Shown here piece after piece: positions 1 to 52,706 of a DNA stretch of 52,706 nt (positions within the stretch are counted from its first letter, which is position 1; the number at the start of each line of letters is the position of its first letter). This stretch comes from Candidatus Moranbacteria bacterium RIFOXYA12_FULL_35_19 (GTDB lineage Bacteria > Patescibacteriota > Minisyncoccia > Moranbacterales > UBA2206): NCBI GenBank assembly GCA_001784805.1, contig MFSE01000006.1, forward strand, positions 1 through 52,706, read 5' to 3'. A program made the translations under genes and the position numbers. The notes under the pieces are model-generated. The model saw nothing but the letters and a program-made list of their open reading frames with translations. It was not told where the DNA came from and did no database searches.

Positions 1-73
1 ATATCCGAAATTTCCCTTCAGAAACCCTTCGGGATTTCTTCGGAAAACTTCGGATTATCCGCGCACGTTAGAT
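1..73 (+). other. attC-like hairpin (3' part, cut by window edge) ending in GTTAGAT
   Basis: Imperfect inverted repeat atatccgaaattt/aacttcggattat around an inner GAAACCC-TTC-GGGATTTC hairpin, then a GTTRRRY core at 67-73, 20 nt before a single short ORF. Confidence 0.4.
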
Positions 74-92
74 GAAATAATTAAAATTTTTT

Positions 93-389
93 ATGAAAAA
101 ACTAACAATTATTGCATTATCTGTTTCCTTAATATTTTTGTCTGGTTGCGTGAATCAAACAACGCATAAACCAATAGAACCTAAAACAAAGGCATATTAT
201 GATAGTTTTAGAGAAAAATGCGACAAAGACGGTTGTTGTCTGAGCTCAGTCAAAAATGCCGAGAAAGAAAATTCCTTAATATTCGAAAGTAATAATGGTG
301 GCATGAATATTGAAAATGAATGTCCTGATGGATATCAGCTGGATATGAATAAATGCATAACTAGCTATATTTGGTGTATTAAAAAATAA
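93..389 (+). CDS. Small Cys-rich lipoprotein
   Basis: Signal peptide with lipobox LSGC; six further Cys. Confidence 0.75.
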   Translation: MKKLTIIALSVSLIFLSGCVNQTTHKPIEPKTKAYYDSFREKCDKDGCCLSSVKNAEKENSLIFESNNGGMNIENECPDGYQLDMNKCITSYIWCIKK

Positions 390-535
390 TAAATTTTAAT
401 TACAAAGGTATCTGCAAAACTTCGCTTCATCGGGAAACATTCAGTAAAATCGCTCGCTCGCTTCGCTCGCGTTATACACAAATTTGACATATTTTTGCCT
501 CTGTGGCAGTATTATAATATAGAAACAATAAATAT

Positions 536-754
536 ATGCGCAAAATTTATTTAAAAAATGTAGTTTGGAAAGAGGGAAAATATTATGTCGCTCAGTGTTT
601 GAATGTGGACATTTCCAGTTTTGGCAAGACTAAAAAAGAAGCTTTGGCATCCTTAGATGAAGCGTTAGAATTATATTTTGAAGACATCAAGGTTCCGAAA
701 GTGACAAAAATTGAACAGCCGGAACTTATCCAGATGTCAATTTGCCATGCCTAA
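536..754 (+). CDS. hicB: HicB-like antitoxin (short, no DNA-binding domain)
   Basis: EGKYYVAQC..DISSFGKTKKEALASLDEALELY pattern; overlaps downstream hicA. Confidence 0.8.
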   Translation: MRKIYLKNVVWKEGKYYVAQCLNVDISSFGKTKKEALASLDEALELYFEDIKVPKVTKIEQPELIQMSICHA

Positions 755-965
755 ACTATATTCATCATCAAATATTATCAAAGTCCTTCAAAAAAAGGGC
801 TTTGTTTTTATTTCCCAAAAAGGCAGTCATGTGAAGTTGCGAAAAAATAGCAGTCCAACTTTAACGGTAATTGTTCCAGCCGGCAGAAAAGAAATCCCTT
901 TTGGAACTTTTAAATCAATTTTGCGCCAAGCTAATTTAAGCCAGAGTGATTTTGGGCAAAAATAA
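747..965 (+). CDS. hicA: HicA mRNA interferase toxin
   Basis: MPKL..IIKVLQKKGF..QKGSHVKL..VIVP..GTFKSILRQA; start moved to ATG 747. Confidence 0.88.
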   Translation: MPKLYSSSNIIKVLQKKGFVFISQKGSHVKLRKNSSPTLTVIVPAGRKEIPFGTFKSILRQANLSQSDFGQK

Positions 966-1027
966 ATCAAAATTGTTTTACTTTTACATTTAATATATAA
1001 TAAAGATACTTAAAAATTTTAAAAAAT

Positions 1028-1414
1028 ATGTTCAAAGAATTTAAAGAATTTGCCGTTAGAGGAAATGTAATTGATATGGCGGTAGGGATAATTATTGGAG
1101 CGAGCTTTGGAAAAATTGTAAGCTCGTTAGTGTCAGATATAATTATGCCACCCATTGGAGTATTACTTGGAGGAATTGATTTTTCGAGTTTTGTAATCAC
1201 TCTCAAAAAAGCTTCCGCAACAACGGAAGCTATAACCTTAAATTATGGATTATTCATAAACACACTACTTGATTTTCTCATTATAGCCTTTGCAATATTT
1301 ATTGCTGTAAAGCAAATCAATAGGTTGAAAAAGAAAGAAGAAGCAAAACCTGAAAAAACAGCTGAAGAAATATTACTCTTAAGAGAAATTAGAGATCAAT
1401 TAAGTAAAAAATAA
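1028..1414 (+). CDS. mscL: Large-conductance mechanosensitive channel
   Basis: [20 protein letters not shown]...LLREIRD. Confidence 0.97.
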
Positions 1415-1430
1415 TATCTAACAAAAAATT

Positions 1431-1760
1431 ATGATTCCGATTGAATTTTTGCGACAATTTCGTTTGGGCGATTATGCTATTTTTGATTTTGCGGTATCTT
1501 TTTTAGGAATTTATCTACTCGCTCCCCTACTTTCAAAATTATTTTTGAAACTCAAACTTGATATTCCCAAACAAAATTGGTTATATTTAACTTTGCCGAT
1601 TGGCGTCACCACTCACCTACTTTTTGGAAAAATTACCCCCTTAACGCGAGATTTTATCGATATTCAAGGTCATTATATAGTGAAAATAATTATTTTAGGT
1701 TTGCTATTTCTTGGGTTAAATGATATAAAGATAATAAGAAAAAATAATCAATTAAAATAA
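1431..1760 (+). CDS. Hypothetical membrane protein
   Basis: 109-aa ORF with about three hydrophobic segments, tightly packed after mscL. Confidence 0.7.
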   Translation: MIPIEFLRQFRLGDYAIFDFAVSFLGIYLLAPLLSKLFLKLKLDIPKQNWLYLTLPIGVTTHLLFGKITPLTRDFIDIQGHYIVKIIILGLLFLGLNDIKIIRKNNQLK

Positions 1761-1764
1761 ATTT

Positions 1765-1977
1765 ATGACAAAATCAAAAACTTATGGAGTACTGATAATT
1801 TCTTTTGCAATAATTCTTATCATTCTCACAATCGCCTACACTGTCCTCTTTTCTATTTTCGGTTTGATGTCCGGCGGTTCAATTCTGATGATTGCTCCAC
1901 TAATACTACTTGCTATACTTTTGATCATTGGCTTTTGTTTTCTTTTGCGAATAGGCCTTAGCTATTGGAAAAAATAA
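1765..1977 (+). CDS. Small two-TM hypothetical protein
   Basis: 70 aa, two hydrophobic helices, 4 nt after previous ORF. Confidence 0.6.
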   Translation: MTKSKTYGVLIISFAIILIILTIAYTVLFSIFGLMSGGSILMIAPLILLAILLIIGFCFLLRIGLSYWKK

Positions 1978-1980
1978 TTT

Positions 1981-3627
1981 CTACATTCCACTTACTTCTC
2001 CAATATCTTCCGCTAAAATAATTTTCTCCTTTTTGAAAATCCGTCGAGTGATGGATTTTTTAAAAGTGAAATATTCCTCCAATCCTGTCAAATGAGAAAC
2101 TGCAAGAAAAACCAAAGCGCCTAAAATAGCCGAAACGGAAAGTTGAGAAAAAACTCCCAAGAAAGTATCTAAGTCGATAAATTTTACCACTAAATATTTA
2201 GAAGCCTGAATCACTGCTCCGCTAAACAATGTTGCCAGAACTATTTTTCCAACCGAACTGATTATTTTTTTGTCATCTAAATTTTCATATTTCAATCTTA
2301 AGAGAAAAAGCAAAAGAAGCATTTGCACCAAACTAGAAAGAGAAAAAGCCATGGCCAGACTCAATATTTTATATTTCCCAATTAATAATATTACCGCCAA
2401 AATATTAACTGTTTCCGTAACAAGTGCTACATAGAATGGAGTTTTAGTATTATGCATTGCATAAAACGCCCGCGCCAAAAGCGGAACCAAACATTGCGCA
2501 AACAAACTCAAGGAAAAAATTCCCAAGCATTGAAAAGTAAGCACGGTATCTTCCCAATCGAATTGACCACTTCCTAAAATTACCCGCACAATTTGAGCGC
2601 GTAGTAGCAAAATAAAAGCGCTTAACGGAATTATAAAAAAAAGAATTTGGCGAAAAGTTTCGGAAAAATTAGTTATAAAACCATCTTTGTCTTTTTTAGA
2701 ATGAAGCGCTGAAAGAGTGGGGAAAACTGCAATCGCAAAAGAAACTCCAATGATCCCAAGCGGAACAGATTGTAAATTTTGAGCAAAACTGAAAATCGCC
2801 AATGATCCAGAAGCAAGAAAGGAAGCAAAAATTGTAATCACAAAAAGATTGATTTGATTTACCGCGATACCAAGCGTGCGAGGAATCATTAAACGAAAAA
2901 CCTTGCGCACTTCGATATTGGAAAAATGATTTCTGATTGACCAACTATATCGAAAACCAAGTTGGCGAGAAGATGGATATTGAGTAAGCAAATGCAAAAA
3001 AGCTCCCAGTACTACTCCCCAAGCTAAGCCAATCGGTCCCCAAAATCGCACAAAAAATATGATGCCAAAAATTATTCCTAAATTATAAAATATCGGAGCC
3101 AGAGAATAAATAAAAAATCTTTTGTAGGAAGTCAAAATTCCGCCAAAAATTCCACTGATACCCAAAAATAACGGGCTAAGAAACATTATTCGGGTAAAGA
3201 GCACCACTTTTTCCATTTTCTCCGGAGAAAAACCTGGGGTAATTATTTTCATAAGATACGGCGAGAAAATGCAAAAAATTATTCCGCAAATAATGATAAG
3301 CCCGACTGCCAAATTCATAACTCCATTGACCAGTTTCCAGGCCTCTTTTTCTTTTTCATTACTAATAAGCCCAGTAAAAATTGGAATAAAGGCCGCGCTA
3401 AGTGCGCCTAAAATCAACATATTATAAATCAAATCAGGAATACGAAAAGCTGCGTAATAAATGTCGAGGGTATCGCCGGCACCAAAAGTCGAAGCCAAGA
3501 GACGATCGCGAAAAAGCCCCAAAATTCGGCTCATTAGCCCAGCAATAGTAATCAAAAAAGCTGCACTCATTACAGAAGAAGGCACATGAGAATTTAAAAA
3601 AGTATTCTTTATGATTTTGCTAAACAT
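1981..3627 (-). CDS. murJ: Lipid II flippase MurJ/MviN
   Basis: SRILGLFRDRLLASTFGAG..D.YYAAFRIPD; RAFYAMHNTKTP. Confidence 0.95.
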   Translation of the reverse strand: MFSKIIKNTFLNSHVPSSVMSAAFLITIAGLMSRILGLFRDRLLASTFGAGDTLDIYYAAFRIPDLIYNMLILGALSAAFIPIFTGLISNEKEKEAWKLVNGVMNLAVGLIIICGIIFCIFSPYLMKIITPGFSPEKMEKVVLFTRIMFLSPLFLGISGIFGGILTSYKRFFIYSLAPIFYNLGIIFGIIFFVRFWGPIGLAWGVVLGAFLHLLTQYPSSRQLGFRYSWSIRNHFSNIEVRKVFRLMIPRTLGIAVNQINLFVITIFASFLASGSLAIFSFAQNLQSVPLGIIGVSFAIAVFPTLSALHSKKDKDGFITNFSETFRQILFFIIPLSAFILLLRAQIVRVILGSGQFDWEDTVLTFQCLGIFSLSLFAQCLVPLLARAFYAMHNTKTPFYVALVTETVNILAVILLIGKYKILSLAMAFSLSSLVQMLLLLFLLRLKYENLDDKKIISSVGKIVLATLFSGAVIQASKYLVVKFIDLDTFLGVFSQLSVSAILGALVFLAVSHLTGLEEYFTFKKSITRRIFKKEKIILAEDIGEVSGM

Positions 3628-3628
3628 A

Positions 3629-6061
3629 TTAATTTTTCAAAAAAGATAATCCGATAAATTTATCCGTAATTAAATCTGTTTCCATTCTAACTCCCGCTTG
3701 ATTATCTGACAAATTTTCCGTTTTCAAAAGATTTTTTTCAGGATATTGCCAAGAAATTTTATAGAGTTCGGGATAATTTATTTTTGTAATAAATTCGCTT
3801 CCCTGACTGCCGGATTGTTTTTGAGCTAGCAAAGAATAAGCACCCGTCGATGACGGCATATTTAAATTAATTTTAAACGGCAAAACATAAACATATTTAA
3901 GTGTGACTGTTTCTTTCGGACTCACATAAACCCAATTAGCAAAAACGGTTTTTCCACTATCCTCATAAATTCTCGTTCCGCTTTTTTCGTCAATTTCCAC
4001 AGAATCTTCTTCCATTTGAACTTGTGCATCCCGCTTGAAGCCTAAAGCGTTGTAATCTAGCGGAGAAGAATTGAATTCCCTCGTTTGACCTTCTGCGCTG
4101 ATAAGACGCGCTCCTTTGGGTACATAAACCCGCAAATAATTAGCATTGACCTTATTCCACCATTCATACGGAGAATCTCCACCCGTATGCTTTCTGATTA
4201 TAGTAACAGTATCAACAATCGTTCCATCTTCTTGGATATCAGCTTCGTGAGTTATCTTTTCCTCAATCACTCCATCAGTCTTAAAACCATTTATATTGGT
4301 ATTGATCACACTCAAATAATCATTCGGCGTATCCAAAATTTCTCCCGACCAGCCATTTTCAGACAAAACTTTTTCAATCTCCCAATTTTTTGAATAAATT
4401 AAAATTTGCTTTTGGTTGAGACTTGCCAAAAAAACATTGGCCGTCTTGGAAAAATCAGCAAAGTTTTGAGAATTAAAAACCTTGTCCAAAACTTTTGGCG
4501 CCAAATCGGAAAGAATTTTTTTCGGCTGGTTCAATTCCTTGTCATAATCAATTTCCACTTCGTATTGAATTTTTTCAATAAAATTATGCTCGTCCACTGA
4601 CACACCATATTCCGGCATTTCAATCGGACCAGTAATTTCTAAAAGTTTTTGCATAACCGTTGGAGTCATGGTAATTATTCCATCTACTGTCGGTCCGCCA
4701 GTTTTTTCATAAAAGAAAGAAGCTTTTTCTGCGCTCACTGGAAAATCAGGAAACCAATTGCTGTCATGCAAGCTCCAAGCAGCGCTGATTTTTTGAATAG
4801 GTAGTGGTGGAACAACTTTTTCTCGCAGTTGCCCGTCTGGATTGAAAATTCCATCAATGAAAAAATTTCGCACTCGACCGTTAAAAATATCCAACAGGCC
4901 ATAACTTCCAATGAATCCTCCCGTCGCCCGCATTTCTTGGTTGTTTTGGAATAAAAATAAATATTTTCGCGGACCGTTTCCTCCTAAAATATCTACCAGT
5001 ATTCTTTCTTGATCAAGAAATTTTGCCAAAGCGCTATTTAAGATCGGCAATTGACTTTTAGCCCGCATAAACTCACTACGATTTTCTTTGGGGATATCAT
5101 CCAATTTCACATCCGCTAAAAAATCTTGCGCTTCTTCCAAAAGAACAGAAATTTCTTTCAATTTGGTTGAATTATTTTGAAATAATTCCAAATAGGATAC
5201 CGTTTCTCCACTAGAACTTCCTTGCTTGATATTTTCAATGTTTTTTAGAATTTCAGAAATTAATTTACCAGCTTGAGAAATATTTTCTCCCGCTTTTATA
5301 ATATTACTACCGGAAGAAATTTTCGACAGATATGGAATATATTTGGTAAAATTAGCCAGCGAGCCACCTAAAATTCCCAGATCATCGGAAACTTGGCTCA
5401 ATTTTTCATTCGCCTGTTCAAATTTTATATAAGATTCGTCAAAGTTTCCTTTTTTTATAGCGTCTTTAGCCAAAACTAATTCCGCAATTGCTGATTCTCC
5501 TTTGACCATTCCTCCGTTTTTCAGCTTAATTGCACTGTTGGCACCGATAAAAAAGACGATCAAAAAAGCGCTGGCAAAAGCGAATTTTCCTAACCATAAA
5601 AAATTTCGTCCCACTATCCGACCAATTGGAATTTGAATTTTTGGCAAAGGCGAAATTGATTTTTTCGGCAAAATATTTTCTTCCTCTTCTTTGGAAAAAT
5701 CTCCTTCTCCCCAACTGATAAATTCCACTGAAACATTGCGGACATTCTCCACATCTTGGGCATTAATAGGGATTCTTTTTTTCTTTTTGCGTAAAAATTC
5801 TTTTTCTTCTTTCAGCATTTCAACGAATCTTCTGGCTTCTTCCTCAAAAATACTCGGGCTTCTCAAGTCCTCCATTTTTTTTATTTTTTTTGGCAAACTA
5901 TAATCCGGCAGTTTATCCTTCCCTTCTTCTTTCTTTGAAATCTCCGCCACTCGAATAATTTTTTCTATTTTTTTCAAATCTAAATTACCCACTCTATCAG
6001 TCGGTCGGACATCAAACATCTGCGGGAATATTTGTTTTTTTGAAAATTTATTATCCCCCAT
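3629..6061 (-). CDS. DUF4012-type membrane-anchored protein
   Basis: One TM, then YLFLFQNNQEMRATGGFIGSY and DSNWFPDFPVSA motifs. Confidence 0.8.
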   Translation of the reverse strand: MGDNKFSKKQIFPQMFDVRPTDRVGNLDLKKIEKIIRVAEISKKEEGKDKLPDYSLPKKIKKMEDLRSPSIFEEEARRFVEMLKEEKEFLRKKKKRIPINAQDVENVRNVSVEFISWGEGDFSKEEEENILPKKSISPLPKIQIPIGRIVGRNFLWLGKFAFASAFLIVFFIGANSAIKLKNGGMVKGESAIAELVLAKDAIKKGNFDESYIKFEQANEKLSQVSDDLGILGGSLANFTKYIPYLSKISSGSNIIKAGENISQAGKLISEILKNIENIKQGSSSGETVSYLELFQNNSTKLKEISVLLEEAQDFLADVKLDDIPKENRSEFMRAKSQLPILNSALAKFLDQERILVDILGGNGPRKYLFLFQNNQEMRATGGFIGSYGLLDIFNGRVRNFFIDGIFNPDGQLREKVVPPLPIQKISAAWSLHDSNWFPDFPVSAEKASFFYEKTGGPTVDGIITMTPTVMQKLLEITGPIEMPEYGVSVDEHNFIEKIQYEVEIDYDKELNQPKKILSDLAPKVLDKVFNSQNFADFSKTANVFLASLNQKQILIYSKNWEIEKVLSENGWSGEILDTPNDYLSVINTNINGFKTDGVIEEKITHEADIQEDGTIVDTVTIIRKHTGGDSPYEWWNKVNANYLRVYVPKGARLISAEGQTREFNSSPLDYNALGFKRDAQVQMEEDSVEIDEKSGTRIYEDSGKTVFANWVYVSPKETVTLKYVYVLPFKINLNMPSSTGAYSLLAQKQSGSQGSEFITKINYPELYKISWQYPEKNLLKTENLSDNQAGVRMETDLITDKFIGLSFLKN

Positions 6062-6115
6062 TTACCCTGTTAAATAAGATTTAAGCCTATCTTTTTATAT
6101 GCTCAAATATTAATT

Positions 6116-7240
6116 TTAAATTTTTAAATACAATTTAATCGTCTCTTTGGCCATTTTTTTCCAGCTATAATGAGTTACTCTCTCATAACCTTTTTGAATT
6201 AATGTTTTTTGCAAATTTTCATCATTCAAAACCTTAATGATTGATCCAGCCATATCTGCTGTATTTTTTCCATCAAAATAATAAGTACTATCAGATAAAA
6301 TTTCTTTCATACACTCTTGATCAGAAGAAACAACCGGCACGCCTTTTGACATTGCTTCCAATGGTGGCAAACCAAATCCTTCATAAAGAGTCGGCCAAAC
6401 GAATGCCGAGGAGCTTCGAAAAACTGCGTCCATTTCGTGATCTGATATATAATCAGTAAAAATTATGCCAGCTATTTTCTGCTTTATTGAAAAATTTTTA
6501 AGCCTTCTATAAAAATAATCTTCTTTGCCAACCAAAACTAAATTTAAATTTTTTTCCGCCTTTCTAATTTCCCTAAAAGATAAAATAAGCTTTTCCAGAT
6601 TTTTATGCGGATAAGCGTTTCCCACATAAAGAATATATGGTTTAATTATACCATATCTGGCTAAAATTTCATCATACTTATAGTGTGGGGTAAATAAACA
6701 AAAATCTTCTGCCGATTCATAAGTCACTTTGATTTTTTCCGACTTTATTTTGGGATAAGTTTTCAAAATATCATTTTTTGTGAAATTAGAAACAGCTATT
6801 ATTTTTTGCGCCCGATTGATCGCGGAACTTATTACAATTTTATAAGCAAAAAATTTGAGCCAATAAAAAACAGGAGCCAAAGTTGAACTTTTAGTTGTTG
6901 GAAAATGAACTAGTATTAAATCATGGATAGTTACGATAAATTTTCTTTTATATAAAAGCGGTACATTGAAATGAGGAAAATGTGTCAAATCAAGTTTATA
7001 TTTTTCAAGTAACCGTGGAAATTTTATCTGCTCGGCAAAAGTATACCAGCGATAATCCGCCAGCACCCGCTGAAAATTTTTATTTTTCGGCTGGTAATCT
7101 TCAAAATTTTCTTTTTTAAGAAAAATAAAATACTGATTGGAATTATCAACCTTTTCTAAATTTTCTATTAATTTTTGCGTGTAGCGCCCAAGTCCTTTGC
7201 CAATTGGCCCAAAAAACCGAGCGTCAATCCCAATTCTCAT
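6116..7240 (-). CDS. Glycosyltransferase family 4
   Basis: MRIGIDAR; YEGFGLPPLEAM (EX7E). Confidence 0.93.
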   Translation of the reverse strand: MRIGIDARFFGPIGKGLGRYTQKLIENLEKVDNSNQYFIFLKKENFEDYQPKNKNFQRVLADYRWYTFAEQIKFPRLLEKYKLDLTHFPHFNVPLLYKRKFIVTIHDLILVHFPTTKSSTLAPVFYWLKFFAYKIVISSAINRAQKIIAVSNFTKNDILKTYPKIKSEKIKVTYESAEDFCLFTPHYKYDEILARYGIIKPYILYVGNAYPHKNLEKLILSFREIRKAEKNLNLVLVGKEDYFYRRLKNFSIKQKIAGIIFTDYISDHEMDAVFRSSSAFVWPTLYEGFGLPPLEAMSKGVPVVSSDQECMKEILSDSTYYFDGKNTADMAGSIIKVLNDENLQKTLIQKGYERVTHYSWKKMAKETIKLYLKI

Positions 7241-7341
7241 AATTACGAAATACGAAATTAATACGAAATACGAAAATACGAAAAAACGAAAAATGGAGCC
7301 TTAGTGTTTCGTATTTCGTTAATTTCGTAGTTCGTAAATTT
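7241..7341. repeat. TACGAAA-heptad inverted-repeat element, copy 1
   Basis: (TACGAAA)n arm followed by (TTTCGTA)n arm ending TTCGTAGTTCGTAAA. Confidence 0.85.
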
Positions 7342-7350
7342 ATTATACCA

Positions 7351-8487
7351 TTAAGCTTCCAAAACTTCCAAAGTTTCTTTGGCGGTTTTTTTCCAATCAA
7401 ATTCTCTTGATCTTTCCAGCCCTTTTTTGATTAAATTTTCTTTTAATTCCGGGTTTTCCAGAATTTCTTTCATTGCTAAAAAAATTTCCTCCGGCTTATA
7501 TGGATCGATAAGCACCGCGCCTCCTCCCGCTACTTCCGGCAAAGATGAATTATTCGAAGCGATGACCGGCACTCCGCATTTCATCGCTTCTAAAGGCGGA
7601 AAGCCGAAGCCCTCAAAAAATGATGGGTAAACAAAAAGCGAGGCCAAATTATACAAAAAAACCTTGTCCTCATCCGGCACGGAATTTATCACTTGAATTT
7701 TTTCCCTAAAGGGAGATTTTTCAATTTCATTATATATTTTTTCATTCATCCAGCCTTTTTCTCCAGCGATAACTAGTTTGTATTCTATCCCCTGCGTCTG
7801 CAATAAATTGAAAGCTTTGATCAATCCGGCAATATTTTTTCGCGGTTCGATAGTGCCGAAAAATAAAATAAATTTGTACGGCAGATTGAATTTTTCCTTG
7901 ACTTCAATTAATTTCTTGTCATTTCGACTAATTATACAAAAATTATCCGGCACAGCGCTTGGAATTACGGTTATTTTTTCCGGATTTATTTTATACAAAT
8001 CAATCAAGTCATTTTTAGTCGACTGCGAAACTGCAATAATTTTATCTGCTCTGCGACAAATTTTTTTTGAATTTATAAAAATATGCCACCATTTTCTTTT
8101 TGGAGAAAAATATTCACTATGATGTTCAAAAGAAAGATCATGGATCGTAGAAATTAATTTTGTTTTCTTACTTACATTTCCAAAAATAATATTCGGAGAA
8201 AATACGATATCGGATCCGCCAACCATTCGATCAATCTTGGGCCAGCCCAAATACCAAAACATTAGATTTAACAATTTATTTGGAAAATTAAATTTTTTTA
8301 TTTTTACATTAGAATATTTTTCTAACCATCGAAAATCAGCCTTGATATCTTTCCAAGAATTTAAAAAAAGAACATAATCGTTCTTTTTATCAATCAAAAA
8401 AATATGCGAAAGAAGCTGGCGAGTATATTCTTCCACTCCTGTCATTCTTCCCTCCATAAGACATCTGGCATCAATGCAAATTTTCAT
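7351..8487 (-). CDS. Glycosyltransferase family 4
   Basis: GTIEPRKNI; FEGFGFPPLEAM. Confidence 0.93.
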   Translation of the reverse strand: MKICIDARCLMEGRMTGVEEYTRQLLSHIFLIDKKNDYVLFLNSWKDIKADFRWLEKYSNVKIKKFNFPNKLLNLMFWYLGWPKIDRMVGGSDIVFSPNIIFGNVSKKTKLISTIHDLSFEHHSEYFSPKRKWWHIFINSKKICRRADKIIAVSQSTKNDLIDLYKINPEKITVIPSAVPDNFCIISRNDKKLIEVKEKFNLPYKFILFFGTIEPRKNIAGLIKAFNLLQTQGIEYKLVIAGEKGWMNEKIYNEIEKSPFREKIQVINSVPDEDKVFLYNLASLFVYPSFFEGFGFPPLEAMKCGVPVIASNNSSLPEVAGGGAVLIDPYKPEEIFLAMKEILENPELKENLIKKGLERSREFDWKKTAKETLEVLEA

Positions 8488-9565
8488 ACTCTTTTTGGAT
8501 ATATTCCTTTATTTTAGCCTTAAATATCTCTTTGTCAAATTTTAGCACCCTGCTTCTTATATACTCCGGATCAAAATCAGAATTTTTGAATTTTCTCACT
8601 GCTTGAATTATATCCTCTGGCATTTGACGCTCAAAAAATAAACCAGTTTTCCCTTCTTCCATATGCTCGGAAATATCCCCTCCTCGATACGCAATCAATG
8701 GAGTACCGGAGGCCATCGCCTCAATTGCCATAATGCCAAAATCTTCTTCTTGCGGAAAAATAAAAGCCTGGCAACGAGAAAAATATTTTCGTAATTTTTC
8801 ATCACTCACCCTTCCAAGAAATTCAATATTCGGCCCAGCTATTTTCTGCAATCTTTTCATTTCCGGTCCTCGACCAATAACCTTTAGAGGTAATTTCAAT
8901 TCATTAAAAGCTTTGATTACAATATCAAACCGCTTGTAGGCCATTAGACGCCCCGCAATCAAAAAATGATTATCCTTTTCTCGGCTGATTTCAAAATCAC
9001 CAACTTTTACTGGCGGATGAATAACTAAACTTTCTCTTTTATAATATTTTTTTATCCGACGCGCGATAAAATTGGAATTGGCGATTATTTTATCCGGCCG
9101 ATCCGCGCTTGCTCGATCCCACATCCGGATATAATTCATAAAAAACGGCACAAGTTTTTTGATGAAGCTTGGAAAATAAAAATCCTGATTATATTTTTGA
9201 CAATCATCCCAAGCAAAACGCATCGGGGTATGCATATAACAGATGTGCAGAGTTTTGGGTCCTGTAATTATGCCTTTGGCAAAGCTGGAAGAATCAGAAA
9301 GAACCAAATCGTAATCAGAAAAATCAAATTGTTCAATGGCAAAAGGCATAAATTGGGGGAAAATTCGATGTCGACCAGCCGCAAAAGGAAGTTTTTGCAA
9401 AAAAGAAGTTCGGATTTTTTTATCAGAAAAACTGCCATGCATCAATTTTTTGCTATAGATAAGAGTATAAATCGGAGCATAAGGAAAAAGTTCGGAGAAA
9501 GCTTCCAAAACTTTTTCCGCTCCCCCATTTTGCACAAGATAGTCGTGGACAAGAGCAATACGCAT
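8471..9565 (-). CDS. Glycosyltransferase family 4
   Basis: MRIALVHDYL..GGAEKV; EEDFGIMAIEAMASG; ATG at 9565 preferred. Confidence 0.93.
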   Translation of the reverse strand: MRIALVHDYLVQNGGAEKVLEAFSELFPYAPIYTLIYSKKLMHGSFSDKKIRTSFLQKLPFAAGRHRIFPQFMPFAIEQFDFSDYDLVLSDSSSFAKGIITGPKTLHICYMHTPMRFAWDDCQKYNQDFYFPSFIKKLVPFFMNYIRMWDRASADRPDKIIANSNFIARRIKKYYKRESLVIHPPVKVGDFEISREKDNHFLIAGRLMAYKRFDIVIKAFNELKLPLKVIGRGPEMKRLQKIAGPNIEFLGRVSDEKLRKYFSRCQAFIFPQEEDFGIMAIEAMASGTPLIAYRGGDISEHMEEGKTGLFFERQMPEDIIQAVRKFKNSDFDPEYIRSRVLKFDKEIFKAKIKEYIQKEYENLH

Positions 9566-9569
9566 AAGC

Positions 9570-9652
9570 AATTACGAAATTAACGAAATACGAAACATTC
9601 AAATTCCCTTTTCGTACTTTCGTATTTCGTATTTATTTCGTAGTTCGTAAAA
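9570..9652. repeat. TACGAAA-heptad inverted-repeat element, copy 2
   Basis: Same arms and same TTCGTAGTTCGTAAA end as copy 1. Confidence 0.85.
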
Positions 9653-11074
9653 TTAAAGATTCTTTCTCTTCCGAAACAAAACTCCCACAGTTTTTAGGCA
9701 AATTTGGATATCCAGCCAAAGCGACCAATTTTCAATATAAAACAAATCTAGTTTATATTCATCTTCAAAATCCAAATCCGATCGACCGGAAACTTGCGCC
9801 ATGCCGGTCACCCCAGGTTTAATTGTGAGAAGTCGGCGGTGATATTCCATATATTTTTCCACTTCCCGTTTTTGATGTGGGCGCGGACCAACCAAACTCA
9901 TTGAACCAAAAAGAACATTGAAAAATTGTGGCAATTCGTCGATGGAATATTTTTCAATAAATTTTCCAACTGTGGTTTTTCTTGGATCATCTTTTATCTT
10001 GTAAAGCGGACCCCGTCGGACGCTTTGATTTTCAATTAATTCTTTTTCTAATTTTACCGCTTCTTCTAATTTTTTATTTTCTTTTGTCACACAAAAATCC
10101 CATTTCATATAGCGGAATTTATAAACAAAAAACTTTTTTCCGTCATTGCCAATTCTTTCATTTTTATAAATTATCGGGCCTTCGCTGTCCAATTTTATCG
10201 CCAAAGCAGTCAACATTAAAATCGGCGAAGTTGCAACTATTCCGAAAATTGAAGTGGTGATATCAAACGCGCGTTTCAAAATCCTGCCCCAACCGTCTAG
10301 CGGAGTATTTCTAATTTCAATCAGCGGTTCTCCACTCAAAACTCCGATTTCATATTTTGAAGTTTGAAGTGTGGTAGGGATAAATTTGAATTTAATATTA
10401 TGGATCGCACAATAATCGATAATTTTTTCTTGTTCAGCATCAGTTATTGACGGCTCGCAAAGAATTATTTCATCAATGCCTTTTTGCTCTTTTATTTCCT
10501 TAATCACATGCAAACTAGCGGTACCAATTTTATCCACTACTTTATAACCCAAATTCCGATTTTGATAAATCAACTTAGCAATCGTATCCATTTTGCCGTT
10601 TATTCCGATCAAAAGTAGCCGGTGTACGCCAATACCTTTTTTTCGGAGGAGCCATTTTTGAAAAAGCTGGATGAAGTAACGCGCCATCACCACATAAAAA
10701 ACCCCTAGTCCCCAAGTGGCTAAAATAACAAAACGAGAAGAAAACCATTCTCGTTTTAAAAATATAGTTACAATAATAATAACCAGCCCGATTGAAGTAG
10801 CGGTGAAAATTTTCAGAGTTTCTTTCCAAAATTTTCGAGTTGATCGAATATTATAAAGTCCCTCTAAAGCATAAATCAAAATAAAAAAAGGAGTGACTAT
10901 AAGAATTATTTTTATATAACTTTCAAAAGAAAAAGTATATAATTTTGGTCTGCCAAGGTTGATCATAATTTCCGGCACATTTCGAATAGCAAAAGCCGAG
11001 ATAGCCGCAAGGACTATCATCAAAAAATCAACTGGTACTTGAATGGCGCTAAAAAAAAGTTCCGATCTCTTCAT
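9653..11074 (-). CDS. Polyprenyl-phosphate sugar phosphotransferase (WcaJ/WbaP family)
   Basis: KRAFDI; DELPQFFNVLFGSMSLVGPRP; KPGVTGMAQVSGR. Confidence 0.93.
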   Translation of the reverse strand: MKRSELFFSAIQVPVDFLMIVLAAISAFAIRNVPEIMINLGRPKLYTFSFESYIKIILIVTPFFILIYALEGLYNIRSTRKFWKETLKIFTATSIGLVIIIVTIFLKREWFSSRFVILATWGLGVFYVVMARYFIQLFQKWLLRKKGIGVHRLLLIGINGKMDTIAKLIYQNRNLGYKVVDKIGTASLHVIKEIKEQKGIDEIILCEPSITDAEQEKIIDYCAIHNIKFKFIPTTLQTSKYEIGVLSGEPLIEIRNTPLDGWGRILKRAFDITTSIFGIVATSPILMLTALAIKLDSEGPIIYKNERIGNDGKKFFVYKFRYMKWDFCVTKENKKLEEAVKLEKELIENQSVRRGPLYKIKDDPRKTTVGKFIEKYSIDELPQFFNVLFGSMSLVGPRPHQKREVEKYMEYHRRLLTIKPGVTGMAQVSGRSDLDFEDEYKLDLFYIENWSLWLDIQICLKTVGVLFRKRKNL

Positions 11075-11077
11075 ATG

Positions 11078-11188
11078 ATTACGAAATACGAAATTAATAC
11101 TAAATACGAAAGTACGAAAATAAAATTAATACGGAAAATATAATTCAAAAAAATTTCGTATTTCGCTTATTTCGTAGTTCGTAAATTT
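11078..11188. repeat. TACGAAA-heptad inverted-repeat element, copy 3
   Basis: Same arms and same terminal 15-mer. Confidence 0.85.
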
Positions 11189-11193
11189 CAGAT

Positions 11194-11534
11194 ATATATC
11201 AAGGCAAATCTATAAGCCGGATTCTGTCGTGATCAATAATTTATCTAGCCCCGACGTTACCGTCGGGGTCAAGCGGCATTTCTTGTTCTTACTAGTGTAG
11301 AACAAGACACAGCCTTGCTCCCAGGTAAGGATTTAGCCGTTTCACCCCAATATTACTATTGGATTCGCCCCGCCTTTTCAAGCGGGGTGCTCAACCTTTC
11401 GGTTTCGCACGTCTCTGCTCGCACCTCTTGGATTGCTCCAGACGGGTATTACCCGCTACCATTTTCTATGTGGAGTCCGGACTTTCCTCCCCGACTTTTC
11501 GTCGAGGTAATTGACCAATTTGCCTTGATATATA
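11194..11534 (-). ncRNA. rnpB: RNase P RNA
   Basis: Minus strand has GAGGAAAGTCCGGACTCC and ACAGAATCCGGCTTAT; long P1 stem from the termini (tatatcaaggcaaat/atttgccttgatata); ends approximate. Confidence 0.95.
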
Positions 11535-11656
11535 CCTAAAAAATTTTATTGATAAACTTTATAATCTAAAATTTACCCTTTTTTAAGCCAAATTTTCAAA
11601 GTTCTACCCTGTTATATTAGCATAATTGCCATAATCTGTAAAGGCAAATTTTCAAA

Positions 11657-11689
11657 AATAAAACAGGCTTTTTTATCTCCTGTTTTATT
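11657..11689 (-). terminator. Putative intrinsic terminator after valS
   Basis: aataaaacagg...cctgttttatt stem right after the stop codon, T-run on minus strand. Confidence 0.55.
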
Positions 11690-11693
11690 GACT

Positions 11694-14312
11694 TTATAAT
11701 TTTGCTATGTTTTTTAATAATTCTTTTTGACTTTTTATTTTTTCTCTGTATTCATTTAGTTTAATCTTATTATTTCCCACAACTTCCCTTGGTGCGCTGG
11801 CAAGGAAATTTTTGTTATTTAAGAGACCTTCGGTTTTTGAAATCAACTTTTCTAAGTTTATAATTTCTTTTTCCAAATTTTTCTTTTCTTTCTCGACATC
11901 AATTGATTCGATTATATCTAAATTTAAACTTGATACTTTGATTGATTTACTTTTTGTTTTTTCAGAAGAGATACTAACTCGCGCTAATTTTTCAATAATT
12001 TCCTTATTTGAAATTTTATTACTATATGCATTAATTATTTTCCCAGGATCAATATGATAGCTCGATCGGATATTTCTAATCTTGCCAATCATTTCTTGCA
12101 ATTCTCGAAATTCTTTCTCTGTTTTTTTATCAATTAATTTCTTGGAAGCTTCTGGCCACTTCTCAACCATTAGCAACTTCCTAAGGTTCAACCTTTGGCT
12201 AGCCAAAGGTTGAACCTTAGGAAGGATGGCATCACCATATATTTTTTCCGTCACAAACGGCATAAATGGATGCCACAGTTTCAAAATTTTATCGATCACA
12301 TATCCCAAAACTTTATCATTTTTTTCGAGTTTATGAATTTCAAGATACCATGAAGCTAATTCATCCCAAGTGAATTTAATAAGAATGTTTTCCGCCATGG
12401 CAATGTTTTTATTTTCCAACATTTTTGATGCCCCAAAAATTGCCTCATTAGCTCGCGAAACAATCCATTGATCAGCCAAGCTTTTAATATCTTTTTTAGA
12501 AATTTTTTCCACCAATTCAAATTTATCACTTGAGCTAAAACTATAACGATAGATATTCCAAAGTTTGGTCACAAAATTTCGATATTTTTCTATTTTTTCT
12601 TCATAGAGTCGCGTGTCTAATCCGGGAGTTGTGTCAGTAATAAGACTCATGCGAAGCGCATCCGCTCCATACTTCTCAATCATTGCTAATGGATCAACGC
12701 CATTGCCTTTAGATTTTGACATCTTTTGACCATCCTTGTCGCGAATCAGTCCCGTAAAAAATAAATTCTTAAATGGCACTTTACCGGTTCGATATAGCCC
12801 CATCATAATCATCTTAGAAGCCCAGAAAAAAAGCAGGTCGCGTCCCGTAACCATCATTTCAGTTGAATAAAAATCTTTATAGTCTTTGCCTTTTGGATAG
12901 CCCAAAGTTATGTATGGCCATTGAGCGGAAGAAAACCAAGTGTCAAAAGTATCCGAGTCTTGCATCAATTTTGTTCCCTTGCATTTTGGACAATTTTTTG
13001 GCTTTTCAATTGAAACAATATATTTTTCTTCTCCGCATTTTTCACAATACCAAACTGGAATTTGCGGTCCCCACCAAATTTGGCGCGAAATACACCAATC
13101 ATGCAAACCAGAAAACCAACCTGTCATTATTTTTCCAAAACTTTTTGGATAAATTTCAATCTTCCCTGTTTTGATCGCTTTTAAGGATTCTTTTTTTAGA
13201 GAATATTTTTTCGCATCCACATTCACAAACCATTGCTTGGAAATCAAAGGTTCAATCGTTTCCTTGCAACGCTCACAAACTGATTTATTGATTTCATTTT
13301 CTTCTATTTTTTCAATGAGGCCGAGCTTGGTCAAATCGCGTACAATATTTTCCCGTGCCTCTTCAACTTTTTGACCGACATATTTTCCGCCTAATTTTGT
13401 AATCTGCGCTTTTTCATTAATCACTTGAATTTCTTGGAGTTTATGATCTTTGCCAATTTGCCAGTCTAGCGGATCATGAGCTGGGGTAATTTTCACCGCG
13501 CCTGTACCAAATTCCATTTCCATTCTTCTATCGGAAATGATTGGAATTTCTCGATTTTGCAAAGGTAAAATAACAATTTTTCCCACTAATTTTTCAAAGC
13601 GTTTATCTTTTGGATTAACTGCCACGGCCGTGTCACCCAGCATTGTTTCTGGTCTTGTGGTCGCAACTGTAATAAACTGTTTAGAATCTTTCAGTGGATA
13701 TTTTATGTAATACAACCTTCCTGCTGTTTTTTTATGAAGCACTTCCACATCCGAAAGTGCAGTGGCACATCTAGGGCACCAGTTGATTATTCTTTCTCCG
13801 CGATAAATCATTCCGTCTTTTTCCATCTTGACAAAAGTCTCAAGCGCCCGAGAAAGAACGTCCGGATCAAGCGTGAATTTTTCTCGCGACCAATCCGCGC
13901 TGATACCGATTTTCTTTTCTTGCGCGCGCATATAATTTGACCTATCAATACAAAAGTCATAAATCTCCTTGTAGAATTTTTCTCGCCCTAAATCATATCG
14001 AGAAATCCCCCGTTCTGCTTTGATTTTTTTTTCATAAACTACTTGTGATTGAATTCCGGCGTGGTCTTTTCCTGGGAAAAGCAAAACTTTCTCCCCTTTC
14101 ATGCGGTGATAACGTCCAAAAATATCCATCACGGTGTAACCTGAAGCATGTCCAAGATGAAGCTCTCCATTAGCATTCGGTGGTGGCAAAATATTGCAAT
14201 ATTTTTTCTTGGATTTTATCTTGTCCGGACTAAAAAAACCACTCTCCTCCCAGAGCTTATATATCTCATCCTCATATTTATTCGCTTCGTATGTTTTTAA
14301 GATCTCTTTCAT
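11694..14312 (-). CDS. valS: Valyl-tRNA synthetase
   Basis: PPPNANGELHLGH, DWCISRQIWWG, KMSKSKGN, C-terminal coiled coil; start probably MKEILK. Confidence 0.97.
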   Translation of the reverse strand: MKEILKTYEANKYEDEIYKLWEESGFFSPDKIKSKKKYCNILPPPNANGELHLGHASGYTVMDIFGRYHRMKGEKVLLFPGKDHAGIQSQVVYEKKIKAERGISRYDLGREKFYKEIYDFCIDRSNYMRAQEKKIGISADWSREKFTLDPDVLSRALETFVKMEKDGMIYRGERIINWCPRCATALSDVEVLHKKTAGRLYYIKYPLKDSKQFITVATTRPETMLGDTAVAVNPKDKRFEKLVGKIVILPLQNREIPIISDRRMEMEFGTGAVKITPAHDPLDWQIGKDHKLQEIQVINEKAQITKLGGKYVGQKVEEARENIVRDLTKLGLIEKIEENEINKSVCERCKETIEPLISKQWFVNVDAKKYSLKKESLKAIKTGKIEIYPKSFGKIMTGWFSGLHDWCISRQIWWGPQIPVWYCEKCGEEKYIVSIEKPKNCPKCKGTKLMQDSDTFDTWFSSAQWPYITLGYPKGKDYKDFYSTEMMVTGRDLLFFWASKMIMMGLYRTGKVPFKNLFFTGLIRDKDGQKMSKSKGNGVDPLAMIEKYGADALRMSLITDTTPGLDTRLYEEKIEKYRNFVTKLWNIYRYSFSSSDKFELVEKISKKDIKSLADQWIVSRANEAIFGASKMLENKNIAMAENILIKFTWDELASWYLEIHKLEKNDKVLGYVIDKILKLWHPFMPFVTEKIYGDAILPKVQPLASQRLNLRKLLMVEKWPEASKKLIDKKTEKEFRELQEMIGKIRNIRSSYHIDPGKIINAYSNKISNKEIIEKLARVSISSEKTKSKSIKVSSLNLDIIESIDVEKEKKNLEKEIINLEKLISKTEGLLNNKNFLASAPREVVGNNKIKLNEYREKIKSQKELLKNIAKL
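12177..12224. repeat. 48-bp perfect palindrome in frame in valS
   Basis: CTTCCTAAGGTTCAACCTTTGGCT|AGCCAAAGGTTGAACCTTAGGAAG encodes LPKVQPLASQRLNLRK; identical at 31964-32011. Confidence 0.97.
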
Positions 14313-14314
14313 GA

Positions 14315-14932
14315 TTAAATACAACTCAATGATTCATTGAACTTAATAATATCGGTTAAGTTGTTGTTATAGTGTTTATTATTCATTACAACGCAATAAT
14401 CTGTACCGCACCCAGTAAAAACAAAAGTTCCCGTATCATGCTCGTTACATATTTTTAAATTATAAATATTTTCATTATCTGATTCTCTGTAATAATAAAT
14501 GTCTGTACACATACCCCAAAAACACTTTTTTGATAAATTGGTATTATATCTTTCTTTTATTTCTTCTAATTTTTTAGGGTATTTGCCTGTGTCATACTTA
14601 TACCGTTCAATATCTGAGATTATATCACTAAACTGCTTACCATATCCTTGTTTAATGATAAAATTCTTTTTTAAATTCATTACGCCTTTGCTTGCTATAT
14701 TTAAAATCACAAACATTAATATTAATATTCCAGAAGTTAAAATTATTTTAAGTCCAATAAATTTATTATAAAATACAAATATAATGCCAAAGATAAAGAG
14801 CAAAATTGAAAGCACTAACAAAAGCCATGTAAAAACAATTACATGCACATCAAAAGATTCTAATATAAAAAGAAAAAATAATAATACAATTACTAAAATA
14901 CTTAATATATTATCTAATAAAAATTTTTTCAT
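14315..14932 (-). CDS. Hypothetical membrane protein, very AT-rich
   Basis: Three TM segments, then a Cys-containing soluble domain. Confidence 0.7.
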   Translation of the reverse strand: MKKFLLDNILSILVIVLLFFLFILESFDVHVIVFTWLLLVLSILLFIFGIIFVFYNKFIGLKIILTSGILILMFVILNIASKGVMNLKKNFIIKQGYGKQFSDIISDIERYKYDTGKYPKKLEEIKERYNTNLSKKCFWGMCTDIYYYRESDNENIYNLKICNEHDTGTFVFTGCGTDYCVVMNNKHYNNNLTDIIKFNESLSCI

Positions 14933-14950
14933 TTTTATTTATACTAATAA

Positions 14951-17488
14951 TTATTTTCTCACCTCTACTTTCAATTCTTTTTCCAAGTCTGTAATAACTT
15001 TTTCCATCACCTCATCTACTTCTCTACTTTCCAATGTTCGTTCACTGGCTCCAAATTCAATATGATAAGCAAAACTGGTTTGATTGTCTTTTTTGAAAAC
15101 ATCAAACATATCCACCTTCATCACTAAGTTTCCGCCAACTTTTTTTATGATATTTTGAATATCAATCGCTCTGGTTTCACCTTTGGCAAGCATTGAAATA
15201 TCGCGAATAACCGTTGGAAATTTTTGAAGAGGCAAAAATATTTTCTGTTTTTCTGCCACCCTCATAAGCTTTTCAGTATCAAACTCACAAACTGCCACTC
15301 TTTTTTCAATTTTATACTTCTTGAGTGTCAGCGGATTAATTTCTCCAATCATTCCAATCTTTTCATTATTCACAATAATTTCCGCATTGCGCACCGGATG
15401 AGTCAGATGATTTTTTGGAAGATTTTTTTCCTTATATAAAATATTATCCTCCCCTATTCCTAAATTTTCCAATAAACTTTGAACTGTGCCTTTTAGATTA
15501 TAAAATGTTTCCGCGCCCTTATCCTTTTCCAAAACTTGCGCCATCACGAGCATTCTTTTTTCTTCTGTTCCTGTCATTCCGAACTCGTTTCGGAATCCAG
15601 ATCCTGAAACAAGTTCAGGATGACAAGAGTAAACTTTGCCGATTTCAAAAATATTAAAACTTTCAAAAATATTTATATTTGTTTTGACATTTTTCAAAAT
15701 ATTTGGTACCAGGCTAACTCGAACATATCTTTGATCAGGATTCATTGGACTAGAAAGTTCAAAATGCTTTACCCCGTGGACTACCGCCTTTGGCGGTTGT
15801 TGCAAAGCAACATAGTCCATGGGGTGAATACCATCCAAGGCGCAATTCTTAGTGTCAATCTCGGAATAGAAAGAATAATTATACATTTCATCAAAGCCAA
15901 AACCAACTGCAATTTCTCCAAGTTTTCTTTCAAAAGACAAAACTTCATTTATTTTGGCAGGTATAACTGGCTCAACAAGTGGAAGAGGTTTAATTTTTTC
16001 ATATCCCCAAATCCGTCCAATCTCTTCAATCAAATCTTCTTGAGTTTTGAGATCAACTCTAAATGTAGGAATAGTACACACTACCTTATATGGTTGAATA
16101 GTAGTGTTGATTCCTAATAAATTTAATATTCTTGTTATTTCTTTTTTTGGAATTATTTCTCCCAAAAGAGAGTTTACATATTCCAAATCTAATTTTATTT
16201 TGCAAGGCTTGATTTTATTTGGATAAATATCAATTACTCCTTCGAACTCTGCGCCAGCAGTGTGTTCCAAAACTTCTATGATTCTGACAATGGCTTTTTC
16301 CGCTAAATTTGGATCAATCTCTTTTTCAAAACGATCAGATGATTCAGTTTTCACGCCCAGTCTTGTTCTTGAGCGTCTGATATTGACGGCATCAAAATTA
16401 GCGGCTTCCAAAATTATTGTCTTGGTATTTTCATTTATGCCTGAATCTTTTCCACCCATAATTCCAGCCAGTGCCAACGGAGTTTCGCCATTAGTAATAA
16501 GCAAATCAGAATTATTCAATTCTAAAATTGATTCGTCCAATAAAACTAATTTTTCTTTATCCTTTGCTCTTCTGATAATAATTTGTAGTTTATTTTTGCT
16601 TGAAATTTTTTCTGCGTCAAAAGCGTGCATTGGTTGCCCAAGTTCCAACATCACATAATTTGTCGCGTCAACTACATTATTAATCGGACGAATTCCTGAA
16701 GCCTCCAATCTTTGTTTCATCCAACTTGGCGAATCTTTAATTTCTACATTTTCCATTACTGCGCCAATATAGCGAGAGCATAGCTTCTTGTCCTCAATTC
16801 GCACTCGTAGAGACGCAAAATTTTGCGTCTTTACACAAGGCAACTTAAGTCCATCAAAATCATATTCAAATTTCCTATTTTCTAAAACTGAAATTTCCCT
16901 CGCCACACCAACATGACTGGTTGCATCGTGCGCTCGATCCGGCAAAACCTTTATTTCAAAAATTGTATCATCTTCCACGCCTAAATATTTTTTAGCTGGC
17001 TCGCCAATTTTAGCTTTAGAATCCAAAATAAAAATTCCGCTATGATCAGTTCCGAGCCCCAGCTCGTCCAATGCGCAAAGCATACCAAAAGATTTTTCCC
17101 CGCGAATTTCCGCCTCCTTTATCTCTATTCCGTTTGGAAGCTTTGTTCCTGCTGTCGCTACTGGAACTTTATCCCCAACTGCAATATTTTTTGCCCCGCA
17201 AACAATATCCAAAACCCCCTCTCCTTTATAAGGAGAAGGTTGCCCGCCTGCCGGCGAGGCAGGGGGTGAGGTGTGTTTCCCGATATCAATTTTTGTCAAT
17301 TGCAACTTATCCGCATTAGGATGTTTTTTGATTTCCAAAATCTTCCCCACCACCACTCCATCAAAATTCCATTTTTTTTCTTCCATCCCCTCAATTTCTA
17401 ACGAATGCATCGTCAAAAGCTCCCTCACTTTTTCCGGGGATAATTTTGTACCTGATAATTCCTTTAGCCAATTATATGAATATTTCAT
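14951..17488 (-). CDS. pheT: Phenylalanyl-tRNA synthetase beta subunit, with four in-frame palindromic inserts
   Basis: MKYSYNWLKE, HPNADKL, NNVVDATNYVMLELGQPMHAFD, EDLIEEIGRIWGY. Confidence 0.97.
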   Translation of the reverse strand: MKYSYNWLKELSGTKLSPEKVRELLTMHSLEIEGMEEKKWNFDGVVVGKILEIKKHPNADKLQLTKIDIGKHTSPPASPAGGQPSPYKGEGVLDIVCGAKNIAVGDKVPVATAGTKLPNGIEIKEAEIRGEKSFGMLCALDELGLGTDHSGIFILDSKAKIGEPAKKYLGVEDDTIFEIKVLPDRAHDATSHVGVAREISVLENRKFEYDFDGLKLPCVKTQNFASLRVRIEDKKLCSRYIGAVMENVEIKDSPSWMKQRLEASGIRPINNVVDATNYVMLELGQPMHAFDAEKISSKNKLQIIIRRAKDKEKLVLLDESILELNNSDLLITNGETPLALAGIMGGKDSGINENTKTIILEAANFDAVNIRRSRTRLGVKTESSDRFEKEIDPNLAEKAIVRIIEVLEHTAGAEFEGVIDIYPNKIKPCKIKLDLEYVNSLLGEIIPKKEITRILNLLGINTTIQPYKVVCTIPTFRVDLKTQEDLIEEIGRIWGYEKIKPLPLVEPVIPAKINEVLSFERKLGEIAVGFGFDEMYNYSFYSEIDTKNCALDGIHPMDYVALQQPPKAVVHGVKHFELSSPMNPDQRYVRVSLVPNILKNVKTNINIFESFNIFEIGKVYSCHPELVSGSGFRNEFGMTGTEEKRMLVMAQVLEKDKGAETFYNLKGTVQSLLENLGIGEDNILYKEKNLPKNHLTHPVRNAEIIVNNEKIGMIGEINPLTLKKYKIEKRVAVCEFDTEKLMRVAEKQKIFLPLQKFPTVIRDISMLAKGETRAIDIQNIIKKVGGNLVMKVDMFDVFKKDNQTSFAYHIEFGASERTLESREVDEVMEKVITDLEKELKVEVRK
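15572..15625. repeat. 54-bp TGTCAT...ATGACA double-hairpin element in frame in pheT
   Basis: Encodes CHPELVSGSGFRNEFGMT; the 27 bp at 15599-15625 are identical to 26676-26702. Confidence 0.92.
15768..15828. repeat. Branched palindrome in frame in pheT
   Basis: TTTACCCCGTGGACTA/TAGTCCATGGGGTGAA stem enclosing hairpins ACCGCCTTTGGCGGT and TGTTGCAAAGCAACA. Confidence 0.85.
16807..16834. repeat. GTAG-type REP-like palindrome in frame in pheT
   Basis: GTAGAGACGCAAAATTTTGCGTCTTTAC, 28 bp with one mismatch; encodes VKTQNFASL. Confidence 0.85.
17215..17272. repeat. CCCCTCTCCT..AGGAGA..GGGTGAGG element with nested 21-mer, in frame in pheT
   Basis: GC-rich insert encoding TSPPASPAGGQPSPYKGEG between KLQLTKIDIG and IVCGAKN. 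Confidence 0.85.
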
Positions 17489-17494
17489 GTCTTT

Positions 17495-17950
17495 CTTTAC
17501 TAATTACTAATTTTATTACTAATATACTAATCCTCTAAATTTACAATTCTTTTATATCTCACACATTCTTTTGTAAAATAAACGAGTATACCTAATCTTA
17601 AATTCATCGCTTTTAAATAAGAATATAACTGATCGATATCTCTTTTTGAAAAATAATTCTTACTTTTTAATTCAATAACTATTTTATCAAAAACTAAAAA
17701 ATCAAAAATATAATAACCGATTTCTTTTCCTCTATGTTTAACTTTTGCTTTTAATTGTTCTTTAAATTCTATATTATTTTCTGAAAAAATATTTGCAACA
17801 GCTTTCTGATAAAAACTTTCTTTATGTCCATATCCAATTTCATTAAAAATACTAAAAATCAAACCAATAATCTTATAACATTCATCCTTATAAATTAAAT
17901 CATTTCTTATACTCATTAGTATATTTGTATATGATTAGTAATTAGTAAAG
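17495..17950. mobile_element. Inverted-repeat-flanked GxxExxY module between pheS and pheT
   Basis: Perfect 17-bp IR CTTTACTAATTACTAAT (17495-17511) / ATTAGTAATTAGTAAAG (17934-17950), plus further TACTAAT units. Confidence 0.65.
17527..17916 (-). CDS. GxxExxY protein (PD-(D/E)xK nuclease fold)
   Basis: GHKESFY motif, then FDFLVFDKIVIELKS..QLYSYLK. Confidence 0.9.
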   Translation of the reverse strand: MSIRNDLIYKDECYKIIGLIFSIFNEIGYGHKESFYQKAVANIFSENNIEFKEQLKAKVKHRGKEIGYYIFDFLVFDKIVIELKSKNYFSKRDIDQLYSYLKAMNLRLGILVYFTKECVRYKRIVNLED

Positions 17951-17956
17951 ACCTAG

Positions 17957-19012
17957 CTAAAATTGTTTAACAAACCTTAAATCTCCCGAATGAAACAATC
18001 TCACATCATCAATCTTATATCTCGTCATTGCGAGTCGTTCCAGTCCAAATCCCCACGCAAATCCCTGATATTTATTTCTTGGGTACCCCGCGGAAACAAA
18101 AACATTTTGGTTGACCATCCCGGCACCACCAAGTTCTAGCCAACCCGCCCACTTACAAGCCTTGCAACCCTTTCCGCCACAAACCGTGCAAGAAATATCA
18201 AATTCAAAACTTGGTTCTGTAAATGGAAAATAACTTGGACGCAGTCGCACATCCACATCTTGTTTGAAAAAAGCGGAAAAAAATTCTTTGGCAGTAAATT
18301 TCAAATTTCCTACATTCACATCCTCTCCTACAATCAAAGCTTCAAACTGATAGAAAGTATGCTCGTGAGTTGTGTCCGTAGCTTCACGACGAAAACATTT
18401 CCCTGGGACAATAATTCGAAGTGGTGGTTTATTTTTCTCCATATACCTAGCCTGCACCGCTGAAGTTTGACTTCGCATAGAAAAATTGTCCGCGTCTTTC
18501 CGCGTTCCGTCCGCGTTTGTCTGCGAGCGAAGCCAAAAAGTATCTTGCATATCGCGCGCCGGATGATCTTTGGGAATATTCAAGGCATCAAAATTATACC
18601 ATTCATTTTCAATTTCCGGACCATCAGCAATTTCATAGCCCATTGAAGTAAAAACATCTTCAATGTCACGACGCACCAGCGAAATTGGATTGAAGTGTCC
18701 TACACTTTTTTTCTTTCCGGGAATTGTCACATCAATTTTTTCTTTTTCCGCGTCAAAACTCCCACTTTCAATTTCAGTCTTTTTGTTTTTTATTATTTCA
18801 AAAATTTCATTTTTCGTGTTATTGGCTAATTCTCCAATTTGCCTTCTTTCTTCCGGTGTTAAATTTTTTAGATTTTTGAGAATAGAAATAAATTCGCTCT
18901 TTCTACCAACATATCTTTTTTCCAATTCAAAAAGAGCCTCCTCACTTGGCTTAATTTTCTCAATTTCCGCCAAAAACTGCTTCTTCAAATTTTCAATTTT
19001 TTCCTTTAACAT
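17957..19012 (-). CDS. pheS: Phenylalanyl-tRNA synthetase alpha subunit
   Basis: NFDALNIPKDHPARDMQDTF, RLRPSYFPFTEPS, FAWGFGLERL; start probably MLKEKI. Confidence 0.97.
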   Translation of the reverse strand: MLKEKIENLKKQFLAEIEKIKPSEEALFELEKRYVGRKSEFISILKNLKNLTPEERRQIGELANNTKNEIFEIIKNKKTEIESGSFDAEKEKIDVTIPGKKKSVGHFNPISLVRRDIEDVFTSMGYEIADGPEIENEWYNFDALNIPKDHPARDMQDTFWLRSQTNADGTRKDADNFSMRSQTSAVQARYMEKNKPPLRIIVPGKCFRREATDTTHEHTFYQFEALIVGEDVNVGNLKFTAKEFFSAFFKQDVDVRLRPSYFPFTEPSFEFDISCTVCGGKGCKACKWAGWLELGGAGMVNQNVFVSAGYPRNKYQGFAWGFGLERLAMTRYKIDDVRLFHSGDLRFVKQF

Positions 19013-19018
19013 AACCGT

Positions 19019-19158
19019 TGTCATTCCCGCGTAGGCGGGAATCTAGTCTCGAATTTATCTTAAAATTCAAGAATATTTTTATATACTATTTTTTCATTTA
19101 GCCTCTACACTGGATTCCCGTTTTCCTACCTCGCCGGCAGGCGGGCACGGGAATGACA
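19019..19158. repeat. TGTCATTCCC..GGGAAT (dRS3-like) miniature element upstream of pheS
   Basis: ATTCCC-N8-GGGAAT left arm; right arm GGATTCCCGTTTT[21-mer]CACGGGAATGACA; first 29 bp identical to 28690-28718. Confidence 0.88.
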
Positions 19159-19261
19159 ATTATATCGACATTTATATTCTAAGCTAAAAAAAGGCTTTTT
19201 GCAAACTAATAAAAAACTAGAATTAGGCGGGAGTTGGGCATCTCCCGCTAAAATATTAGGT

Positions 19262-19432
19262 TTATTTATAAAGTTCAACAACGGGAATTTCGTGTTTACA
19301 ATTTCCACAAGGAATAAACCACCAAACAGAATGATACTGTTTATGTTTACATTGAGGACAAATAATATAGCCAGCTCCTCCGACTCCAAATGTAAACTGT
19401 TTTTCTTCTTCTTTACTATCCTTATTGCTCAT
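19262..19432 (-). CDS. Small zinc-ribbon protein (56 aa, not in ORF track)
   Basis: GGAGG SD then MSNKDSKEEEKQFTFGVGGAGYIICPQCKHKQYHSVWWFIPCGNCKHEIPVVELYK; hairpin GCGGGAG..CTCCCGC follows. Confidence 0.65.
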   Translation of the reverse strand: MSNKDSKEEEKQFTFGVGGAGYIICPQCKHKQYHSVWWFIPCGNCKHEIPVVELYK

Positions 19433-19485
19433 AGTATCCCTCCTTTTTTGATTTTTTCGCCCAATTCTAATTTTTTATTCAATTT

Positions 19486-19725
19486 TTAAAATCCCATCTT
19501 CTGCTTTGCCATTCGGTATTGCTCTTCGGTGATTTGTCCAGACTTTTTCATTTGTTCCATCGCAGACAGAAGTTTATCCCGATTTTCCGGTTTGAAGGCT
19601 TCCTGCATTAATTTCTGTTGCTCTTGCGGACTCATATTTTGCAATTTTTTCATGGCCACTTTCTGCATCATATTTACCGCCGTCGAACTAATTTTTGACT
19701 TTGCTTTTTGAAATGGATTCCACAT
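19486..19725 (-). CDS. Small Met/Gln-rich helical hypothetical protein
   Basis: 79-aa ORF co-oriented downstream of secF. Confidence 0.65.
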   Translation of the reverse strand: MWNPFQKAKSKISSTAVNMMQKVAMKKLQNMSPQEQQKLMQEAFKPENRDKLLSAMEQMKKSGQITEEQYRMAKQKMGF

Positions 19726-19734
19726 AGTAATTCC

Positions 19735-19835
19735 CTACAAAATTACAAAATTTTACAAAAATACAAATATACAAAATGTTGTTTTTTCATTTTTTGTACT
19801 TTTGTATTTTTGTATTTATTTTGTACTTTTGTAGT
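19735..19835. repeat. TACAAAA-heptad inverted-repeat element overlapping the secF stop
   Basis: (TACAAAA)n arm then (TTTTGTA)n arm. Confidence 0.75.
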
Positions 19836-20724
19836 TTATTTGTAATTTATAACTCGTAACTAATAACGCCGAGGCGATAAAAATTGAAGAATATGTTCCA
19901 AAGAAAACTCCAATCAAAAGCGCCAAAGAAAAATCTCGAATTGTTGCTCCGCCAAAAATAAATACCGCCAGAAGAGTAATCAGAACAGTAAGTGAAGTAT
20001 TTACTGATCGAACCAAAGTTTCATTCAAACTTCTGTTTACTATATCCGGAAAAGTTTCCTTATTGGAACTTCTAAGTAAATTTTCCCGCGTTCGATCATA
20101 TACTACAATTGTATCATGCACTGAAAAACCTAAAATAGTAAGCAAAGCCGCTATAAAAGGAATCCCGACTTCTATCCCATAAAAATGTCCCAGCACAGAA
20201 AAAGCTCCCGTTGTTATAAGAATATCATGAACAAGGGCAATCACTGCCCCAATGCCATATTTCCAAGAAGCCACCGGTCGAGAAACCTTTCGAAAGGCCC
20301 AAGCAATATAAGCTAAAATTCCCGCAACTGCCCAAAATATCGCCCATAGAGATTTTGATTTCAATTCATTGGAAACTGAAGCATTAGCATAATCTACCCT
20401 AAGCTCCTTAGAATTTGGATATTTTTCGCTTATTTTTTTGAAAACATTTTGATTTATTGTATCATCCTCTGACGCATAGCGGATAAGGGCGGAGTTATTT
20501 TGCGTTGACTGAATCGTCAAGCTTTTCAGATTTAGATCCTTTAATGTTTCTTCAATTTCTTGATTAGCTGGAATACTATTTTCAAAACTAACTTCCATCA
20601 ATGTTCCGCCAGTAAAATCAATTCCGAATTTTAGTCCCCACACAAAAAGACTAACAACACTCAATATAGTAAGTGTTATTGAAAAAATATAAGCGTATTT
20701 AGTTTTGGAAATAATATTAATCAT
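19816..20724 (-). CDS. secF: Protein translocase subunit SecF
   Basis: GLKFGIDFTGG, LTILGFSVHDTIVVYDRTRE, GTYSSIFIA; start moved to 20724 because the longer start lies in a repeat. Confidence 0.96.
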   Translation of the reverse strand: MINIISKTKYAYIFSITLTILSVVSLFVWGLKFGIDFTGGTLMEVSFENSIPANQEIEETLKDLNLKSLTIQSTQNNSALIRYASEDDTINQNVFKKISEKYPNSKELRVDYANASVSNELKSKSLWAIFWAVAGILAYIAWAFRKVSRPVASWKYGIGAVIALVHDILITTGAFSVLGHFYGIEVGIPFIAALLTILGFSVHDTIVVYDRTRENLLRSSNKETFPDIVNRSLNETLVRSVNTSLTVLITLLAVFIFGGATIRDFSLALLIGVFFGTYSSIFIASALLVTSYKLQINYKSTK

Positions 20725-20730
20725 AATTTT

Positions 20731-20809
20731 TGTCATTGCGAAGGAGCGTAGCGACTGTGGCAATCTCGTAATTTAATTCTGAGATTGCTTCGCTTCACTC
20801 GCAATGACA
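20731..20809. repeat. TGTCATTGCG...CGCAATGACA double-hairpin element at the secD/secF junction
   Basis: Terminal IR plus internal GCAATCTC/GAGATTGC; contains the secD stop codon. Confidence 0.88.
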
Positions 20810-22524
20810 GATTTTTTTACTCCTATTAACCACATTTTATTCTCCAACCATTCCCCCATCACAAATCGTAAAATTGTTCTGGTAATAACTACGGCGGTAA
20901 ACATAGAAAGCAAAACTCCGATGATAAGCGTCACTGCGAAACCTTTCACAAATCCCGTACCCATTTCCATCAAAATAAAAGCTGTGATAATGGAAGACAT
21001 ATTTCCATCGCGAATAGAAGTCCACGCCCGCTTGAAACCTTCTTCAATGGCACCCAAAACATTTCGGCCTCTTCTAATTTCTTCCTTGGTTCTTTCAAAA
21101 ATCAAAATATTAGCATCCACCGCCATTCCGATCGAAAGAATAAATCCGGCAATACCAGGGAGAGTAAGGGTTATCTGCCAAGGCGAGAAAAAAGAAAGTT
21201 TGAAAATTGAAATCATCATTCCAGCATAAATAATCAGAGAAAAAGAAGCAATAAGACCCAAAAATCTATAATACAAAAGCATAAAGACAATTACCAAAAT
21301 CATTCCGATCATTCCCGCTTTCAAACTTTTTTCCAAAGATATTTGACCCAAAGATGCCTCCACGCTTTGTTGAGAAATCAAATTTATCGGCACTGGAAGC
21401 GCGCCTTCATTAAGCCTTTTGACTAAATCTTTTGCTTCTTCAGTTGAAAAATTTCCAGTAATAACTGCTTCTCCATTAGTTATCTCGGCCTGAACTGTTG
21501 GCGCGCTGATTATTTGATTATCAATATAAATCGCTACTTGTTTTTGTAAATTTCTTTTTGTAATTTCCGCAAATAATTTTGTGCCTTCATCATCAAATTT
21601 CAAAGATACCTCCGGTTCAGAAAGTCCTTGGTTTTGAAACTGAACACTCGCATTTTTCAAGTTTTTTCCGGAAAGTCCAGTAGGAATAAATTCTTTCTTT
21701 GGCTCTGGATTAACTTTTTTTGCAATCAAAATATGAGCACTTTTAAATTCTTGACTGTCGCCCTCGCCCCCGCCTCGCGTCGACGAGTCGTCTTCGCGAG
21801 TCGAGGCGGGTTTAACTTCAATTCTTTTTATTATATGCCAGCCAAAATCAGTTTCCACCAACTCTTTGTATATTTCGCCGTCTTTCAAATTTTTGTTAAA
21901 AATTACATCTTCATATTCTGGTACAAAAGAGCCTTTTTTGACAAAATCATATTCTCCACCATTATCTTTTGACCCAGGATCTTCACTATTATTTTTCGCC
22001 AATTCTCCAAAATCTTCACCCGCTAAAGCTTTTTTTAGTAAATCTTGAGCTTTCTTTTTCGCCTCCTCATTCGCCTTTTTCAATTCTTCTTCTGGAATTT
22101 TTTCCACTGCTTCTTCCTTTTCTTCCTTAAACTCCAAAAGTGGAGTGGCCTTGATCATATCTTTCGCTTGATTTATATCTTTCACTCCGGCTAGCTCTAC
22201 AACCAATCTATTTTCTGTGCCAGATTTTGTCGTATAAACAATCGGCTCCGCTACACCAAAAGCGTTGACGCGTCTTTCGATCACATCTTGCACCGCCTCC
22301 ATCGCTTCGCCAATTTTTCCGCTTTCAATTTGAGTAACATCCGCTTTATATTCCAAATGAATTCCGCCTTGCAAATCTAAGCCTAAATTGATTTTGGCCT
22401 TGTTTAGAGCATTATAAACCGGTGAGATTTTCGAAACCGCCTTTGGATAGGAAACCAACCCCGCAAAAATTGCCAAGATTATTACCGCCCCAAATTTTAG
22501 TCTAAGTTTTTGTCTAACATTCAT
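20773..22524 (-). CDS. secD: Protein translocase subunit SecD with an inserted parvulin-type PPIase domain
   Basis: INLGLDLQGG, RRVNAFGVAEP, GMAVDANILIFER; insert has EDFGELAKNNSEDPGSKDNGG..FGWHII..SAHILI. Confidence 0.95.
   Translation of the reverse strand: MNVRQKLRLKFGAVIILAIFAGLVSYPKAVSKISPVYNALNKAKINLGLDLQGGIHLEYKADVTQIESGKIGEAMEAVQDVIERRVNAFGVAEPIVYTTKSGTENRLVVELAGVKDINQAKDMIKATPLLEFKEEKEEAVEKIPEEELKKANEEAKKKAQDLLKKALAGEDFGELAKNNSEDPGSKDNGGEYDFVKKGSFVPEYEDVIFNKNLKDGEIYKELVETDFGWHIIKRIEVKPASTREDDSSTRGGGEGDSQEFKSAHILIAKKVNPEPKKEFIPTGLSGKNLKNASVQFQNQGLSEPEVSLKFDDEGTKLFAEITKRNLQKQVAIYIDNQIISAPTVQAEITNGEAVITGNFSTEEAKDLVKRLNEGALPVPINLISQQSVEASLGQISLEKSLKAGMIGMILVIVFMLLYYRFLGLIASFSLIIYAGMMISIFKLSFFSPWQITLTLPGIAGFILSIGMAVDANILIFERTKEEIRRGRNVLGAIEEGFKRAWTSIRDGNMSSIITAFILMEMGTGFVKGFAVTLIIGVLLSMFTAVVITRTILRFVMGEWLENKMWLIGVKKSVIASEAKQSQN
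21769..21810. repeat. 42-bp CCCGCCTCG...CGAGGCGGG element in frame in secD
   Basis: Exactly 14 codons, PASTREDDSSTRGG; 9-bp terminal IR. Confidence 0.9.
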
Positions 22525-22535
22525 ATTTTATGATT

Positions 22536-22988
22536 CTACACTGCCCTCGATTTTTTTTCAAGTATTGAAATTTTAGATATATTTTTAAATTTTTCAACAA
22601 ATTTTTTATTTCTTGGTGACATTTTTAATTTTTCAAATTCATTTATATTTATCCAACGAAAATCGTCATGTTCATAACTAAGTTTTATCTTTGAAATTGC
22701 CAGTTGAGTAGCATAACAAATTGTTACCCAAAATTCATTTCTATCATCAAGTCCAGATATAACATCAATGACATTTAAATTTTTAACTTCTAATTGCGTT
22801 TCTTCTTTAATTTCTCGAATAATTCCTTTTTTTGCGTCTTCTCCAAAATCTAATTCTCCTCCCGGAAAATCCCAAAACAAAGGTTGACTTGGGGCAGTTT
22901 TTGATCGTCTAATTACTAAAATCTTTTTATTTTTATCAAATAGAATTGCTTTTTGAGATACTCTAATTTTTTTATTATTATTTTCCAT
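22536..22988 (-). CDS. NUDIX hydrolase
   Basis: WDFPGG..GED..IIREIKEETQL Nudix box; start probably MENNN. Confidence 0.9.
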   Translation of the reverse strand: MENNNKKIRVSQKAILFDKNKKILVIRRSKTAPSQPLFWDFPGGELDFGEDAKKGIIREIKEETQLEVKNLNVIDVISGLDDRNEFWVTICYATQLAISKIKLSYEHDDFRWININEFEKLKMSPRNKKFVEKFKNISKISILEKKSRAV

Positions 22989-23000
22989 AATAATCTTCCT

Positions 23001-23061
23001 ATGTCTATATGTGGTTATATGGACATTTATATCTCTTTCCATATATTGATATATGGAAAGA
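23001..23061. repeat. Two adjacent palindromes between the NUDIX genes
   Basis: ATGTCTATAT/ATATGGACAT and perfect 13-bp arms TCTTTCCATATAT/ATATATGGAAAGA. Confidence 0.7.
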
Positions 23062-23092
23062 ATTAGCTTTTAAAATTTTGGTTTGAATTATT

Positions 23093-23542
23093 TTATTTTT
23101 TTATTTCTCGTAAAACTTTATCAAATCCCGGTAACAATTTAAATTTTTTTATTTCACTGAATTTTATCCAGCAATAATTTTGTGCTTCCCAGTCTAATTT
23201 TATTTTATCTGTTTTCACTTCCACTAAAATTGGATGCGCAATCCAAGTTTTTTTATATTTTTTCTCTTCTTGGTGAAAAATATTTCCCAATTTTATAGAA
23301 ATTATATCTTTTTTTGCTATTCCCAATTCTTCCTTAATTTCGCTTTCTATTTTTTGTTTAAGTGTTTTTTTATCATCTAAAAATCCAGAAATTCCATTCC
23401 AAAAATTTGGATAAAAATTAAGATTTCCACTTCTTTGCACAATTAGAATTTTATCTTTATATTTCACTACGCAATTAATCACCGGCGCAAACCTTGCATT
23501 AGTGAAATCAACTTGTCCTAGTTTTGGTTGGAATTTTTTCAT
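23093..23542 (-). CDS. NUDIX-family protein (degenerate box)
   Basis: WNGISGFLD..EIKEELGI..LDWEAQNY.WI; start probably MKKFQPK. Confidence 0.82.
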   Translation of the reverse strand: MKKFQPKLGQVDFTNARFAPVINCVVKYKDKILIVQRSGNLNFYPNFWNGISGFLDDKKTLKQKIESEIKEELGIAKKDIISIKLGNIFHQEEKKYKKTWIAHPILVEVKTDKIKLDWEAQNYCWIKFSEIKKFKLLPGFDKVLREIKK

Positions 23543-23588
23543 TTTATTTCCCGCAACATTTTTAGACTTCAATAGTGTCCCACAAAAA

Positions 23589-23915
23589 TTAAATTTCTTC
23601 TAATAGATATACATCCAGTGCAACTTCTTCGTAAGGATGTACTTTTTTTATGGTAGCGATAATATCTTTTACGAGATTGCGATCACATACGAATTCTATC
23701 CTCTCTTCCTGAACTGATTCCGGTTTTCCAACTTCGCCTATTACTGGATGCGCACCATCTTCTGGTTTGAATCGACCAATACCTTTTGAAGAAAAACTGC
23801 AGTGAGTATAATTTCCGATTTTCCCTGCACCCGCCTTTCCAATAGACTCACGAACAATATTTGTATGTGATTCTGGTACAAATACTACAATTTTTACATT
23901 ATTAGATTGACTCAT
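23589..23915 (-). CDS. YqfO/NIF3-like PII-fold small protein
   Basis: KIVVFVPE..AGAGKIGNYTHCSF..HPYEEVALD. Confidence 0.85.
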   Translation of the reverse strand: MSQSNNVKIVVFVPESHTNIVRESIGKAGAGKIGNYTHCSFSSKGIGRFKPEDGAHPVIGEVGKPESVQEERIEFVCDRNLVKDIIATIKKVHPYEEVALDVYLLEEI

Positions 23916-23926
23916 AATTTTATATT

Positions 23927-26623
23927 TTATTTCCCGCAACACTTCTTATACTTTTTACCCGACCCACACGGACACGGATCATTTCGACCAACTTTATTAT
24001 TGTTGATTATTGGAGATAGTTTTTTAGTTTCTTGTTTATTATTTATTGATCCTTGTTCATTGTTCTTTGATTCTTGTTTCGCGGCAGAAAACTGTTCGAC
24101 TTCCCCGCCTCCACTATAATTCAAATTATTTTGCTTAGAAGTTTCTTGAGTCTTGGGAGCTACCAAACTTACTTTGAAAATCGTGCGCACAATAGAAGAT
24201 CGGATATTATTAAGTAGTTGCGAAAACATATGATATGCTTCTTTTTTATATTCAATCAAGGGATCTCTTTGGCCGTAACCACGCAGGCCAATGCCGTCTC
24301 GCAGATAATCCATTTCGTCCAAATGATTCATCCAAGTCATATCCATTGTCTGAAGAATTATCATTTTTTCAATGCTTCGCATATTTTCACTGCCAATTTC
24401 TTGCTCTTTTTTATTATAAGCTTCCTTGACGAGACCAATTAGATATTCCGTCATCGCTGATATTTTTTCCGCTGAATTCTTAGCATTATTATTTTTTATC
24501 TCTTCCAGTTTTTTCTCCACCGCTTTTTCTGCCGGAATAATATTTTTCACTCCTTCATATATCTCATGTGTTTGGAATTTTTCTTCTTCGGCGCTATAAA
24601 AAGAAACTAGATTTTCCATTTCTTGACTGATATACCCAAGCATTTCATTTTTTAGATCTGGCGCGCCTAAAATTTCTTTGCGTTTTTTATAAATAACTTC
24701 CCGCTGTTTATTCATTACATCGTCATATTCCAAAACATGTTTTCGAATATCAAAGTTGAAGCCTTCAATTTTCGATTGAGCGTTTTCAATTGTCCGAGAA
24801 ATTATTTTATTTTGAATCGGCTGATCTTCTGGCAGTCCCAGCGTATTCATCATATTTATCAGTTTGTCTCCCCCAAAACGACGCATCAGTTCATCTTCCA
24901 AGGACACAAAAAATTGACTCATCCCAGGGTCGCCTTGCCGGCCAGCGCGTCCCCGAAGCTGATTGTCAATGCGCCGAGCTTCATGCCGTTCTGTTCCCAA
25001 AATAAAAAGTCCACCCAAATCTTTCACGCCTTCGCCAAGTTTAATGTCCGTTCCTCTTCCCGCCATATTAGTTGCAATCGTAACTGACCCCTTTTGCCCA
25101 GCATTTTGGATTATGAGCGCTTCTTTTTCATGTTGCTTAGCATTCAAAACTTCATGCTTCACTCCAAAGCGAGTGAGAAGCGCGCTTAGATATTCCGATT
25201 TTTCAATGGCAATTGTTCCGACCAAAACCGGCTGACCAATTTTATTGATTTCTTTGATCCGCTCACAAATCGCATTAAATTTTCCTTTTTCTGATTTATA
25301 CACAATATCCGGTAAATCTTTTCTGACCAAAGGTTTATTAGTTGGAATTTCTACCACATCAATATTGTAAACTTTATGAAATTCTTCAGCTGAAGTTGAA
25401 GCTGTTCCTGTCATACCAGAAAGTTTGTTGTACATTCGAAAATAATTTTGAAAAGTAATCGTCGCCAAAGTTCTAGATTCTTTTTGCACTTGAACTTTTT
25501 CTTTAGCTTCAATCGCCTGATGAAGACCTTCGGAGTATCGTCGTCCGGGCATAAGCCGTCCCGTAAAGTCATCCACAATTATCACTTCACCATCTTTCAC
25601 TACATAATCTCGATCGCGTTCAAAAATAATTTGAGCTTTGAGAGCTTGTTCTAGATGATGGACATAATTTATTTTTCCCGCTTCATAAATATTCCCCATT
25701 CCAAGCCAATCTTCAATTTTTGAAATTCCACTGTCTGTGATGGAAACCGCCTTCATTTTTTCATCCACTTCAAAATCATCGCCTCTTTTTAGCCTTGGAA
25801 CAAGCGAAGCAAATTGCTGATACATCTTAGTTGATTCCGAATCCGGCGCACTAATGATAAGAGGCGTTCTGGCTTCATCAATTAAAATTGAATCGACTTC
25901 ATCCACGATCGCAAAATTCAAATGTTTTTCCGCGTCAATTTTCGTTTCAATCTGTTTAAGTCCGCGAGCTTGGGCCATCTGGTCCAAGCTATGCACCATA
26001 TTATCGCGCAGATAATCAAAACCGAATTCATTATTGGTGCCATAAGTGATGTCAGCGTTATAAGCATCGCGCCTAGAAACTTCTTTAAGATTTTGCATTT
26101 CAATACTAACCTCATTTTCATCAATTATTTTTGGTTCATAAATATATGAAGTGTCATGAATAATACAAGCCGTGGAAATTCCAAGAAAATAAAGGATACC
26201 GCCCATCCAATTACAATCTCTTTTCGCCAGATAATCATTGACTGTGACAATATGCACTCCCTTGCCAGTCAAAGCATTGAGGTACATTGGCAAAAGTGCA
26301 GTGTGAGTTTTTCCTTCTCCCGTTTTCATTTCGGCAATTCTGCCTTGATGCAAAATTATCCCGCCTGTCATCTGTACATCAAACAATCTTTTGTTATCCA
26401 CTCTCTTGACCGCTTCACGCACAACAGCAAAAGCCTCCGGCAAAATTTCATCCAGTGTTTCTTTTTCTTCTATGCGTTTTTTAAATTCTTCAGTTTTAGC
26501 GCGAAGTTCTTCGTCTGACAATTTGGAAATTTCCGCTTCCAAAGAATTTATTTTTTCGACAATCGGACGAGTTCTGGCGACCTCTTTTTCATTCGAACCA
26601 AAAAGTTTACTGATAATTGACAT
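23927..26623 (-). CDS. secA: Protein translocase ATPase SecA
   Basis: EMKTGEGKT, AIVDEVDSILIDEARTPLIIS, SEC-C motif GRNDPCPCGSGKKYKKCC; start MSIISK. Confidence 0.98.
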   Translation of the reverse strand: MSIISKLFGSNEKEVARTRPIVEKINSLEAEISKLSDEELRAKTEEFKKRIEEKETLDEILPEAFAVVREAVKRVDNKRLFDVQMTGGIILHQGRIAEMKTGEGKTHTALLPMYLNALTGKGVHIVTVNDYLAKRDCNWMGGILYFLGISTACIIHDTSYIYEPKIIDENEVSIEMQNLKEVSRRDAYNADITYGTNNEFGFDYLRDNMVHSLDQMAQARGLKQIETKIDAEKHLNFAIVDEVDSILIDEARTPLIISAPDSESTKMYQQFASLVPRLKRGDDFEVDEKMKAVSITDSGISKIEDWLGMGNIYEAGKINYVHHLEQALKAQIIFERDRDYVVKDGEVIIVDDFTGRLMPGRRYSEGLHQAIEAKEKVQVQKESRTLATITFQNYFRMYNKLSGMTGTASTSAEEFHKVYNIDVVEIPTNKPLVRKDLPDIVYKSEKGKFNAICERIKEINKIGQPVLVGTIAIEKSEYLSALLTRFGVKHEVLNAKQHEKEALIIQNAGQKGSVTIATNMAGRGTDIKLGEGVKDLGGLFILGTERHEARRIDNQLRGRAGRQGDPGMSQFFVSLEDELMRRFGGDKLINMMNTLGLPEDQPIQNKIISRTIENAQSKIEGFNFDIRKHVLEYDDVMNKQREVIYKKRKEILGAPDLKNEMLGYISQEMENLVSFYSAEEEKFQTHEIYEGVKNIIPAEKAVEKKLEEIKNNNAKNSAEKISAMTEYLIGLVKEAYNKKEQEIGSENMRSIEKMIILQTMDMTWMNHLDEMDYLRDGIGLRGYGQRDPLIEYKKEAYHMFSQLLNNIRSSIVRTIFKVSLVAPKTQETSKQNNLNYSGGGEVEQFSAAKQESKNNEQGSINNKQETKKLSPIINNNKVGRNDPCPCGSGKKYKKCCGK

Positions 26624-26635
26624 AAATAAAAAACT

Positions 26636-26702
26636 TGTCATGCTGAATTTATTTCAGCATCTCAAGTAAATTCCTAGATCCTGAAACAAGTTCAGGATGA
26701 CA
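26636..26702. repeat. TGTCAT...ATGACA double-hairpin element upstream of secA
   Basis: TGTCATGCTGAATTTATTTCAGCATCT...AGATCCTGAAACAAGTTCAGGATGACA; right arm identical to the pheT insert. Confidence 0.9.
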
Positions 26703-26768
26703 TTTCTAATGGCTTAATTTAACCTATTTATTCTAGCAAAAAAAGAGGCGGGAGTCAAAAGAAGATTT

Positions 26769-27602
26769 TTAGTTTATAAATTTGAAGGTGAAGAGAATTT
26801 GATCAAAAATATTTTTAAATTCTCCAAAATAAGAACCTGTTGAGATTTCAATTATGGTTCCATTTTTATTGATAATTAAACCTTTGGGATAATAAATCAT
26901 TCCAACACTTACGCCAGACATTAAGGCTTCGTTAATCTGTTTAATTTCTTTTTCCTTTTTTGTTTCATTATATCCATATTCAACTGCTCTAAAACCACCA
27001 ATAAAGTAACTTCTTAATTTCAGATCACCAAATCCATTAACAATTGAGTTGTCTGGAGTATTGTAATAGCTTTCAAATCTACTTACAGCGACATCTATTC
27101 TTATTTCAACTGATTGCTTTGAATAACTAAACTTTTCTGCTGGAGTTGCTTCTTGCTTTGCTAAAAAAATTTGTTGCCCTTCCTCTTTTATATAGAAATT
27201 TTCTGGATATTTTATCTCAAACCCATATTTTTCATTCCTATAAGTTTTCCAATCAGAAATATCAATTTGTTTTTGACTATCGCCTATTTTACATTCTCCT
27301 CTCTGAAATGCCCATTCTTCACATTGCGACCCATCAGAAAATTTGCACATTCCGCTTTGACTGCCGTCAGTGGCCGTGATAATTTCCAATTTTCCGCCAT
27401 TCTCCTCACAAAAAACCGAGGCTGGATTGGCCATGCCAACATTATTTTCTTTTACTTTTGGTTCCGGAATTTTAATTGTCTTTTGTGGCACTGAAACAGA
27501 AATATTATTCATCTCATAGACTTCCCAAACAAACATTCCCGCCGTGATTGCTATGATAATTATAATTGTTGTTCCTAGCCAAGTTTTTATTTTTGTGTTC
27601 AT
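26769..27602 (-). CDS. Membrane-anchored protein with DUF333-like and PsbP-like regions
   Basis: TM; MANPASVFCEENGG..C..CEEW; WKTYRNEKYGFEIKYP. Confidence 0.75.
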   Translation of the reverse strand: MNTKIKTWLGTTIIIIIAITAGMFVWEVYEMNNISVSVPQKTIKIPEPKVKENNVGMANPASVFCEENGGKLEIITATDGSQSGMCKFSDGSQCEEWAFQRGECKIGDSQKQIDISDWKTYRNEKYGFEIKYPENFYIKEEGQQIFLAKQEATPAEKFSYSKQSVEIRIDVAVSRFESYYNTPDNSIVNGFGDLKLRSYFIGGFRAVEYGYNETKKEKEIKQINEALMSGVSVGMIYYPKGLIINKNGTIIEISTGSYFGEFKNIFDQILFTFKFIN

Positions 27603-27605
27603 ATT

Positions 27606-28577
27606 TTATTTATTAATTAGTAGTTCAAAAGTCTGCAATATTTTTTCAGCTTCATCACATCTAGCCTGTTGAAAAGCATCAAATTGTCCGCCACCAGTAT
27701 CATTTTTTTGTCCACAACAACCATCGCAATAATAAACTTTGTCAGCATCTTCAGTTATTTTAGTAAGCGCTGATTTATTAGCAGTGTTATTCCATTCCTT
27801 TTTCGTGACAACCCTGATGGTTATTAGGCAAAAGGGCTGATGATTGTTTCTAAAGCTAAAACAAACACTCTTATCATTAGGCTGGTTACTTTCATTTGCC
27901 GTATATCCTTTCCAAGATTCAGGAAAACCCAAGCCAAATCCGATTTTTTCATTTTTATACGATCTCCAATCCAACAGGTTAGTTTTTTCTATTATATTAG
28001 AAAATTTCACAGGTAATTTAAATTCTTCATCCAGTTCCCGCATATCAGATGGATTATCTTTTTTGAAAAGAAGATATCCCTTTTCTGTTTTCGGCTCACT
28101 AAAATTGATTTCGCATCTAAAATCCACGAAGTCTTCCGTCATCCAAGTATCATTTTCTGATTTTGAAATAAATGAACAAAAGTGCGATCCCAGCTTTTTG
28201 TCATTATCATCATAAACTTCACCGGGAAAATCACCTTCGAAAAACCAACCGCCGACTGCACTTCCCAAAATCAAAACTGGACTGGCTATTTCATCATTCG
28301 GTTTTAGCGAAGTTATTATAATTTTGTTTGCAATTCCAACAATTTCTGGACACGGTGCAAATTCACAATTTGGCGCAATTCGAGAAACTGCCGAGCCGTC
28401 CGGACAAATTTTTGCTTCTTCCGTACAAGCCACTGGCTTATTCTTCTTGGGAATGTTAATGATTGGATTATTTTCAGTTTTAATTCCTTTCCACAGATAA
28501 AAAGAAATTCCAGTCAAAAAAATTGCCAGAATTATTATCACACTAAACGCTAGAATTGTTGATATCTTTTTATTCAT
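27606..28577 (-). CDS. Membrane-anchored surface protein (Cys motif, Gmad2/Ig-like, PsbP-like)
   Basis: TM; ACTEEAKICPDGS..CEFAPCP; GWFFEGDFP..KDNPS; WRSYKNEKIGF. Confidence 0.72.
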   Translation of the reverse strand: MNKKISTILAFSVIIILAIFLTGISFYLWKGIKTENNPIINIPKKNKPVACTEEAKICPDGSAVSRIAPNCEFAPCPEIVGIANKIIITSLKPNDEIASPVLILGSAVGGWFFEGDFPGEVYDDNDKKLGSHFCSFISKSENDTWMTEDFVDFRCEINFSEPKTEKGYLLFKKDNPSDMRELDEEFKLPVKFSNIIEKTNLLDWRSYKNEKIGFGLGFPESWKGYTANESNQPNDKSVCFSFRNNHQPFCLITIRVVTKKEWNNTANKSALTKITEDADKVYYCDGCCGQKNDTGGGQFDAFQQARCDEAEKILQTFELLINK

Positions 28578-28689
28578 TATATTTGTTTTAAAAAATTATC
28601 TAAAGTATTTTTGTTTCATGTTTCATGCTTTATGATTTTATTATACCACAAAAAAAGAAAATTGTCCCGAATGTTCGGGACAACTCTTC

Positions 28690-28819
28690 TGTCATTCCCG
28701 CGTAGGCGGGAATCTAGTTTTAAAGTTTTATTTATTGCAAAGACTCAAATGTTTTGCAAGGCTTCTGCACTGAATCCCCGCAGGAGTTTATGCTCGCGAA
28801 AGCGGGTGCGAGGATGACA
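28690..28819. repeat. dRS3-like miniature element after hpf
   Basis: TGTCATTCCCGCGTAGGCGGGAATCTAGT identical to 19019-19047; ends GGATGACA. Confidence 0.88.
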
Positions 28820-28824
28820 TAGTA

Positions 28825-29190
28825 TTAGAACCTTGCGTCTTTACTAATCACAATTTTTTTCTTAAGCGAGCGAGCTCCGCGTTCGCGGATATCTTTGAGC
28901 TTGCTTTTATCCTTAGTGATTTGTTTTTGTAATTCTTCAATGACCATATCCGTTGAACCTTCCACACTTTCAGAAATTTCTGTCGCTCGATATAATTTGT
29001 ACGGAGTTTTGATCATCACTTCTACATAAAATTTTCCTTTTTTATCCATTGAAATTTCCACTTCGTATTCCAAGGATTTTTTCAAAAATTTTTCCATCTT
29101 CTGAATTCTTTTCATAATATAATCCTTGGTGCGATCATCTAACTTGACATTCTTGCAAAATAAACGAAGATTGAGAATTGTGTTTGGCAT
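28825..29190 (-). CDS. hpf: Ribosome hibernation factor HPF/RaiA family
   Basis: KNVKLDDRTKDYIMKRIQKMEKF..D..IEELQKQI; usual position upstream of secA. Confidence 0.78.
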   Translation of the reverse strand: MPNTILNLRLFCKNVKLDDRTKDYIMKRIQKMEKFLKKSLEYEVEISMDKKGKFYVEVMIKTPYKLYRATEISESVEGSTDMVIEELQKQITKDKSKLKDIRERGARSLKKKIVISKDARF

Positions 29191-29220
29191 ATAATTTAAT
29201 TTAAATTAATTAGCTTATAT

Positions 29221-29334
29221 TCCTTACAAATTACGAACTTTTACGAATGTACCAATGTGAATTAAAAATAATTTTTATTTTTTATTTAATTATTTGCAAT
29301 TCGTACATTCGTACCAATTCGTAATTCGTAAGGA
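29221..29334. repeat. TACGAA-heptad inverted-repeat element between murB and hpf
   Basis: TCCTTACAAATTACGAA ... TTCGTAATTCGTAAGGA. Confidence 0.8.
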
Positions 29335-29337
29335 TTA

Positions 29338-30291
29338 CTAGAAGCCCACATATTGCACTTCTTCTTGAAGTTGCACGCCCAACTCATCGCGCACTTTCAT
29401 TTTGATAACACTAGAAAGCATCACAATATCCTGCGCTTTAGCATTGCCTACATTTACTACAAAATTAGCATGCTTTTCGCTCACTGCAGCACCCCCAATT
29501 TTTTTCCCGCGTAGCCCAACCTCGTCTATCAGCCAGCCAGCCGGAATTTTTGAATCTATTGCCTTCTGGCCAGTGTCTTTTTCAAAACGATTAATCAATT
29601 CCTGATTTTCCACCTTTGGATTCTTGAAAAAACTTCCAGAACTTGGTTTTTTAGGATTTGGATGAACTGTATCAGAGCGTTTCTTGATAATTTCTTTTAT
29701 TTTATTATTTATTTCTTCCTGATCGCCCTTTTCTAATTTCAAAACAGCCGAAATTATAATCAGATCTTTATTTTCTTTGAAAATGCTATTGCGATATGCA
29801 AACTTACATTCACTTTTCCTAAGGTTCAACCTTTGGCTAACCAAAGGTTGAACCTTTATGACTTCCACGCTTTCCGCATTATCCGCCATGCAACCCAACG
29901 GTATCCCAGCATTTCCCCGAATCGCTCCACCAACTGTTCCAGGAATTCCCGATGCCCATTCAAGTCCGGAAAGTGAATTTTGCATTGCTAAATTAACAAC
30001 TGAGCTCAAAGAGGCACCGGCAGAAACTTCAATTTTATTTTCTTGTATCTTGTATCTTGCGTCTTGTATCTTGATTACTAATCCATCAAATCCATCGTCG
30101 CTTATAAGAATATTACTCCCTCCGCCCAGCACAAAAATTTCCAAATTATTTTCTTTGGCAAATTGCAAAGCCTCAAGAAGCGCCTCTTCGTCGCTCACTT
30201 CTACAAAGTATTTCGCCGGTCCACCGATTTTGAAAGTAGTCAACGGCGCAAGAGAAATATTTTTTTGGATTTTTAAAATTGGCATAAACAA
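29338..30291 (-). CDS. murB: UDP-N-acetylenolpyruvoylglucosamine reductase
   Basis: TTFKIGGPA, LGGGSN, GIPGTVGGAIRGNAG, SGSFFKNP, KHANF. Confidence 0.96.
   Translation of the reverse strand: MFMPILKIQKNISLAPLTTFKIGGPAKYFVEVSDEEALLEALQFAKENNLEIFVLGGGSNILISDDGFDGLVIKIQDARYKIQENKIEVSAGASLSSVVNLAMQNSLSGLEWASGIPGTVGGAIRGNAGIPLGCMADNAESVEVIKVQPLVSQRLNLRKSECKFAYRNSIFKENKDLIIISAVLKLEKGDQEEINNKIKEIIKKRSDTVHPNPKKPSSGSFFKNPKVENQELINRFEKDTGQKAIDSKIPAGWLIDEVGLRGKKIGGAAVSEKHANFVVNVGNAKAQDIVMLSSVIKMKVRDELGVQLQEEVQYVGF
29816..29856. repeat. Truncated copy of the valS/RAYT palindrome in frame in murB
   Basis: TTCCTAAGGTTCAACCTTTGGCTAACCAAAGGTTGAACCTT, one mismatch; encodes KVQPLVSQRLNLRK. Confidence 0.95.
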
Positions 30292-30363
30292 ATATTAAAA
30301 AATTTACAACTTAATTTTCAAAATATTTCGATTGTAAATATTTTTATTTTTTAGCATTCTATT

Positions 30364-31509
30364 TTAATTTTGTTTGTGTAACAACCTATCAATTATCATC
30401 ACGAATTCATCTTCATTATCCTCTCTTACTTTTTTAAAAGCTTCTTGATAGAGTTCTAATATCTTTTTAAGCTCCGGCCCGATCTTACTAAGCACATCTT
30501 GATTACCATTAATAAAAAAATCGGCAATTCCTTTTAAATTTAATTCGGCTTCCTTATTATATTTTTCTCTTTGATCCCTACTTAAACTTTCAATATATTC
30601 TCTTATTGGCCCTTCTTGAAAACCCATAATTTGATCTATTCTATCTCGCTCAGCTTCCATTTCTTTTGTTTCTTTGATTTTTGACTGTTTTTCGAAATAT
30701 TTTTGATACATTTTTTTAAAATCAACTTTCGAAAAATATTGTTTATTTTTCTCGATATATTCTTGGGCTTCTTTTTTATTCTTTGAATCTGGGAAAATAT
30801 CATCCTCAGCTTCACAAATAATTGCAGCAAAATTCCCCAAAACTGATCCAGCCGCTGCTTCCTTATTATATATTGGAATAATTTCATATTCAATCATTGA
30901 TTCCTTAATTTTCAGAACTTTAACGCCCTCTATTTCGCCAAGCTCCGGTTTAATTTTTCTAACACTGCCCGACCCGTTTAAAAAATCAACATACCACCAT
31001 TCGCCGTTAGACAATCTAACCACATTAATTGCATGGCTAACTGGGCTACCCCAATAATTTTCAATTCCGGCTTTTTCAAGCATATGCAATCCGATAAGCG
31101 ATGATCCGACACAACTGAATTGCCCCAATTCTTTCATTTTTTTAGGCCAGGAGTCCCATCTTGCGCTTTTTGATTTATCAAATTTTTCAATCAAATTATC
31201 AATTTTTTTGTGGCAATCTTGAATATATTTTACTTCCAAATCTGATTTTAATTCTGAATTTTTCTCCTCTCTTAAGGCTTTGATCAGATTTTCATCTGGA
31301 ACTAAATTCCATTCTTCACATAAACTTTCAATTTGTTCCATTAAAGTCTCATACATCCATTTTTTTATTTCTTCATCTTCTAAATTTTTCGGATCTAAGA
31401 TTGTTTTCTCTGGAATTAAAACCATATCCCGCCAAGCAGAAATAAATTCTTTCTTTTTTTCTTTAGAAATTTCTTTTTCCTTATTATTTTTTGGCCATTC
31501 ATTAGTCAT
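30364..31509 (-). CDS. Hypothetical protein, possible transglutaminase/papain-like Cys-His-Asp fold
   Basis: FSCVG..SHAINVV..WWYVDF spacing. Confidence 0.55.
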   Translation of the reverse strand: MTNEWPKNNKEKEISKEKKKEFISAWRDMVLIPEKTILDPKNLEDEEIKKWMYETLMEQIESLCEEWNLVPDENLIKALREEKNSELKSDLEVKYIQDCHKKIDNLIEKFDKSKSARWDSWPKKMKELGQFSCVGSSLIGLHMLEKAGIENYWGSPVSHAINVVRLSNGEWWYVDFLNGSGSVRKIKPELGEIEGVKVLKIKESMIEYEIIPIYNKEAAAGSVLGNFAAIICEAEDDIFPDSKNKKEAQEYIEKNKQYFSKVDFKKMYQKYFEKQSKIKETKEMEAERDRIDQIMGFQEGPIREYIESLSRDQREKYNKEAELNLKGIADFFINGNQDVLSKIGPELKKILELYQEAFKKVREDNEDEFVMIIDRLLHKQN

Positions 31510-31525
31510 AAAATATTTTTATAAT

Positions 31526-32197
31526 TTATTCTAAAATATATTCTTCTAATTCTTTCTTATCCTTAAAATAATCAGCATTATTTTTTATATACTTTTCGTA
31601 TTCATCAAAATTATTATCAAACTGCCCCAAAATAATTTCTTTGTTACATAACTTTCCCTCTCTCTTCCCAGTATAATCCAAAAAGCTGGAATATGGCCAA
31701 TCCTTTTCCGAAAACCCATGAATTTCGTGATTAACATTCACATAGGCCGAAAGCAAAAGAAGATATTCGTTGGAGTCGATGTGGATGGATTTAAATCTTC
31801 CCTGAAAAAGAGCTCCTGAACGTTTGGTTTTTTTATTAAAATACATAGTATAACTAGTACCGACTTTTTGCATAAATTTAACTATGCCATTATTTTGCTC
31901 TTGTTTTACTATAAAATGATAGTGATTAGGGTTAAGACAATAAGCAATAATAGAAACGATTGGCTTCCTAAGGTTCAACCTTTGGCTAGCCAAAGGTTGA
32001 ACCTTAGGAAGCTCTGCTATTCCATTTTTATGTAAATCTCTCCATATCAACATCAATCCATCTTTTTCATCATTCAACAAACTCATCCCCAAAATAAACC
32101 TCTCATAATCTTTCTTATCCAAAAACACCTCCCGCTTATCTACTCCACGGTTATATATGTGGTAATATTCACCATTGGCAAATTCAGTTTTTCGCAT
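31526..32197 (-). CDS. REP-associated tyrosine transposase (RAYT, Y1 HUH family)
   Basis: YYHIYNRG, AYCLNPNHYHF, YFNKK..RSGALFQGRF, Y.N.N, WPYSS. Confidence 0.9.
   Translation of the reverse strand: MRKTEFANGEYYHIYNRGVDKREVFLDKKDYERFILGMSLLNDEKDGLMLIWRDLHKNGIAELPKVQPLASQRLNLRKPIVSIIAYCLNPNHYHFIVKQEQNNGIVKFMQKVGTSYTMYFNKKTKRSGALFQGRFKSIHIDSNEYLLLLSAYVNVNHEIHGFSEKDWPYSSFLDYTGKREGKLCNKEIILGQFDNNFDEYEKYIKNNADYFKDKKELEEYILE
31963..32012. repeat. 50-bp perfect palindrome inside the RAYT ORF
   Basis: Contains the 48-mer found in valS. Confidence 0.97.
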
Positions 32198-32204
32198 TTA
32201 TTTT

Positions 32205-33587
32205 TTATTTTTCATTTAATTTCTCGGCGACTTCCCAGCCGTTACCGGCACCGATGGCGATGACAACATCTTCACTTCCGATTTTATCTCGCAAAAATTC
32301 CACTGCTTCATCAATCGTTTTTATATATTGCGCCTTGTCTCGATCGTATTTATTGATCAAATCAACTAAATCTTTGGAGCTTATTTTTCCAAAATTTTCT
32401 CGAGCCGAGCCATAAATATCCAAAATGATCACCTGATTAGCATCAGAAAATGATTGTGAAAATTCTTGCAAAAGCGCTTCTGTTCTAGAATAGGAATGTG
32501 GATGAAAAACCGCCCAAATATTTTTCTGCGGATAAATTTCTCGTGCACCCTTAAGTGTTGCCTTAATTTCCTCTGGATGATGTCCATAATCATCAATCAA
32601 AATTGCACCATTTCTTTCCCCGATATATTCAAATCTCCTTTTGGTTCCACTAAAACTAGCTAGTCCTTCTTTTATTTTCTCTAAATCTAAATTCAATTTA
32701 TGGCAAGTTGCTATAACCGCGCAAGCATTCAAAACATTATGTTTTCCTGTTAATTGAATTTCAAAAACTCCTAAACTTTTATCGCTATAACTAACTTCAA
32801 AAAATTGTTTTAGATTTTGTAATTTGTAATTTGTAATTTTATAATTATTCTCCTCATTGAATCCATAAGTCAAAACTTGACACTTTGCTTCTTTCGAAAC
32901 TTCCAGAGTATCCACACTGTCTCCCCAAACTACCAAAAATCCGGTTTTTGGAATACGCGCTACGAAATCTTTAAAAGCTTTTTTATAATCGGCAAAATTT
33001 GGAAAAGTGTCAGGATGATCAAAATCCAAACTGGTTAATACAATCGCTTTTGGATTATATAATTTTAATTTATTTTGAAATTCATCCGTTTCTGCCACAA
33101 AAAACTCCCCTTTCCCGCTAAGTGCATTACCCTCCCAATTTATAACTCGGCTTCCAATCACTGCGCTCGGATCAACTCCAATTTCTTTTAATGTATGTGC
33201 TAACATTGCCGAAGTTGTCGTCTTGCCATGCGTTCCGCAAACTGCAATCCCATATTTCTCATTAAAAAGTTCGGCTAAAATTTCCGGATAGCTAATCATC
33301 TCCAAATTTCTTTTTTTCGCTTCTTGAAATTCAATATTATTATTTTCATTATACGCCGTGGAATAAATTACCAGATCCGTATCTGCTGGAATATTTTCTG
33401 GAGAAAATTTTTCAAAATATTGAATGCTTAATTTTTGCAAAATCTCATCAGTGAAAAATTTTTCATTCGTATCCGAACCTGTTATTTCAATTCCCATGGA
33501 ATGCAAAATTTCCACCACCGCAATCACGCCGGAACCCTTAATACCAATTATATAAGCTTTTTTAAGATTATTTAAATTAATTGACAT
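32205..33587 (-). CDS. murC: UDP-N-acetylmuramate-L-alanine ligase
   Basis: IIGIKGSG, GTHGKTTT, GTKRRFE, DDYGHHPEEI. Confidence 0.95.
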   Translation of the reverse strand: MSINLNNLKKAYIIGIKGSGVIAVVEILHSMGIEITGSDTNEKFFTDEILQKLSIQYFEKFSPENIPADTDLVIYSTAYNENNNIEFQEAKKRNLEMISYPEILAELFNEKYGIAVCGTHGKTTTSAMLAHTLKEIGVDPSAVIGSRVINWEGNALSGKGEFFVAETDEFQNKLKLYNPKAIVLTSLDFDHPDTFPNFADYKKAFKDFVARIPKTGFLVVWGDSVDTLEVSKEAKCQVLTYGFNEENNYKITNYKLQNLKQFFEVSYSDKSLGVFEIQLTGKHNVLNACAVIATCHKLNLDLEKIKEGLASFSGTKRRFEYIGERNGAILIDDYGHHPEEIKATLKGAREIYPQKNIWAVFHPHSYSRTEALLQEFSQSFSDANQVIILDIYGSARENFGKISSKDLVDLINKYDRDKAQYIKTIDEAVEFLRDKIGSEDVVIAIGAGNGWEVAEKLNEK

Positions 33588-33592
33588 ATAAA

Positions 33593-33692
33593 TAATTTTT
33601 AATTTGAAGTTTTTAATTTTTAATCAATTTTAAATTTATAAATTTTCAAAATAAAAATTCAATAAAAAATTTTAAATTAAAAATTAAAAATT
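33593..33692. repeat. AT-rich heptad inverted repeat between murG and murC
   Basis: (TTTTAAT)n arm then (ATTAAAA)n arm filling the intergenic gap. Confidence 0.55.
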
Positions 33693-34792
33693 CATTTCGT
33701 CATTCCCAAAATCCCCTCTGCGATTCGATCCGCCGCATCTGGGTGGTAAAATGATTTTATATTCTGTGTTAATTTATTGCGCAATTCTTCATTGTTCATA
33801 ATTTCATTAATTTTCCCCAAAAGCATATGCTCGCCTAAATTTGATTCTTCCAAAACTACACAGCCACCAATCTTAGCAATAGAATAAGCATTCATTCTTT
33901 GATGATCATTGGCTGAATTTTCAATAGGAATTATTATAGCAGGTTTTCCGTTAGCGGCAATTTCGGAAATTGAGGAACTCCCTGCTCGCGAAATAACTAA
34001 ATCCGTTACTGCCAAAATATCCTTGAGCTCTTCGCCGACAAAAGACAAAATGTGATATCCATCTCGTCCAATTTTTATCCCAAGTTCTCCCGCTCTTTTT
34101 TTCACTTCTTCAAAATTTTTCTCGCCTGTTTGATGGATAATTTGATAATTCGGCAAAAGCTCCGGCAATACTTCCAATATTTTATCATTAATTGCTTTCG
34201 CTCCTTGCGATCCACCCCAAATAAAAATAGTTTTTTTTGATTCCAAAAGCGAAAACATTTTTTGAGCATTTTCTTTATTTCCCTTATTGATATCTTCCCG
34301 AAGCGGACTACCTGTAACAACCACTTGTTCGGAATGAAAATAACTTTCGGCGCTTGGATAAGAAACTGCCACGCGAGAAGCAAGTTTAGCCAAAACTGAA
34401 TTAGCCATCCCCGGATTAGCATCTGATTCATGAATTAGAATTGGGATGTGATACAGCCAGCCAGCAATAACCACTGGCAAAGTGGCACAACCTCCTTTGG
34501 AAAAAATAACTTCCGGCATAAACCAAAGCAAATGCCACAAGGCTTGCACAATTCCAATAGGAATTTTCAAAGCATCTACAAAATTTAGAATAGAAAAATA
34601 TCTTCTCATTTTTCCACTCATCGCATGTTTGATTGTTATTCCTTCGGCCGTCATAAATTTTTTAGAAAAATTTTCTTTTGGCCCCAAAAACATAAACTCT
34701 GCTGATATTTCTTTTTCTTTTATTTTTCTTGCTACGGCGATAAGCGGTATGATATGCCCGCCCGTTCCGCCTCCTGTCAAAACAATTTTCAT
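33692..34792 (-). CDS. murG: Lipid II GlcNAc transferase MurG
   Basis: TGGGTGGHI, GGSQGA, SRAGS, HQRMNA. Confidence 0.96.
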   Translation of the reverse strand: MKIVLTGGGTGGHIIPLIAVARKIKEKEISAEFMFLGPKENFSKKFMTAEGITIKHAMSGKMRRYFSILNFVDALKIPIGIVQALWHLLWFMPEVIFSKGGCATLPVVIAGWLYHIPILIHESDANPGMANSVLAKLASRVAVSYPSAESYFHSEQVVVTGSPLREDINKGNKENAQKMFSLLESKKTIFIWGGSQGAKAINDKILEVLPELLPNYQIIHQTGEKNFEEVKKRAGELGIKIGRDGYHILSFVGEELKDILAVTDLVISRAGSSSISEIAANGKPAIIIPIENSANDHQRMNAYSIAKIGGCVVLEESNLGEHMLLGKINEIMNNEELRNKLTQNIKSFYHPDAADRIAEGILGMTK

Positions 34793-34816
34793 AATTTTAG
34801 TTTTAAATTATATTTG

Positions 34817-35920
34817 TTAATTATTTTTAACATATTTAGAAATATTTAAAATAATTCCTGCTCCTGCCATCAAAAATATCAGGGATGTTCCGCCGTAACT
34901 AATGAAAGGTAAAGGAATTCCCGTCAAAGGAATTAGCCCAGAAATAGCTGCAATATTTATAAAAGCTTGGAAAACTATCCAGGCAATTATTCCCACTGCG
35001 ATAAATTTCGAAAAATTATCCGGTGCTTTTTTGGCAATTTTGAGCCCTCGAATTGACAAATAAACAAAAATAAAAATTAATAATGACGCTCCCAGCCAGC
35101 CCGTTTCCTCGGCAATGATAGCAAAAATCGAATCACCTACGGGTTCCGGCAGATAATTGAATTTTTGCAAGCTATGTCCTAATCCTACACCAAAAAAGCC
35201 TCCTGTTCCAATCGCCAAAAGAGCTTGGTTTATCTGATAGCCAATTCCTTGCGGATCAAGCTCCGGATGCAAAAAAACTAAAAATCTATCCATTCGATAC
35301 GCTTCCATCTTAATAATCATTCCTAAGATTGCTATTCCGGATACACCCATAAGAAGCATGTGAGAAATTTTCGCTCCAGAAACAAAAAAAATGGAAATTG
35401 AAATGAGAATTATAACACCCAAGGTTCCCACATCCGGTTGTTTGATAAGCAGAAAACTTATTAGTCCGATGATTATCAAAAATGGAATCAAACCCTCATA
35501 AAAATCTTTTACTTTTTCCGATCGGCTTTCCAACCAAGCTGCCAGGTATATAATTATTGATAATTTCAACATCTCCGAAGGCTGGAAAGAAAAAATTCCC
35601 AATTTCAACCAGCGACTAGCGCCATAAACTTTCGATCCAAATTCTGGAACAAAAACTAAAATAAGAAAAACTACACTTAAAATAAAAAAAGGCAGAGAAA
35701 TTTTTTTCCAAAAATTATAATTTATTTTTTGCGTTATATATAAAACTATAATTCCCGGTATTGCTCCATAAAACAATTGATGTTTAAAAAAATAATATGG
35801 ATCGCCAAATCGAGAACGCGAATATGAAATTCCGGCCGAAGCAATCATAACCAAACCAAAAATTAGAAGAGTTAGGATTGTATAAAGCAATTTTTTATCA
35901 ATTTGATTATCTTTTAACAT
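34817..35920 (-). CDS. ftsW: SEDS peptidoglycan polymerase FtsW
   Basis: GASRWL, FQPSE, YLPEPVGDSIFAIIAEE, GIPLPFISYGGTS; next to murG. Confidence 0.92.
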   Translation of the reverse strand: MLKDNQIDKKLLYTILTLLIFGLVMIASAGISYSRSRFGDPYYFFKHQLFYGAIPGIIVLYITQKINYNFWKKISLPFFILSVVFLILVFVPEFGSKVYGASRWLKLGIFSFQPSEMLKLSIIIYLAAWLESRSEKVKDFYEGLIPFLIIIGLISFLLIKQPDVGTLGVIILISISIFFVSGAKISHMLLMGVSGIAILGMIIKMEAYRMDRFLVFLHPELDPQGIGYQINQALLAIGTGGFFGVGLGHSLQKFNYLPEPVGDSIFAIIAEETGWLGASLLIFIFVYLSIRGLKIAKKAPDNFSKFIAVGIIAWIVFQAFINIAAISGLIPLTGIPLPFISYGGTSLIFLMAGAGIILNISKYVKNN

Positions 35921-35985
35921 AAAATATAAATATCGAGATTGTTTTTGTTCGCCAGCTGGCGAATTAGAAAATTATAATTTCATAT

Positions 35986-36720
35986 TTATTTATAATTTGA
36001 TGCTTTGAATTTTGAATTTTTCTTTCTCCATTCTTCTATTTTTTTATGATTTCCTGACAATAAAACTTTTGGCACTTTCCAATTCAAAAATTTTTCCGGC
36101 TTAGTATATTGTGAATGTTCTAAATAATTCTTGCTATTATGCGATTCGTTTTTGGTACTTTCGCTATTTCCCAAAACCCCCGGTAATAATCTAGAAATCG
36201 AATCTACTAAAATCATTGCGGGAATTTCTCCACCCGTAAGAACAAAATCGCCAACGGAAATTTCTTCGTCCGCTAAATATTTCGCCACCCTTTCATCCAC
36301 ACCCTCATAGCGTCCGCAAATAAAAATTAAATTGTCATATTTTGACAAACGCTTAGCATCACTTTGGGTATATTTTTTCCCTTTGGCTGAAAATAAAATA
36401 GTCCTGATTTTTTGTTTTGAATTTGAAATTTTAGATTTGAAATTTACCTGCCTGCCGGTAGGCAAGGTTTGAGATTTGAGATTTGTAATTTGTAATTTTA
36501 TTACATTTATAGCTCTATGAATGGGTTCAATCTTCATCACCATTCCCGCTCCGCCTCCATACGGCGTGTCATCAGTTGTTTTATGTTTATCCAGGGTAAA
36601 ATCACGAAGATTATGAATTTTAATTTCAATTAAATTATTTTTTTGTGCCCGTTTCAAAATCGACTCATTGAAATATGAACCAAAAATTTCTGGAAAAATT
36701 GTAATAATATCAAACTTCAT
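35986..36720 (-). CDS. trmD: tRNA (guanine-N1)-methyltransferase
   Basis: MKFDIITIFPE, DDTPYGGGAGMV, CGRYEGVDER, GDFVLTGGE; start 36720. Confidence 0.96.
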   Translation of the reverse strand: MKFDIITIFPEIFGSYFNESILKRAQKNNLIEIKIHNLRDFTLDKHKTTDDTPYGGGAGMVMKIEPIHRAINVIKLQITNLKSQTLPTGRQVNFKSKISNSKQKIRTILFSAKGKKYTQSDAKRLSKYDNLIFICGRYEGVDERVAKYLADEEISVGDFVLTGGEIPAMILVDSISRLLPGVLGNSESTKNESHNSKNYLEHSQYTKPEKFLNWKVPKVLLSGNHKKIEEWRKKNSKFKASNYK

Positions 36721-36749
36721 AATTATATAATACCATATTAAAAATAAAC

Positions 36750-36779
36750 AAAAAAGACCCTGCCTAGGCAAGGTCTTTT
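36750..36779 (-). terminator. Hairpin between khpA and trmD
   Basis: aaaagacc-ctgcctaggcaa-ggtctttt with flanking A/T runs. Confidence 0.55.
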
Positions 36780-36801
36780 GTATAATACAAAAAGTGAAAA
36801 A

Positions 36802-37125
36802 CTAAACATTGATATCTCCAACCACTTCATCAATAGTTTTTCTTTCTTTAGGTGCTACTCTTCTTTCGCTTCCTTCCGGCTCATTTATTTTTAGATTAAC
36901 TCGAGCGTTATTGCGCGCTCCAATAACTCGCAAAAGAGTTCTAAGAGCTTTGGCAGTTGCGCCTTCGCGACCGATAATCATTCCCATATCTTCAGCATTG
37001 ACATCCAATGAAATGAGTACTCCCATTTCATCAATCTTGCGATCAACTTTCACATCTTCTGGATGATTTACAATTTGTTTAACGACATATTCTACAAAAT
37101 CTCTGTCGGTTACTTGTTCTGTCAT
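36802..37125 (-). CDS. khpA: KH-domain RNA-binding protein KhpA
   Basis: VEYVVKQIVNHPEDV..DMGMIIGREGATAKALRTLL; adjacent to trmD. Confidence 0.9.
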   Translation of the reverse strand: MTEQVTDRDFVEYVVKQIVNHPEDVKVDRKIDEMGVLISLDVNAEDMGMIIGREGATAKALRTLLRVIGARNNARVNLKINEPEGSERRVAPKERKTIDEVVGDINV

Positions 37126-37288
37126 ATGTGTGTACTGAAATTAAATATTACTTTTCTGAATTATTTTCAGAAATAATTTTGAGAAATTGTGAAGCCCGCA
37201 AGATCGACCAGCCTGTTTAACTCCACATTTTCTTAATTATATTATAAGCTATAAATTGGTTTTTGTCAAAATAACTGACCACGCTTTT

Positions 37289-37687
37289 TTATTCTGTTGT
37301 TTTTCCGTCAAATTCCGCGTCATTATTTTCTGCTTCCGCCTTGGTAGCGCGCACAATTCCATCCTGATGATGTGCCGGAGAATAAATCGTATAAAGCTTC
37401 AATTTTTCCGTTTCAGAAACATTGATGATGTTATGCTGGGCTCCCGCCGGCACCACAATCGCCACGCCATCTTTCACTTCGTATTCGTTACCATCAATGA
37501 TCACTTTTCCATTTCCCGCTTCAAAACGAAAAAATTGATCATTTTCCGGATGAACTTCCATCCCAATTTCTTCTTTTGGCAAAAGACTCATCAGCACTAG
37601 TTGGCTATTTTTGCCAGTATAGAGAACTTTTCTAAAATTCTCATTTTCGAGAGTGTCTTTCTCGATTTCTCCTCGATATCCTTTCAT
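37289..37687 (-). CDS. Cupin-domain protein
   Basis: QLVLMSL..EIGMEVH..DQFF..VPAGAQHN. Confidence 0.88.
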   Translation of the reverse strand: MKGYRGEIEKDTLENENFRKVLYTGKNSQLVLMSLLPKEEIGMEVHPENDQFFRFEAGNGKVIIDGNEYEVKDGVAIVVPAGAQHNIINVSETEKLKLYTIYSPAHHQDGIVRATKAEAENNDAEFDGKTTE

Positions 37688-37739
37688 AGTTTTTTTATTA
37701 ATTATTAATTATGCAAAAACAATACCATTAAATATTTTT

Positions 37740-38015
37740 TTATTCTTCAATTTTCAAAGCTTTGCCTTTGACAATTGAATTGGCGATTTTAATTCTAGCA
37801 GAAGTCAAAATTCTTTGAAAGGTGCTTTGTGATGTTTTCATTTTTTCTGAAGCCTCAATTTGTTCCAAGCCGTCATAATCTTTGAGTTTTATCGCTTCCA
37901 TTTCTTCCTTAGTTAAAATCACTTCTTCCAATTGATACATTGGAATTCCTTGGGGTTTGAAATAATTGGCTTTGGGTTTGAAACGCAGATGCCGGCAAAG
38001 TTTTGGTCTAGTCAT
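37740..38015 (-). CDS. DUF134 HTH DNA-binding protein
   Basis: M.RPK.CR..YFKP.GIP..EEMEAIKLKD..M..SQSTFQRIL.SAR.KIA. Confidence 0.87.
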   Translation of the reverse strand: MTRPKLCRHLRFKPKANYFKPQGIPMYQLEEVILTKEEMEAIKLKDYDGLEQIEASEKMKTSQSTFQRILTSARIKIANSIVKGKALKIEE

Positions 38016-38026
38016 ATATTTTAAAA

Positions 38027-39076
38027 TTATTTTCTTTCTAAATTAACCTCGCAATGAGGACATTTTATATTTGAACAGGGAATACCTCTCTGATGAGAAA
38101 TAACATATCCACATTTTGGACAAACACACTTTCCATCTGGTCCTTGCCCATCAGCTGTTTCAAATTTTTCCTTAAATTTTCCTCTTCTTTGCCAGCCAAA
38201 ACTTTTTCCAAAAGCTGGTTGGTAAAAACTATTTTCTAATTCGTGACTTTTTATTTGAATAGCGATATAGGTAATATTTTCAATTTCTTGAGATATTTTT
38301 TTTCGCAAATTTTCCGATATTTTAGTCGCTTCATCTACTTTTAAATCTTTTGACAAAATAATTTCTATGTTAGCGGTAATCACTGAACCTTTCTTTTGAG
38401 TTTTAAGCGAATGAATTTCGACATTTTCTTTTTTGGCAATTAATTTTATTTTACTTTCAACTTCTTCTCCAGCGGAAACATCTAGTAAAGAATCAACCGC
38501 TTCTTTTCCAAGAGTAAAAGATTCTTTGATTATGTATAAACCAATTAAAAAAGCTAATATAGAATCGGCATAAATCCAATATTTTGACAAAAATAACCCC
38601 ACTAAAACAGTAGCTGATGCCAATACATCCGCCTTATCGTGTGATCCATCGGCCAAAAGAGTGAGGGAATTTTCTTTTTTCCCATAATAAATTTTTATTT
38701 TAGAAGTAACAAAATTTATCCCAACTGACAAAAGCATAATAAAAAAAGCTAAATAGCTAAGTTTTAATTTTTCCGGTTCCAAAAAATTTTTATAAGCATC
38801 ATAAATAACTCCTGCGCCGGTTATAAAAAGAATGATGGTTATTATTACTCCACCTAGAACTTCCAATTTATAATGACCATAAGGATGTTTTTGATCAACC
38901 GGTTTTTGAGAAGTTTTGATGCCAAAATATCCAATCAGGGAAGAAAAAATATCAGTGAGTGAGTGAAATCCTTCCGCTAAAATAGCGGAAGAATGTGAAA
39001 CATAACCGATGAAAATTTTTCCCCCAGCTAAAAAAGCATTGGCTAAAATTGAAATAATGGCAATTTTTTCTTTCAT
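38027..39076 (-). CDS. Cation diffusion facilitator (FieF-like) with Cys-rich C-terminal tail
   Basis: AEGFHSLTD, HPYGH, H..AD; tail CVCPKCG..PC..CPHC. Confidence 0.88.
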   Translation of the reverse strand: MKEKIAIISILANAFLAGGKIFIGYVSHSSAILAEGFHSLTDIFSSLIGYFGIKTSQKPVDQKHPYGHYKLEVLGGVIITIILFITGAGVIYDAYKNFLEPEKLKLSYLAFFIMLLSVGINFVTSKIKIYYGKKENSLTLLADGSHDKADVLASATVLVGLFLSKYWIYADSILAFLIGLYIIKESFTLGKEAVDSLLDVSAGEEVESKIKLIAKKENVEIHSLKTQKKGSVITANIEIILSKDLKVDEATKISENLRKKISQEIENITYIAIQIKSHELENSFYQPAFGKSFGWQRRGKFKEKFETADGQGPDGKCVCPKCGYVISHQRGIPCSNIKCPHCEVNLERK

Positions 39077-39159
39077 TTTTATATATCTAAAAATAAATTA
39101 TCAGAACTTGCACGCCTAATAAATATCAGCCGTGCAAATTTAAGTCTGTATACTAGATA

Positions 39160-39420
39160 TTATTTTTTATTTTCCATTGCGCTCAACTCTTCTTCGATTG
39201 TTTTTTTCTCATCTTCCAAATCTTTGATTTCTTGTTTTAGTATTTCTTTTCTTTCGCTTTCCGGCATACTTTGATATTTTTTCCAAAACCAGCCACACAT
39301 CATCCGCCCATAACCCCGACCTAAACCAAGCCCAGAGCCATGACCAGCGCCACAAGATCCCATTCCTCTACCAGTTTTTGGTCCAACGCCTCGCGGACCA
39401 GTTTTATCCATATTTGGCAT
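39160..39420 (-). CDS. DUF5320-like Gly-rich protein
   Basis: MP.MD.TGP.G.GP.TGRGMG.C then coiled coil; SD GAGGTG. Confidence 0.78.
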   Translation of the reverse strand: MPNMDKTGPRGVGPKTGRGMGSCGAGHGSGLGLGRGYGRMMCGWFWKKYQSMPESERKEILKQEIKDLEDEKKTIEEELSAMENKK

Positions 39421-39527
39421 AATTATCACCTCTCTTTCTAGTTTATTATAACTTGAATATATATTATGAATATATACCCATTATATAATACTGTCAAGAA
39501 AGAAAATTATTTCAAGATTATTTTTAA

Positions 39528-39923
39528 TTACTTATTTAAATATGTAATAGTAAGTTGCAAAACTGTGGCAAAAGAAACCCAAAGAAGATATGGAATTTGA
39601 ATATAAGTTATCCAGCGCGAATAAGGATAAATTGCCGTCATCGCCCAAATAAGCGTTCCAAGCACCAACAAAATATCCACGGCTGCCAGAAGATTATTTT
39701 TCAAACCAAATTGAATGGGAGTAAAAGAAAAATTGAAAATAAGATTGAGAACAAAAGGCAGGACTACTAAAAATGGGATTTGTTTTTTGAAATACATCCA
39801 AAAAACCTTGCCAAAAGAAATTGCGATGAGCGCGTAGAGAAATGTCCAAACCGGTCCAAAAACCCAAGCCGGCGGAGACCAAGTTGGTTTGATGAGTTGT
39901 GAGTACCAATTATAGTTTTGCAT
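39528..39923 (-). CDS. tspO: TspO/MBR family protein (short, first TM absent)
   Basis: WYSQLIKPTWSPPAWVFGPVWT..PYLLWVSFAT. Confidence 0.9.
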   Translation of the reverse strand: MQNYNWYSQLIKPTWSPPAWVFGPVWTFLYALIAISFGKVFWMYFKKQIPFLVVLPFVLNLIFNFSFTPIQFGLKNNLLAAVDILLVLGTLIWAMTAIYPYSRWITYIQIPYLLWVSFATVLQLTITYLNK

Positions 39924-39933
39924 ATTTTTTACC

Positions 39934-40173
39934 CTAATGAATTAATTCTAATTTTTGCGCTCTTTTTAGTTTTTTAACTCTCGCTTCTTCCTTGGAAGCC
40001 GATGATCTATTTTTGAATTTTTTACAATAAACTAATTTCACCGGCCGACGCGAAGCGGTATATTTCGCACCAAGTTTAGCACTATTATGCTCCGCTACTC
40101 TTCTTTCTAAATTTGTCGTGATTCCGGTATAAAAAGTTTTATCCGCACATTTTAGGATGTAAATATAATACAT
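39934..40173 (-). CDS. Stand-alone GIY-YIG nuclease (UPF0213/YhbQ-like)
   Basis: YIYILKCAD.TFYTGIT..RRVAEHN..GAKYT..RRPV. Confidence 0.9.
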   Translation of the reverse strand: MYYIYILKCADKTFYTGITTNLERRVAEHNSAKLGAKYTASRRPVKLVYCKKFKNRSSASKEEARVKKLKRAQKLELIH

Positions 40174-40199
40174 AAAGGCTAATTTATTTTTAACATCAT

Positions 40200-40913
40200 C
40201 TAAAAAGAAGCGCCTCCTCCAAAGTAAATATCTTTTATTTTTTTATTTTTCAAAATATCTTTGCCTCCTTCCACCGCAATTGTACCATTTTCTAGAATGT
40301 AAGTCCTGTCAGCTATTTCAACCGCCTGTTTGGCATTTTGTTCAACCATCAAAACAGAGATTCCTTCATTTTTGATTTCCACTATCTTCTCAAAAACTTC
40401 TTTCATTGTCTTTGGATCTAGCCCAAGAGATGGCTCGTCTAAAAGAAGAATTTGGGGATTTTGAATCAAAGCACGGGCAATTGCCAAAAGTTGTTGTTGA
40501 CCGCCGGATAAATTTCCCGCCAGAGCATTTTGCTTTTTTTCAAGAATTGTAAATTTTTTGAAAATATTTTCTATGCTTCTTTTGACAATATCTTGATCGT
40601 TGATTGTAAACGCGCCCATTTCTAAATTTTCCAAAACCGTCATGTTGGAAAAAACTTGCCGGCCTTGCGGAACAAAACTAATTCCCAAAGAAATCAATTC
40701 GTGTGTTTTCAAGTCAGTGATATCAATATCTTTGAAAATAATTTTCCCACTATAAACATCCGCCAAACTAAAAATACTTTTCAGCGCCGTTGATTTGCCG
40801 GCGCCATTAGGACCGATTAGAACAACAATCTCCTTCGGATTAATTTCTAAATAAACCCCGTGTAAAATTTTCGTTTTATTATAACCAGAATTAAGATTGA
40901 CTATTTTTAACAT
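40200..40913 (-). CDS. livF: Branched-chain amino acid ABC ATPase
   Basis: GPNGAGKST, VPQGRQVF, LSGGQQQ, LDEPSLGL, VEQNA. Confidence 0.92.
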   Translation of the reverse strand: MLKIVNLNSGYNKTKILHGVYLEINPKEIVVLIGPNGAGKSTALKSIFSLADVYSGKIIFKDIDITDLKTHELISLGISFVPQGRQVFSNMTVLENLEMGAFTINDQDIVKRSIENIFKKFTILEKKQNALAGNLSGGQQQLLAIARALIQNPQILLLDEPSLGLDPKTMKEVFEKIVEIKNEGISVLMVEQNAKQAVEIADRTYILENGTIAVEGGKDILKNKKIKDIYFGGGASF

Positions 40914-40932
40914 AAAATTTATCCTTATCGCA

Positions 40933-40956
40933 ACGCCCGCAAAAGCGGGCGTTTTT
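40933..40956. terminator. GC hairpin after substrate-binding gene 2
   Basis: aacgcccgc-aaaa-gcgggcgtt. Confidence 0.6.
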
Positions 40957-40981
40957 CATTTAAAAAATTTTCTCGCTATTA

Positions 40982-42115
40982 TTACTTTACTTTTGTGAGT
41001 TGACCATTTTTAATAGTTTTAATGATAAGTGATTTTACGGCATCGCCGTTTACATCGAAAGTAGTTGATCCAGAAACTCCAGAATAATTTTTTATTTGAT
41101 AAAGATACTCTTTCACGCAAATCGAATCTCCATTTTTACATTTTTCGCTAATAATATTTGCTAATATCATTAAATTATCATAGGATTGAGCTGCAAATAC
41201 CGTTGGATTTTTTCCAAATCTTTCAGTATATAGATTCCAAAATTCTAAATTTGTTTCTTGATCAAAGTCAGAACTAACAAAAAATATTTCTTCTGACATA
41301 TTGCCAATAGCGTCTAAAAAATTCTTATCTATGACTGTTGCATCATCAGCAATTATTTGAGCAGTCATATTTAATTCTTTCATCTGTTTTACTATTAAGG
41401 CAGAAATTGGCATTAAAGTTCCAATATAAATAGCTGACGGTTTACTTGCTTTTATTTTTATTAATTCTGTCTTAAAATCAGTCGCAGTTCCCAAAACGCC
41501 TTGTCTTTCTAAAACTATTTTGTTTTTTTCTTGAATTTTTTCTACCAAACTTTTTTCAGTTAGCACAAATGCATCATTAGACTTATCATAAATAGTTGCA
41601 ATACTATCAAATTTATTAGCTGCAAATTCTCCTAGTTTTATTCCTCTTTGACTAGAAAAAACATGGTTTCTAAAGATATAATCTCCTGCTTGACTGATAG
41701 TTTCAGCACTAGATGCAGGAGTGATGAGAATAACTTTATCCTGTTCGGCCAAAGGAGCAATTGCTAAAGTACTTGGCGAACAAAAAGCGCCAATAATAAC
41801 ATTTACACCTTTTAATCGCAAGCTTCGGTATGCCGTTATCGCTGTTTGAGGATCACACATTTCGTCTTCATAAATTAACTCGACTTGTTTATTTACATCT
41901 TCTTTTTCCAATACTAAACTAAGTGCGTTTTTTGCATCTTCTCCAAAAATTGCAGCCTTACCAGTTAACGGTGCAAGTACTCCAATTTTTATCGGAGTTT
42001 TTTCTATAAAAACTTGATTTTTTACAGTAGCTTGATTTTTAGAAACTCCATACCAAATTCCTATGGCTACGATGACGACAATTATGCCAATAATAATTTT
42101 GGATGTTTTGTTCAT
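40982..42115 (-). CDS. LivJ/LivK-like substrate-binding protein 2, membrane anchored
   Basis: N-terminal TM; IKIGVLAPLTG..YEDE.CDP..AAQSYD..GVSG. Confidence 0.88.
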   Translation of the reverse strand: MNKTSKIIIGIIVVIVAIGIWYGVSKNQATVKNQVFIEKTPIKIGVLAPLTGKAAIFGEDAKNALSLVLEKEDVNKQVELIYEDEMCDPQTAITAYRSLRLKGVNVIIGAFCSPSTLAIAPLAEQDKVILITPASSAETISQAGDYIFRNHVFSSQRGIKLGEFAANKFDSIATIYDKSNDAFVLTEKSLVEKIQEKNKIVLERQGVLGTATDFKTELIKIKASKPSAIYIGTLMPISALIVKQMKELNMTAQIIADDATVIDKNFLDAIGNMSEEIFFVSSDFDQETNLEFWNLYTERFGKNPTVFAAQSYDNLMILANIISEKCKNGDSICVKEYLYQIKNYSGVSGSTTFDVNGDAVKSLIIKTIKNGQLTKVK

Positions 42116-42167
42116 AAATTTCTCTTTAAAAATTAAATGTTTATTTTTTATTAAAACTTTTGATTAT

Positions 42168-42196
42168 ATTTTACCCCCCCCCTAGAAAAAAGTCAA
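42168..42196 (-). promoter_or_regulatory. Sigma70-like promoter with G9 tract in spacer
   Basis: TTGACT-17 nt-TAAAAT on minus strand; C9 run at 42174-42182. Confidence 0.6.
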
Positions 42197-42231
42197 ACGA
42201 CGCAAAAGCTATCCACTGTCTGATTTGAAAT

Positions 42232-42642
42232 TTATATTTTTTCAATATTTTCCAAAAATTCATCTATATCATCAAGGCCATTTCGCAAGATATTTTCCAA
42301 TACCGCGTAATCAACTTTCTCATAATCATGTGCCATAATATTTCGAAATCCTGTCATCGCAACCATTTTTCCAGTAATGCCATCAGAAATTATCCCATTC
42401 TCATTAAGAATATGAAAAAATTCACTCATTGTAGTTGGCTTGCGAAAATTTTTATAGGAAACAATCGCGTCTGCTAAATCAATCGTGGCTTGCACAGCTA
42501 AATATAAATATCTTTCCAGCGCTCCTTTTTTATCCACATCCGCCAAAATTTCCGGAAATGGAATATTTTTATACCGCTCTAAAATCTTAAGGTATTTGCG
42601 AACGGCACTTATTTTATTTTCAATCACGGTTATCGTTGTCAT
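42232..42642 (-). CDS. hepT: HEPN (DUF86) RNase toxin
   Basis: RNIMAHDY = RX4HXY motif; follows the MNT gene. Confidence 0.88.
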   Translation of the reverse strand: MTTITVIENKISAVRKYLKILERYKNIPFPEILADVDKKGALERYLYLAVQATIDLADAIVSYKNFRKPTTMSEFFHILNENGIISDGITGKMVAMTGFRNIMAHDYEKVDYAVLENILRNGLDDIDEFLENIEKI

Positions 42643-42645
42643 AAA

Positions 42646-43038
42646 CTAGGCTTTAGTTAAATTATATTTTCGAAGCATCGTAAGAAAATCAAAATATTCC
42701 TGCAAAATATGTGGCTCAACCAAAATTTTATATGGCTCTTTCTTGCAAATAAGTTGGCCGTCTCTTATAATTTCATATTTTATTTCTGGCGACTCGATGG
42801 TATTTAAAATCACTAAATCAACTTTTTCTGTCTTAAGCACACGGGAAAGTTCGTCCATTAAGCGAAATTTTATATCAAACATTTTTTGTTTGTCTTTTTC
42901 GTCTAAATAAACAGCAAAATCATAATCACTCATCGGTCCCGCTTCTCCCCGCGCCCGAGAACCGAAAAAATACGCCAGTTTAACTGCCTGAAAACGCTCA
43001 AAAATCTCTCTTATTTTCTCTTCCAATTCTTTTTTCAT
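42646..43038 (-). CDS. mntA: Minimal nucleotidyltransferase antitoxin
   Basis: FGSRARGEAGPMSDYD = GSX10DXD; KVDLVILN. Confidence 0.88.
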   Translation of the reverse strand: MKKELEEKIREIFERFQAVKLAYFFGSRARGEAGPMSDYDFAVYLDEKDKQKMFDIKFRLMDELSRVLKTEKVDLVILNTIESPEIKYEIIRDGQLICKKEPYKILVEPHILQEYFDFLTMLRKYNLTKA

Positions 43039-43085
43039 ATACTAAATTTAACATAAAAAATATAATTCGGCAAATACAAAAAAAT

Positions 43086-43331
43086 TTAGTTTCCCAAATA
43101 CGCTTCTAAAACTAGCTTGTGTGTTTTCAAGTCAGTGATATCAATATCTTTGAAAATAATTTTCCCACTATAAACATCCGCCAAACTAAAAATACTTTTC
43201 AGCACCGTTGATTTTCCAGCGCCATTAGGACCGATCAGGACAACAATCTCACCCGCCTCCACATTTAAATCTAGCTGATGTAAAATTTCAGTATTATCAT
43301 AGCCAGCTTTTAAATTAGTTATCCTTAACAT
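43086..43331 (-). pseudogene. Chimeric livF 5' fragment fused to the livG 3' end
   Basis: About 85 nt identical to livF (from 40701), joined to KLVLEAYLGN* matching the livG end; no signature or Walker B motif. Confidence 0.85.
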
Positions 43332-43352
43332 ACTATTATTTTACCACTAAAA

Positions 43353-43385
43353 AACCAAAACGCCCAGAGATTGGGCGTTTTGGTA
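43353..43385. terminator. Hairpin after substrate-binding gene 1
   Basis: accaaaacgccca-gagat-tgggcgttttggt. Confidence 0.65.
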
Positions 43386-43416
43386 ATTTGTTCTAGGTAT
43401 TCTTAATCTTCTGTTT

Positions 43417-44475
43417 TTAGTGAACTTTAGTAAGATACATCGGTATAACTATATCATGATTTTTTATGTTCTTTGCAGTGCCAGTTACTCCAGTAACTTC
43501 CTTTTTATTATCCAAGCATCCTTTTATATCATTTTTATCACAACTTGCAATCAGATTTACCATATCATAACCAAACGCCGCTACAAAATTTGGTTCCTTA
43601 TTATACTTTGCTTTATATCTTTGTTTAAAAGATTCGCTGTTTCCTGGGATTGAAAATGCAAATTGGTTTGTATAGAAAGGAATATTTGGCGCCTTTGCTT
43701 GCGTTTCAGGATCGGATTGAACATTCGAAACTTCAATAATTGGAATGTTAAATTTCAATTCTTCCACTTTTTTTAAAATACCTAAAGACTCGCTTGGTGG
43801 AGTCGGAATAAACAACAACGCTTCGGGATTAGCTTGTTTAGCTTTTAGTAATATTGTTGAAAAATCAGCTTCGTTTGGAACATACGATTCAAAAAATACT
43901 ATTTCTTTGCCTTGCTCCGCACTCAACTGTTTTATTTTATTAGCAACAGATATAGCGTACTCGTCATTTCTATAAACAACCGCTAATTTTTTAACATTCT
44001 TTAGCGGAGAAATTTCAGACTCAAAAGAAGGCAATGCAAAATGATCCGCATCCGTATAATATCTATAAGCATATTCATTGGTAATATTATTCGCAGCACT
44101 TTGGGTTATAAGCATTACTTTTTTATCATCTTTGGCAAGGGAAGCAAGAGGAATACTTACGATACTTAAAGCAGATACAAAAATATCAGGATCTTTCAGC
44201 TTTAAATTTTGATATGCGGTTATTCCGTCTGCCGCGGTACCCTTACTATCTTCATAGATAACAGAAAGTTCTGGATGATCTTCAAACGCAAGATTCATTC
44301 CATTGCGAACACTTTCTCCCCATATTGCAGACGGTCCACTCAAAGCAAGTATTGCTCCAATCTTAATTGATTCATTATCCACAACTTGTTTCTGGTTTTT
44401 TTGGAAATACCAAGCAAAACCAATTATCAGGACCACAACAACTGTCCCGATAACAATTTTCATTGTTTTGTTCAT
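43417..44475 (-). CDS. LivJ/LivK-like substrate-binding protein 1, membrane anchored
   Basis: TM; IKIGAILALSG..YEDS..AAFGYD..GVTG. Confidence 0.85.
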   Translation of the reverse strand: MNKTMKIVIGTVVVVLIIGFAWYFQKNQKQVVDNESIKIGAILALSGPSAIWGESVRNGMNLAFEDHPELSVIYEDSKGTAADGITAYQNLKLKDPDIFVSALSIVSIPLASLAKDDKKVMLITQSAANNITNEYAYRYYTDADHFALPSFESEISPLKNVKKLAVVYRNDEYAISVANKIKQLSAEQGKEIVFFESYVPNEADFSTILLKAKQANPEALLFIPTPPSESLGILKKVEELKFNIPIIEVSNVQSDPETQAKAPNIPFYTNQFAFSIPGNSESFKQRYKAKYNKEPNFVAAFGYDMVNLIASCDKNDIKGCLDNKKEVTGVTGTAKNIKNHDIVIPMYLTKVH

Positions 44476-44505
44476 TTTTTTATTTAAAATTTTAATTACC
44501 CTTAT

Positions 44506-44533
44506 ATTTTATCAACCCCCAGAAAAAAGTCAA
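44506..44533 (-). promoter_or_regulatory. Sigma70-like promoter, paralog of 42168-42196
   Basis: TTGACT-16 nt-TAAAAT; shares AGAAAAAAGTCAAACGACGCAAAA with the other copy. Confidence 0.55.
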
Positions 44534-44603
44534 ACGACGCAAAAAATAAAAAAGACTACAGGGAAAGCCATAGCCAATAAGTCGAATTAAATTCAAATAG
44601 ATT

Positions 44604-45653
44604 TTATTTTGAGCCTTTTTTCTTTTTCAATTCCAAAAACTTTTTAACTTCACGGTCAAAATCAGATTCAAAAAGACCATCCTGAATCGGCCGATATTTT
44701 TCAAATTCGCTTTCAGCAAAGGACTTAGCTATTTCGGCTGTAATTTTTCCTGAATTTTCCAATATTTTTTCATTATTATATTTCAAAAAAGCATTCAGTT
44801 TTTCCGACCAATCTTTCATTGTCATAGGGACACCTTTTTCCGCTTGATGCTCCGCATAGTCTAAATACATCGTCACAATTCTGTTTAAAAATTTTATTTC
44901 TTTTTTATCCAAATAATTTTTGGCAATAACGACATCGGATTTTAAAATTTTTCCATCCGGAGATTTTTTCCAAGTCATAAGCCCCATATGATCTTTCTTG
45001 TGATCGGCCCGATTAACTATCAATTCCGCAGCGGTATGACCATGCGTAGCAAAGTGAAGTTTATTTTGTACGGTAGCAAAAAAATCTTTAGTTGTTGGAG
45101 AATTTATGTCATAATCCATAGCACTGGCATAGATGTCAGTAATTTGCTGATAGAAATTTCTTTCGCTTTCTCGAATATCACGAATTTCGAGAATTAAATC
45201 CTTGAAATATTGTTTACTCAAATATGCTCCGTTTTTTAATCGAACATCATCCAACACATAGCCACGAGTAGCAAAGTTTTTCAAAACCTGCGTGGCCCAT
45301 TTCCGAAAATTAGTTGCTCTTTCGGAATTAACCCTAAATCCGATTGCAATAATTCCCTCTAAACTGTAATGCTCAATTTCTCTGGCAATCTGCCTTTTTC
45401 CTTCATTTTGAACTATTCGAAATTTTCGAATAGTTGCCTCAAAATTTAATTCACCCGACTGAAAAATATCCTTTATATGATAATTTATTGTGTTAATCTC
45501 CACTCCAAAAAGCTTAGCAATGAGTTTTTGCGTCAGCCAAACATTTTCATCTTCCACTCTTACTTCAATACCACCTTCGCCTGCTTGAGAAGTAAAAACC
45601 AAAAATTCCGCAGTTGAATTTCGAATGATAAGTTTTTTATTGTCTTTTTTCAT
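44604..45653 (-). CDS. RhuM-family protein
   Basis: VWLTQKLIAKLF, IIAIGFRVNSERATNFRKWA, EIRDIRESERNFYQQITDIY, FFATVQNKLH. Confidence 0.9.
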   Translation of the reverse strand: MKKDNKKLIIRNSTAEFLVFTSQAGEGGIEVRVEDENVWLTQKLIAKLFGVEINTINYHIKDIFQSGELNFEATIRKFRIVQNEGKRQIAREIEHYSLEGIIAIGFRVNSERATNFRKWATQVLKNFATRGYVLDDVRLKNGAYLSKQYFKDLILEIRDIRESERNFYQQITDIYASAMDYDINSPTTKDFFATVQNKLHFATHGHTAAELIVNRADHKKDHMGLMTWKKSPDGKILKSDVVIAKNYLDKKEIKFLNRIVTMYLDYAEHQAEKGVPMTMKDWSEKLNAFLKYNNEKILENSGKITAEIAKSFAESEFEKYRPIQDGLFESDFDREVKKFLELKKKKGSK

Positions 45654-45662
45654 AAAAATAAA

Positions 45663-46400
45663 TCAATTTCCCAAATACGCTTCCAGAACTAGCTTGTTAT
45701 TCTTAATCTCATTTGGCTTGCCAACGGCAATCACTTTGCCTGCATCCATCACTATTATATCATCAGCCAATCCTAGCGTGAAATTCATATCATGCTCAAT
45801 CAGCAAAATTGTTTCGCCATTTTTTTTCAATTTTAACAATAACTTTATAATGTCTTGGCGAATTTTCGGATTCACTCCTGCCACCGGCTCGTCTAACATC
45901 AAAAGTTGATGTGGATTCAAAATAGTTCTTGCCAATTCAACTAGTCTTTTTTGTCCAAAACTCAAATCACTGGCTGTCTTATTTTCTATTTCCGAAATGC
46001 CGAATTCTTTCAAAATTTCACTGACTTTTTCTTTTTTTTCTTTAGTCATTTTGTTTAACCCGAACATATTTTTCCATAATTTTGTATCTTCATTGTCAAT
46101 GGCTAAAAGTAAATTTTCTCTAACAGTAAGATTTTTGAATAATTTTGATTGTTGAAAAACGCGCGAGATTCCCAAGTTTGATATTTGCTCAACGGAAAAA
46201 TTTGTTATGTCTTTTTCATCAAAAAATATTTTTCCAGAATCCTGCTTTATAATTCCAGAGATAAGATTGAAAACTGTTGTTTTCCCCGAACCATTCGGAC
46301 CAATCAGGGCAGTAATTTCGCCTTTGGCAATTTCAAATGAGCAAGCATTTATCGCCTTCACTCCGCCAAATTTTTTTGATAAATTTTGTATTTTTAACAT
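45663..46400 (-). CDS. livG: Branched-chain amino acid ABC ATPase
   Basis: FGGVKA, GPNGSGKTT, LSFGQKR, LDEPVAG, V.EAYLG. Confidence 0.92.
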   Translation of the reverse strand: MLKIQNLSKKFGGVKAINACSFEIAKGEITALIGPNGSGKTTVFNLISGIIKQDSGKIFFDEKDITNFSVEQISNLGISRVFQQSKLFKNLTVRENLLLAIDNEDTKLWKNMFGLNKMTKEKKEKVSEILKEFGISEIENKTASDLSFGQKRLVELARTILNPHQLLMLDEPVAGVNPKIRQDIIKLLLKLKKNGETILLIEHDMNFTLGLADDIIVMDAGKVIAVGKPNEIKNNKLVLEAYLGN

Positions 46401-46407
46401 AAAAAAA

Positions 46408-47280
46408 CTATTCCAAATTAATTTTTCCGAAAAATCCTCGCGGTTTGAAATAAATAATTAAAATTAAGGTCAGAGCATAAAAAATCTGTCTAGTTGGTCC
46501 TAAAATTTCCGATGGCAAACCGATAAAACGGAAAATTTCTGGTAAAAGTATTATAAACACAGTTGCCAAAAATGTTCCGGGTAAACTAGCTATTCCACCG
46601 ATAATAACCATCAGCAAAATCGGGATTAAATTTACAAAAGTAAAAGATGATGGATCGATAAAAGTAATATATGAGGCAAATAAGCTACCGGCCAGTCCGG
46701 CGAAAAATGCTGAAATCATTAGAGAAATATTTTTTAATTTAAAAGTATTTTTTCCCAAAGACCTAACAGCCAGTTCATCATCTCGCGTTGCTTCTAGTGT
46801 TCTGCCGAATAAAGATTTTGTAAGACGCCAAATAAAAAAATAGGAGACTAGGGCGATGATTGAAACTAAAATAAAAAAGGAAATATTGTCGGAAAAATCA
46901 AAACCAAAAATAATTGGTCGCGGGATTCCTGGTAGTCCCAACGGACCACGGGTAAGCTCGGTCCAGTTTAATAAAACCGCATAAATCACAAAACTAAAAC
47001 CAAGAGACATCAAAGCCAAATAGTCTCCCTTTAGCTTGTTAGTTGGGATTGATAAAAGATAGCCAAAAAAAGCGGACAGTCCGCCAGCTATTAGCAAGCA
47101 AAAAATGGAAGAAAAACCGCTAAGAGCTAAGATCGCATAAGCGTAAGCACCAATGCCAAAAAAAGCAATGTGTCCTAAATTTAAAAGTCCGCTATAGCCT
47201 AAAGACAACTGCAATGACACAGCTAAAATAAAATAAATTCCGATCAATATTAACAGATGTATAAAATATGCGTCTATCAT
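46408..47280 (-). CDS. livM: Branched-chain amino acid ABC permease
   Basis: GYSGLLNLGHIAFFGIGAY, LKGDYLAL. Confidence 0.92.
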   Translation of the reverse strand: MIDAYFIHLLILIGIYFILAVSLQLSLGYSGLLNLGHIAFFGIGAYAYAILALSGFSSIFCLLIAGGLSAFFGYLLSIPTNKLKGDYLALMSLGFSFVIYAVLLNWTELTRGPLGLPGIPRPIIFGFDFSDNISFFILVSIIALVSYFFIWRLTKSLFGRTLEATRDDELAVRSLGKNTFKLKNISLMISAFFAGLAGSLFASYITFIDPSSFTFVNLIPILLMVIIGGIASLPGTFLATVFIILLPEIFRFIGLPSEILGPTRQIFYALTLILIIYFKPRGFFGKINLE

Positions 47281-48158
47281 TTTTGATTATTTTTAATTCC
47301 CAATATGCCTTGTGGTCTAAAAAGCAAAAAGGCAAAAAGCAAAATAAAAGCGATTGCATCTTTATAGCCAGACGGCAAAAACCAAATACCAAAATTTTCC
47401 ACTAAACCCAAAAGAAACGAACCAAGAATTGCACCGGGGACACTGCCAACTCCACCAATGATTGCTCCCGTAAAACCCTTAATCATCAGATTTGTTCCCA
47501 TTGTCGGCGTGATATTTTGTTCTAATGAAATTAAAATTGCCGCTATTCCTGCCATTGCCGAACCGATGACAAAAGACCAACTATAAATTTTTTCTGACGA
47601 AATACCCACGATTTCCGCCACATCTTTATTATCCGCCACTGCTCGCATTGCCTTACCAATTTTTGTTTTTTTCATTAATAGATAGAGACAAAAAAATGAC
47701 AGGACTGAAATCAATATTATGATCAATTGCAAAGGAGTAATGATTGCACCAGCAACTTCTATACCCTGATTAGTTTTTATAAAATCAATTGTTTTTACAT
47801 CAGCACCAAATAGAAGCAAAGCAATCGATTCTAATAAAATTAAAAGAGCAATGCTAGCCACAAGCAAAATTGAAGCACTAGATTTTTTTGCGCGAAACGG
47901 TTTATAAAAAAATTTATTGAGCAGATATCCCAGTAAAGCGGAAAATAAAATTGTCAAAAAAATAGCCGCCACAAAATTTAATCCTACAATAGAAAAAAGC
48001 CAAAACAAAAAATATGCGGACAGGGCAATAACTCCACCGTGAGCGAAATGGACAAATTTATTAGTAGAATAAATCAAAGAAAAACCACAAGCAACCAAAG
48101 CATAAATTGCTCCAGCAATTATTCCATTGACCAATAATTGTAAAAATATGTCTAGCAT
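47277..48158 (-). CDS. livH: Branched-chain amino acid ABC permease
   Basis: NGIIAGAIYALVA.GFSLIY..FAHG, GKAMRAVA. Confidence 0.92.
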   Translation of the reverse strand: MLDIFLQLLVNGIIAGAIYALVACGFSLIYSTNKFVHFAHGGVIALSAYFLFWLFSIVGLNFVAAIFLTILFSALLGYLLNKFFYKPFRAKKSSASILLVASIALLILLESIALLLFGADVKTIDFIKTNQGIEVAGAIITPLQLIIILISVLSFFCLYLLMKKTKIGKAMRAVADNKDVAEIVGISSEKIYSWSFVIGSAMAGIAAILISLEQNITPTMGTNLMIKGFTGAIIGGVGSVPGAILGSFLLGLVENFGIWFLPSGYKDAIAFILLFAFLLFRPQGILGIKNNQK

Positions 48159-48172
48159 TTTTATGCAATATT

Positions 48173-48829
48173 TTAATTAAATGTCATTCGCCTATAAACC
48201 TCTCGCGTGCAATCAACATCTCGTTTGCAATACTCGCAAATTTCTTGGGTTTTTCCAGCTTTCCAAAAATCATAAACTTGCGAGCCATCAATGCCATCTT
48301 TAGGAGTGGGAATGCCAAGCGCTAGCGCCAAACTTTCCAAGCCTACATTGGCGTTAGCCCATTTCACCCATTCTTTCATAGTGTCATAAATGGGATAATT
48401 TCTGTAACGAGCAAAATTTAATTCATAAGCTGGTTTGACTTTGTTCACAATTGAGCGTTGATAGATGAAACGCAAATCAAAATCCATCACATTATGGCCA
48501 ATAAATTGCACGCCGTAGTCCGGCCACTGCGGATTGCGAGATGGCATACTAATAGAATCGACAATTTCCCAAAACTTTCGAAGCATCCCGACTTCATCGC
48601 CATCACCATTTAGAACTTCGACTGACTGGTCATCAATGGCATAGGCAATGCAAAGAATCCGACCGTATGCGCCATCAAAAGAAGTGCCGAGAAGATGTTG
48701 TTCGAAATCAGTTTCGCCTTCCTCTTTTTTATTTTTCTTGGCTTTTTTCTTGTCATAAAGAAAACGCAAAATTTCGTGTTTATCTTCTGATGCCGGAAGC
48801 GTTTCAATGTCCAAAAACATTTTTCGCAT
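48173..48829 (-). CDS. Stand-alone PolB-like 3'-5' exonuclease (DEDDy)
   Basis: FLDIET, GHNVMDFD, EYCKRDV. Confidence 0.85.
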   Translation of the reverse strand: MRKMFLDIETLPASEDKHEILRFLYDKKKAKKNKKEEGETDFEQHLLGTSFDGAYGRILCIAYAIDDQSVEVLNGDGDEVGMLRKFWEIVDSISMPSRNPQWPDYGVQFIGHNVMDFDLRFIYQRSIVNKVKPAYELNFARYRNYPIYDTMKEWVKWANANVGLESLALALGIPTPKDGIDGSQVYDFWKAGKTQEICEYCKRDVDCTREVYRRMTFN

Positions 48830-48884
48830 ATATTTTTTATTTAATTAAATTAATTACATAATTAAAATGTCTAAAATTTAAACA

Positions 48885-48914
48885 TAGGTATGTGCGTAGG
48901 TACGACCGTAGGTA
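48885..48914. promoter_or_regulatory. Three TAGGTA direct repeats with 12-bp period
   Basis: TAGGTA at 48885, 48897 and 48909 in the divergent intergenic region. Confidence 0.5.
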
Positions 48915-49065
48915 ACCTTATTATATATTATACACTATTTTTTCCTATTAAAAAACTCCCACTAAACACAACCGCTTATATTTCATGATGGCAAAATGAA
49001 ATATAAAGCAATAGTTGTTGTATTACTAATTATCAACAACTACAACTAATTGACTAATATGAATT

Positions 49066-49233
49066 ATGACAAAAAATAAAAAACAACGCGTGACCTTATT
49101 CCTCAATCCAAACCTTTTGAAACACGCCAAAGCCCAAGCCATCGTTAAGGAAATCAGCCTGACTGCGCTAATGGAAAAAGCTTTATCCAAATATTTACCG
49201 AAAGAAACTATCATTAAAAAAGATGCCATATAA
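49066..49233 (+). CDS. Ribbon-helix-helix small protein (55 aa, not in ORF track)
   Basis: MTKNKKQRVTLFLNPNLLKHAKAQAIVKEISLTALMEKALSKYL..: strand-helix-helix pattern. Confidence 0.7.
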   Translation: MTKNKKQRVTLFLNPNLLKHAKAQAIVKEISLTALMEKALSKYLPKETIIKKDAI

Positions 49234-49305
49234 GTTTATTTTAATAATTAAAAATGGCCTAGAAAGTATCCGTTTTAAAATTAATAATTAACTAACAACA
49301 ACAAT

Positions 49306-49662
49306 ATGGATTCATCAAATTCTCCCAGCACAAAACCACTTTATCGGGGCACACAAATTGTTTGGTATCTTCTTGGTCTCTTGGAAGTACTACTCGCATT
49401 TCGATTCGTTTTAAAATTACTTGGAGCCAATCCATCTGCCGGATTTTCTAGCTTTATCTATGGAATAACCTACATTTTTACCGCTCCTTTTCTAAGTGTG
49501 TTTGGTATGTCAAAAGTTTCGGGCAGTATTTTCGAATGGACAACTCTTCTAGCGATGTTTGTTTATGGAGTGATTGCTTACGGAATTATTAAACTGTTTT
49601 TGATAGGAAAAACAGTTTCCACCCTGGAAGCCGCCGAAAAACTAAACGCGCAAGAAAAATAA
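49306..49662 (+). CDS. YggT-like membrane protein
   Basis: LLAFRFVLKLLGANP..FIY.IT..F..PF. Confidence 0.75.
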   Translation: MDSSNSPSTKPLYRGTQIVWYLLGLLEVLLAFRFVLKLLGANPSAGFSSFIYGITYIFTAPFLSVFGMSKVSGSIFEWTTLLAMFVYGVIAYGIIKLFLIGKTVSTLEAAEKLNAQEK

Positions 49663-49681
49663 TCAACTAACTAAAAAATAT

Positions 49682-49921
49682 ATGGGTATTATTTTGTGGA
49701 TTGTCTTTGGGGCAATCGTAGGCGTAGTCGCTTCAATGGTTATGGGAAATAAGGACAGTTTGATAATAGACATTATCATAGGTATAGTCGGAGCAGTATT
49801 AGGCGGGTGGCTGATGAGTTTTTTCGGAAAAGGCGGAGTTACCGGATTCAATTTATACAGCTTTCTAGTAGCTTTGCTCGGAGCAGTGGTACTGATTGCT
49901 ATTGTGAGAGCTATTCGTTAA
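49682..49921 (+). CDS. GlsB/YeaQ/YmgE (transglycosylase-associated) membrane protein
   Basis: IILWIVFGAIVG..IIIGIVGAVLGG..VALLGAVVL. Confidence 0.88.
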   Translation: MGIILWIVFGAIVGVVASMVMGNKDSLIIDIIIGIVGAVLGGWLMSFFGKGGVTGFNLYSFLVALLGAVVLIAIVRAIR

Positions 49922-49939
49922 AAACAATCACAGAATTGA

Positions 49940-49970
49940 AATAAAAATACCCGAACTGGGTATTTTTATT
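49940..49970. terminator. Bidirectional terminator-like hairpin
   Basis: aataaaaataccc-gaact-gggtatttttatt. Confidence 0.7.
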
Positions 49971-49989
49971 ATTGTGTCATTTTTTCCAT

Positions 49990-50033
49990 AAAAAAACCCA
50001 GGGAGCTAAGTTCTAGCTCTCCCTGGGTTTTTG
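49990..50033. terminator. Terminator-like hairpin
   Basis: aaaaacccagggag...ctccctgggttttt. Confidence 0.7.
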
Positions 50034-50046
50034 CCTTTTCGGCAAT

Positions 50047-50148
50047 TTATTTTTCTTTTTTTGGAGGAAGTTTTACCTTTTCTTCCCCAAGGAACATCCA
50101 GCTCAAAAGCCATGTGTATTTTATGGCCTTGATTATTTTTTCCGTCAT
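50047..50148 (-). CDS. Candidate 33-aa small protein
   Basis: AAGGGAG SD then MTEKIIKAIKYTWLLSWMFLGEEKVKLPPKKEK*, followed by a terminator. Confidence 0.4.
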   Translation of the reverse strand: MTEKIIKAIKYTWLLSWMFLGEEKVKLPPKKEK

Positions 50149-50513
50149 CGCTTTCTCCCTTTTTTGATTGTTTAACAACCCGACGTTGCGGATTGCGATT
50201 AAAAAAACTAAGCAACAAAAAAGCAAAAAACACTCTGAATGAGTATTTTTGTTTTTTTGTATCCCAATTTTTTGCGATTAGTCCAAAATCTATTCGTGCA
50301 CTGTACTAAAATGCACTAGGGATTCATATAGCTCCCATTGGCATTGGCGTTCTCCGACGTAAAGTCGGAGTCGACCGCCGGACAATAACCAATGCATCCC
50401 ATTATATCTTTTGACGGATATAACTTTAAATTAGGACACATCTCTGGATTATTGTCAAATTCTCCCTAGAAAGGAGGTGATCCATCGACAGGTTCCCCTA
50501 CCGATGCCTTGTT

Positions 50514-51349
50514 CATGTTTCTATTCTCCGCGTTTCCACGGGCATGGACTATATCTTCATCCCGATTAAATCGGGAGCTAACGTGTAGTCTCTACGGGGT
50601 CAAAGGCAGTTTGTAAATCATATCGGGATGCATATAAGGAAAAACTATTTCCTTAAATTTTTTAATATTACCAACTGGAATGTAAAGTCTATTACCTTTA
50701 CTGTCCCAATTAAGATTCGCTTGAAAATTAAAATTATTTTTCAAGCAATCTATGAGCAACAAATTTTCTTCCCTTGAAAAACTATGTGTACTTATAGTAA
50801 CGGTTTTCTTAGAAGTACTAAGACTGCCGTCATCCATAAACCACACAGCCAAACTTATTGGATGTACGAAAATTTTTTTAATATTTAGTGGAATTATTTT
50901 TCTCTTAACCGGATAGAATGTCTTTCGAAATTCTGTCATTTGCGGGTGAGAAATTGTCCTGAATCTAAATGACTGATGTTGCGCTAAATATTTCGGTTGG
51001 GTCAAAACCCAGCCTTTAAATATTTCAGCAGCCCAGAAAACATAGTCTTTATGTTCAGCTTTCTGTTCCACCTGCAAACGAAAACTTTTTCCTGTTAAGG
51101 TCGAAATTAGAGAACCATCGCCTAGAATTTTTCCAATCAAAAATCCTTTTTGAATTTCTGTGAGTTCCAAACTATCTCTAATATTCCTAACAATTTTCGA
51201 ATTCCAATTTTTTATACCTCGACTTCCCACGGTATTACCATAAATTAATTATGCTTTAATTATAACATACTTAACTTTTAGGCTTCACCGTTATAGTTAG
51301 TTTTTTCATGAGGATTACTCCTCAAGGTCGCAACGATTAGGGTAATCAA
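50514..51349 (-). mobile_element. Group I intron in 16S rRNA after the U1498 equivalent
   Basis: Exon ends in U and intron ends in G; guide GUUGCGAC pairs with GUCGU (U.G) and AAC; R element GTAGAGACTAC and S element AAGATATAGTCC. Confidence 0.93.
50592..51230 (-). CDS. Two-motif LAGLIDADG homing endonuclease
   Basis: LIGKILGDGSL and LAVWFMDDGSL; inside the group I intron. Confidence 0.92.
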   Translation of the reverse strand: MGSRGIKNWNSKIVRNIRDSLELTEIQKGFLIGKILGDGSLISTLTGKSFRLQVEQKAEHKDYVFWAAEIFKGWVLTQPKYLAQHQSFRFRTISHPQMTEFRKTFYPVKRKIIPLNIKKIFVHPISLAVWFMDDGSLSTSKKTVTISTHSFSREENLLLIDCLKNNFNFQANLNWDSKGNRLYIPVGNIKKFKEIVFPYMHPDMIYKLPLTP

Positions 51350-51438
51350 ACGACTTCACCCTTATCATCGATCCCACCCTGGCCCCCGATTTAATTCGGA
51401 GTCTTCCGGTGTTACCGACTCTCTTGGTGTGACGGGCG

Positions 51439-52344
51439 ATTATCTATCTAAAACTAGACATTGATGTTCCCATCGTGCCTGCGGATTTCCCGCACACGAC
51501 GAGCTCTAATGCATTTTTTGCTTAAGGGCATAAATTTTTCTAAGCCCAGATTCTTTAAAATGATAATTTTTCATAACCAGTTTAATAATTCTGCAAAAAA
51601 TTTCAAAGTCACCTTTCTTCGAGCGTAATCTCAAAGAATTCCTTTTAAAAAATGGAATAATAATTTTTTCCAAATCATTTCTATTGGCTACTTCAAAACG
51701 ATAACAATCTTGATGATTTTTTCGCTTATCTGGTTGAAAGTAAACATTGCCACAACCAAAATATTTTTTAAGCTTATACAGAATTTTTTTATCTTTCGCT
51801 ATAAGTTTCAAATAAAATCTTGGTTCGACTTTTGTTCGTCTTTTAACTTCCTTCTTAGAATCAGGATTTTTTACATAAACTGTAAAGCTTCCTTCTCCAT
51901 CGACTAAGCCAACAATATAATTTGGATTTATTTTTTCCATATGCTATTGAGTGAATCCTTCTCCCGTCCCGCTTAGCGGGACAGAATACTATGATTCAGC
52001 TGACTTCTTACGCTGCGTAAGTTTCGTTATTACAATTTTATTATAACATAAAATTGAAACAGCGCAAGATCTCCTAGGGTTATTTAATATTCTTTTCTTT
52101 ACATTCCAGTAAGTCTTTTGCATGCCTGCCTCGTCGGCAGACGGGCATCTTCCCTATGCTCACCACCTGTTCAAAGGTCGATGCGACTTTCCCGATATAT
52201 CGGGATAAACTGGACTGTAATTTGCCTTCAGATCCTTCACCGTCATTCTCGCGAATGACGACTACCTGTTAGCTACGCTCCGATTGGGTTTCGGAGGGAG
52301 AGATTTAAACTCTCTAGATTATTAAACTGCCTAGCGCTTTTATT
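51439..52344 (-). mobile_element. Group II-like intron in 16S rRNA between the C1399 and C1400 equivalents
   Basis: Splits GTACTCAC|CGCCCGTC; ends in AT; domain-V-like hairpin CGTCGTGTGCGGGAAATCCGCAGGCACGATG at 51471-51501; no U|..G group I ends. Confidence 0.8.
51506..51940 (-). CDS. Single-motif LAGLIDADG homing endonuclease
   Basis: YIVGLVDGEGSF..YFGCG..IIPFF..KKGDFEIF; stops just before domain V. Confidence 0.93.
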   Translation of the reverse strand: MEKINPNYIVGLVDGEGSFTVYVKNPDSKKEVKRRTKVEPRFYLKLIAKDKKILYKLKKYFGCGNVYFQPDKRKNHQDCYRFEVANRNDLEKIIIPFFKRNSLRLRSKKGDFEIFCRIIKLVMKNYHFKESGLRKIYALKQKMH

Positions 52345-52571
52345 GTGAGTACAAGATCCGAGAACGTATTCACCGTGATATGGCTGATTCACGATTACTA
52401 GTGATTCCGGCTTCATGAGGTCGAGTTGCAGACCTCAATCCGAACTGAGACCATCTTTATGGGATTAGCTCCGCCTTACGGCTTAGCAACCCTTTGTAAT
52501 GGCCATTGTAGCACGTGTGTAGCCCAGGGCGTCAAAGGGCCACGCTGATCTGACGTCATCCCCGCCTTCCT

Positions 52572-52692
52572 CCCAGAACTTTGTTCGCTAGCGAACAAAG
52601 TAAATTCCAAATTCCAAGATACAAATCCCAAATTTTGGTTATTGTGCCTTGATTATTGGTCATTACTTTGCGCTATCGCGCAAAGTTCTGGG
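52572..52692 (-). other. About 110-nt structured insertion extending 16S helix 40
   Basis: CCCAGAACTTTG/CAAAGTTCTGGG stem replaces the short hairpin between GAGACTGCC and GGAGGAAGG. Confidence 0.85.
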
Positions 52693-52706
52693 CAGTCTCG
52701 TGTGAC

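Follow-up and report, generated by a model that had tools for sequence, protein, structure and literature searches.

The window analysed was the complete 52,706-nt stretch MFSE01000006.1:1-52706 of Candidatus Moranbacteria bacterium RIFOXYA12_FULL_35_19 (GCA_001784805.1), a groundwater bacterium whose genome (0.99 Mb, 989 kb; G000) was searched as well. Three genes on the minus strand of the window were found to carry related palindromes: valS (valyl-tRNA synthetase, 11694..14324; 876-aa translation; PF00133, E 5.8e-118), murB (UDP-N-acetylenolpyruvoylglucosamine reductase, identity confirmed, 29338..30291) and a gene for a RAYT-like Y1 (HUH) tyrosine transposase of 223 aa (31526..32197; PF01797 Y1_Tnp, 32.9 bits, cutoff 23). 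Rfam gave no match at the palindromes, its only matches in the window being RNase P RNA and the 3' end of 16S rRNA. At least part of the stretch was found in 20 groundwater or soil runs, all as contigs and none of them RNA.

An identical 48-nt sequence (100%) is present at 12177-12224 in valS (residues 700-715, anticodon-binding domain) and at 31964-32011 in the RAYT gene (residues 63-78); it equals its own reverse complement over 48/48 nt, and in the RAYT gene the palindrome is perfect to 50 bp (31963-32012). It is composed of two inverted 13-nt hairpin units and a 10-nt palindromic spacer, which is the REPIN-like doublet architecture, with a stem of 23 to 25 bp. The murB copy (29816..29856, 41 bp; perfect 36-bp core at 29821-29856) is 98% complementary to the other two; across sites the element measures 36-50 bp. 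The 13-mer core was matched 12 times in the window at no more than one mismatch (0.07 expected; 12 reached in 0/100 shuffles), and the 60-nt stretch of the palindrome, folded computationally as ssDNA, gave -27 kcal/mol (z = -11). The perfect 48-mer can be read through in only one of its three frames, and that frame does not change with the strand, so that perfect copies encode identical peptides in either orientation: LPKVQPLASQRLNLRK in ValRS and RAYT; IKVQPLVSQRLNLRK in MurB; all three read ..KVQPL.SQRLNLRK. The initial annotation had described the identical copies in valS and the RAYT gene, the 41-bp copy in murB, the peptide shared in either orientation and the location just before the HUH strand (residues 63-78 vs H92-Y-H94); all of this was reproduced by sequence comparison and translation. 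The unit's likeness to a tRNA T-arm was set aside, its loop being of 5 nt and that of a T-arm of 7 nt; an assembly artefact was ruled out because independent genomes have these elements at orthologous sites too.

The RAYT-like protein stayed below the cutoff of the NCBIfam RAYT equivalog NF047646 (31.5 bits vs 80), with a match confined to residues 80-170; the top Foldseek match of its predicted structure was 4er8_A (E 1.4e-5, probability 1.00), in which the E. coli RAYT is in complex with a REP hairpin, followed among PDB entries by IS608 and ISDra2 TnpA structures. The HUH motif is encoded at 31916..31924 (H92-Y93-H94, minus strand), as read from the translation, and Y152, within SAYVNVN, at 31742..31744 (minus strand); H92, H94 and Y152 are invariant columns among 26 aligned homologs, and Y152 is taken by us, by analogy to Y1 transposases, to be the candidate catalytic residue. 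The palindrome-encoded part is placed between helix 47-57 and strand 81-88 and falls within the lowest-confidence internal blocks of the model (10-residue means 52 and 67); in the alignment of the 26 homologs this pre-HUH loop is hypervariable in length and sequence. Cutting and joining of REP-type hairpin ssDNA would be the predicted activity of the enzyme. The flanking gaps of the gene (7 and 16 nt) contain no copy of the palindrome, the nearest one being that in murB, 1.7 kb off.

In valS the palindrome amounts to a net gain of 36 nt relative to the empty orthologous sites; the site is without any extra sequence in 10/15 orthologs and holds some in 5/15, and the closest relative has a different palindrome variant there. 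Empty sites and the differing variant make recent copying or homogenisation plausible, as far as such comparisons go, for the valS copy only. In murB native coding sequence was replaced, with a net gain of 6 nt, so that this copy, noted earlier, is no simple insertion; several copies in the related genome G001 likewise substitute for sequence instead of adding to it. No target-site duplication or clean insertion footprint was seen at the valS, murB and G001 sites. The occupant of both the valS and the murB site switches between genomes, tracking the families of each genome, and other palindrome families with other peptides were found at the same host-gene sites.

In the genome-wide search the RAYT-internal palindrome proved to be a member of the genome's own dispersed family. 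Nine doublets of this family were counted in G000, every one inside a Pfam-matching gene (ValRS, CysRS, ArgRS, MetRS, MurB, thymidylate kinase, a Wzy_C protein, TsaE and RAYT); together with two GGAGG-type variant doublets they make 11 sites, 11/11 in long ORFs, and 20/20 family units lie within ORFs of at least 150 aa, so that the extragenic location of REPINs is not found here. Eleven hosts of GGACAT-type doublets match housekeeping Pfam families as well, and the essential-gene hosts include four tRNA synthetases, MurB, primase, UvrA and others; the earlier statement that further copies reside in housekeeping genes was thus borne out by the Pfam matches of the hosts. Of the 26 doublets of all families in G000, 24 are within ORFs of 100 aa or more, and these ORFs make up 0.89 of the genome, whereby enrichment in coding sequence was rejected; it is notable that the doublets do not avoid genes, and a preference for genes is not claimed. 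Copies in different frames give unrelated peptides (SKGSTFGVPKVEPLE vs LPKVQPLASQRLNLRK); the cysS copy has lost three stops and stays open in another frame. The number of doublets is 4-13 per genome, and no GTAG-type tag was identified at the elements.

G000 encodes four RAYT paralogs, and in every one a hairpin directly precedes the HUH strand, at a shared position; their proteins are 49-57% identical, hence no recent self-duplicates, and three of the four (C5, C10 and C23) have their own internal hairpin also in the flanks. The hairpins 5' and 3' of the paralogous genes are mostly of the same orientation. For two singlet families, 3/6 and 4/7 of the genomic copies are found at the family's own RAYT locus, i.e., at about 0.1% of the genome. 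The homolog sample comprised 57 modelled RAYT-like ORFs from about 45 genomes (same order, n = 30; phylum sample, n = 27). A perfect hairpin was present in the pre-HUH window of 32/57 ORFs (7,896 nt in total) and the rest of the ORFs held 10 hairpin loci in 22,485 nt, which makes the pre-HUH window about 9 times denser; the rate was 25/30 in the same order and 7/27 in the phylum sample, leaving 5/30 close and 20/27 distant homologs without such a hairpin. A 9-mer of the internal hairpin is repeated in the flanks (within 150 nt) in 23/32 homologs, and in 5/7 of the distant ones with an internal hairpin; in most homologs further copies precede the start codon by about 30-50 nt and directly follow the stop. 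In 7/8 informative loci, read by eye, the internal and the upstream unit point in opposite directions. The initial annotation had stated that no copy flanks the RAYT gene, and this holds only for the lineage of the window gene, with its short gaps, and fails for the 23 homologs just mentioned. The same palindrome, unchanged and in the same position, is found in the RAYT of another genus (L010, 78% protein identity); from this and from the hairpins of the 25 same-order homologs the RAYT-gene copy is judged to be old, not recent. Perfect identity as the sign of a recent event, suggested earlier, had accordingly to be abandoned for the RAYT copy and kept as plausible for that in valS.

Syntenic RAYT orthologs within the genus, with proteins 73-89% identical, contain four different palindromes. 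Forward matches of the four patterns were: AAGGTTSRACCTT – G000 15, G001 12, G006 2, the other six genomes 0; GAAGCTWAGCTTC – G003 12, G006 2, G007 1, G008 1, the rest 0; GGGACTWAGTCCC – G004 6, G001 2, G002 1, the rest 0; TCGAGGTNNNACCTCGA – G006 12, G002 2, G001 1, the rest 0. Copy numbers are modest, and 4/4 patterns peak in the genome whose RAYT ortholog carries the pattern, each being also the most frequent of the four there. The RAYT orthologs of this matrix share a contig with murB and are at most 3 kb from it in G003, G004, G006 and G007; judged by sequence, the RAYT gene is vertically inherited. G021, whose RAYT carries the identical internal palindrome, gave 8 matches, and G024, with a different one, gave 0; in G021 two of the three other doublets are at most 3.4 kb from the RAYT gene. 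The RAYT of G001 holds a TTCGA variant, as do nearly all dispersed copies of that genome, and in the orthologous copies within cysS and tmk the two half-sites are both of the CAA type in G000 and both of the CGA type in G001, matching the respective RAYT copies; the G001 ortholog has an in-frame TAA, and the genome nonetheless holds many copies. Doublet-type elements (perfect palindromes, stem of at least 13, with a nested unit hairpin) numbered 26 in 989 kb of G000 and 9 in 400 kb of G001 (35 in 1.39 Mb), both RAYT-positive, vs 2 in 937 kb of G005, 0 in 362 kb of G012 and 0 in 382 kb of G013 (2 in 1.68 Mb), all without a match to the RAYT query, this being a comparison of two with three related genomes, three of them sampled in part. 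The check proposed in the initial annotation, a comparison of the palindromes of other RAYTs with the repeats of their own genomes, was therefore answered positively, the link recurring across paralogs, genomes and genera, and 4/4 patterns agreeing. A link of the internal palindrome with the repeat family of its genome is supported by these sequence comparisons, and the interpretation in the initial annotation is thus supported in part, the RAYT copy being a putative substrate of the enzyme and a putative source of the other copies; the congruence of enzyme and hairpin rests on the alignment of 26 homologs and on the hairpin listings.

The palindromes are probably REPIN-type doublets, i.e., non-autonomous intragenic elements that are tied to a RAYT-like Y1 HUH clade, widespread in CPR/Patescibacteria-type genomes, and have a cognate copy in the RAYT ORF. 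Unlike classical REP/REPIN elements they lie inside protein-coding genes, many of them essential, are read in the one open frame or in a frame purged of stops, and occupy permissive linkers, which serve repeatedly as hot spots; the RAYT gene keeps one cognate hairpin or doublet in the hypervariable loop before the HUH strand. By analogy to IS200/IS605 TnpA and to E. coli TnpA-REP, we infer that the enzyme may bind and cut the hairpins as ssDNA and spread or homogenise them, and that the internal copy, acting as a donor or reference, as a self-regulating site or as both, may hold enzyme and substrate in genetic linkage. A more far-reaching version is put forward tentatively and is rather doubtful: the copy in the RAYT ORF might be the master copy of the family, a substrate in frame in the gene of its own enzyme and never separable from it. 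The internal cassette would then spread by copying to permissive loops in genes that are essential and from which its deletion is risky; it would also overwrite older copies, and would found a new family when swapped. Copying and overwriting would explain the 48/48 identity of the valS copy and the genome-wide switch from CAA to CGA; a cassette swap would explain why syntenic orthologs of 73-89% protein identity hold four different palindromes.

It is unlikely, in our estimate, that the pre-HUH loop is one more permissive linker and its copy a passive one without a role for the enzyme, which might still mobilise the family. The loop is indeed hypervariable and of low model confidence, occupants change between genomes in the same manner at valS and murB, and 5/30 close and 20/27 distant homologs do without a perfect hairpin; since the valS and murB occupants track the genome families too, covariation alone cannot separate a special RAYT loop from one more hot spot. 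The balance is shifted by the occupancy of the RAYT site in 25/30 close homologs, compared with extra sequence at valS in 5/15 orthologs; by the retention of the position across phylum-level divergence, with a 9-mer repeated in the flanks of 5/7 distant homologs; by the concentration of about half of the singlet-family copies in the roughly 0.1% of the genome that the RAYT locus takes up; and by the inversion of the internal against the upstream unit in 7/8 loci, which argues for an ordered architecture and not for random hits.

Spread of the palindromes without the RAYT, through template-switching, gene conversion between short palindromes or another enzyme, is less probable still; co-occurrence with the RAYT would then reflect shared ancestry. 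Replacement of sequence with little change of length at several sites is consistent with such a process, gene conversion could change both half-sites in a matched way, the G001 ortholog is interrupted by a stop, and the genomes compared are few and related. Against these points, individual RAYT paralogs are flanked by and contain hairpins of one family, with a sequence that differs from paralog to paralog, four orthologous RAYTs within the genus each match the family of their own genome, copies cluster near the RAYT (in G021, two of three other doublets within 3.4 kb), and the closest solved structure is that of an enzyme bound to exactly such a hairpin. Hardly credible is selection of a peptide module, in which a basic peptide (..PKVQPLASQRLNLRK..) would be useful in its hosts, e.g., for RNA contact in tRNA synthetases, and palindromy would be secondary. 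Class I aminoacyl-tRNA synthetases make up four of the eight non-RAYT hosts of the family and carry the insert in the anticodon-binding part or close to it, and the cysS copy was freed of three stops and kept open in another frame; yet different frames give unrelated peptides, it is the DNA palindrome (48/48 nt) and not the peptide that is conserved, the insert is missing from most orthologs, and other families place other peptides at the same sites.

The system of REPIN-type doublets and their RAYT-like enzyme is, as read from the genomes, an intragenic, in-frame variety of the REPIN-RAYT type embedded in the gene of its own enzyme, and such an arrangement appears as new; a REP inside a RAYT ORF was not found described in a literature search of article texts and abstracts. 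A REP-type element is met here within genes, essential ones among them, and translated, and a cognate copy is present at a conserved site of the RAYT ORF in genomes from across the phylum. Should the link be functional, it would provide a candidate mobilising enzyme for in-frame coding palindromes, a way to hold enzyme and substrate together in compact genomes with almost no intergenic space, an explanation for part of the lineage-specific inserts in CPR housekeeping proteins, and natural hairpin-enzyme pairs, four of them in G000, for studies of ssDNA recognition by Y1 HUH enzymes; should the master-copy reading be true, a domesticated transposase and its repeats would have a new way to co-inherit and co-diversify.

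PARCELs (PMC2996958) and the palindromes in mitochondrial coding sequences of Nematomorpha (PMC6649704) are further cases of translated palindromic DNA in genes; they differ from the present elements in organism, size and repeat organisation, and no linked HUH enzyme is described in the abstracts of these two papers. The RPEs of Rickettsia, of about 150 bp (Ogata 2000, 2002 via PMC10969869), are, in the portion of that review consulted, in-frame palindromes in unrelated housekeeping genes of a small genome with protein function tolerated; the same portion names no cognate transposase, and its description of RPEs sets them apart from the present elements, which are of 36-50 bp and come in families each paired with a Y1 enzyme gene carrying a copy. 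With IS200/IS605 elements (IS608, ISDra2 TnpA) the enzyme shares the fold, and the hairpins flanking the paralogs resemble the subterminal left-end and right-end hairpins; near-identical copies of a whole element are not found here (best paralog, 57%), the orthologs are syntenic and an extra inverted hairpin is located inside the ORF. Shared with the REPIN-RAYT systems of Pseudomonas and Enterobacteria, as outlined in Bertels & Rainey 2011 (PMC3116915) and 10.1101/119735, are a Y1 HUH enzyme (best structural match 4er8), inverted-hairpin doublets that form one long hairpin, genome-specific families matched to a vertically inherited, syntenic RAYT, and paralogs flanked by cognate hairpins. REP and REPIN elements are extragenic by definition, REPINs are presented there as such and as having tens to hundreds of copies (Bertels 2017, 10.1101/119735), and RAYT genes as flanked by REP/REPIN elements; the present elements are intragenic and translated, number about 10 per genome (4-13 doublets), belong with an enzyme below the NCBIfam RAYT cutoff, and have their cognate copy within the RAYT ORF, in the window gene without a flanking one.

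An identical 48-nt palindrome, equal to its own reverse complement, was located in valS (11694-14324, minus strand) at 12177-12224 and in the RAYT gene (31526-32197, minus strand; RAYT-like Y1 tyrosine transposase, 223 aa) at 31964-32011, as the initial annotation had described; in the latter gene it is perfect to 50 bp. The copy reported for murB (29338-30291, minus strand) was also present (29816-29856, 41 nt); the three host ORFs encode ValRS, MurB and a Y1_Tnp protein. The element is a doublet of two 13-nt hairpin units, AAGG-TTCAA-CCTT and its complement, inverted about a 10-nt spacer. The 13-nt core gave 12 matches in the window (at most one mismatch; 0.07 expected; no count as high in 100 shuffles), and as single-stranded DNA the element is predicted to fold into a 23-bp stem (−27 kcal/mol, z = −11). 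The perfect 48-mer has only one open frame out of three, identical on either strand; the host proteins therefore share the peptide LPKVQPLASQRLNLRK whichever way the copy is turned, which bears out the earlier reading. No copy flanks the RAYT gene of the window, again as claimed, the gaps to the neighbouring genes being only 7 and 16 nt.

RAYT-like enzyme: The protein scored above the cutoff for PF01797 and below that of the NCBIfam RAYT equivalog. A structure model built from 26 homologs (pLDDT 82, pTM 0.81) gave as best PDB match the E. coli RAYT in complex with a REP hairpin, with the TnpA structures of IS608 and ISDra2 next; H92, H94 and Y152 are invariant in the alignment of these homologs. 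The palindrome-encoded residues 63–78 are of low confidence in the model, hypervariable in the alignment, and placed just ahead of the HUH-bearing strands. The nearest Atlas clusters, taken as a lead only, were in Minisyncoccota and Woesebacteria, and 79 of the 301 genomes sampled from the phylum contained a RAYT homolog.

In the whole assembly (G000; 988.7 kb, 32 contigs, the window included) the AAGG-TTCAA-CCTT family comprises nine doublets, hosted by the genes of ValRS, CysRS, ArgRS, MetRS, MurB, thymidylate kinase, a Wzy_C protein, TsaE and the RAYT; with two doublets of a GGAGG-type variant this makes 11 sites, all within long ORFs, and 20/20 units of the family are in ORFs of 150 aa or more. 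Related doublets on GGACAT-NNN-ATGTCC units were found in 11 further genes (RlmN-like, PrmC-like, KsgA, AIR-synthase-like, UvrA, RNase HII, FemAB, Mur ligase, DnaG, TsaD and PGK). Other hairpin families are mostly outside long ORFs, e.g., ATTCCCGC-N4-GCGGGAAT, for which ORFs of 150 aa or more contain 6 of 27 units. Since ORFs of 100 aa or more make up 0.89 of the genome and contain 24 of the 26 perfect doublets of all families, genes are neither avoided nor preferred by doublets. The cysS copy is read in a different frame and carries three substitutions exactly at the stops of the 48-mer in that frame, which is consistent with translation of the copy.

Several further observations were made on these repeats. 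Class I aminoacyl-tRNA synthetases (CysRS, ArgRS, MetRS, ValRS; genes at C3:1518-2984, C21:67360-69141 and C21:97392-98843 of G000 and at 11694-14324 of the window) account for four of the eight non-RAYT hosts of the AAGG-TTCAA-CCTT family, which seems above chance for genes at ~2% of the genome (rough estimate); in all four the insert is close to the junction with the anticodon-binding part, or directly at it. The thymidylate kinase gene (C20:10499-11146, 216 aa) contains two unlike doublets, one of the AAGG-TTCAA-CCTT family (10709-10756) and one of GGACAT type (10938-10975). The REP-like hairpin TGTCATTCCCGCGTAGGCGGGAATCTAG occurs at 19019-19061 and 28690-28732 of the window and in 27 units in G000 (6 of 27 in ORFs of at least 150 aa; several as inverted pairs close together). 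At C13:35792-36907 five copies of the palindrome TGTTCCACGTGGAACA occur within a single 630-aa ORF, akin to palindromes in G005, G013 and G001. Pairs of small hairpins (ATTCCGAA..TTCGGAAT, ATCCTGAA..TTCAGGAT, ATGCTGAA..TTCAGCAT) were seen at 15576-15621 and 26640-26698, the first of these pairs within the 845-aa ORF 14951-17488.

It had been proposed to look for other RAYTs carrying a different palindrome that matches the repeats of their own genome. Such RAYTs were found: the orthologs of the genus (73–89% identical to that of the window; on the same contig as murB, and at most 3 kb from it in 4 of 5) carry four different palindromes, and each of the four patterns has its highest count in the genome of the RAYT concerned and is rare or not found elsewhere. 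In G021, from another genus, a 78%-identical RAYT carries the identical palindrome, with 8 matches in the genome and two doublets at most 3.4 kb from the RAYT gene; G024, with a different internal palindrome, gave 0 matches to the window pattern. The RAYT of the congener G001 and nearly all dispersed copies in that genome have the CGA variant (loop TTCGA). At cysS and tmk, G000 and G001 differ in both half-sites, matching the difference between their RAYT copies; at metG and tsaE both genomes have CGA. The change at dispersed copies is concerted and follows the RAYT-internal variant. The G001 gene itself (L009; C36:8999-9667), the closest ortholog at 89% identity, is cut to an ORF of 191 aa by an in-frame TAA, and the genome has ~12 doublets of the matching variant despite it.

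RAYT was not matched by tblastn (E < 1e-3) in the sampled parts of the relatives G005, G012 and G013, nor by the whole-genome query; these contained 2 (937 kb), 0 (362 kb) and 0 (382 kb) doublet-type perfect palindromes, versus 26 in 989 kb of G000 and 9 in 400 kb of G001, both RAYT-positive, in a comparison of two with three genomes that are related and partly sampled.

Site history: The valS site is empty in 10 of 15 orthologs; extra sequence amounts to 36 nt in G000 and 42 nt (CGA variant) in G001 and G006, and G008 and G004 have other sequences there. The G006 and G001 inserts (L050 and L039) are nearly alike, with similar flanks, despite 57% and 89% identity of the respective ValRS to that of G000; local recombination or transfer could be the cause. 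At the murB site G000 has 96 nt versus 90 in five relatives, so the palindrome substitutes for native sequence; four further relatives have other inserts. Alignment of ten G001 doublets to G000 gave four sites occupied in both genomes, one without palindrome in G000 and five with another repeated sequence instead (two with a doublet of another family, one with another single hairpin, two with CGAAA-type or simple repeats). The initial annotation took perfect identity as a sign of a recent event; this fails for the RAYT copy, which is ancient, given the identical palindrome in the 78%-identical RAYT of another genus, and is plausible for valS only, the one copy that looks recent or recently homogenised.

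Intergenic repeats rich in ACGAAAT/TACGAAA were noted at 7234-7332, 9570-9650, 11070-11127 and 29218-29337 of the window (direct and inverted copies 84–93% alike; the pair at 29218-29337 79% complementary); similar sequence occupies the G008 valS site and one G000 site orthologous to a G001 doublet. The window also contains a class A RNase P RNA (11197-11526, minus strand, 158 bits), the 3' end of a 16S rRNA at its edge (52293-52706, minus strand), and a 219-nt direct repeat (40701-40919 and 43119-43337, 83% identical) covering the 5' ends of ORFs 40200-40913 and 43086-43331 and reaching a few nt upstream of both.

In the alignments of G001 to G000, doublet sites are hot-spot linkers with turnover of occupants, and the main rival explanation, less likely but still possible, is that the RAYT loop is just another of them. 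Against it stands the higher occupancy of the RAYT loop compared with the valS site. Among 57 modelled RAYT-like ORFs (five more loci gave no ORF model), a perfect hairpin (stem of at least 7 with at least 3 G or C) was present in the stretch just before the HUH strand (7,896 nt in total) in 32, versus 10 hairpin loci per 22,485 nt in the remainder of the ORFs; by kinship, it was present in 25/30 of the same order and 7/27 of the phylum sample. A 9-mer is common to the internal hairpin and the flanks (within 150 nt) in 23 of 32. The three sites (upstream, internal and downstream) are, moreover, in an ordered arrangement: of 8 loci whose loops are informative, 7 have the internal unit opposite in orientation to the upstream one (counted by eye), and upstream and downstream units are mostly in one common orientation. 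Singlet families are also concentrated at RAYT loci. The four RAYT paralogs of G000 (mutual identity 49–57%) each have their own, different hairpin at the same place, repeated in the flanks of three (upstream and downstream in two, downstream only in one).

The evidence best fits a REPIN-RAYT system that has adapted to a genome nearly without intergenic space. On this account permissive gene loops are where the elements persist in frame, the loop of the enzyme gene itself retains a cognate copy, and the enzyme would act on the hairpin; the internal copy may serve as donor, as regulator or for nothing. A literature search, supplementary files excepted, returned no report of a REP within a RAYT ORF, and none of REPINs inside genes of CPR bacteria. 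The RPEs of Rickettsia are described in a review (PMC10969869) as palindromic inserts of ~150 bp that keep the reading frame; with REPINs the present palindrome shares its layout, inverted units around a spacer.

Follow-up and report, generated by a model that had tools for sequence, protein, structure and literature searches.

Rickettsia palindromic elements (RPEs) form several families of palindromic repeats in a small genome, with in-frame copies in conserved genes unrelated to one another; according to the available parts of two papers, they presumably add tolerated peptide segments there (PMC10969869, PMC3733652); the first puts their size at about 150 bp. In the REP/REPIN-RAYT systems of Proteobacteria, as far as the available parts of Di Nocera et al. 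2013 (PMC3733652) and Bertels and colleagues (bioRxiv 10.1101/119735) describe them, a genome holds several palindrome families, with copies that stand alone or form inverted doublets; the RAYT gene is present once, keeps its locus and is inherited vertically; and intragenic REPs, including some in tRNA synthetase genes, are reported in several species.

We analysed a stretch of 52,706 nucleotides (the window) together with the genome that contains it. Its repeats share with RPEs the presence of in-frame palindromic inserts in conserved protein genes that are missing from orthologs, a likeness at the level of description. They differ in their CPR host, in their size (21-60 bp, against the 100-150 bp or so by which RPEs are recognized), in nesting in each other's hairpin tips and in the link of a RAYT-type enzyme to some families, no transposase being named for RPEs in the available parts of PMC10969869 and PMC3733652. 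The likeness to REP/REPIN-RAYT systems consists of a Y1 HUH RAYT, over-represented palindromes or doublets and a genome-specific pairing of RAYT and repeat. Whereas classical REPs lie mostly outside genes and border the RAYT gene, about half of the loci here lie in ORFs and the cognate palindrome sits in frame inside the RAYT gene, with flanking copies at only one (C23) of the two RAYT genes described below. The families here also have few copies (2-29 loci each), lengths that are multiples of three (3n) and, in those examined (F48, Fgc and a 21-nt element), no GTAG or CGTC tag at the hairpin ends. With IS200/IS605 elements (TnpA, HUH Y1) they share the predicted RAYT fold, the lack of target duplication and a preference for unpaired DNA at hairpin tips, as judged from sequence and predicted fold, but the elements here are gene-free and no conserved tetranucleotide target was found.

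Inserts in core genes

Inserts were GC-rich hairpins of 21-60 bp, tandem arrays with a period of 7 or, occasionally, a combination of the two. The sites in core genes of the window are as follows.

12177..12224, no strand assigned: F48, a perfect 48-bp palindrome (REPIN-like doublet, 100% palindrome) in frame in valS, coding LPKVQPLASQRLNLRK
15566..15628, minus: pheT insert 4, doublet of two hairpins with TGTCAT...ATGACA ends, coding SCHPELVSGSGFRNEFGMTGT
15776..15832, minus: pheT insert 3, 57-nt hairpin with an inner CCGCC-AAA-GGCGG hairpin, coding GIHPMDYVALQQPPKAVVH
16808..16831, minus: pheT insert 2, AGACGCAAAATTTTGCGTCT palindrome coding TQNFASL; 6 of 6 genome loci in ORFs
17213..17275, minus: pheT insert 1, composite of a 21-nt hairpin (CCCGCCTGCCGGCGAGGCAGG) adjoining a CCTTCTCCTTATAAAGGAGAGGG hairpin, missing in 8 same-genus orthologs
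18494..18514, minus: pheS insert, three ACGCGGA-like heptamers adding 21 bp; the gap is 21 nt in four orthologs and longer in one
21769..21810, minus: secD insert, 42-nt GC-rich hairpin (Fgc), coding PASTREDDSSTRGG
24017..24078, minus: secA insert 2, period-7 array (TTGTTCA-like) near the C terminus (TRF)
25925..25966, minus: secA insert 1, 42 nt, heptamer-like with no clear palindrome (ortholog alignment)
29815..29862, minus: murB, partial or decayed F48 copy (85%), coding KVQPLVSQRLNLRK
30041..30073, minus: murB heptamer array (TACAAGA-like), in frame, equal in length to orthologs (TRF)
32816..32841, minus: murC insert, TTTGTAA x3.4, coding TNYKLQN (TRF and ortholog alignment)
about 36416..36498, minus: trmD insert, heptamer array, CCTGCCTGCCGGTAGGCAGG hairpin and second heptamer array, coding LQITNLKSQTLPTGRQVNFKSKISNS

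The preliminary description had counted at least 12 frame-keeping palindromic inserts in core genes. Eleven of them (valS, four in pheT, pheS, secD, two in secA, murC and trmD) correspond to clean in-frame gaps in same-genus orthologs, which are 72-89% identical, and the relatives hold other inserts at the same or different sites. The two murB sites did not hold up in this way: the partial F48 copy lies at a hot spot where ortholog length varies and where G008, G004, G006 and G002 carry other inserts, and the second site shows no length change. Hairpins make up the inserts in valS, pheT and secD and, together with heptamer arrays, the one in trmD; pheS, murC, secA and the second murB site have period-7 arrays rather than palindromes, and these arrays may come from another process, such as slippage. 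Across nine gene alignments, a stem of at least 7 bp was found in 40 of 67 lineage-specific inserts, compared with 58 of 335 length-matched control segments.

F48 occurs three times in the window, as perfect copies in valS and at 31964-32011 and as the 85% copy in murB. It is missing in four of six valS orthologs, and the G001 valS has a diverged copy with arms matching the RAYT variant of that genome. G006 holds only the second half of pheT insert 1, implying stepwise insertion, and G008 carries the insert-2 palindrome at a different pheT site. Insert 3 is common to G004 and G007 and missing in the other 16 aligned orthologs; insert 4, which has an intergenic relative at 26676-26702, is found in G007, G008 and G005 and missing in the remaining same-genus orthologs. 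The secD site is empty in three of five orthologs (G005, G007 and G017) and occupied in G008 and G003, the latter of which also has an Fgc hairpin at the site of secA insert 1. For secA insert 2, G008 shows an 8-aa gap and G017 a 7-aa shortfall (gaps of 1 and 6 aa). The trmD insert (gene matching PF01746; arrays found by TRF) is missing in seven same-genus orthologs, and its residues 81-100 have pLDDT <50 in a model that is poor overall (mean pLDDT 60). At some sites, for example around residue 680 of PheT, a palindrome stands in place of ortholog sequence with length unchanged, a pattern that insertion explains no better than gene conversion or decay in situ.

Related elements lie between genes and at gene ends.

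19018..19159, no strand assigned: intergenic relatives lying upstream of pheS; one hairpin is TTGTCATTCCCGCGTAGGCGGGAATCTAGT, and the loop of another holds the 21-nt element as a nested insert
20729..20811, no strand assigned: hairpin doublet (TGTCATTGC...GCAATGACA) across the secD end and secF start, supplying the last codons and stop of secD
26635..26702, no strand assigned: intergenic inverted doublet of two TGTCAT-type hairpins upstream of secA

TGTCAT-type hairpins occur as doublets. At least 12 of the 27 listed copies of the 21-nt element are centred in another inverted repeat (flanks judged by eye), and nested insertions of 21, 21 and 51 nt lack target duplication. MITEs derived from DDE transposons were considered and rejected, as neither the filled and empty secD and secA sites nor the nested 21-nt and 51-nt insertions showed a target-site duplication. 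Very small dispersed repeats (about 20-30 nt) that nest in one another and extend hairpins were reportedly described in filamentous cyanobacteria by Elhai and colleagues in 2008; in-frame insertion in core genes and a RAYT link are not known to be among their features.

RAYT genes carry their own palindromes

The second perfect F48 copy of the window lies within a transposase gene.

31526..32197, minus: RAYT-like Y1 HUH transposase gene, whose loop ahead of the HUH motif holds F48 in frame (31964-32011)

The protein matched PF01797 (32.9 bits against a cut-off of 23). Its predicted fold was closest to 4er8_A, a RAYT bound to a REP hairpin (E 1.4e-4), followed by the IS608 and IS200 TnpA structures. 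The NxNHxH motif (N89, N91, H92 and H94) was invariant in 20 homologs; Y152, in a predicted helix, was also invariant and is the candidate catalytic tyrosine. Loop residues 61-73, between a helix and the HUH strands, have pLDDT <50. Among 18 RAYT loci scanned, all 16 paralogs in which an HUH motif was detected had a palindrome before it, and loop peptides symmetric under reverse complementation were found in 29 of 117 RAYT homologs, compared with 1 of 117 for a control region and 2 of 117 for shuffled loops.

Orthologous RAYTs in five congeneric genomes hold different palindromes, each belonging to that genome's own dispersed family. Arm hits of the five palindromes across the five genomes were 16/0/1/4/0, 0/6/0/2/0, 0/0/4/0/0, 0/0/0/14/0 and 2/0/1/1/10; these counts, with 16, 6, 4, 14 and 10 on the diagonal and 0-4 off it, are small and come from related genomes in which the cognate families have 2-9 loci each. 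Changes in the loop palindromes were compensatory (CAACC/GGTTG in G000, CGACC/GGTCG in G001). Four of the seven loci of the C23 RAYT's family lie in or beside that gene, at 21484 and 22193 on either flank and two inside; the window RAYT has spacers of 16 and 7 nt and its sole repeat copy is internal. At least some families, three or more, have a partner RAYT gene with the matching palindrome in frame within a disordered loop immediately ahead of the HUH motif, although the palindrome could persist there for reasons other than being a RAYT substrate. The genome has only four RAYT-like genes and one IS200-like gene for at least 12 repeat families; no enzyme was found in it for most of these, and no RAYT in it has a loop matching Fgc, the 21-nt element or the TGTCAT group.

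The preliminary description had suggested that each family might be tied to a small nuclease, whether RAYT, GxxExxY or GIY-YIG. The tie to RAYT stands for some families, on the evidence of the five-genome comparison and the C23 flanks. That small PD-(D/E)XK (GxxExxY) or GIY-YIG nucleases, rather than RAYTs, move or copy the hairpins by homing-like cut-and-repair has some appeal, as seven PDDEXK_3 matches and nine small GIY-YIG ORFs are many for 1 Mb, and the same-length replacement in pheT would fit repair-templated copying. One PDDEXK_3 gene lies in the window.

17527..17916, minus: PD-(D/E)XK (PDDEXK_3) gene in the pheS-pheT spacer, with TTACTAA heptamer arrays on both sides

This cassette is near identical in four genomes of the genus whose flanking genes are about 80-85% identical, and the G006 spacer is 91 bp with the array only, so that PDDEXK_3 genes look mobile themselves; six of the seven adjoin heptamer arrays (flanks judged by eye). 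However, those arrays vary between copies, the GIY-YIG genes adjoin tRNA genes, no hairpin family is co-located with either kind of gene in this genome, and the genome-specific pairing that we found involves RAYT. We therefore regard movement by these nucleases as unlikely.

Genome-wide distribution and reading frame

The host is a tiny groundwater bacterium of the Moranbacteria group of CPR. Its metagenome-assembled genome is a 0.99-Mb draft in 32 contigs, 86.7% coding. Sixteen seed motifs led to 191 loci, 92 intergenic, 11 at ORF edges and 88 inside ORFs (88 of 180 without the edge cases), where ORFs are greedy longest-ORF calls made without a trained gene finder, such that some copies may lie in false ORFs (for example, C13:35235-37115). 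This is fewer in ORFs than expected from the coding share (binomial p 7e-34), as purifying selection would predict; even so, 54 of 593 ORFs of at least 200 aa are touched by repeats. In k-mer and BLAST scans the window motifs other than F48 recur at 6-29 loci each; Fgc (29 loci), the 21-nt element (27) and the TGTCAT group are the most abundant. F48, made of two 24-nt arms, has nine loci. Reversed-pattern controls for arm searches gave 0-1 hits per genome. This recurrence and the clean ortholog gaps bear out the earlier proposal of several independent, non-autonomous, RPE-like families that would add peptides to core proteins.

ORFs contain every locus of F48 (9 of 9), Facgc (6 of 6) and Fpyk (12 of 12); of the three phases of F48, only one is open. 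The four families checked that are rich in ORF copies (Fgc, the 21-nt element, Fttgg and Facgc) are stop-free in every phase, whereas the intergenic TGTCAT families have stops in three to four of six phases; Fpyk, with a stop in two of six, is an exception. Fgc is 42 or 45 nt long and is 3n in 14 of 15 ORF copies and 14 of 16 intergenic copies. The proposed contrast in length modulo three between coding and intergenic copies was thus absent, and 3n lengths even in intergenic copies suggest selection on the elements themselves for tolerance inside genes.

These data also bear on a non-selfish alternative, in which recombination spreads the palindromes and host selection retains them as functional modules, for instance as peptide loops of benefit to the protein or as hairpins that regulate at the RNA or DNA level. 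Perfect palindromes retained in RAYT loops through compensatory changes would agree with this, as would repeated strikes at the same sites and the presence of the same Fgc 16-mer in 35 of 121 genomes and 30 of 68 genera of the order (one hit for the reversed control). The inserts are, however, patchy among close relatives and scattered over unrelated proteins, they are depleted in ORFs, the peptides that they code vary with phase, and mutual nesting is typical of selfish repeats; a host function is therefore improbable.

If the hairpins were instead cut from the transcript, or the proteins otherwise corrected, the genes would be effectively uninterrupted. CPR bacteria carry removable insertions in rRNA genes, and strong hairpins could be recognized by RNases. 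Keeping frame would then be needless, yet Fgc copies in ORFs are nearly all 3n, F48 always uses its single open phase and ORFs seldom hold families in which many phases contain stops; moreover, we know of no precise RNA re-joining system for such hairpins. We consider removal to be decidedly improbable. That the repeats were mis-joined into genes during assembly or binning is barely credible despite the 32-contig draft and one relative whose contigs break inside the RAYT gene, leaving the loop region unassembled, because independently assembled genomes share inserts at the same codons (the secD Fgc in G008 and G003, pheT insert 3 in G004 and G007, insert 4 in G007, G008 and G005), every insert-bearing gene keeps a long open ORF, and contigs from 11 public runs, six of which may be the source sample, hold at least half of the sampled pheT words.

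Discussion

We favour the reading, with a probability of about 0.68, that the inserts are REP/REPIN-like single-strand hairpin transposons of many non-autonomous families, filtered by selection to frame-keeping, stop-free copies. The hairpins in all likelihood travel as single-stranded DNA that RAYT-like HUH tyrosine transposases cut and join; this chemistry is inferred, as is the enzyme that moves the families without a RAYT. Each RAYT may act in this way on its own palindrome. Landing would occur without target duplication, often on the unpaired tip of another hairpin, and many insertions would hit genes because the genome is about 87% coding. Copies that persist in genes would be those of 3n length with no stop in the frame used, in tolerant and probably surface loops, and would therefore be translated as extra peptides.

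It is possible, although we hold this more tentatively, that each RAYT in this CPR clade keeps a master REPIN copy in its own coding sequence, in a disordered loop by the active site, with enzyme and repeat co-diversifying by species, and that the repeats are ORF-compatible parasites of ultra-compact genomes (3n, stop-free, coding hydrophilic peptides) that decorate roughly 1 in 11 larger proteins, essential ones included. The preliminary description took such a multi-family system to be undescribed. We found no paper on in-frame palindromic inserts in CPR, but the kind is in print for other bacteria (available part of PMC3733652), as Rickettsia RPEs and intragenic REPs; what looks new is that the host belongs to CPR, that the repeat lies inside the RAYT gene and that lengths are 3n.

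Palindromes that code for protein are thus not confined to Rickettsia, their best-known setting: they also pervade a free-standing CPR branch, in which variable loops encoded by repeats occur in core enzymes such as aminoacyl-tRNA synthetases, Sec proteins, Mur enzymes and TrmD. This has consequences for the annotation and alignment of CPR proteins, for phylogenies built on them and, because contigs break at these repeats, for CPR assembly. A RAYT gene with its own in-frame repeat offers a naturally occurring enzyme-substrate pair, open to testing, in organisms that have not been cultured.

In-frame inserts in core genes

The draft genome comprises 988,700 bp in 32 contigs with approximately 35% G+C, of which the contig studied here accounts for 52,706 bp. 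The source names of the close homologues of its RAYT gene (a REP-associated Y1 HUH tyrosine transposase) point to a Candidatus Moranbacteria/Parcubacteria lineage, and its pheT sequence was found in public sequencing runs, which are groundwater metagenomes.

Genes of the flagged stretch, named by Pfam, and their inserts (nearly all genes of the contig lie on the minus strand)
11694–14324: valS; 48-bp palindrome, clean gap among same-genus orthologues
14951–17488: pheT; inserts at four sites, clean gaps among same-genus orthologues
17527–17916: PD-(D/E)XK (PDDEXK_3) gene
17957–19024: pheS; +21 bp relative to same-genus orthologues
19816–20763: secF
20773–22524: secD, with a PPIase domain; 42 bp, site empty in three of five orthologues
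23927–26641: secA; 42-bp segment and a C-terminal array
29338–30291: murB
31526–32197: Y1_Tnp (IS200-like/RAYT) gene
32205–33587: murC; +7 aa relative to orthologues
35986–36771: trmD; ~26 aa relative to orthologues
Also within the stretch: murG and a gene of the FtsW/RodA family

The preliminary description had proposed that short palindromic elements are inserted in frame across core genes. We aligned proteins and codons at the orthologous loci of eight same-genus genomes and of more distant relatives, and found that the same-genus orthologues are 72–89% identical to these genes, yet lack the segments, with gaps that are clean and in frame. These alignments bear out the proposal, and because the orthologues lack the inserts we rejected conserved ancestral loops as an explanation. 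At murB, one flagged site carries a partial copy of the 48-bp palindrome (F48) at a position whose length varies across orthologues, and the second is a heptamer array equal in length to the orthologous sequence. The model of TrmD was too poor for its insert to be placed with confidence.

F48 is a perfect 48-bp palindrome at 12177–12224 and 31964–32011, with an 85% copy at 29815–29862. The remaining flagged motifs proved to be multi-copy genome-wide in BLAST searches with their cores and in a k-mer scan that was GC-filtered, unfiltered words of k = 14 being mostly AT-rich and of low complexity. The inserts fall into two classes. The first consists of GC-rich hairpins and palindromes, namely a 21-nt element (CCCGCCTGCCGGCGAGGCAGG), the Fgc element of 42 or 45 nt, F48, and hairpins of 27–30 nt that end in TGTCAT...ATC and are often paired as inverted doublets. 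The second consists of arrays of 7-nt units, for which pheS has ACGCGGA and murC has TTTGTAA, with other units in secA and murB; in the composite trmD insert a hairpin stands between two arrays.

Relatives bear inserts of their own, including PASTRGDDRSSTRGW in pheT of one same-genus genome, SAQGGSASGG in pheS of two relatives and PVNFAEAKHGAS in pheT of three orthologues. Some of these share codons with the inserts described here, and certain loops are therefore hot spots. Among 67 lineage-specific inserts of at least 5 aa in nine gene alignments, 40 contained a stem of at least 7 bp, whereas control segments of matched length drawn from these genes did so in 58 of 335 cases; the score allowed one mismatch and a loop of up to 14 nt, and thus under-scores Fgc, whose outer stem holds a 24-nt structured loop. 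The other inserts were mostly short-period tandem arrays. Near residue 680 of pheT, palindromes of two families occupy columns in which other orthologues have AT-rich sequence of equal length, which may result from decay, re-insertion or conversion. Elsewhere in the window, a 219-nt direct repeat with 83% identity (40701–40919 and 43119–43337) lies inside two ORFs 2.4 kb apart; it is probably the mark of paralogous genes, with no relation to the hairpins.

Coding compatibility and element length

A greedy longest-ORF call gave 941 ORFs and a coding density of 86.7%. Sixteen seed motifs yielded 191 merged loci, of which 92 were intergenic, 88 lay within an ORF and 11 at the edge of one; a first clustering had chained 130 segments of many families into one group because the elements nest and abut. 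Set against the coding density, 88 of 180 loci in ORFs indicates that the elements are depleted there (binomial p = 7e-34), but despite this depletion almost half of the loci sit in ORFs. At least one element was present in 62 of the 941 ORFs, and in 54 of the 593 ORFs of at least 200 aa.

Element loci inside ORFs, by family
F48: 9 of 9
Fpyk: 12 of 12
Facgc: 6 of 6
Fccgc: 13 of 17
Fgc: 14 of 29
21-nt element: 10 of 27
TGTCAT-type hairpins: 0–4 of 11–16

The ORF share of the families tracks their coding compatibility, with one exception. Fgc, the 21-nt element, Facgc and a further family, Fttgg, have no stops across the six phases, F48 has a single open phase, and in the TGTCAT families, which are largely intergenic, three to four of six phases contain stops. 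The exception is Fpyk, which has a stop in two of six phases, yet lies in ORFs at all of its loci. One 627-aa ORF on another contig (C13:35235–37115) bears six repeat loci that belong to several families (CCCCTCTCC...GGAGAGGGG, TTGTTCCACGTGGAACA and CCGCC...GGCGG) and may be built from repeats or be a false ORF.

The preliminary description had suggested a comparison of length modulo 3 between coding and intergenic copies. Fgc copies measured 42 or 45 nt in 14 of 15 cases in ORFs and in 14 of 16 intergenic cases, with one copy of 39 nt and another of 63 nt. Both proportions of codon-multiple lengths far exceed one third, although the copies share ancestry and binomial values overstate their independence. 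Insertions nested in non-coding hairpins were 21, 21 and 51 nt long, and F48 is 48 nt long. As intergenic and nested copies also have lengths of 3n, the elements themselves have this length, and not just the copies that survive in genes.

Nesting and mode of insertion

By eye from the flanking sequence, at least 12 of the 27 listed copies of the 21-nt element lie centrally within another inverted repeat. The hosts include the loops of three different TGTCAT-type hairpins, a AGACACTGGATGTC hairpin, a TTCCACGTGGAA palindrome and heptamer-array inverted repeats. In one relative (G006), half of the composite at the first pheT site is present, implying stepwise insertion of elements into one another. 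No target-site duplication was found when filled and empty Fgc sites in secD and secA were compared, nor at the nested 21-nt element, and DDE-type miniature elements (MITEs) were rejected on that ground. Because the elements appear to land on unpaired hairpin tips with no duplication, single-strand HUH transposition is a better fit than DDE transposition. We infer both this chemistry and the translation of the inserts.

RAYT genes carry an in-frame palindrome

The genome encodes one IS200-like and four RAYT-like transposases of 223–238 aa. In the RAYT of the window the N-x-N-H-x-H motif is invariant and the tyrosines are conserved. Its structure model (mean pLDDT 73.5) was closest, at E = 1.4e-4, to 4er8_A, in which the E. 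coli REP-associated tyrosine transposase is in complex with a REP hairpin; IS608 and IS200 TnpA came next. This link to 4er8 comes from the fold search only; sequence searches against solved structures gave one chance-level match with the single protein and none with a profile. F48 lies in frame in this gene as residues 62–77, just before the HUH strands, and the segment that it encodes falls within a loop whose residues 61–73 have pLDDT below 50.

The RAYT gene is found between murB and murC in seven of nine genomes of the genus; in one (G001) it has an internal stop, and in another (G008) it is divided over two contig ends (C8, 149945–150319; C16, 93–239), both of which lack the part expected to contain the palindrome-bearing loop (approximately residues 50–98). 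The latter break points to such repeats as a cause of fragmentation in CPR assemblies. Among 18 RAYT loci given to a script, the HUH motif was found in 16, and all 16 carried a perfect or near-perfect palindrome at the pre-HUH position. The palindromes of syntenic orthologues are unrelated to each other. For five of these palindromes we searched one arm, with up to two mismatches, in five genomes; reversed-pattern controls gave 0–1 matches.

Matches to one arm of each RAYT palindrome, by genome searched (G000, the genome studied here; G003, G004, G006 and G007, same-genus relatives)
Arm from G000: G000 16, G003 0, G004 1, G006 4, G007 0
Arm from G003: G000 0, G003 6, G004 0, G006 2, G007 0
Arm from G004: G000 0, G003 0, G004 4, G006 0, G007 0
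Arm from G006: G000 0, G003 0, G004 0, G006 14, G007 0
Arm from G007: G000 2, G003 0, G004 1, G006 1, G007 10

Like F48 in the genome studied here, the G003 palindrome has a second copy in the adjoining murB, and in G001 a CGACC/GGTCG arm variant is common to the RAYT palindrome and the valS copy. A second RAYT of our genome (contig C23) is flanked by its palindrome on each side and contains two further copies, which makes four of the seven loci of that family, and a third (contig C10) has a half copy of the GGAGGCTCAACCTCC family together with a further doublet. At the protein level, at least five consecutive palindrome-codable residue pairs were present in the pre-HUH loop of 29 of 117 RAYT homologues, compared with one of 117 for a control region and two of 117 for shuffled loops, in a test that detects just one of three phases.

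The largest families of the genome have no RAYT there with a matching loop. Of the 121 genomes of the order that were sampled, 35 contained the Fgc arm, in 30 of 68 genera and in 11 of 12 families, and the reversed control gave one match; judged from this distribution, the arm may be ancient, may have spread horizontally or may be maintained by a conserved enzyme. The sole canonical IS200-like transposase gene (C24:7040–7498; PF01797, E = 1.3e-34) is followed approximately 110 bp downstream (C24:7607–7658) by a hairpin of the CTCTCCC...GGGAGAG family, and this family may derive from the ends of that element.

Heptamer arrays and other nucleases

With a permissive threshold, TRF identified 647 period-7 arrays in the genome (288 intergenic, 68 at ORF edges and 291 in ORFs), most commonly of AAATACG and AATTACG units. 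Period 7 is over-represented: its 674 TRF rows exceed the 268 of period 8 and the 187 of period 5. Inverted arrays of 7–8-nt units around a short centre also make up intergenic spacers of the window (7241–7341, 9570–9650, 11078–11188, 19734–19848 and 29218–29337), with the units TACGAAA/TTTCGTA and TACAAAAT/TTTTGTAC; these spacers may serve as terminators, be the ends of elements or have arisen by slippage. The arrays may have arisen by a route other than that of the hairpins.

The hairpins had also been tentatively tied to GxxExxY (PDDEXK_3) and GIY-YIG nucleases. The genome has seven PDDEXK_3 matches and nine small GIY-YIG ORFs, but no hairpin family is co-located with either class there, and the tie is therefore not supported. 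By eye, heptamer arrays adjoin the PDDEXK_3 genes in six of seven cases. A 453-bp cassette in the spacer between pheS and pheT (17489–17956), which includes the PDDEXK_3 gene with its TTACTAA arrays, differs little among four genomes of the genus (G000, G002, G003 and G008), being near identical there, whereas the adjoining genes are ~80–85% identical; it looks like a recently spread mobile gene. In G006 the spacer is 91 bp and contains only an inverted array of TACAAAA-like units; this pattern-based reading covered 12 pheS–pheT loci, with no result in five and one doubtful spacer of 3 nt. Taken together, the near-identical cassette, the array-only spacer and the adjoining arrays make the PDDEXK_3 genes themselves look mobile.

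A 771-aa lepA/EF4 ORF (C1:3142–5478; locus L079:264–2576) contains a complete PDDEXK_3 domain (aa 86–198) as an in-frame insertion inside its GTPase domain; Pfam finds GTP_EFTU in two stretches on either side, and the linkers are encoded by heptamer-array-like sequence. Four GIY-YIG ORFs adjoin tRNA genes or duplicated tRNA pieces (C31:11590–11847, C10:34649–34945, C7:48335–48688 and C13:13959–14228), with partial tRNA duplications on both sides. In two GIY-YIG cases, for example downstream of C7:48335, a hairpin element lies in the T-loop of the duplicated piece.

Relation to known palindromic elements

The classic protein-coding palindromes are the Rickettsia RPEs, which are described in passages of PMC10969869 as being ~150 bp long, in ten families and often in frame. 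Parts of the work of Di Nocera et al. (PMC3733652) report intragenic REPs in several species, including in tRNA synthetase genes, several REP families per genome and REP-flanked RAYT genes; REPs in flanking extragenic space or overlapping gene ends are described in sections of the same article and of bioRxiv 10.1101/119735. The present case belongs to the same kind as RPEs and intragenic REPs. It differs in its Moranbacteria host clade, in elements that are small and have 3n lengths, in the nesting at hairpin tips, in the large ORF share of copies, in the heptamer-array class and in having a RAYT gene that bears an in-frame palindrome.

We found nothing in the literature on in-frame hairpin inserts in CPR, Parcubacteria or Patescibacteria, although absence from print is not proven, and no description of an in-frame REPIN (a REP doublet) inside a RAYT gene. 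The observation is confirmed and the proposed interpretation survives in part, its link to PDDEXK_3 and GIY-YIG nucleases being unsupported. The RAYT-internal REPIN is a specific, testable new feature.

Follow-up and report, generated by a model that had tools for sequence, protein, structure and literature searches.

How small can a mobile DNA unit be, and can a block of only 21 bp be one? The question is raised by a stretch of 52,706 nt (the window) from Candidatus Moranbacteria bacterium RIFOXYA12_FULL_35_19 (Patescibacteria; MFSE01000006.1), in which the original prediction described four near-identical 21-mers, each nested in some other repeat or in an intron. All four are present where they had been placed (Table 1), and the nesting holds for every one, the hosts being a short repeat in pheT (17243), a hairpin loop (19125), a tandem heptamer array (36447) and an insertion in the 16S rRNA gene (52125). 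The near-identity holds for 17243, 19125 and 52125, while 36447, whose ends are uncertain by two bases, belongs to a sister family. A degenerate 21-mer consensus, at up to three mismatches, finds those three copies in the window and has no match in 100 dinucleotide shuffles of it; chance is thus ruled out.

Table 1. Repeat units, their hosts and a candidate enzyme gene in the window
Feature	Position	Strand	Remark
Second small hairpin repeat in pheT, residues 622-639	15572..15625	-	empty in the window
Host short repeat plus unit, PheT tRNA-binding domain, residues 71-92	17213..17278	-	
Canonical 21-bp unit, copy 1	17243..17263	+	consensus, 0 mismatches
Host hairpin around copy 2	19112..19157	.	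copy 2 in its loop
Canonical unit, copy 2	19125..19145	-	1 mismatch; intergenic, secF/pheS
42-bp hairpin inside secD	21769..21810	+	translated as PASTREDDSSTRGG
IS200-like Y1 (HUH) transposase-family gene, candidate trans-acting enzyme	31526-32197	-	
Tandem heptamer array in trmD hosting the sister unit	36409..36498	-	
Sister-family 21-bp unit	36447..36467	+	indel needed, edit distance 3 from consensus
Unit copy 4	52125..52145	-	2 mismatches; subfamily with T5 and A12

Hairpins related to the host of copy 2 occur uninterrupted at 19019-19046 and 28690-28717; uninterrupted copies of two host sequences were not found in the window at up to three mismatches. The 16S rRNA gene is split by two LAGLIDADG-bearing insertions, and copy 4 lies in the first of these (an intron at about 52343-51436), upstream of the LAGLIDADG open reading frame. 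The units in pheT and trmD, as well as a 42-bp relative in secD, are inside open genes and are translated in frame, a point that the original prediction did not make.

The 21-mer folds into a hairpin with a GC stem of 6 bp, a loop of 5 bases and a 4-base 5' tail (CCYG), and among the matches listed the loop is conserved as strongly as the ends. Its length is equally well defined: in 297 kb of loci from the matches listed, 118 pairs of termini are spaced at 21 bp, and every other spacing up to 100 bp has five pairs or fewer. The five pairs at 42 bp are two tandem dimers, two self-nested units and the secD hairpin, the remainder being scattered singles, and no class of longer elements with both termini stood out in this material. 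Five positions vary among the matches listed, and each lies in the tail, lies in the loop or gives a G.T wobble on the top strand, a fit to the fold that is biased because the scan pattern allowed only those five to vary. One subfamily among these matches lacks the central GCCGGC. Positions 5 and 12 are both changed in nine of the listed copies and singly changed in three and eight, and we considered an inner hairpin maintained by compensatory change at the two; this was rejected because the predicted fold puts position 12 in the loop and the scan pattern permitted only those changes. The 21 bases make seven codons with no stop in any of the six frames, so the unit leaves reading frames open. 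We also observe that the 21-mer stays intact even though the genome is AT-rich.

Empty-site alleles, which the original prediction named as one check, are present among orthologues of both PheT and TrmD. The pheT gene (14951-17488, minus strand) reads copy 1 antisense and in frame as PASPAGG, residues 76-82. At this first site, 73 of 121 PheT sequences have no insert, four have the host repeat only, and three have the host repeat plus exactly seven residues that map onto 17243-17263. The peptide PASPAG occurs in seven of the 121 sequences, at five different positions. At the second pheT hairpin (15572..15625), three orthologues have a 7-residue unit in the loop, and a gain of exactly seven residues is seen in an orthologue. 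The filled pheT site is common to orthologues only 81-89% identical, so this copy is old. TrmD orthologues likewise fall into three states, namely without the array, with the array only, and with the array plus a 7-residue unit, the units lying at several positions of one heptamer array. In the window, trmD (35986-36771, minus strand) reads the sister unit as LPTGRQV, a family that recurs among the orthologues: LPTGRQ is found in 4 of 121 and PASPAGG in 3 of 121, at differing array positions. Because empty sites exist, the predicted mobility of the 21-mer is supported, the presence/absence evidence coming from orthologous proteins and none of it caught between near-identical genomes. The secD segment has the CCCGCCT/AGGCGGG ends ascribed to it, folds with a 9-bp stem, resembles the 21-mer over its terminal 7-9 bases and is found in some orthologues only; it is a separate family.

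The same 21-mer extends well beyond this organism. A genome scan covering one genome per species, with a fixed pattern having five variable positions, found it at no fewer than 123 loci in at least about 109 assemblies. By record title, 36 of the loci among the matches listed are from Patescibacteria and 43 from Bacteroidota (six of them Bacteroidota isolates), with roughly ten other groups also represented; 80 of the listed loci have full flanks. Plasmid and phage collections contain no full-length exact 21-mer, partial matches there being at chance level (E >= 0.6). Those partial matches come mostly from GC-rich organisms. A literature text search found neither the 21-mer or its reverse complement nor the peptides of its six frames.

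The original prediction saw no target duplication, and 122 copies among the matches listed bear this out: 2-bp repeats flush with the unit occur 6 times where 8.3 would be expected, and repeats of at least 2 bp in that position are not in excess; a one-base identity across the junction is found in 49 of these 122, against 31.8 expected. Of the 122 listed copies, 109 have a purine at -1 (p = 2e-20), with 68 having G there, and TG stands immediately 5' of the unit 27 times against 6.9 expected. Comparison of orthologues assigns the purine to the host and not to the unit. Positions -8 to -2 have no consensus among the matches listed, the constraint being at -1 only. The unit is added as an exact 21-bp block, with no target duplication; its strand sense is fixed, and it goes in directly after a purine, most commonly G, with TG enriched. 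In tandem contexts among the listed matches the G-rich strand is the unit's top strand in 16 of 17 cases. Orientation is unbiased with respect to GC skew in flanks of either 100 or 280 nt.

Frequent landing places are tandem heptamer arrays, the loops of other small hairpin repeats and another copy of the unit itself. The expected enrichment inside other repeats is evident for tandem heptamer arrays, which surround 12 of the 122 copies among the matches listed and 8 of 2440 controls, and three listed loci (L014, L077 and L104) have one unit nested within another. The predicted preference for extruded hairpins fared less evenly: perfect flanking stems of at least 6 bp accompany 13 of the 122 listed copies against 54 of 2440 controls, but a fold-based test for a junction in a hairpin loop does not reach significance (11/122 vs 48/968, p = 0.085), and with shorter stems copies and controls among these matches are alike. 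A preference for hairpins is thus weakly supported, and the arrays and the purine 5' of the unit are the clearer target signals. Insertion into tRNA genes was also considered at L023 and L121, where tRNA-like sequence adjoins the unit, and was rejected, as ARAGORN calls no tRNA there with the unit present or excised in silico.

Taking these observations together, we put at roughly 70% the probability that the 21-mer is a micro-element in its own right, non-coding and non-autonomous, mobilised in trans and resembling the SDRs of cyanobacteria and REPs. It seems to rank among the smallest known mobile DNA units. Such a unit might move as a folded single strand, with a sequence-specific enzyme acting on it in trans; an HUH/Y1 transposase of the IS200/RAYT kind is the most plausible one, and selection would later purge those insertions whose 7-residue peptide is harmful.

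Two other accounts would deny the 21-mer its independence. It may itself be immobile, a passenger of larger composite repeats or a sequence spread by gene conversion between copies of a host repeat. Longer flanks are indeed common to some copies (L002/L003/L112, L109/L110, L073/L105/L090 and L012/L067), and host arrays vary in length between orthologues. We nonetheless consider this unlikely, as most of the 122 flanks among the matches listed are mutually unrelated, the unit is at unique positions in many different genes, orthologues exist that have the host repeat minus exactly seven residues, and the terminus-to-terminus distance peaks at 21 bp. Somewhat more doubtful is an origin as the footprint that a larger element sharing its inverted termini left on imprecise excision, or as a minimal form of such an element produced by internal deletion. 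Footprints would be expected to vary in length, the loop is conserved like the ends, and the 297 kb that hold 118 pairs at 21 bp hold no class of longer element with both termini, even though the termini are conserved around a variable centre, the secD hairpin has 7-9 terminal bases in common with the unit, and L091 contains a 44-nt terminus pair.

Selection could also have assembled the pattern, if the 21-mer were a functional motif (a binding site for protein or RNA, a terminator or an uptake signal) whose copies were gained as useful. Near-identity across phyla, persistence in an AT-rich genome and the stable small hairpin predicted for it would suit such a role. It is very unlikely in our judgement, however, given that units in both orientations are found within essential coding sequences, as well as within an rRNA intron, other repeats and the unit itself, that close orthologues lack it, that one subfamily has lost the central GCCGGC, and that copies are gained by block insertion and not by point mutation. 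Least probable of all, we think, is that a transposase is not involved and that insertion proceeds through an RNA and reverse transcription or through template switching in replication. The tolerance of G.T wobbles on one strand only hints at RNA, but the form of the scan pattern biases this observation; the one-base junction identity (49/122 vs 31.8 expected) suits microhomology-guided copying, yet one base is very little microhomology, and the window yielded no reverse transcriptase.

The micro-element that we favor has partial counterparts among known systems. The SDRs of the Nostocaceae, as described by Elhai and colleagues in 2008, are reportedly dispersed, hairpin-forming sequences of about 21-27 nt, precisely inserted within tandem heptamers and other repeats. 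Our unit agrees in these respects, being 21 nt long, dispersed (three copies and one sister in 52.7 kb) and embedded in tandem heptamers, in other repeats and in itself. [quoted passage not shown] The 21-mer differs in that no cyanobacterial record title occurs among the 123 matches listed and in being common inside coding sequences.

REPs and REPINs are described, in excerpts of PMC3733652 and PMC3116915, as imperfect palindromes of 20-40 bp with an unpaired tail, sometimes intragenic and thought to be mobilised in trans by a Y1 enzyme. The 21-mer is likewise an imperfect palindrome within that size range, with an unpaired tail, and the window has a Y1_Tnp gene. It differs from REPs in having no GTAG or CGTC tag, in occurring mostly as singlets and not as inverted pairs among the matches listed, in not flanking the Y1 gene, and in being about as common inside genes as random positions, REPs being mostly extragenic. 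REP families are normally species-specific, whereas the 21-mer is near-identical across phyla. Rickettsia palindromic elements (RPE) are selfish palindromes inserted in frame in protein genes and translated, as is our unit, but they are about 100-150 bp long and restricted to one genus, and the 21-mer is 21 bp long and found in many phyla.

Elements of the IS200/IS605 type insert without target duplication, strand-specifically and 3' of a short target, and are recognized through hairpins; each carries tnpA and has two subterminal hairpins that differ from each other. The absence of a duplication, the strand sense and the purine/TG preference 5' of the unit recall these elements, although the 21-mer is a single hairpin of 21 nt in total, whose target is a purine or TG with no fixed tetranucleotide. 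Bacterial MITEs (Correia/NEMIS, ERIC, RUP and others) depend on mobilisation in trans, being non-autonomous, and their termini are inverted; the 21-mer shares the inverted termini and, as proposed here, the dependence on an enzyme in trans. An excerpt of PMC3733652 gives MITEs 70-300 bp and target duplications, in contrast to 21 bp and no duplication for the 21-mer.

The Y1 gene of the window is a candidate only for the enzyme that may move the unit. Its protein passes the Pfam Y1_Tnp cut-off (32.9 bits vs 23), and its 30 nearest Atlas clusters are all Y1_Tnp; against the model of the REP-associated tyrosine transposase (RAYT) it scores 31.5 bits, below the cut-off of 80, and a sequence search found no PDB relative. 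A 48-nt palindrome (31964-32011) splits the gene in frame. Its neighbors are 16 and 7 nt away and no unit stands beside it, the nearest being at 36447 and 21769. Near copies elsewhere, no Y1_Tnp was found in 184 of 212 flanking or host open reading frames of the matches listed, a scan run in part at E <= 1e-8, at which a match as weak as the window's own would be missed, and tblastn of the window's Y1 protein against the 123 listed loci gave nothing below E = 0.66.

How mobile units of about 20 bases move has been a question since SDRs and REPs were described, and a single recognisable 21-mer in more than 100 species, cultivable Bacteroidota included, makes it testable. A bolder proposal, which we hold tentatively and at somewhat worse than even odds, is that the 21-nt family is an active, frame-neutral "nano-transposon" in at least a dozen phyla, moved by conserved and horizontally shared machinery. 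If so, essential proteins, structured RNAs and other repeats would continually receive 7-residue insertions from it, and no mobile DNA unit described so far would be smaller or more widely distributed.

The unit occurs in many phyla, and essential genes and a 16S rRNA intron have retained it. It also has consequences for annotation. Aminoacyl-tRNA synthetases, ribosomal proteins, SecD and TrmD acquire 7-residue loops from it, rRNA introns are interrupted by it, and the resulting length variation between close relatives may pass for sequencing error or functional divergence. Among the matches listed, open frames of at least 600 nt contain 35 of 61 copies, against 847 of 1220 controls, so that the unit is found in long open frames nearly as often as random positions are. 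Pfam families were assigned to 33 of the 44 long host reading frames in these matches, including AlaRS, topoisomerase I, PGK and ribosomal protein S8, and the frames in which the listed copies are read are skewed to Pro/Ala/Ser/Gly (13 of 19 antisense copies).

The 21-bp CCYGCCT..AGGCRGG sequence is a real, discrete insertion unit that has empty sites and often lies within genes, and its distribution extends far beyond what the sequence of the window alone could reveal. All four 21-mers of the original prediction are present at the coordinates it gave, in AT-rich sequence (about 34% G+C) where GC skew is negative throughout and the minus strand carries most of the genes. Their supposed near-identity holds for three copies, which fit one consensus with 0, 1 and 2 mismatches, but the trmD copy differs by an indel and belongs to a sister family rather than to the canonical unit. 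The degenerate consensus finds three copies in the window and none in 100 shuffles. Nesting of the copies in other repeats or in the intron was likewise borne out, the hosts being an intergenic hairpin loop, a heptamer array, a 16S rRNA insertion and an insert of about 20 residues in the PheT tRNA-binding domain.

Copies of the unit, its relatives and other features of the window
Feature	Position	Context	Remarks
Unit copy	17243-17263	inside pheT (14951-17488, minus)	maps exactly onto residues 76-82, PASPAGG
Second pheT hairpin	15572-15625	pheT	empty in the window
Unit copy	19125-19145	loop of intergenic hairpin	uninterrupted relatives of host hairpin at 19019 and 28690
Unit copy	52125-52145	first of two insertions splitting 3' part of 16S rRNA gene	flanks lengthen the unit's hairpin by 3 bp
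Sister unit	36447-36467	inside trmD, within translated heptamer array	reads LPTGRQV
42-bp relative	21769-21810	inside secD (20773-22524, minus)	reads PASTREDDSSTRGG
16S rRNA gene, 3' part	52706-50480 (minus)	two splitting insertions	LAGLIDADG ORFs 51506-51940 and 50592-51230
Small-repeat insertion	near 52680-52580	16S rRNA gene	about 109 nt
48-nt perfect palindrome	12177-12224, 29815-29862, 31964-32011	all within ORFs	valS, murB, Y1 transposase-like gene
IS200-like Y1 gene	31526-32197		Y1_Tnp family
Small nuclease-family gene	17527-17916 (minus)	between pheS and pheT	GxxExxY / PD-(D/E)XK
TACGAAA-type heptamer arrays	7243-7284, 9602-9650, 11079-11127, 29218-29337	intergenic	both orientations
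HepT-like RNase / nucleotidyltransferase pair and RhuM-family gene	42232-43038 and 44604-45653 (minus)	among duplicated branched-chain amino-acid ABC transporter genes	pair is a toxin-antitoxin-like module
219-nt direct repeat	40701 and 43119

The nearest named relatives of PheT, TrmD and SecD are from Candidatus Moranbacteria / Moraniibacteriota, and the empty sites on which the prediction hinged were found in PheT and TrmD orthologues. At the PheT site, classified in 121 sequences (the query and 120 matches), 73 have no insert, 34 have other small inserts, four have the host repeat alone, three have the host repeat with PASPAGG, and seven are unanchored; the empty, host-only and host-plus-unit states stand side by side in the alignment of the best 36 of the 120 matches. 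The peptide PASPAG occurs in 7 of the 121 sequences, at five distinct positions. The second pheT hairpin carries a 7-residue unit in its loop in three orthologues, one of which gives an exact 7-residue gap in pairwise alignment; the unit is inserted as a block. In TrmD (121 sequences) the array is absent from some and lacks the unit in many, while PASPAGG is found in three and LPTGRQ in four, the latter at three different positions. About a dozen of 120 SecD sequences have the 14-residue insert, whose centre varies; the closest relatives (77-80% identical) lack it, and it behaves as a separate family with ends similar to those of the unit.

Several further repeat-derived short-peptide families come and go by lineage at the same loops of PheT, TrmD and SecD orthologues (for example ETR.IAS-type, PKAGPP.AE-type, P.KSPDGDNGAS-type, VALQQPPKAVVH and PVNFAEAKHGAS), which makes the 21-mer one member of a larger group of micro-insertions. 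Residues 135-237 of SecD form a parvulin-type PPIase (rotamase) domain, a fusion common to Moranbacteria orthologues according to precomputed Pfam lists, and the protein's final 11 residues look repeat-derived.

Among the matches listed, 103 of 125 distinct copies are two variants differing at position 3, and the distance between termini peaks sharply at 21 bp (118 pairs), with four pairs at 20 bp and five at 42 bp, the last being dimers, self-nested copies and secD. One subfamily is changed at positions 5 and 12. As single-stranded DNA the unit is predicted to form a hairpin with a 6-bp stem, a 5-nt loop and a 4-nt tail, and its five variable positions lie in tail or loop, or where they yield G.T wobbles on the top strand; because the scan pattern permitted only those changes, the agreement with the fold carries little weight.

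The target is recognizable in the same matches. Among those listed, 109 of 122 copies directly follow a purine (G in 68), and TG precedes the unit 27 times against 6.9 expected; orthologues assign the base 5' of the unit to the host and not to the unit. No target duplication was found across the copies listed, as had been claimed. The anticipated enrichment inside other repeats was seen among the matches listed, where tandem contexts surround 12 of 122 copies and 8 of 2440 controls, and the unit has a fixed strand sense, its top strand being the G-rich strand in 16 of 17 such contexts. A preference for hairpins was upheld in part: among the matches listed, perfect flanking stems are enriched (13/122 copies, 54/2440 controls) and the joined flanks fold more stably (-18.4 vs -14.9 kcal/mol for controls, p = 1.3e-4), but the junction shows no significant excess over controls in predicted hairpin loops. 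At four loci from the scan (L014, L077, L104 and L060) the 21-mer is inserted into a copy of its own family, always 3' of a G of the inner part, and tandem copies occur in L033 and L071.

Genes tolerate the unit. In the 3-kb loci among the matches listed, open frames of at least 600 nt hold 35 of 61 copies, compared with 847 of 1220 random positions, and 33 of 44 copy-containing ORFs listed have Pfam families, overlapping loci counting one gene twice. By coordinates, the unit lies inside the matched domain of AlaRS (L017), topoisomerase I (L054), PGK (L064), ribosomal protein S8 (L046), PFOR (L040) and DUF4256 (L044). The 21-mer reads without a stop codon in every frame, and Pro/Ala/Ser/Gly readings are favoured among the matches listed (13 of 19 antisense and 8 of 16 sense copies), a skew that fits translation followed by selection.

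A scan of a collection with one genome per species found the 21-mer at at least 123 loci; the 123 listed come from about 109 assemblies by accession prefix, and 80 have full flanks. By record title, which may be unreliable for MAGs, these are Bacteroidota (43), Patescibacteria groups (36), 'Gammaproteobacteria' (10), Omnitrophota (6), unclassified (5), Elusimicrobia / Endomicrobiales (4), Acidobacteriota (4), Ignavibacteria / Chlorobiota (3), Bdellovibrionales (2), Phycisphaerae (2) and eight singletons, one a Bathyarchaeota MAG. Six of the loci listed are from isolates (Gracilimonas, Aureibaculum, Agriterribacter, Arenibacter, Zunongwangia and Dokdonia). Fewer than one chance match is estimated in the whole collection for genomes near 40% G+C; L010 and L057, at about 70% G+C, could be chance matches. 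The contig of the Bathyarchaeota-labelled MAG (L049) has an exact copy within a DinB-type polymerase ORF and could either come from a genuinely archaeal carrier or have been mis-binned. Plasmid and phage collections gave no full-length match.

The unit may move as a folded single strand, handled by a Y1/HUH enzyme that would act in trans. The window encodes an IS200-like Y1 protein (Pfam score 32.9 bits, cut-off 23; 30 of its 30 nearest Atlas clusters are Y1_Tnp). Three results speak against its being the enzyme involved: it does not pass the RAYT model, no unit adjoins its gene, and nothing similar is found near the copies elsewhere, among the loci listed. REPs, as described in PMC3733652, have the size and tail-plus-hairpin plan of the 21-mer, whereas the 21-mer lacks their GTAG/CGTC tag, shows no pairing into inverted copies and flanks no RAYT gene. 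Compared by description, the small dispersed repeats (SDR) of Nostocaceae come closest among known elements; SDR5 is inserted precisely within HIP1 according to PMC4390886, and PMC5861425 reports that none were found beyond Nostocaceae. The literature searched, with most subscription journals outside its coverage, has no mention of the 21-mer sequence or its peptides.

Several other elements of the window deserve mention. The second 16S rRNA insertion matches a group I intron below threshold; the first has weak group II domain matches. The 48-nt palindrome seems to represent a further family of small in-frame repeats. The genes pheS and pheT, here separated by a small nuclease-family gene, are usually adjacent. 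The TACGAAA-type arrays surround a glycosyltransferase cluster and the RNase P RNA.

Follow-up and report, generated by a model that had tools for sequence, protein, structure and literature searches.

In REP/REPIN systems a single gene lies between inverted short repeats and the same repeat forms gene-less intergenic hairpin doublets; the gene in question encodes RAYT, an HUH/Y1 (IS200-like) enzyme. Autonomous transposons and their MITEs share terminal inverted repeats, the gene-less copies being derived by deletion and matching the full element of their own genome. Among the homing endonucleases, I-Ssp6803I is a small PD-(D/E)xK enzyme. The intervening sequences (IVS) of the 23S rRNA, with which the S23p or 23S_rRNA_IVP protein (PF05635) is associated, are stem-loop inserts of a few hundred bases with pairing inverted repeats. 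They are found with or without a small ORF, their distribution is sporadic and they are thought to be moved horizontally. The excision of these IVS by RNase III is described in published accounts (PMC4990558, PMC11270868). As for GxxExxY/PDDEXK_3, the single statement on its function that was found is the entry "Unknown" in a survey of PD-(D/E)xK enzymes of 2012 (PMC3424549), and another paper names the GxxExxY domain only as a mislabelled cas4 neighbour (PMC8934634).

Here we analysed a cassette of the window (the whole stretch of DNA of 52,706 nt) in which inverted arrays of a heptad bracket a GxxExxY gene. With 23S rRNA IVS this cassette shares the size of a few hundred bases, the inverted repeats that would pair as a stem, the optional small ORF, the sporadic distribution and the presumed horizontal movement and, furthermore, 23S_rRNA_IVP genes occupy operon junctions inside arms of tandem units in the studied genomes. 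However, the cassette lies between the protein-coding genes pheS and pheT, the only rRNA match of the window being at 52293-52706; its protein is a PD-(D/E)xK nuclease instead of a four-helix bundle, and its arms are ordered arrays of four heptads. With REP/REPIN-RAYT systems it shares a gene bracketed by a repeat and gene-less hairpins of the same repeat, but the gene belongs to PF13366 and not to HUH/Y1, loss of internal sequence from the full unit can give rise to the gene-less copies, and Y1_Tnp genes with their own palindromes coexist as a separate system in the studied genomes. Transposon/MITE pairs resemble it in the shared terminal inverted repeats, the deletion-derived gene-less copies and the match within one genome. 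In contrast to them, the cassette shows neither target-site duplication nor a DDE or serine/tyrosine transposase, measures only about 460 bp and is confined to the stop-start gaps of operons. The small PD-(D/E)xK core is common to homing endonucleases of the I-Ssp6803I type and, as in homing, the cassette at pheS-pheT is far better conserved than the host flanks, but it lies in no intron or intein and has inverted arms of its own. Finally, the nearest solved folds are Cas4/RecB-type nucleases, with Cas4 SSO0001 as best match, whereas the cassette protein has two cysteines and no CRISPR context. The cassette thus fails one defining feature each of IVS (the rRNA site), REPIN/RAYT (the HUH enzyme) and transposon/MITE pairs (the target duplication). 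In the freely accessible full texts searched on GxxExxY/PDDEXK_3, miniature inverted repeats of the candidate phyla radiation and 23S rRNA IVS proteins, no account of such a cassette was found.

Organization of the cassette between pheS and pheT

The features of the cassette and its neighbours, in the order in which the minus strand is read, are the following:

17957..19024, minus strand: pheS, upstream host gene (orthology to L001/L002)
17494..17951, no strand assigned: whole cassette, inverted heptad arms plus GxxExxY gene, 458 bp
17915..17951, minus strand: upstream arm, in gene sense TCTT + TACTAAT TACTAAT cata TACAAAT a TACTAAT
17527..17916, minus strand: GxxExxY / PDDEXK_3 gene, 129 aa (ORF and profile matches)
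17494..17531, minus strand: downstream arm (gene sense); on the plus strand TCTT TACTAAT TACTAAT tttat TACTAAT a TACTAAT
14951..17488, minus strand: pheT, downstream host gene (orthology to L001/L002)

The orthologues of both neighbour ORFs in loci L001 and L002 are PheS and PheT according to Pfam, and the proteins of the window are 83-90% identical to them. The cassette is separated by 5 nt from the stop of pheS and by 5 nt from the start of pheT, in agreement with the first-pass annotation, made from the sequence before this analysis, which had the GxxExxY gene splitting pheS from pheT. Gene and arms overlap at both ends: the last heptad of the upstream arm covers part of the ATG of the GxxExxY gene (17914-17916), and its TAG stop (17527-17529) lies inside the innermost heptad of the downstream arm.

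Each arm consists of TCTT, a pair of TACNAAT heptads, a spacer of 4-5 nt and a second pair split by one A. The outer 23 nt of the arms (17494-17516 and 17929-17951) are 91% complementary and hold a perfect core of 18 nt (TCTTTACTAATTACTAAT); therefore the perfect 17-bp inverted repeat of TACTAAT units reported previously was slightly conservative. In a gapped alignment the inverted repeat extends to 38 nt, with four heptads per side. By RNA folding prediction, the pairing between both arms appears in the MFE as well as in the centroid structure of a 476-nt transcript of the filled unit.

Gene-less heptad hairpins in the window

Five further heptad elements without an ORF had been noticed at 7241, 9570, 11078, 19735 and 29221, and all of them were recovered. 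Clusters of at least three TACNAA/TTNGTA units occur only at 7244, 9611, 11080, 17498/17916, 19736/19793 and 29225/29300, plus a weak one at 32816. The pattern TACNAANTACNAA gave 15 matches in the window versus 0.13 expected, 12 of them inside the six elements, and none of 100 shuffled sequences reached 15. The five gene-less elements, for which no strand is assigned, are:

7241..7340: hairpin of TACGAAA units, sister subfamily (L013/L023/L011 type), between two GT1 glycosyltransferase genes; z-score −5.7
9572..9652: hairpin of TACGAAA units, sister subfamily, between GT1 and sugar-transferase genes; z-score −3.6
11077..11186: hairpin of TACGAAA units, sister subfamily, from the sugar-transferase start to the 3' end of RNase P RNA; z-score −3.1
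19731..19845: hairpin of TACAAAA units, between a 79-aa ORF and secF; z-score −7.3
29220..29338: hairpin of 2+2 layout with a 44-nt loop, between the HPF gene and murB; z-score −9.6

All five fold as RNA hairpins (z-scores from −3.1 to −9.6), and the six elements of the window, the GxxExxY cassette included, fill gaps between co-directional minus-strand genes. The right arm of the element at 19731..19845 even provides the last codons and the stop of secF. When the whole window was searched with Rfam at gathering thresholds, no family was found on any hairpin; the only two matches were RNase P RNA (11197-11526) and the 3' end of 16S rRNA (52293-52706). An inverted repeat at 11186/11541 was identified by Rfam as RNase P RNA. 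The missing Shine-Dalgarno sequence was also discarded as a special trait of the genes close to hairpins: of the 43 genes checked, just 1 had an SD-like motif at a distance of up to about 15 nt from the start, and in 3 others it was located 21-28 nt upstream.

The GxxExxY protein

The 129-aa product of the cassette matched both PF13366 PDDEXK_3 (E 1.1e-27; 97.1 bits, with a cut-off of 22) and TIGR04256 GxxExxY (E 8.6e-28; 97 bits, with a cut-off of 35). Both scores are above the curated cut-offs, which confirms the family named in the first-pass annotation, and the profile search gave no match of the gene to PF01797 (HUH/Y1). The protein contains the motif G30-H-K-E33-S-F-Y36 and the nuclease core residues D72 and E82-x-K84; E33, D72, E82 and K84 were invariant in alignments of 27 and of 83 sequences. 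Compared with its counterpart in L002, the gene presents 16 synonymous and 6 non-synonymous codon differences, which indicates purifying selection. Near-identical copies of the protein come from records named Candidatus Moranbacteria or Moraniibacteriota, and the whole family comprises 4438 clusters at 50% identity (E≤0.001).

The AlphaFold model of the protein had a pLDDT of 91.1 and a pTM of 0.83. When the model was compared with the PDB, the best fold matches were all PD-(D/E)xK nucleases: the closest was Cas4 SSO0001 (E 1e-5, TM 0.55–0.58), and lambda-exonuclease-like enzymes, MGME1, the nuclease domains of AdnAB and archaeal Hjc were found as well. tRNA-splicing endonucleases were among the weaker matches. 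A search of the solved structures by sequence gave nothing significant, with a top match at E 0.066. The four-Cys iron-sulfur cluster of Cas4 is impossible in this protein, since it has two cysteines only. Judging from the model, the protein is a generic PD-(D/E)xK nuclease core with no added domain, and the predicted fold gives no indication of its substrate. The prediction of a homodimer (two copies, alignment A2) scored 0.04 versus a mark of 0.42, a value that speaks neither for nor against binding.

Heptad arms in relatives of the gene

One scan of genome contigs with the alignment of 27 relatives yielded 79 loci, mostly of Patescibacteria and a few labelled as Bacteroidota, with some doubtful labels. 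Nearly all of these loci belong to metagenome bins, in which labels and some frameshifts may be artefacts. At each locus the upstream flank of the gene was aligned to the reverse complement of the downstream flank, a score of at least 16 being the threshold for a repeat. This score was reached by 64 of 78 relatives versus 16 of 289 control genes, which were other genes drawn at random from the same loci (Fisher p 4e-42), and the remaining 14 loci lacked a clear flank repeat. Therefore the idea that GxxExxY genes generally lack such inverted repeats, which had been put forward as contrary to the proposed pairing of gene and hairpins, does not hold. Control genes scoring 16 or more numbered 40 of 941, and they were mostly GxxExxY paralogues, 23S_rRNA_IVP genes, IS200-like transposases with their own palindromes and housekeeping genes lying between two elements. 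At least two TACNAA units per aligned arm were present in 66 of 78 loci, and a strict parse recovered the layout of pair, spacer and pair (2+2) on both sides in 52 of 80, the central spacer measuring 3-5 nt across the family. The G+C content of the window is 34% and in such a genome AT-rich short repeats are common, so chance low-complexity repeats around an ordinary small gene had to be considered. This explanation is already refuted by the excess of pattern matches in the window (15 against 0.13), by the control-gene test given above and by the recurrence of the same layout in those 52 of 80 loci.

In the heptads of the parsed arms, hardly any change is seen at positions 1-3 and 5-6 (382-390 of 392), whereas position 4 tolerates all four bases (G 236, T 90, A 57, C 9). 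No covariation was detected at this position, the same base being found in 134 of 196 partners and in 416 of 588 non-partners of the same locus. In addition, the central spacers were identical between both arms in 3 of 49 loci only. Both results show that the motif, rather than the pairing, is kept: what is conserved is an ordered array of a sequence motif and not perfect complementarity, the arms still being able to pair at six of the seven heptad positions.

In these loci there are also more distant paralogues of GxxExxY, whose arms are made of other units, namely ACGCTGA, ACGCAGA, CGCAAAG, CCGCTAAT, ACACGGAT and ATGCAAAT/CTACAAAT. A plasmid collection contained only three distant matches to GxxExxY (27-33% identity), and unit repeats flank or follow the gene in two of them: in a Treponema plasmid it lies between inverted CACACGGAT-type units, and in a Gemmatirosa plasmid a hairpin of ACGCGGAT units is found 3' of it. 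In the third match, from a Persicobacter plasmid, no unit hairpin was seen. A homologue also exists in Treponema saccharophilum, a host that has been cultured. The arm unit thus changes together with the clade of the GxxExxY protein, as would be predicted if the protein recognises the unit.

Insertion sites and ancestry of the cassette

Nucleotide homology between the window and copies located between other genes (L003-L008, L014-L018 and others) starts and stops at 17492-17952, and the 52 parsed copies measure 448-520 bp. They fit closely between genes, the distance from the preceding stop to the arm being at most 10 nt in 39 of 44 cases and that from the arm to the following start at most 10 nt in 40 of 45. 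Neighbour ORFs, which were called crudely, were co-directional with the cassette in 135 of 147 cases; among the 12 with the opposite orientation, at least 2 are artefacts called antisense to rpsG. No target-site duplication was found in the 52 parsed copies, which showed neither a direct repeat outside the arms nor a conserved target motif.

The 79 loci represent 51 named types of junction. The commonest are rpsG/fusA (15 copies), pheS/pheT (3) and pilB/pilC (3), and the rest are pairs and singletons, among them tig/clpP, gatC/gatA, secD/secF, polA/holA, yebC/ruvC and nusG/rplK. That the gene could be fixed between pheS and pheT in all relatives, an outcome the first-pass annotation considered as adverse, does not hold either: in the protein tree, the pheS/pheT clade is nested, with starred support, with close relatives located at glyA/NTP-transferase, porG, tig/clpP and pilC junctions. 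Other starred pairs of this tree also combine different sites, and L007 carries two near-identical copies on the same contig, one on each side of pilC. The 15 copies at rpsG/fusA are placed in at least seven parts of the tree, but resolution is low among its deep forks (22 of 78 open). The presence of 15 of 79 copies at this junction could partly reflect old vertical inheritance.

The pheS position is common to L001, L002 and L009, and the comparison of these junctions proposed in the first-pass annotation did not yield the empty alleles that were sought: the four pheS junctions, including that of the window, are all filled, and none empty was found in the flanks of the 79 loci. Virgin rpsG-fusA junctions were looked for in the same flanks, and L038 and L056 have other small genes there. 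At the shared pheS site the arms are 97-100% identical. Between the window and L001 the identity is 97.9% for the gene and 100% for the arms, versus mostly 80-94% in flanking windows of 50 nt. The same codon was used for identical residues in 121 of 126 positions of the gene (0.96) with respect to L001, versus 210 of 297 in pheS (0.71) and 486 of 662 in pheT (0.73). With respect to L002 these values were 107 of 123 (0.87), 197 of 299 (0.66) and 415 of 629 (0.66). The differences between gene and flanks were significant in both comparisons (Fisher p 1e-10 and 8e-7, respectively). The cassette shared by these genomes at pheS-pheT therefore goes back to a more recent common ancestor than the genes on either side of it, a pattern that its spread by recombination or homing at a single site would produce.

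Relation between full and gene-less copies

The window and the loci together contain 19 heptad hairpins with a loop of at most 100 nt, 16 of which parse as 2+2 on both arms. One of the gene-less copies, at 4741-4881 of L003, retains both arms, the first ~45 nt and the last ~22 nt of the ORF, with a gap of ~320 nt between them; it is demonstrably the full copy of L003 with its interior deleted. In addition, the copies in L004, L015, L036 and L046 match the profile only in part and seem to be decayed or to contain frameshifts, although errors of assembly may also account for this.

For 13 gene-less copies whose locus also contains a parsed full copy, the match between their arms and those of the full copy was ranked among 52. 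The full copy of the own genome was at rank 1 in 4 of the 13 cases, at rank 2 in 1 and at ranks 4-5 in 3, near-identical sister elements holding the better ranks in these last three. Four first ranks out of 13 have a probability of 8.5e-5. The other five copies ranked 11, 15, 19, 34 and 43. Those at 34 and 43 are two copies of L050 that match, by eye, the arms of a second full copy of this locus, whereas ranks 15 and 19 correspond to the window elements 19731..19845 (at 19736) and 29220..29338 (at 29225).

The hairpins of the window are indeed closer to other clades than to the resident cassette. Of the six arms of the elements at 7241, 9572 and 11077, five score 18.5-32.5 when compared with those of the L013/L023/L011 clade, and comparison with the window cassette gives just 6.5-11 for each of the six; the left arm of the element at 11077 is nearest to loci other than those three. 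The element at 29221 is nearest to arms of the L007/L056/L057 type despite its 2+2 layout. From this arm similarity, the TACGAAA hairpins represent a sister subfamily whose cognate gene lies outside the 52.7-kb window. As the window hairpins match the arms of other clades, the initial pairing of this particular gene with these hairpins was not right in detail. The proposed full/empty relation itself is real, as seen in the L003 deletion and in the rank of 5 or better out of 52 reached by the own-genome full copy in 8 of 13 gene-less copies. Likewise, the anticipated match between the heptad of a GxxExxY gene and the empty elements of its own genome is found in those 8 cases, from the relatives, and not within the window.

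Occupation of the same junctions by other cassettes

The orthologues of several window junctions are filled by elements of different units. At the 9570 junction the TACGAAA hairpin of the window is replaced by TTAGCAT units in both L001 and L002. At 19735 the window has TACAAAA, L001 has TTAGCAT and L002 has GTAGTAA/GTAGAAA, and at 11078 the TACGAAA hairpin corresponds to a gene-less 2+2 element of the TCTTTAC type in L001. Therefore, several cassette families are rivals for these stop-start gaps. One 23S_rRNA_IVP gene of L001 has TTAGCAT-type units on both sides, and in total six cases were found of 23S_rRNA_IVP genes in cassettes of the same design made of other tandem units (L001, at 12973-13332; L006, three times; L042; L060). 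The 23S_rRNA_IVP protein is a four-helix protein with no nuclease fold and, in consequence, the cassette architecture needs no nuclease.

Since these 23S_rRNA_IVP cassettes do without a nuclease, the arms of the GxxExxY cassette may also be moved otherwise. It would then be a passive, IVS-like insert, its hairpin being mobilised by host recombination, replication slippage or another enzyme such as an IS200-like Y1, and GxxExxY would be a cargo with some other role, e.g., in addiction, defence or RNA processing. The replacement of one unit family by another at orthologous junctions and the failure to see any target duplication are both compatible with this possibility, and Y1_Tnp genes exist in the window (31526-32197) and in L039, L067 and L074. 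However, the palindromes that accompany the Y1 transposases seen are of a different, GC-rich kind. Moreover, an unrelated cargo does not explain that the heptad unit varies with the GxxExxY clade, and the invariant catalytic residues and the purifying selection on the gene also argue against it. We consider the passive insert rather unlikely.

The occupation of the same junction in the window, L001 and L002 in spite of their different units could also be understood if the hairpins served the host as intercistronic RNA signals for processing, stability or termination, GxxExxY being a factor that binds or cleaves them in trans and is autoregulated through its location within one of them. The strong predicted RNA folds, the exact stop-start placement and the tRNA-splicing endonucleases among the weaker fold matches agree with such a role. 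Nevertheless, a selected RNA structure is not what the lack of covariation at position 4 (134/196 vs 416/588) and the spacers alike in 3 of 49 loci indicate, nor do the sporadic spread over 51 junction types, the plain deletion derivative in L003 and the decayed copies fit a host function. Furthermore, the cassette is far better conserved than the essential genes flanking it. We consider a host-serving role improbable.

Discussion

The explanation that best accounts for these data is that of a selfish GxxExxY cassette with heptad arms, whose nuclease starts its copying and which decays to hairpins; we give it a probability of roughly 0.6 as a whole. Its components are not equally firm. It is highly probable that the cassette is mobile and that the gene-less hairpins derive from it. 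In this explanation, the segment 17494-17951 is a member of a widespread family of small selfish cassettes of ~450-520 bp, which are co-oriented with the operon and occupy the few bases that separate the stop of a gene from the following start. Such a cassette duplicates within a genome and decays by internal deletion to ORF-less hairpins with the same ends.

The part assigned to the nuclease is more tentative, and we hold the chance that it drives the mobility of the cassette to be somewhat below even. The first-pass annotation had presented GxxExxY as the mobilising nuclease, a statement that is not supported in that form: target-site duplications are not visible, and 23S_rRNA_IVP is found in cassettes of the same design. 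In the proposed mechanism, the GxxExxY protein would read the heptads of its own clade and the E33/D72/E82/K84 site would cut DNA at or near the arms or the heptad hairpins. This cut may start the copying of the unit into new or homologous junctions without target duplication, and the protein may act in trans on gene-less copies. A long stem formed by both arms would close off the insert at the transcript level, as in the IVS of 23S rRNA, and this probably explains why operons tolerate the cassette.

A broader and rather doubtful proposal is that GxxExxY and 23S_rRNA_IVP cassettes belong together in a single class, so far undescribed, of "operon-junction intervening sequences", in which a small protein reads a clade-specific heptad code, four times per end. 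If this joint class were true, GxxExxY would be an orphan family of natural nucleases with modular recognition of short repeats, which drive duplication-free copying into stop-start gaps and leave hairpins behind in reduced genomes.

The cassette gives to GxxExxY/PDDEXK_3, a large family of unknown function, a concrete and testable role as well as a candidate DNA or RNA partner, the heptad arrays. It would likewise explain the origin of conspicuous intergenic hairpins in Patescibacteria and link them to the mobility of rRNA intervening sequences, for which an explanation has long been missing. Finally, if the heptads are read in a clade-specific manner, the GxxExxY protein could be considered as a possible compact nuclease of defined sequence specificity and modular recognition.

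Genes between inverted arms of tandem short units

At the loci found in relatives by the profile scan of genome contigs, genes for 23S_rRNA_IVP (PF05635), the four-helix protein of rRNA intervening sequences, were located at operon junctions, each of them surrounded by inverted arms of tandem short units:

L001, 12973-13332: 23S_rRNA_IVP gene
L006, 3797-4189: 23S_rRNA_IVP gene
L006, 10751-11134: 23S_rRNA_IVP gene
L006, 12371-12721: 23S_rRNA_IVP gene
L042, 3478-3837: 23S_rRNA_IVP gene
L060, 8282-8644: 23S_rRNA_IVP gene

These cassettes share a common design with the GxxExxY cassettes, in which a PDDEXK_3 gene lies within such arms, but the encoded protein is different. In the window, the gap between murC and murG contains a gene-less hairpin (33594-33692) made of AATTTTTAATTT-type units, and a similar unit flanks the 23S_rRNA_IVP gene of L042.

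At L024 (1-760), the GxxExxY gene is immediately preceded by a reverse-type arm and followed downstream by an entire gene-less hairpin and an additional arm, an irregular order that suggests nested or tandem insertions. The cassettes of L019 and L020 were identical together with their flanks, although the contigs are labelled Jorgensenbacteria and Woesearchaeota; this identity points to mis-binning or to a very recent transfer. Finally, on the plasmid of Gemmatirosa, a G+C-rich cultured bacterium, a hairpin (L082, 1911-1983) in which each arm consists of three ACGCGGAT-type units lies immediately 3' of a distant GxxExxY gene.

Other features of the contig

Comparison of the window with L001 and L002, two loci sharing its pheS-pheT site, revealed a 279-bp insertion (19206-19484) that encodes a Cys-rich ORF of 56 aa (19262-19432) and sits inside a 49-nt inverted repeat with 71% complementarity. 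Short in-frame G+C-rich stretches of pheT (17200-17299) and pheS (18500-18549) showed 16-44% identity to L001 and L002, against mostly 80-94% in the windows around them, and are variable repeat-like inserts within the coding sequence.

The valS ORF contains a perfect 48-bp palindrome (12177-12224), of which a longer copy (31946-32029, 81% complementary) is present in the IS200-like Y1_Tnp ORF (31526-32197). The pair looks like a REP/RAYT-type system, distinct from the heptad cassettes.

A class A bacterial RNase P RNA was identified with 158 bits, and it accounts for the 24-nt inverted repeat at 11186-11209/11518-11541. Two LAGLIDADG endonuclease ORFs adjoin the 3' part of the 16S rRNA gene:

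11197-11526, minus strand: class A RNase P RNA
50592-51230: LAGLIDADG endonuclease ORF
51506-51940: LAGLIDADG endonuclease ORF
52293-52706: 16S rRNA gene, 3' part

Both ORFs probably represent rRNA-gene insertions such as those reported from CPR bacteria (PMC11270868).

A HepT-like RNase and nucleotidyltransferase (MNT) gene pair (42232-43038), a toxin-antitoxin-type module, is located within a branched-chain amino-acid transporter gene cluster. An SD-like motif at most about 15 nt from the start was present in only one (40200-40913) of the 43 gene starts checked in the window, and three others had one 21-28 nt upstream; translation initiation in this genome seems to proceed without Shine-Dalgarno sequences.

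Hairpin turnover at orthologous junctions

The last codons of secF and its stop codon come from the right arm of a TACAAAA hairpin (19816-19845). At the junctions holding hairpins at 9572-9652, 11077-11186 and 19731-19845, the orthologues in L001 and L002 carry hairpins from other unit families, so the stop-start gaps stay fixed while the cassette families in them turn over.

Follow-up and report, generated by a model that had tools for sequence, protein, structure and literature searches.

The 906-nt element at 51439..52344 of the window (the whole stretch of DNA that was analysed, 52,706 nt) is a group II intron with a IIC-like core in a CPR/Patescibacteria 16S rRNA gene, the IIC-like label being a putative one drawn from class features. 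It is a member of the class 16IS9, with insertion between positions 1399 and 1400 (E. coli 16S numbering), similarity to group II models, a LAGLIDADG_1 gene and no reverse transcriptase. The whole is probably best explained as a 16IS9-class intron that is spliced by hydrolysis and spreads by DNA homing, and both of these processes are reasonable inferences from the sequence. The element lies far beyond chance, since the best 80 of 278 relatives have it at the same 16S site wherever the flank is present and its helices covary. All features described below are on the minus strand (52344→51439) unless stated otherwise, and what the earlier note read from the letters was confirmed there in full.

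Both flanks are 16S rRNA (Rfam RF00177: 5' flank, 201.6 bits, 52706-52293; 3' flank, 41.5 bits, 51435-51349). At 52345 the 5' exon closes with ...GUACUCAC; the intron begins with AAUAAAAGCGCU from 52344 and ends ...GAUAAU at 51439, and the 3' exon restarts with CGCCCGUCACACC at 51438; the same junctions are found in relatives. The last five nucleotides of the 5' exon, CUCAC (52345..52349; 16S positions 1395-1399, with U at 1396), are the candidate IBS1, and the exon end ACTCAC is kept in all 77 relatives with a readable junction. A 3' boundary of the form AY is present, and the ending AU reported in the earlier note is correct for the window intron; the last nucleotide is U in 63/63 sequences, the penultimate one A in 42/63. 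In the 3' tail AAU (51439..51441) the terminal U is a gamma-prime candidate.

Relatives were obtained by a scan of species-representative genomes with the endonuclease of this intron; 278 were found and the best 80 were used. In these 80 loci the same element occupies the same 16S site wherever the flank is present, and the nearest introns are from Parcubacteria and Moranbacteria MAGs. Input for RNAalifold was alignment A3 (63 introns); covariation in domains V and VI was counted over 62 distinct rows, and the tally of triad and bulge over 77 parsed of 81 sequences. The 5' linker, the domain V variant, the triad, the lack of a branch A and the EBS1 candidate, each described below, are traits of the whole group of relatives.

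The RNA folds into six group II domains (I-VI), with covariation across 62 related introns. For domains I to III, 81 pairs were predicted by RNAalifold, 62 of them with compensatory changes; the structure of domains V and VI is 97.8% paired, with double changes in 15 of 22 pairs and no match to it among 500 shuffles. Domain I (52074..52334) comprises helices I(i), I(ii), IA, IB, IC and ID, most pairs of which are compensated in the 63 introns; helix IC has a GNRA loop, GCGA, and IC2 is lacking. In domain II (52007..52068), A3 columns 316-326/423-433 covary. J2/3, AAGUCAGCU (51998..52006), is invariant or nearly so in A3 and includes AGC, to be compared with A287-G288-C289 of the Oceanobacillus iheyensis intron (numbering according to PMC7275048). 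Domain III (51953..51997) has the internal loop AUAGUA/GAAGG and a covarying basal helix. Domain IV (51504..51951) carries the open reading frame in its loop and is closed by a basal helix of CUC (51951-51949) with GAG (51506-51504), for which visual inspection of alignments A2 and A3 gave three compensatory cases (L024, L050, L060).

The search with Rfam models, a check named in the earlier note, gave RF01998 for domain III, at 52041-51955 (31.9 bits, E = 0.0023, below the gathering threshold of 35), and a weak match to RF02001 in domain I (52258-52178, 19.2 bits, E = 0.5), the two standing in the right order along the intron. RF01998 scored above gathering in 5 of 20 relatives (35.0-42.3 bits), the nearest one (L001) included. 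RF00029, the model for domains V-VI, gave no match in the window even at E <= 10, nor in the 20 relatives, likely because domain V is 33 nt long and domain VI is non-canonical.

The 5' end is non-random. A linker of five extra nucleotides, AAUAA (52340..52344), separates the splice site from AAGCG (52335..52339), which occupies the place of GUGCG directly 5' of helix I(i). GUGYG is absent from the 5' boundary, in agreement with the earlier note: the intron opens AAUAA-AAGCG, and only GCG is conserved. In A3, GCG(C) is invariant and the next helix covaries; the second nucleotide of the AAGCG equivalent is A, C or U among relatives, and the linker is A-rich, 5-7 nt, and variable in both length and sequence.

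Domain VI (51442..51465) consists of three basal base pairs, a helix of 5-6 bp and a loop. Its last hairpin, UGUCUA-GUUU-UAGAUA (51460-51445), is without the bulged A of a branch site, as had been proposed: the 3' strand is fully paired, and all 8 pairs of helix 2 show double changes. A51445 (position -7) is ruled out as branch point because it pairs and covaries (A-U in 40, G-C in 20). An A at position -6 was likewise rejected; it stands opposite C in 20/62 relatives and is not conserved, since the window carries a paired G there. The 5' strand of domain VI has an AA bulge (51462-51461), conserved in 60/63, which might act as a non-canonical nucleophile. Branching or circle formation might persist through this AA or through the A at -3, which is found in 61/63; PMC13190283 notes demonstrated lariat splicing in one LAGLIDADG group II intron and circularisation in some introns. 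We consider this unlikely: the conserved AA faces the strand that normally bears the branch site, and the first nucleotide is A instead of G and separated by the linker from the GUGYG equivalent, a combination found in fungal rRNA introns together with a loss of branching (PMC4424553).

The pairing that would hold the 5' exon is plausible from complementarity and position. The candidate EBS1, GUGAG (52159..52163), lies in the 13-nt loop of the ID hairpin (52152..52177), the stem of which covaries (A3 columns 197-202/227-232), and is complementary to the exon end CUCAC, which leaves the earlier proposal of GUGAG at 52163-52159 in place as a plausible EBS1. The EBS1 candidate (GGTGAG in 63/63 sequences of A3) and the exon end are both unvarying in every relative found, which leaves no room for covariation between them. 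G52164, directly 5' of GUGAG, could pair with the first C of the 3' exon. For EBS2, no partner was found that pairs consistently, across relatives, with the variable stretch of the exon from -6 to -12; GAAGAU after the EBS1 hairpin was rejected, as it pairs with AUCUU in the window but does not track the exon changes in relatives.

Domain V (51469..51503), assigned by covariation and fold, is a hairpin from C51503 to G51469 with a 10-bp lower helix, a 4-bp upper helix and a GAAAU loop (51489-51485); the triad is C51501 G51500 U51499 and the bulge A51480 G51479. Minimum-energy folding of the last 68 nt gives this same hairpin (-25.4 kcal/mol; z = -4.13; 0/200 shuffles as good), and helix 1 is 99.5% paired, with double changes in 7 of 14 pairs. 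Catalytic domain V geometry is kept, with the triad six pairs below a 2-nt bulge and a G·U wobble as its middle pair. Deviations from the usual form are the length of 33 nt (34 nt in most families, according to PMC13190283), the pentaloop and the 4-bp upper helix. The CGU triad and the AG bulge had both been called unusual, and both read as stated. The claim that the triad itself is changed holds in part: CGU is real, and it is a compensated variant of the IIC-type CGC triad, in which the third pair has gone from C-G to U-A.

Class IIC introns have a CGC triad. Among the 77 parsed sequences CGC occurs in 52 and CGU in 25; over 62 distinct rows the C and the G·U wobble of the triad are invariant, with 39 rows having C-G as third pair and 23 having U-A. 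With a third pair U-A the bulge is AG in 25/25, and with C-G it ends in C or U in 52/52; the AG bulge occurs only beside a U-A triad pair. As the U-A pair is always accompanied by the AG bulge, the two anomalies of the earlier note become one linked change, and we infer that triad and bulge together form one co-adapted change, in layer three of the catalytic triple helix. About four switches of the triad state are seen on the intron tree, each accompanied by the matching switch of the bulge; on well-supported branches there are only 3 independent pairs (sign test, p = 0.25), and with only 3-4 events the link is not significant by itself. Triad and bulge are not more than 20 nt apart, and inheritance as a block or a swap by recombination could explain their link. 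In five relatives, 47-95 nt are inserted within the 3' strand of domain V, adjoining the triad, which fits poorly with a catalytic helix of strictly canonical form.

These insertions, together with the shortened domain V, its pentaloop and the silence of RF00029, speak for a ribozyme that is not self-sufficient and needs the endonuclease as a maturase or a host factor, or for an insertion that RNases excise without ligation, leaving a fragmented 16S rRNA; intervening sequences cleaved by RNase III are considered possible for some CPR insertions in PMC11270868. Against this, six domains and the catalytic positions are held by compensatory change across many CPR lineages, which is expected only if the fold is in use; insertions are removed from transcripts (Brown et al. 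2015, as summarised in PMC11270868); and the site falls within the decoding region, from which helix 44 would be separated by a break. Such a dependent or fragmenting element is, in our judgement, slightly less likely still than persistent branching.

The loop of domain IV is filled by an intact open reading frame of 144 aa (51506..51940), the stop codon of which, UAG, overlaps the domain IV basal helix. It encodes a single-motif LAGLIDADG_1 homing endonuclease (Pfam PF00961, E = 2.7e-18, profile positions 1-101 of 102) with the motif YIVGLVDGEGSF; D14, G15, E16 and G17 are invariant in 29/29 sequences. Endonuclease homologs numbered 1160, and the best PDB matches are halves of enzymes of the I-SmaMI/I-OnuI type (about 3e-29, residues 3-143). 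The reading frame is at least 132 aa long in 68/68 introns examined, and it is the sole one of at least 60 aa on the intron strand of the window intron, which has no reverse transcriptase; the opposite strand has one of 65 aa (51710-51907). Together with the six covarying domains, the Pfam match bears out the earlier description, in which LAGLIDADG replaces the reverse transcriptase of a group II intron. It is extremely improbable that the element is of group I, or a non-intron insertion that does no more than carry a homing endonuclease gene: group I introns are the usual home of LAGLIDADG genes, a type to which the neighbouring insertion at about 1495 probably belongs, but no group I match was found in Rfam at E <= 10, on which the group I reading was rejected, and the helices that covary, the hairpin of domain V, J2/3 and the internal loop of domain III are of group II type.

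For the hydrolytically spliced group II intron, the following course is proposed. The pre-rRNA would fold, with EBS1 holding the 5' exon, and water, instead of a branch adenosine, would attack the 5' splice site, as suggested by the lack of a bulged A in domain VI, the first nucleotide A rather than G, and the five extra 5' nucleotides. The freed 5' exon would attack the 3' splice site after ...AAU, so that CUCAC would be joined to CGCCCG; the ligated exons would read ...GUACUCAC-CGCCCGUC, and the intron would leave as linear RNA. The endonuclease, presumably as a homodimer, would cut intron-less 16S alleles, into which repair would then copy the intron (DNA homing).

This combination has been described before. 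In CPR bacteria, group II intron-like ISs at 16S position 1400, with LAGLIDADG_1 predominant and no reverse transcriptase, were published as 16IS9 by Tsurumaki et al. (2024, J Bacteriol, PMC11270868), according to whom insertions at this position were first seen by Brown et al. (2015). They and the window intron are alike in gene, site, host radiation and LAGLIDADG_1 without reverse transcriptase, and also in their recognition through weak Rfam group II matches and in the proposal of DNA homing; there is no demonstrable difference. The main text of PMC11270868 contains no analysis of secondary structure, splice sites or domains V and VI, and the enzyme tested there, I-ShaI, is from a 23S group I intron. 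No description of the odd details of the intron was found in the literature searched.

The rns-1396 introns of Thiomargarita were reportedly the subject of Salman et al. in 2012. The rns-1396 IIC-LHE family (Thiomargarita and other Thiotrichaceae; Liu et al. 2026, PMC13190283) is like the window intron in being placed in bacterial 16S with a IIC-type core, in its single-motif LAGLIDADG in domain IV, in the 5' terminal linker (all members), and in having neither EBS2 nor IC2. It is inserted three nucleotides upstream, between 1396 and 1397 (...GUACA|CACCGC), and its EBS1 matches GUACA, whereas that of the window is GUGAG; the junctions read ...CUUGUACA|CACCGC and ...GUACUCAC|CGCCCG, respectively (rns-1396 from PMC13190283, Table S4). 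Membership of the window intron in rns-1396 is ruled out by site and EBS1, the comparison being one of published descriptions.

Extra 5' nucleotides with loss of the branch site are, as the earlier note stated, known from fungal mitochondrial rRNA introns, in which the splice site lies 1-33 nt upstream of GUGYG (Li et al. 2011, via PMC4424553); in C.te.I1 of Clostridium tetani it lies 8 nt upstream (PMC4424553). The fungal IIB1 rRNA introns and C.te.I1 share with the window intron the 5' extension and the loss of EBS2 and branch site, and the fungal ones are also mostly LAGLIDADG-encoding and located in rRNA genes (PMC4424553). Unlike the window intron, the fungal introns are mitochondrial, with a IIB1 core and mostly double-motif endonucleases, and C.te.I1 is outside rRNA. 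An AGC-type triad is found in the fungal mitochondrial IIB1 rRNA introns.

The O. iheyensis IIC intron resembles the window intron in the CG(C/U) triad with G·U middle pair, the AGC of J2/3 and the 2-nt bulge six pairs above the triad; its hydrolytic first step in vitro is a further likeness, to the extent that such a step may be assumed for the window intron. It differs in its canonical 5' end, branch A406 and AC bulge. In O. iheyensis, C377 of the bulge has C360 of the triad as its pairing partner, and mutation C377G impairs the intron (PMC7275048, PMC3669008); in the window intron a G occurs naturally at the place of C377, though solely next to a U-A pair.

It is possible, and we advance it only tentatively, that the CPR '1400' introns make up a family of their own among bacterial group II introns, very large and wholly without branching, which would splice rRNA by hydrolysis in vivo, show a natural three-way covariation of triad and bulge, and tolerate insertions of 47-95 nt near the triad. 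Features of such a branch-less family would be the 5' linker, A for G1 and the lack of a branch A; the three-way covariation would be that of a C-G triad pair with a pyrimidine bulge, or of U-A with a G bulge. If true, this would overturn the picture in PMC13190283 of LAGLIDADG group II introns as almost confined to mitochondria, 278 relatives having come from one genome scan. The relatives show that group II introns bearing an endonuclease are common in at least one bacterial radiation, and they match, on the bacterial side, the mitochondrial rRNA introns with a 5' extension and no branching. Assembly and binning easily go wrong for CPR 16S genes with this intron, and primers placed around 1392-1406 easily miss them; the exact junctions are of help here. 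The introns of the relatives provide dozens of natural variants of a small, apparently branch-less group II core, among them the compensated change in the third triplex layer, where the single change C377G cripples the crystallised O. iheyensis intron.

The final 2.2 kb of the window, on the minus strand, hold the 3' portion of a bacterial 16S rRNA gene (Rfam RF00177, 201.6 bits at 52706-52293 and 41.5 bits at 51435-51349), with the anti-Shine-Dalgarno end at about 50470; three insertions interrupt it, the intron being the middle one. Read from the sequence, the 5' exon ends in ...CUUGUACUCAC at 52345, the intron runs from A52344 to U51439 (906 nt), and the 3' exon restarts with CGCCCGUCACACC from 51438, all on the minus strand. 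The junction is placed at E. coli 1399/1400, since taking the intron out brings the universal 1392-1407 region back to normal length. The sequence features described in the earlier note were all found again, on the minus strand.

Related introns were collected by scanning species-representative genomes with the endonuclease alignment: 333 stretches matched, of which 278 code for a relative; the 80 best of these were used (numbered loci L001 and so on). In the window and these best 80 of 278, both exon patterns were matched in 68 of 81 sequences; most of the remaining 13 either differ only farther upstream, reading CCTGTACTCAC or CCTGCACTCAC there, or are truncated where the contig stops. A looser pattern, ...ACTCAC at the 5' junction and then the intron 5' motif, was matched in 77 of the same 81, the four outside it being L030 (contig begins within the intron), L047 (short upstream, junction nonetheless readable), L028 and L056. 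An ORF of 132 aa or more is present in 68 of 68 introns with both ends. The best 80 relatives span many CPR lineages by database label; five bear non-CPR labels (L011, L023, L047, L025 and L062; three Gammaproteobacteria, two Spirochaetota), and all five carry a CPR-type intron and 16S flank. Mis-binning of rRNA contigs seems a likely source of these labels, because three of the five loci (L023, L025, L047) sit on contigs below 10 kb.

The claim that the insertion is a group II intron is well supported, by Rfam matches in the correct order and, as the stronger evidence, by covariation. Group II models recognised it in part: RF02001 (D1-D4-3; 19.2 bits at 52258-52178) and RF01998 (D1-D4-1; 31.9 bits at 52041-51955, E = 0.0023, gathering 35) both match the window below threshold, and RF01998 passes its gathering value in 5 of 20 relatives (35.0-42.3 bits), among them the nearest, L001, whereas RF00029 (domains V-VI) gave no match in the window or the 20 relatives. 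RNAalifold predicted 81 pairs, 62 with compensatory changes, in an alignment of 63 introns from 12 exon nucleotides through the ORF start (A3; L008, L016, L035, L045 and L074 were excluded, in most cases because they carry large insertions or nearly duplicate another row). The predicted minus-strand elements are helices I(i) and I(ii); hairpins IA and IB; an IC arm with a GNRA loop at its end and without IC2; an ID arm that ends in a hairpin; domain II; J2/3 (AAGUCAGCU), which is single-stranded and invariant; and domain III, whose internal loop reads AUAGUA/GAAGG. Domain IV is closed by CUC 51951-51949 with GAG 51506-51504 (minus strand), the 3' half overlapping the ORF stop codon; compensatory forms of this helix, seen by eye in A3 and in the alignment of 3' parts (A2), are CCC/GGG in L024, UUU/GAA in L050 and UCC/GGA in L060. 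At 906 nt the intron is longer than most relatives (about 830-880 nt) because of two additional domain I hairpins on the minus strand: 52128-52100, common to L007 alone in A3, and 52205-52190, present in L007 and, in another sequence form, in about a dozen more.

The non-GUGYG 5' end first noticed in the sequence proved to be family-wide. The intron begins AAUAA-AAGCG, and in relatives the 5-7 nt next to the exon vary in length and sequence (AAUAA, CAAUAA, AGAUAA, CUAAAA, CACGAAA and others), followed by a shared N-N-GCG, mostly A and then A, C or U, with helix I(i) directly after it. Canonical introns have GUGCG immediately before helix I(i). Since helix I(i) follows in the same way, AAGCG (52339-52335) is taken to correspond to GUGYG after loss of G1, and AAUAA (52344-52340) to be a linker at the 5' terminus.

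The candidate EBS1, GUGAG, lies where it had been proposed, at 52163-52159 (minus strand), as the 3'-most part of the 13-nt loop in the ID hairpin (52177-52152, minus strand), whose stem covaries. GGUGAG is invariant (63 of 63) and is complementary to the exon end CUCAC, itself invariant (77 of 77); because both sides are invariant, covariation of EBS1 with the exon is unreadable in these relatives. The G before GUGAG could pair with the first C of the 3' exon. No EBS2 was found, the sole candidate not tracking exon changes at -6 to -12 in relatives. Position 1396 of the 16S gene (window 52348) is U, as in all 77 intron alleles read (window and best 80 of 278), and this U would pair with the A of the candidate EBS1. 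Exons of the Thiomargarita-type bacterial family rns-1396 have A there (...UUGUACA/CACC, the slash marking the insertion site; PMC13190283, Table S4); if intron-less CPR 16S genes carry A1396, U1396 would be a mark travelling along with the intron.

Domain V (C51503-G51469, minus strand) was delimited by pair counts in A2 and by folding; its hairpin is the minimum-energy fold (z = -4.13). Two outer pairs lie beneath the triad (C51501-G51471, G51500·U51472, U51499-A51473), five pairs stand above it, the last being U51494·G51478, and the bulge (A51480 G51479) is followed by four upper pairs and the pentaloop GAAAU (63 of 63 A2 rows; GAAAA in L056 and L076). A2 holds the 3' parts of 63 introns, the insertion-bearing L035, L049, L055, L074 and L077 left out and L036 corrected for an assembly gap. 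With a hand-written domain V-VI structure, 97.8% of its cells are paired and 15 of 22 pairs show two-sided changes; 0 of 500 shuffles score as high, and slid controls pair 30-52%. The bulge-to-triad spacing is that of the Oceanobacillus iheyensis intron by the residue numbers given in PMC7275048, with the third triad pair six below the bulge; the text consulted of PMC13190283 gives a 34-nt domain V for most families, and that of this intron is one nucleotide shorter.

Both the altered triad and the AG bulge of the earlier note are present; they form one linked feature, not two anomalies. All 62 distinct rows keep the first triad C and the G·U wobble, with C-G as third pair in 39 and U-A in 23. 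Across the 77 of 81 sequences that could be parsed (window and best 80 of 278), U-A goes with AG in 25 of 25 and C-G with a pyrimidine-ending bulge in 52 of 52 (AC 13, UC 12, CC 11, AU 9, CU 7); the four unparsed, insertion-bearing sequences have C-G with UC, AC, AC and AU. On a tree built from the intron minus domains V-VI there are four third-pair switches, at least three forced by well-supported branches, and the bulge changes alongside at every one, although three independent pairs give a sign test of only p = 0.25. The O. iheyensis structures show C377, second in the bulge, pairing with C360 of the triad as part of the catalytic triple helix, and C377G makes the first step tenfold slower and the second defective (PMC3669008, PMC7275048). 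A bulge G that occurs naturally, and solely beside a U-A pair, is as expected of a compensated triple; the 35-nt hairpin being inherited as a block, or recombined, could also give this pattern. In five relatives (L035, L049, L055, L074, L077), 47-95 nt forming two hairpins are inserted at an identical bond of the domain V 3' strand, between the nucleotides that pair with the second and the first triad positions, which is unexpected in a catalytic helix; the insert of L035 does not resemble those of the other four, suggesting that insertion happened twice independently, and in L049 the domain V loop is altered too.

No bulged branch adenosine is found on the 3' strand of domain VI, in agreement with the earlier reading. 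In domain VI (51465-51442, minus strand), two As bulge from the 5' strand above three basal pairs, and a helix of five or six pairs carries the loop; all 8 counted pairs covary and every 3'-strand nucleotide in the window is paired. Position -7, a place to look for a branch A, is paired and covaries (A-U in 40 rows, G-C in 20). Position -6 is a paired G in the window, whereas 20 of 62 relatives have an A in a mismatch there, and it is thus not conserved. The AA bulge (51462-51461; A2 columns 57-58) is conserved in 60 of 63, opposite the usual branch strand. J5/6 is AAC in 60 of 63, and the last intron nucleotide is U in 63 of 63.

The sole ORF of at least 60 aa on the strand of the intron (51940-51506, minus strand, 144 aa) encodes a single-motif protein (YIVGLVDGEGSF) covering the whole Pfam LAGLIDADG_1 profile (E = 2.7e-18); the opposite strand has one 65-aa ORF (51710-51907). 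The protein has 1160 homologs at E <= 0.001, those named being Moranbacteria, Parcubacteria and Peregrinibacteria; D14, G15, E16 and G17 of the motif are invariant in an alignment of 29 of 120 listed homologs. The nearest solved structures are both halves of fungal mitochondrial double-motif enzymes of the I-SmaMI/I-OnuI type (~3e-29).

The intron has a group II fold, a domain V of the catalytic type, an intact endonuclease gene and exon complementarity. Splicing would probably be hydrolytic, because a bulged A and G1 are both lacking and the 5' end carries extra nucleotides: the 5' splice site would be hydrolysed and the exons then ligated. Spread would probably proceed by DNA homing driven by the endonuclease. 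The absence of branch A and G1 together with a 5' extension is described for fungal mitochondrial rRNA introns and for C.te.I1 (PMC4424553); a linker occurs in all rns-1396 introns and is tied to branch A loss in many IIB1 families (PMC13190283), and DNA homing is proposed for the CPR group-II-like insertion class in the excerpts of PMC11270868.

From Rfam searches, these excerpts report 53 group-II-like insertions in CPR 16S genes, every one of them at position 1400 (16IS9). LAGLIDADG genes, chiefly LAGLIDADG_1, occur in 39, and a reverse transcriptase in none; the main text, as excerpted, holds no structural analysis, and the enzyme assayed came from a 23S group I intron. The window intron is a member of 16IS9; this kind of element is already in print, so it is a new member, not a new kind. 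Among the papers found by a literature search on CPR, group II and LAGLIDADG, the group II and LAGLIDADG terms occur together in PMC11270868 only. The consulted text of PMC13190283 counts 753 LAGLIDADG group II introns in 13 families and names rns-1396 as the only bacterial one; CPR has 0 occurrences in its text, and its Table S4 has one Saccharimonadota entry. Membership of rns-1396 is ruled out, because that family is inserted at ...GUACA/CACCGC with an EBS1 matching GUACA, whereas this intron has another site and the candidate EBS1 GUGAG; both share a linker, a single-motif gene in domain IV and a reduced domain I. The family-wide anatomy, above all the triad-bulge covariation, and the family size (278 relatives from one scan) may be new to specialists.

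A second long insertion in the same 16S gene (about 836 nt; 51349-50514, minus strand; about E. coli 1495, between AAGUCGU and AACAAGG) carries an ORF (51230-50592, minus strand) for a 212-aa double-motif LAGLIDADG_2 protein (Pfam E = 9.1e-39); it fits the 16IS10 site, termed group I in the excerpts of PMC11270868, and has no Rfam group I match at E <= 10. The third insertion (109 nt; 52685-52577, minus strand), within a 16S helix near model position 1160, has no ORF and consists of two perfect hairpins with A+U-rich sequence between them; it could represent an expansion segment, or else an intervening sequence that is cleaved. The window also holds a bacterial class A RNase P RNA (11197-11526, minus strand, 158.3 bits).
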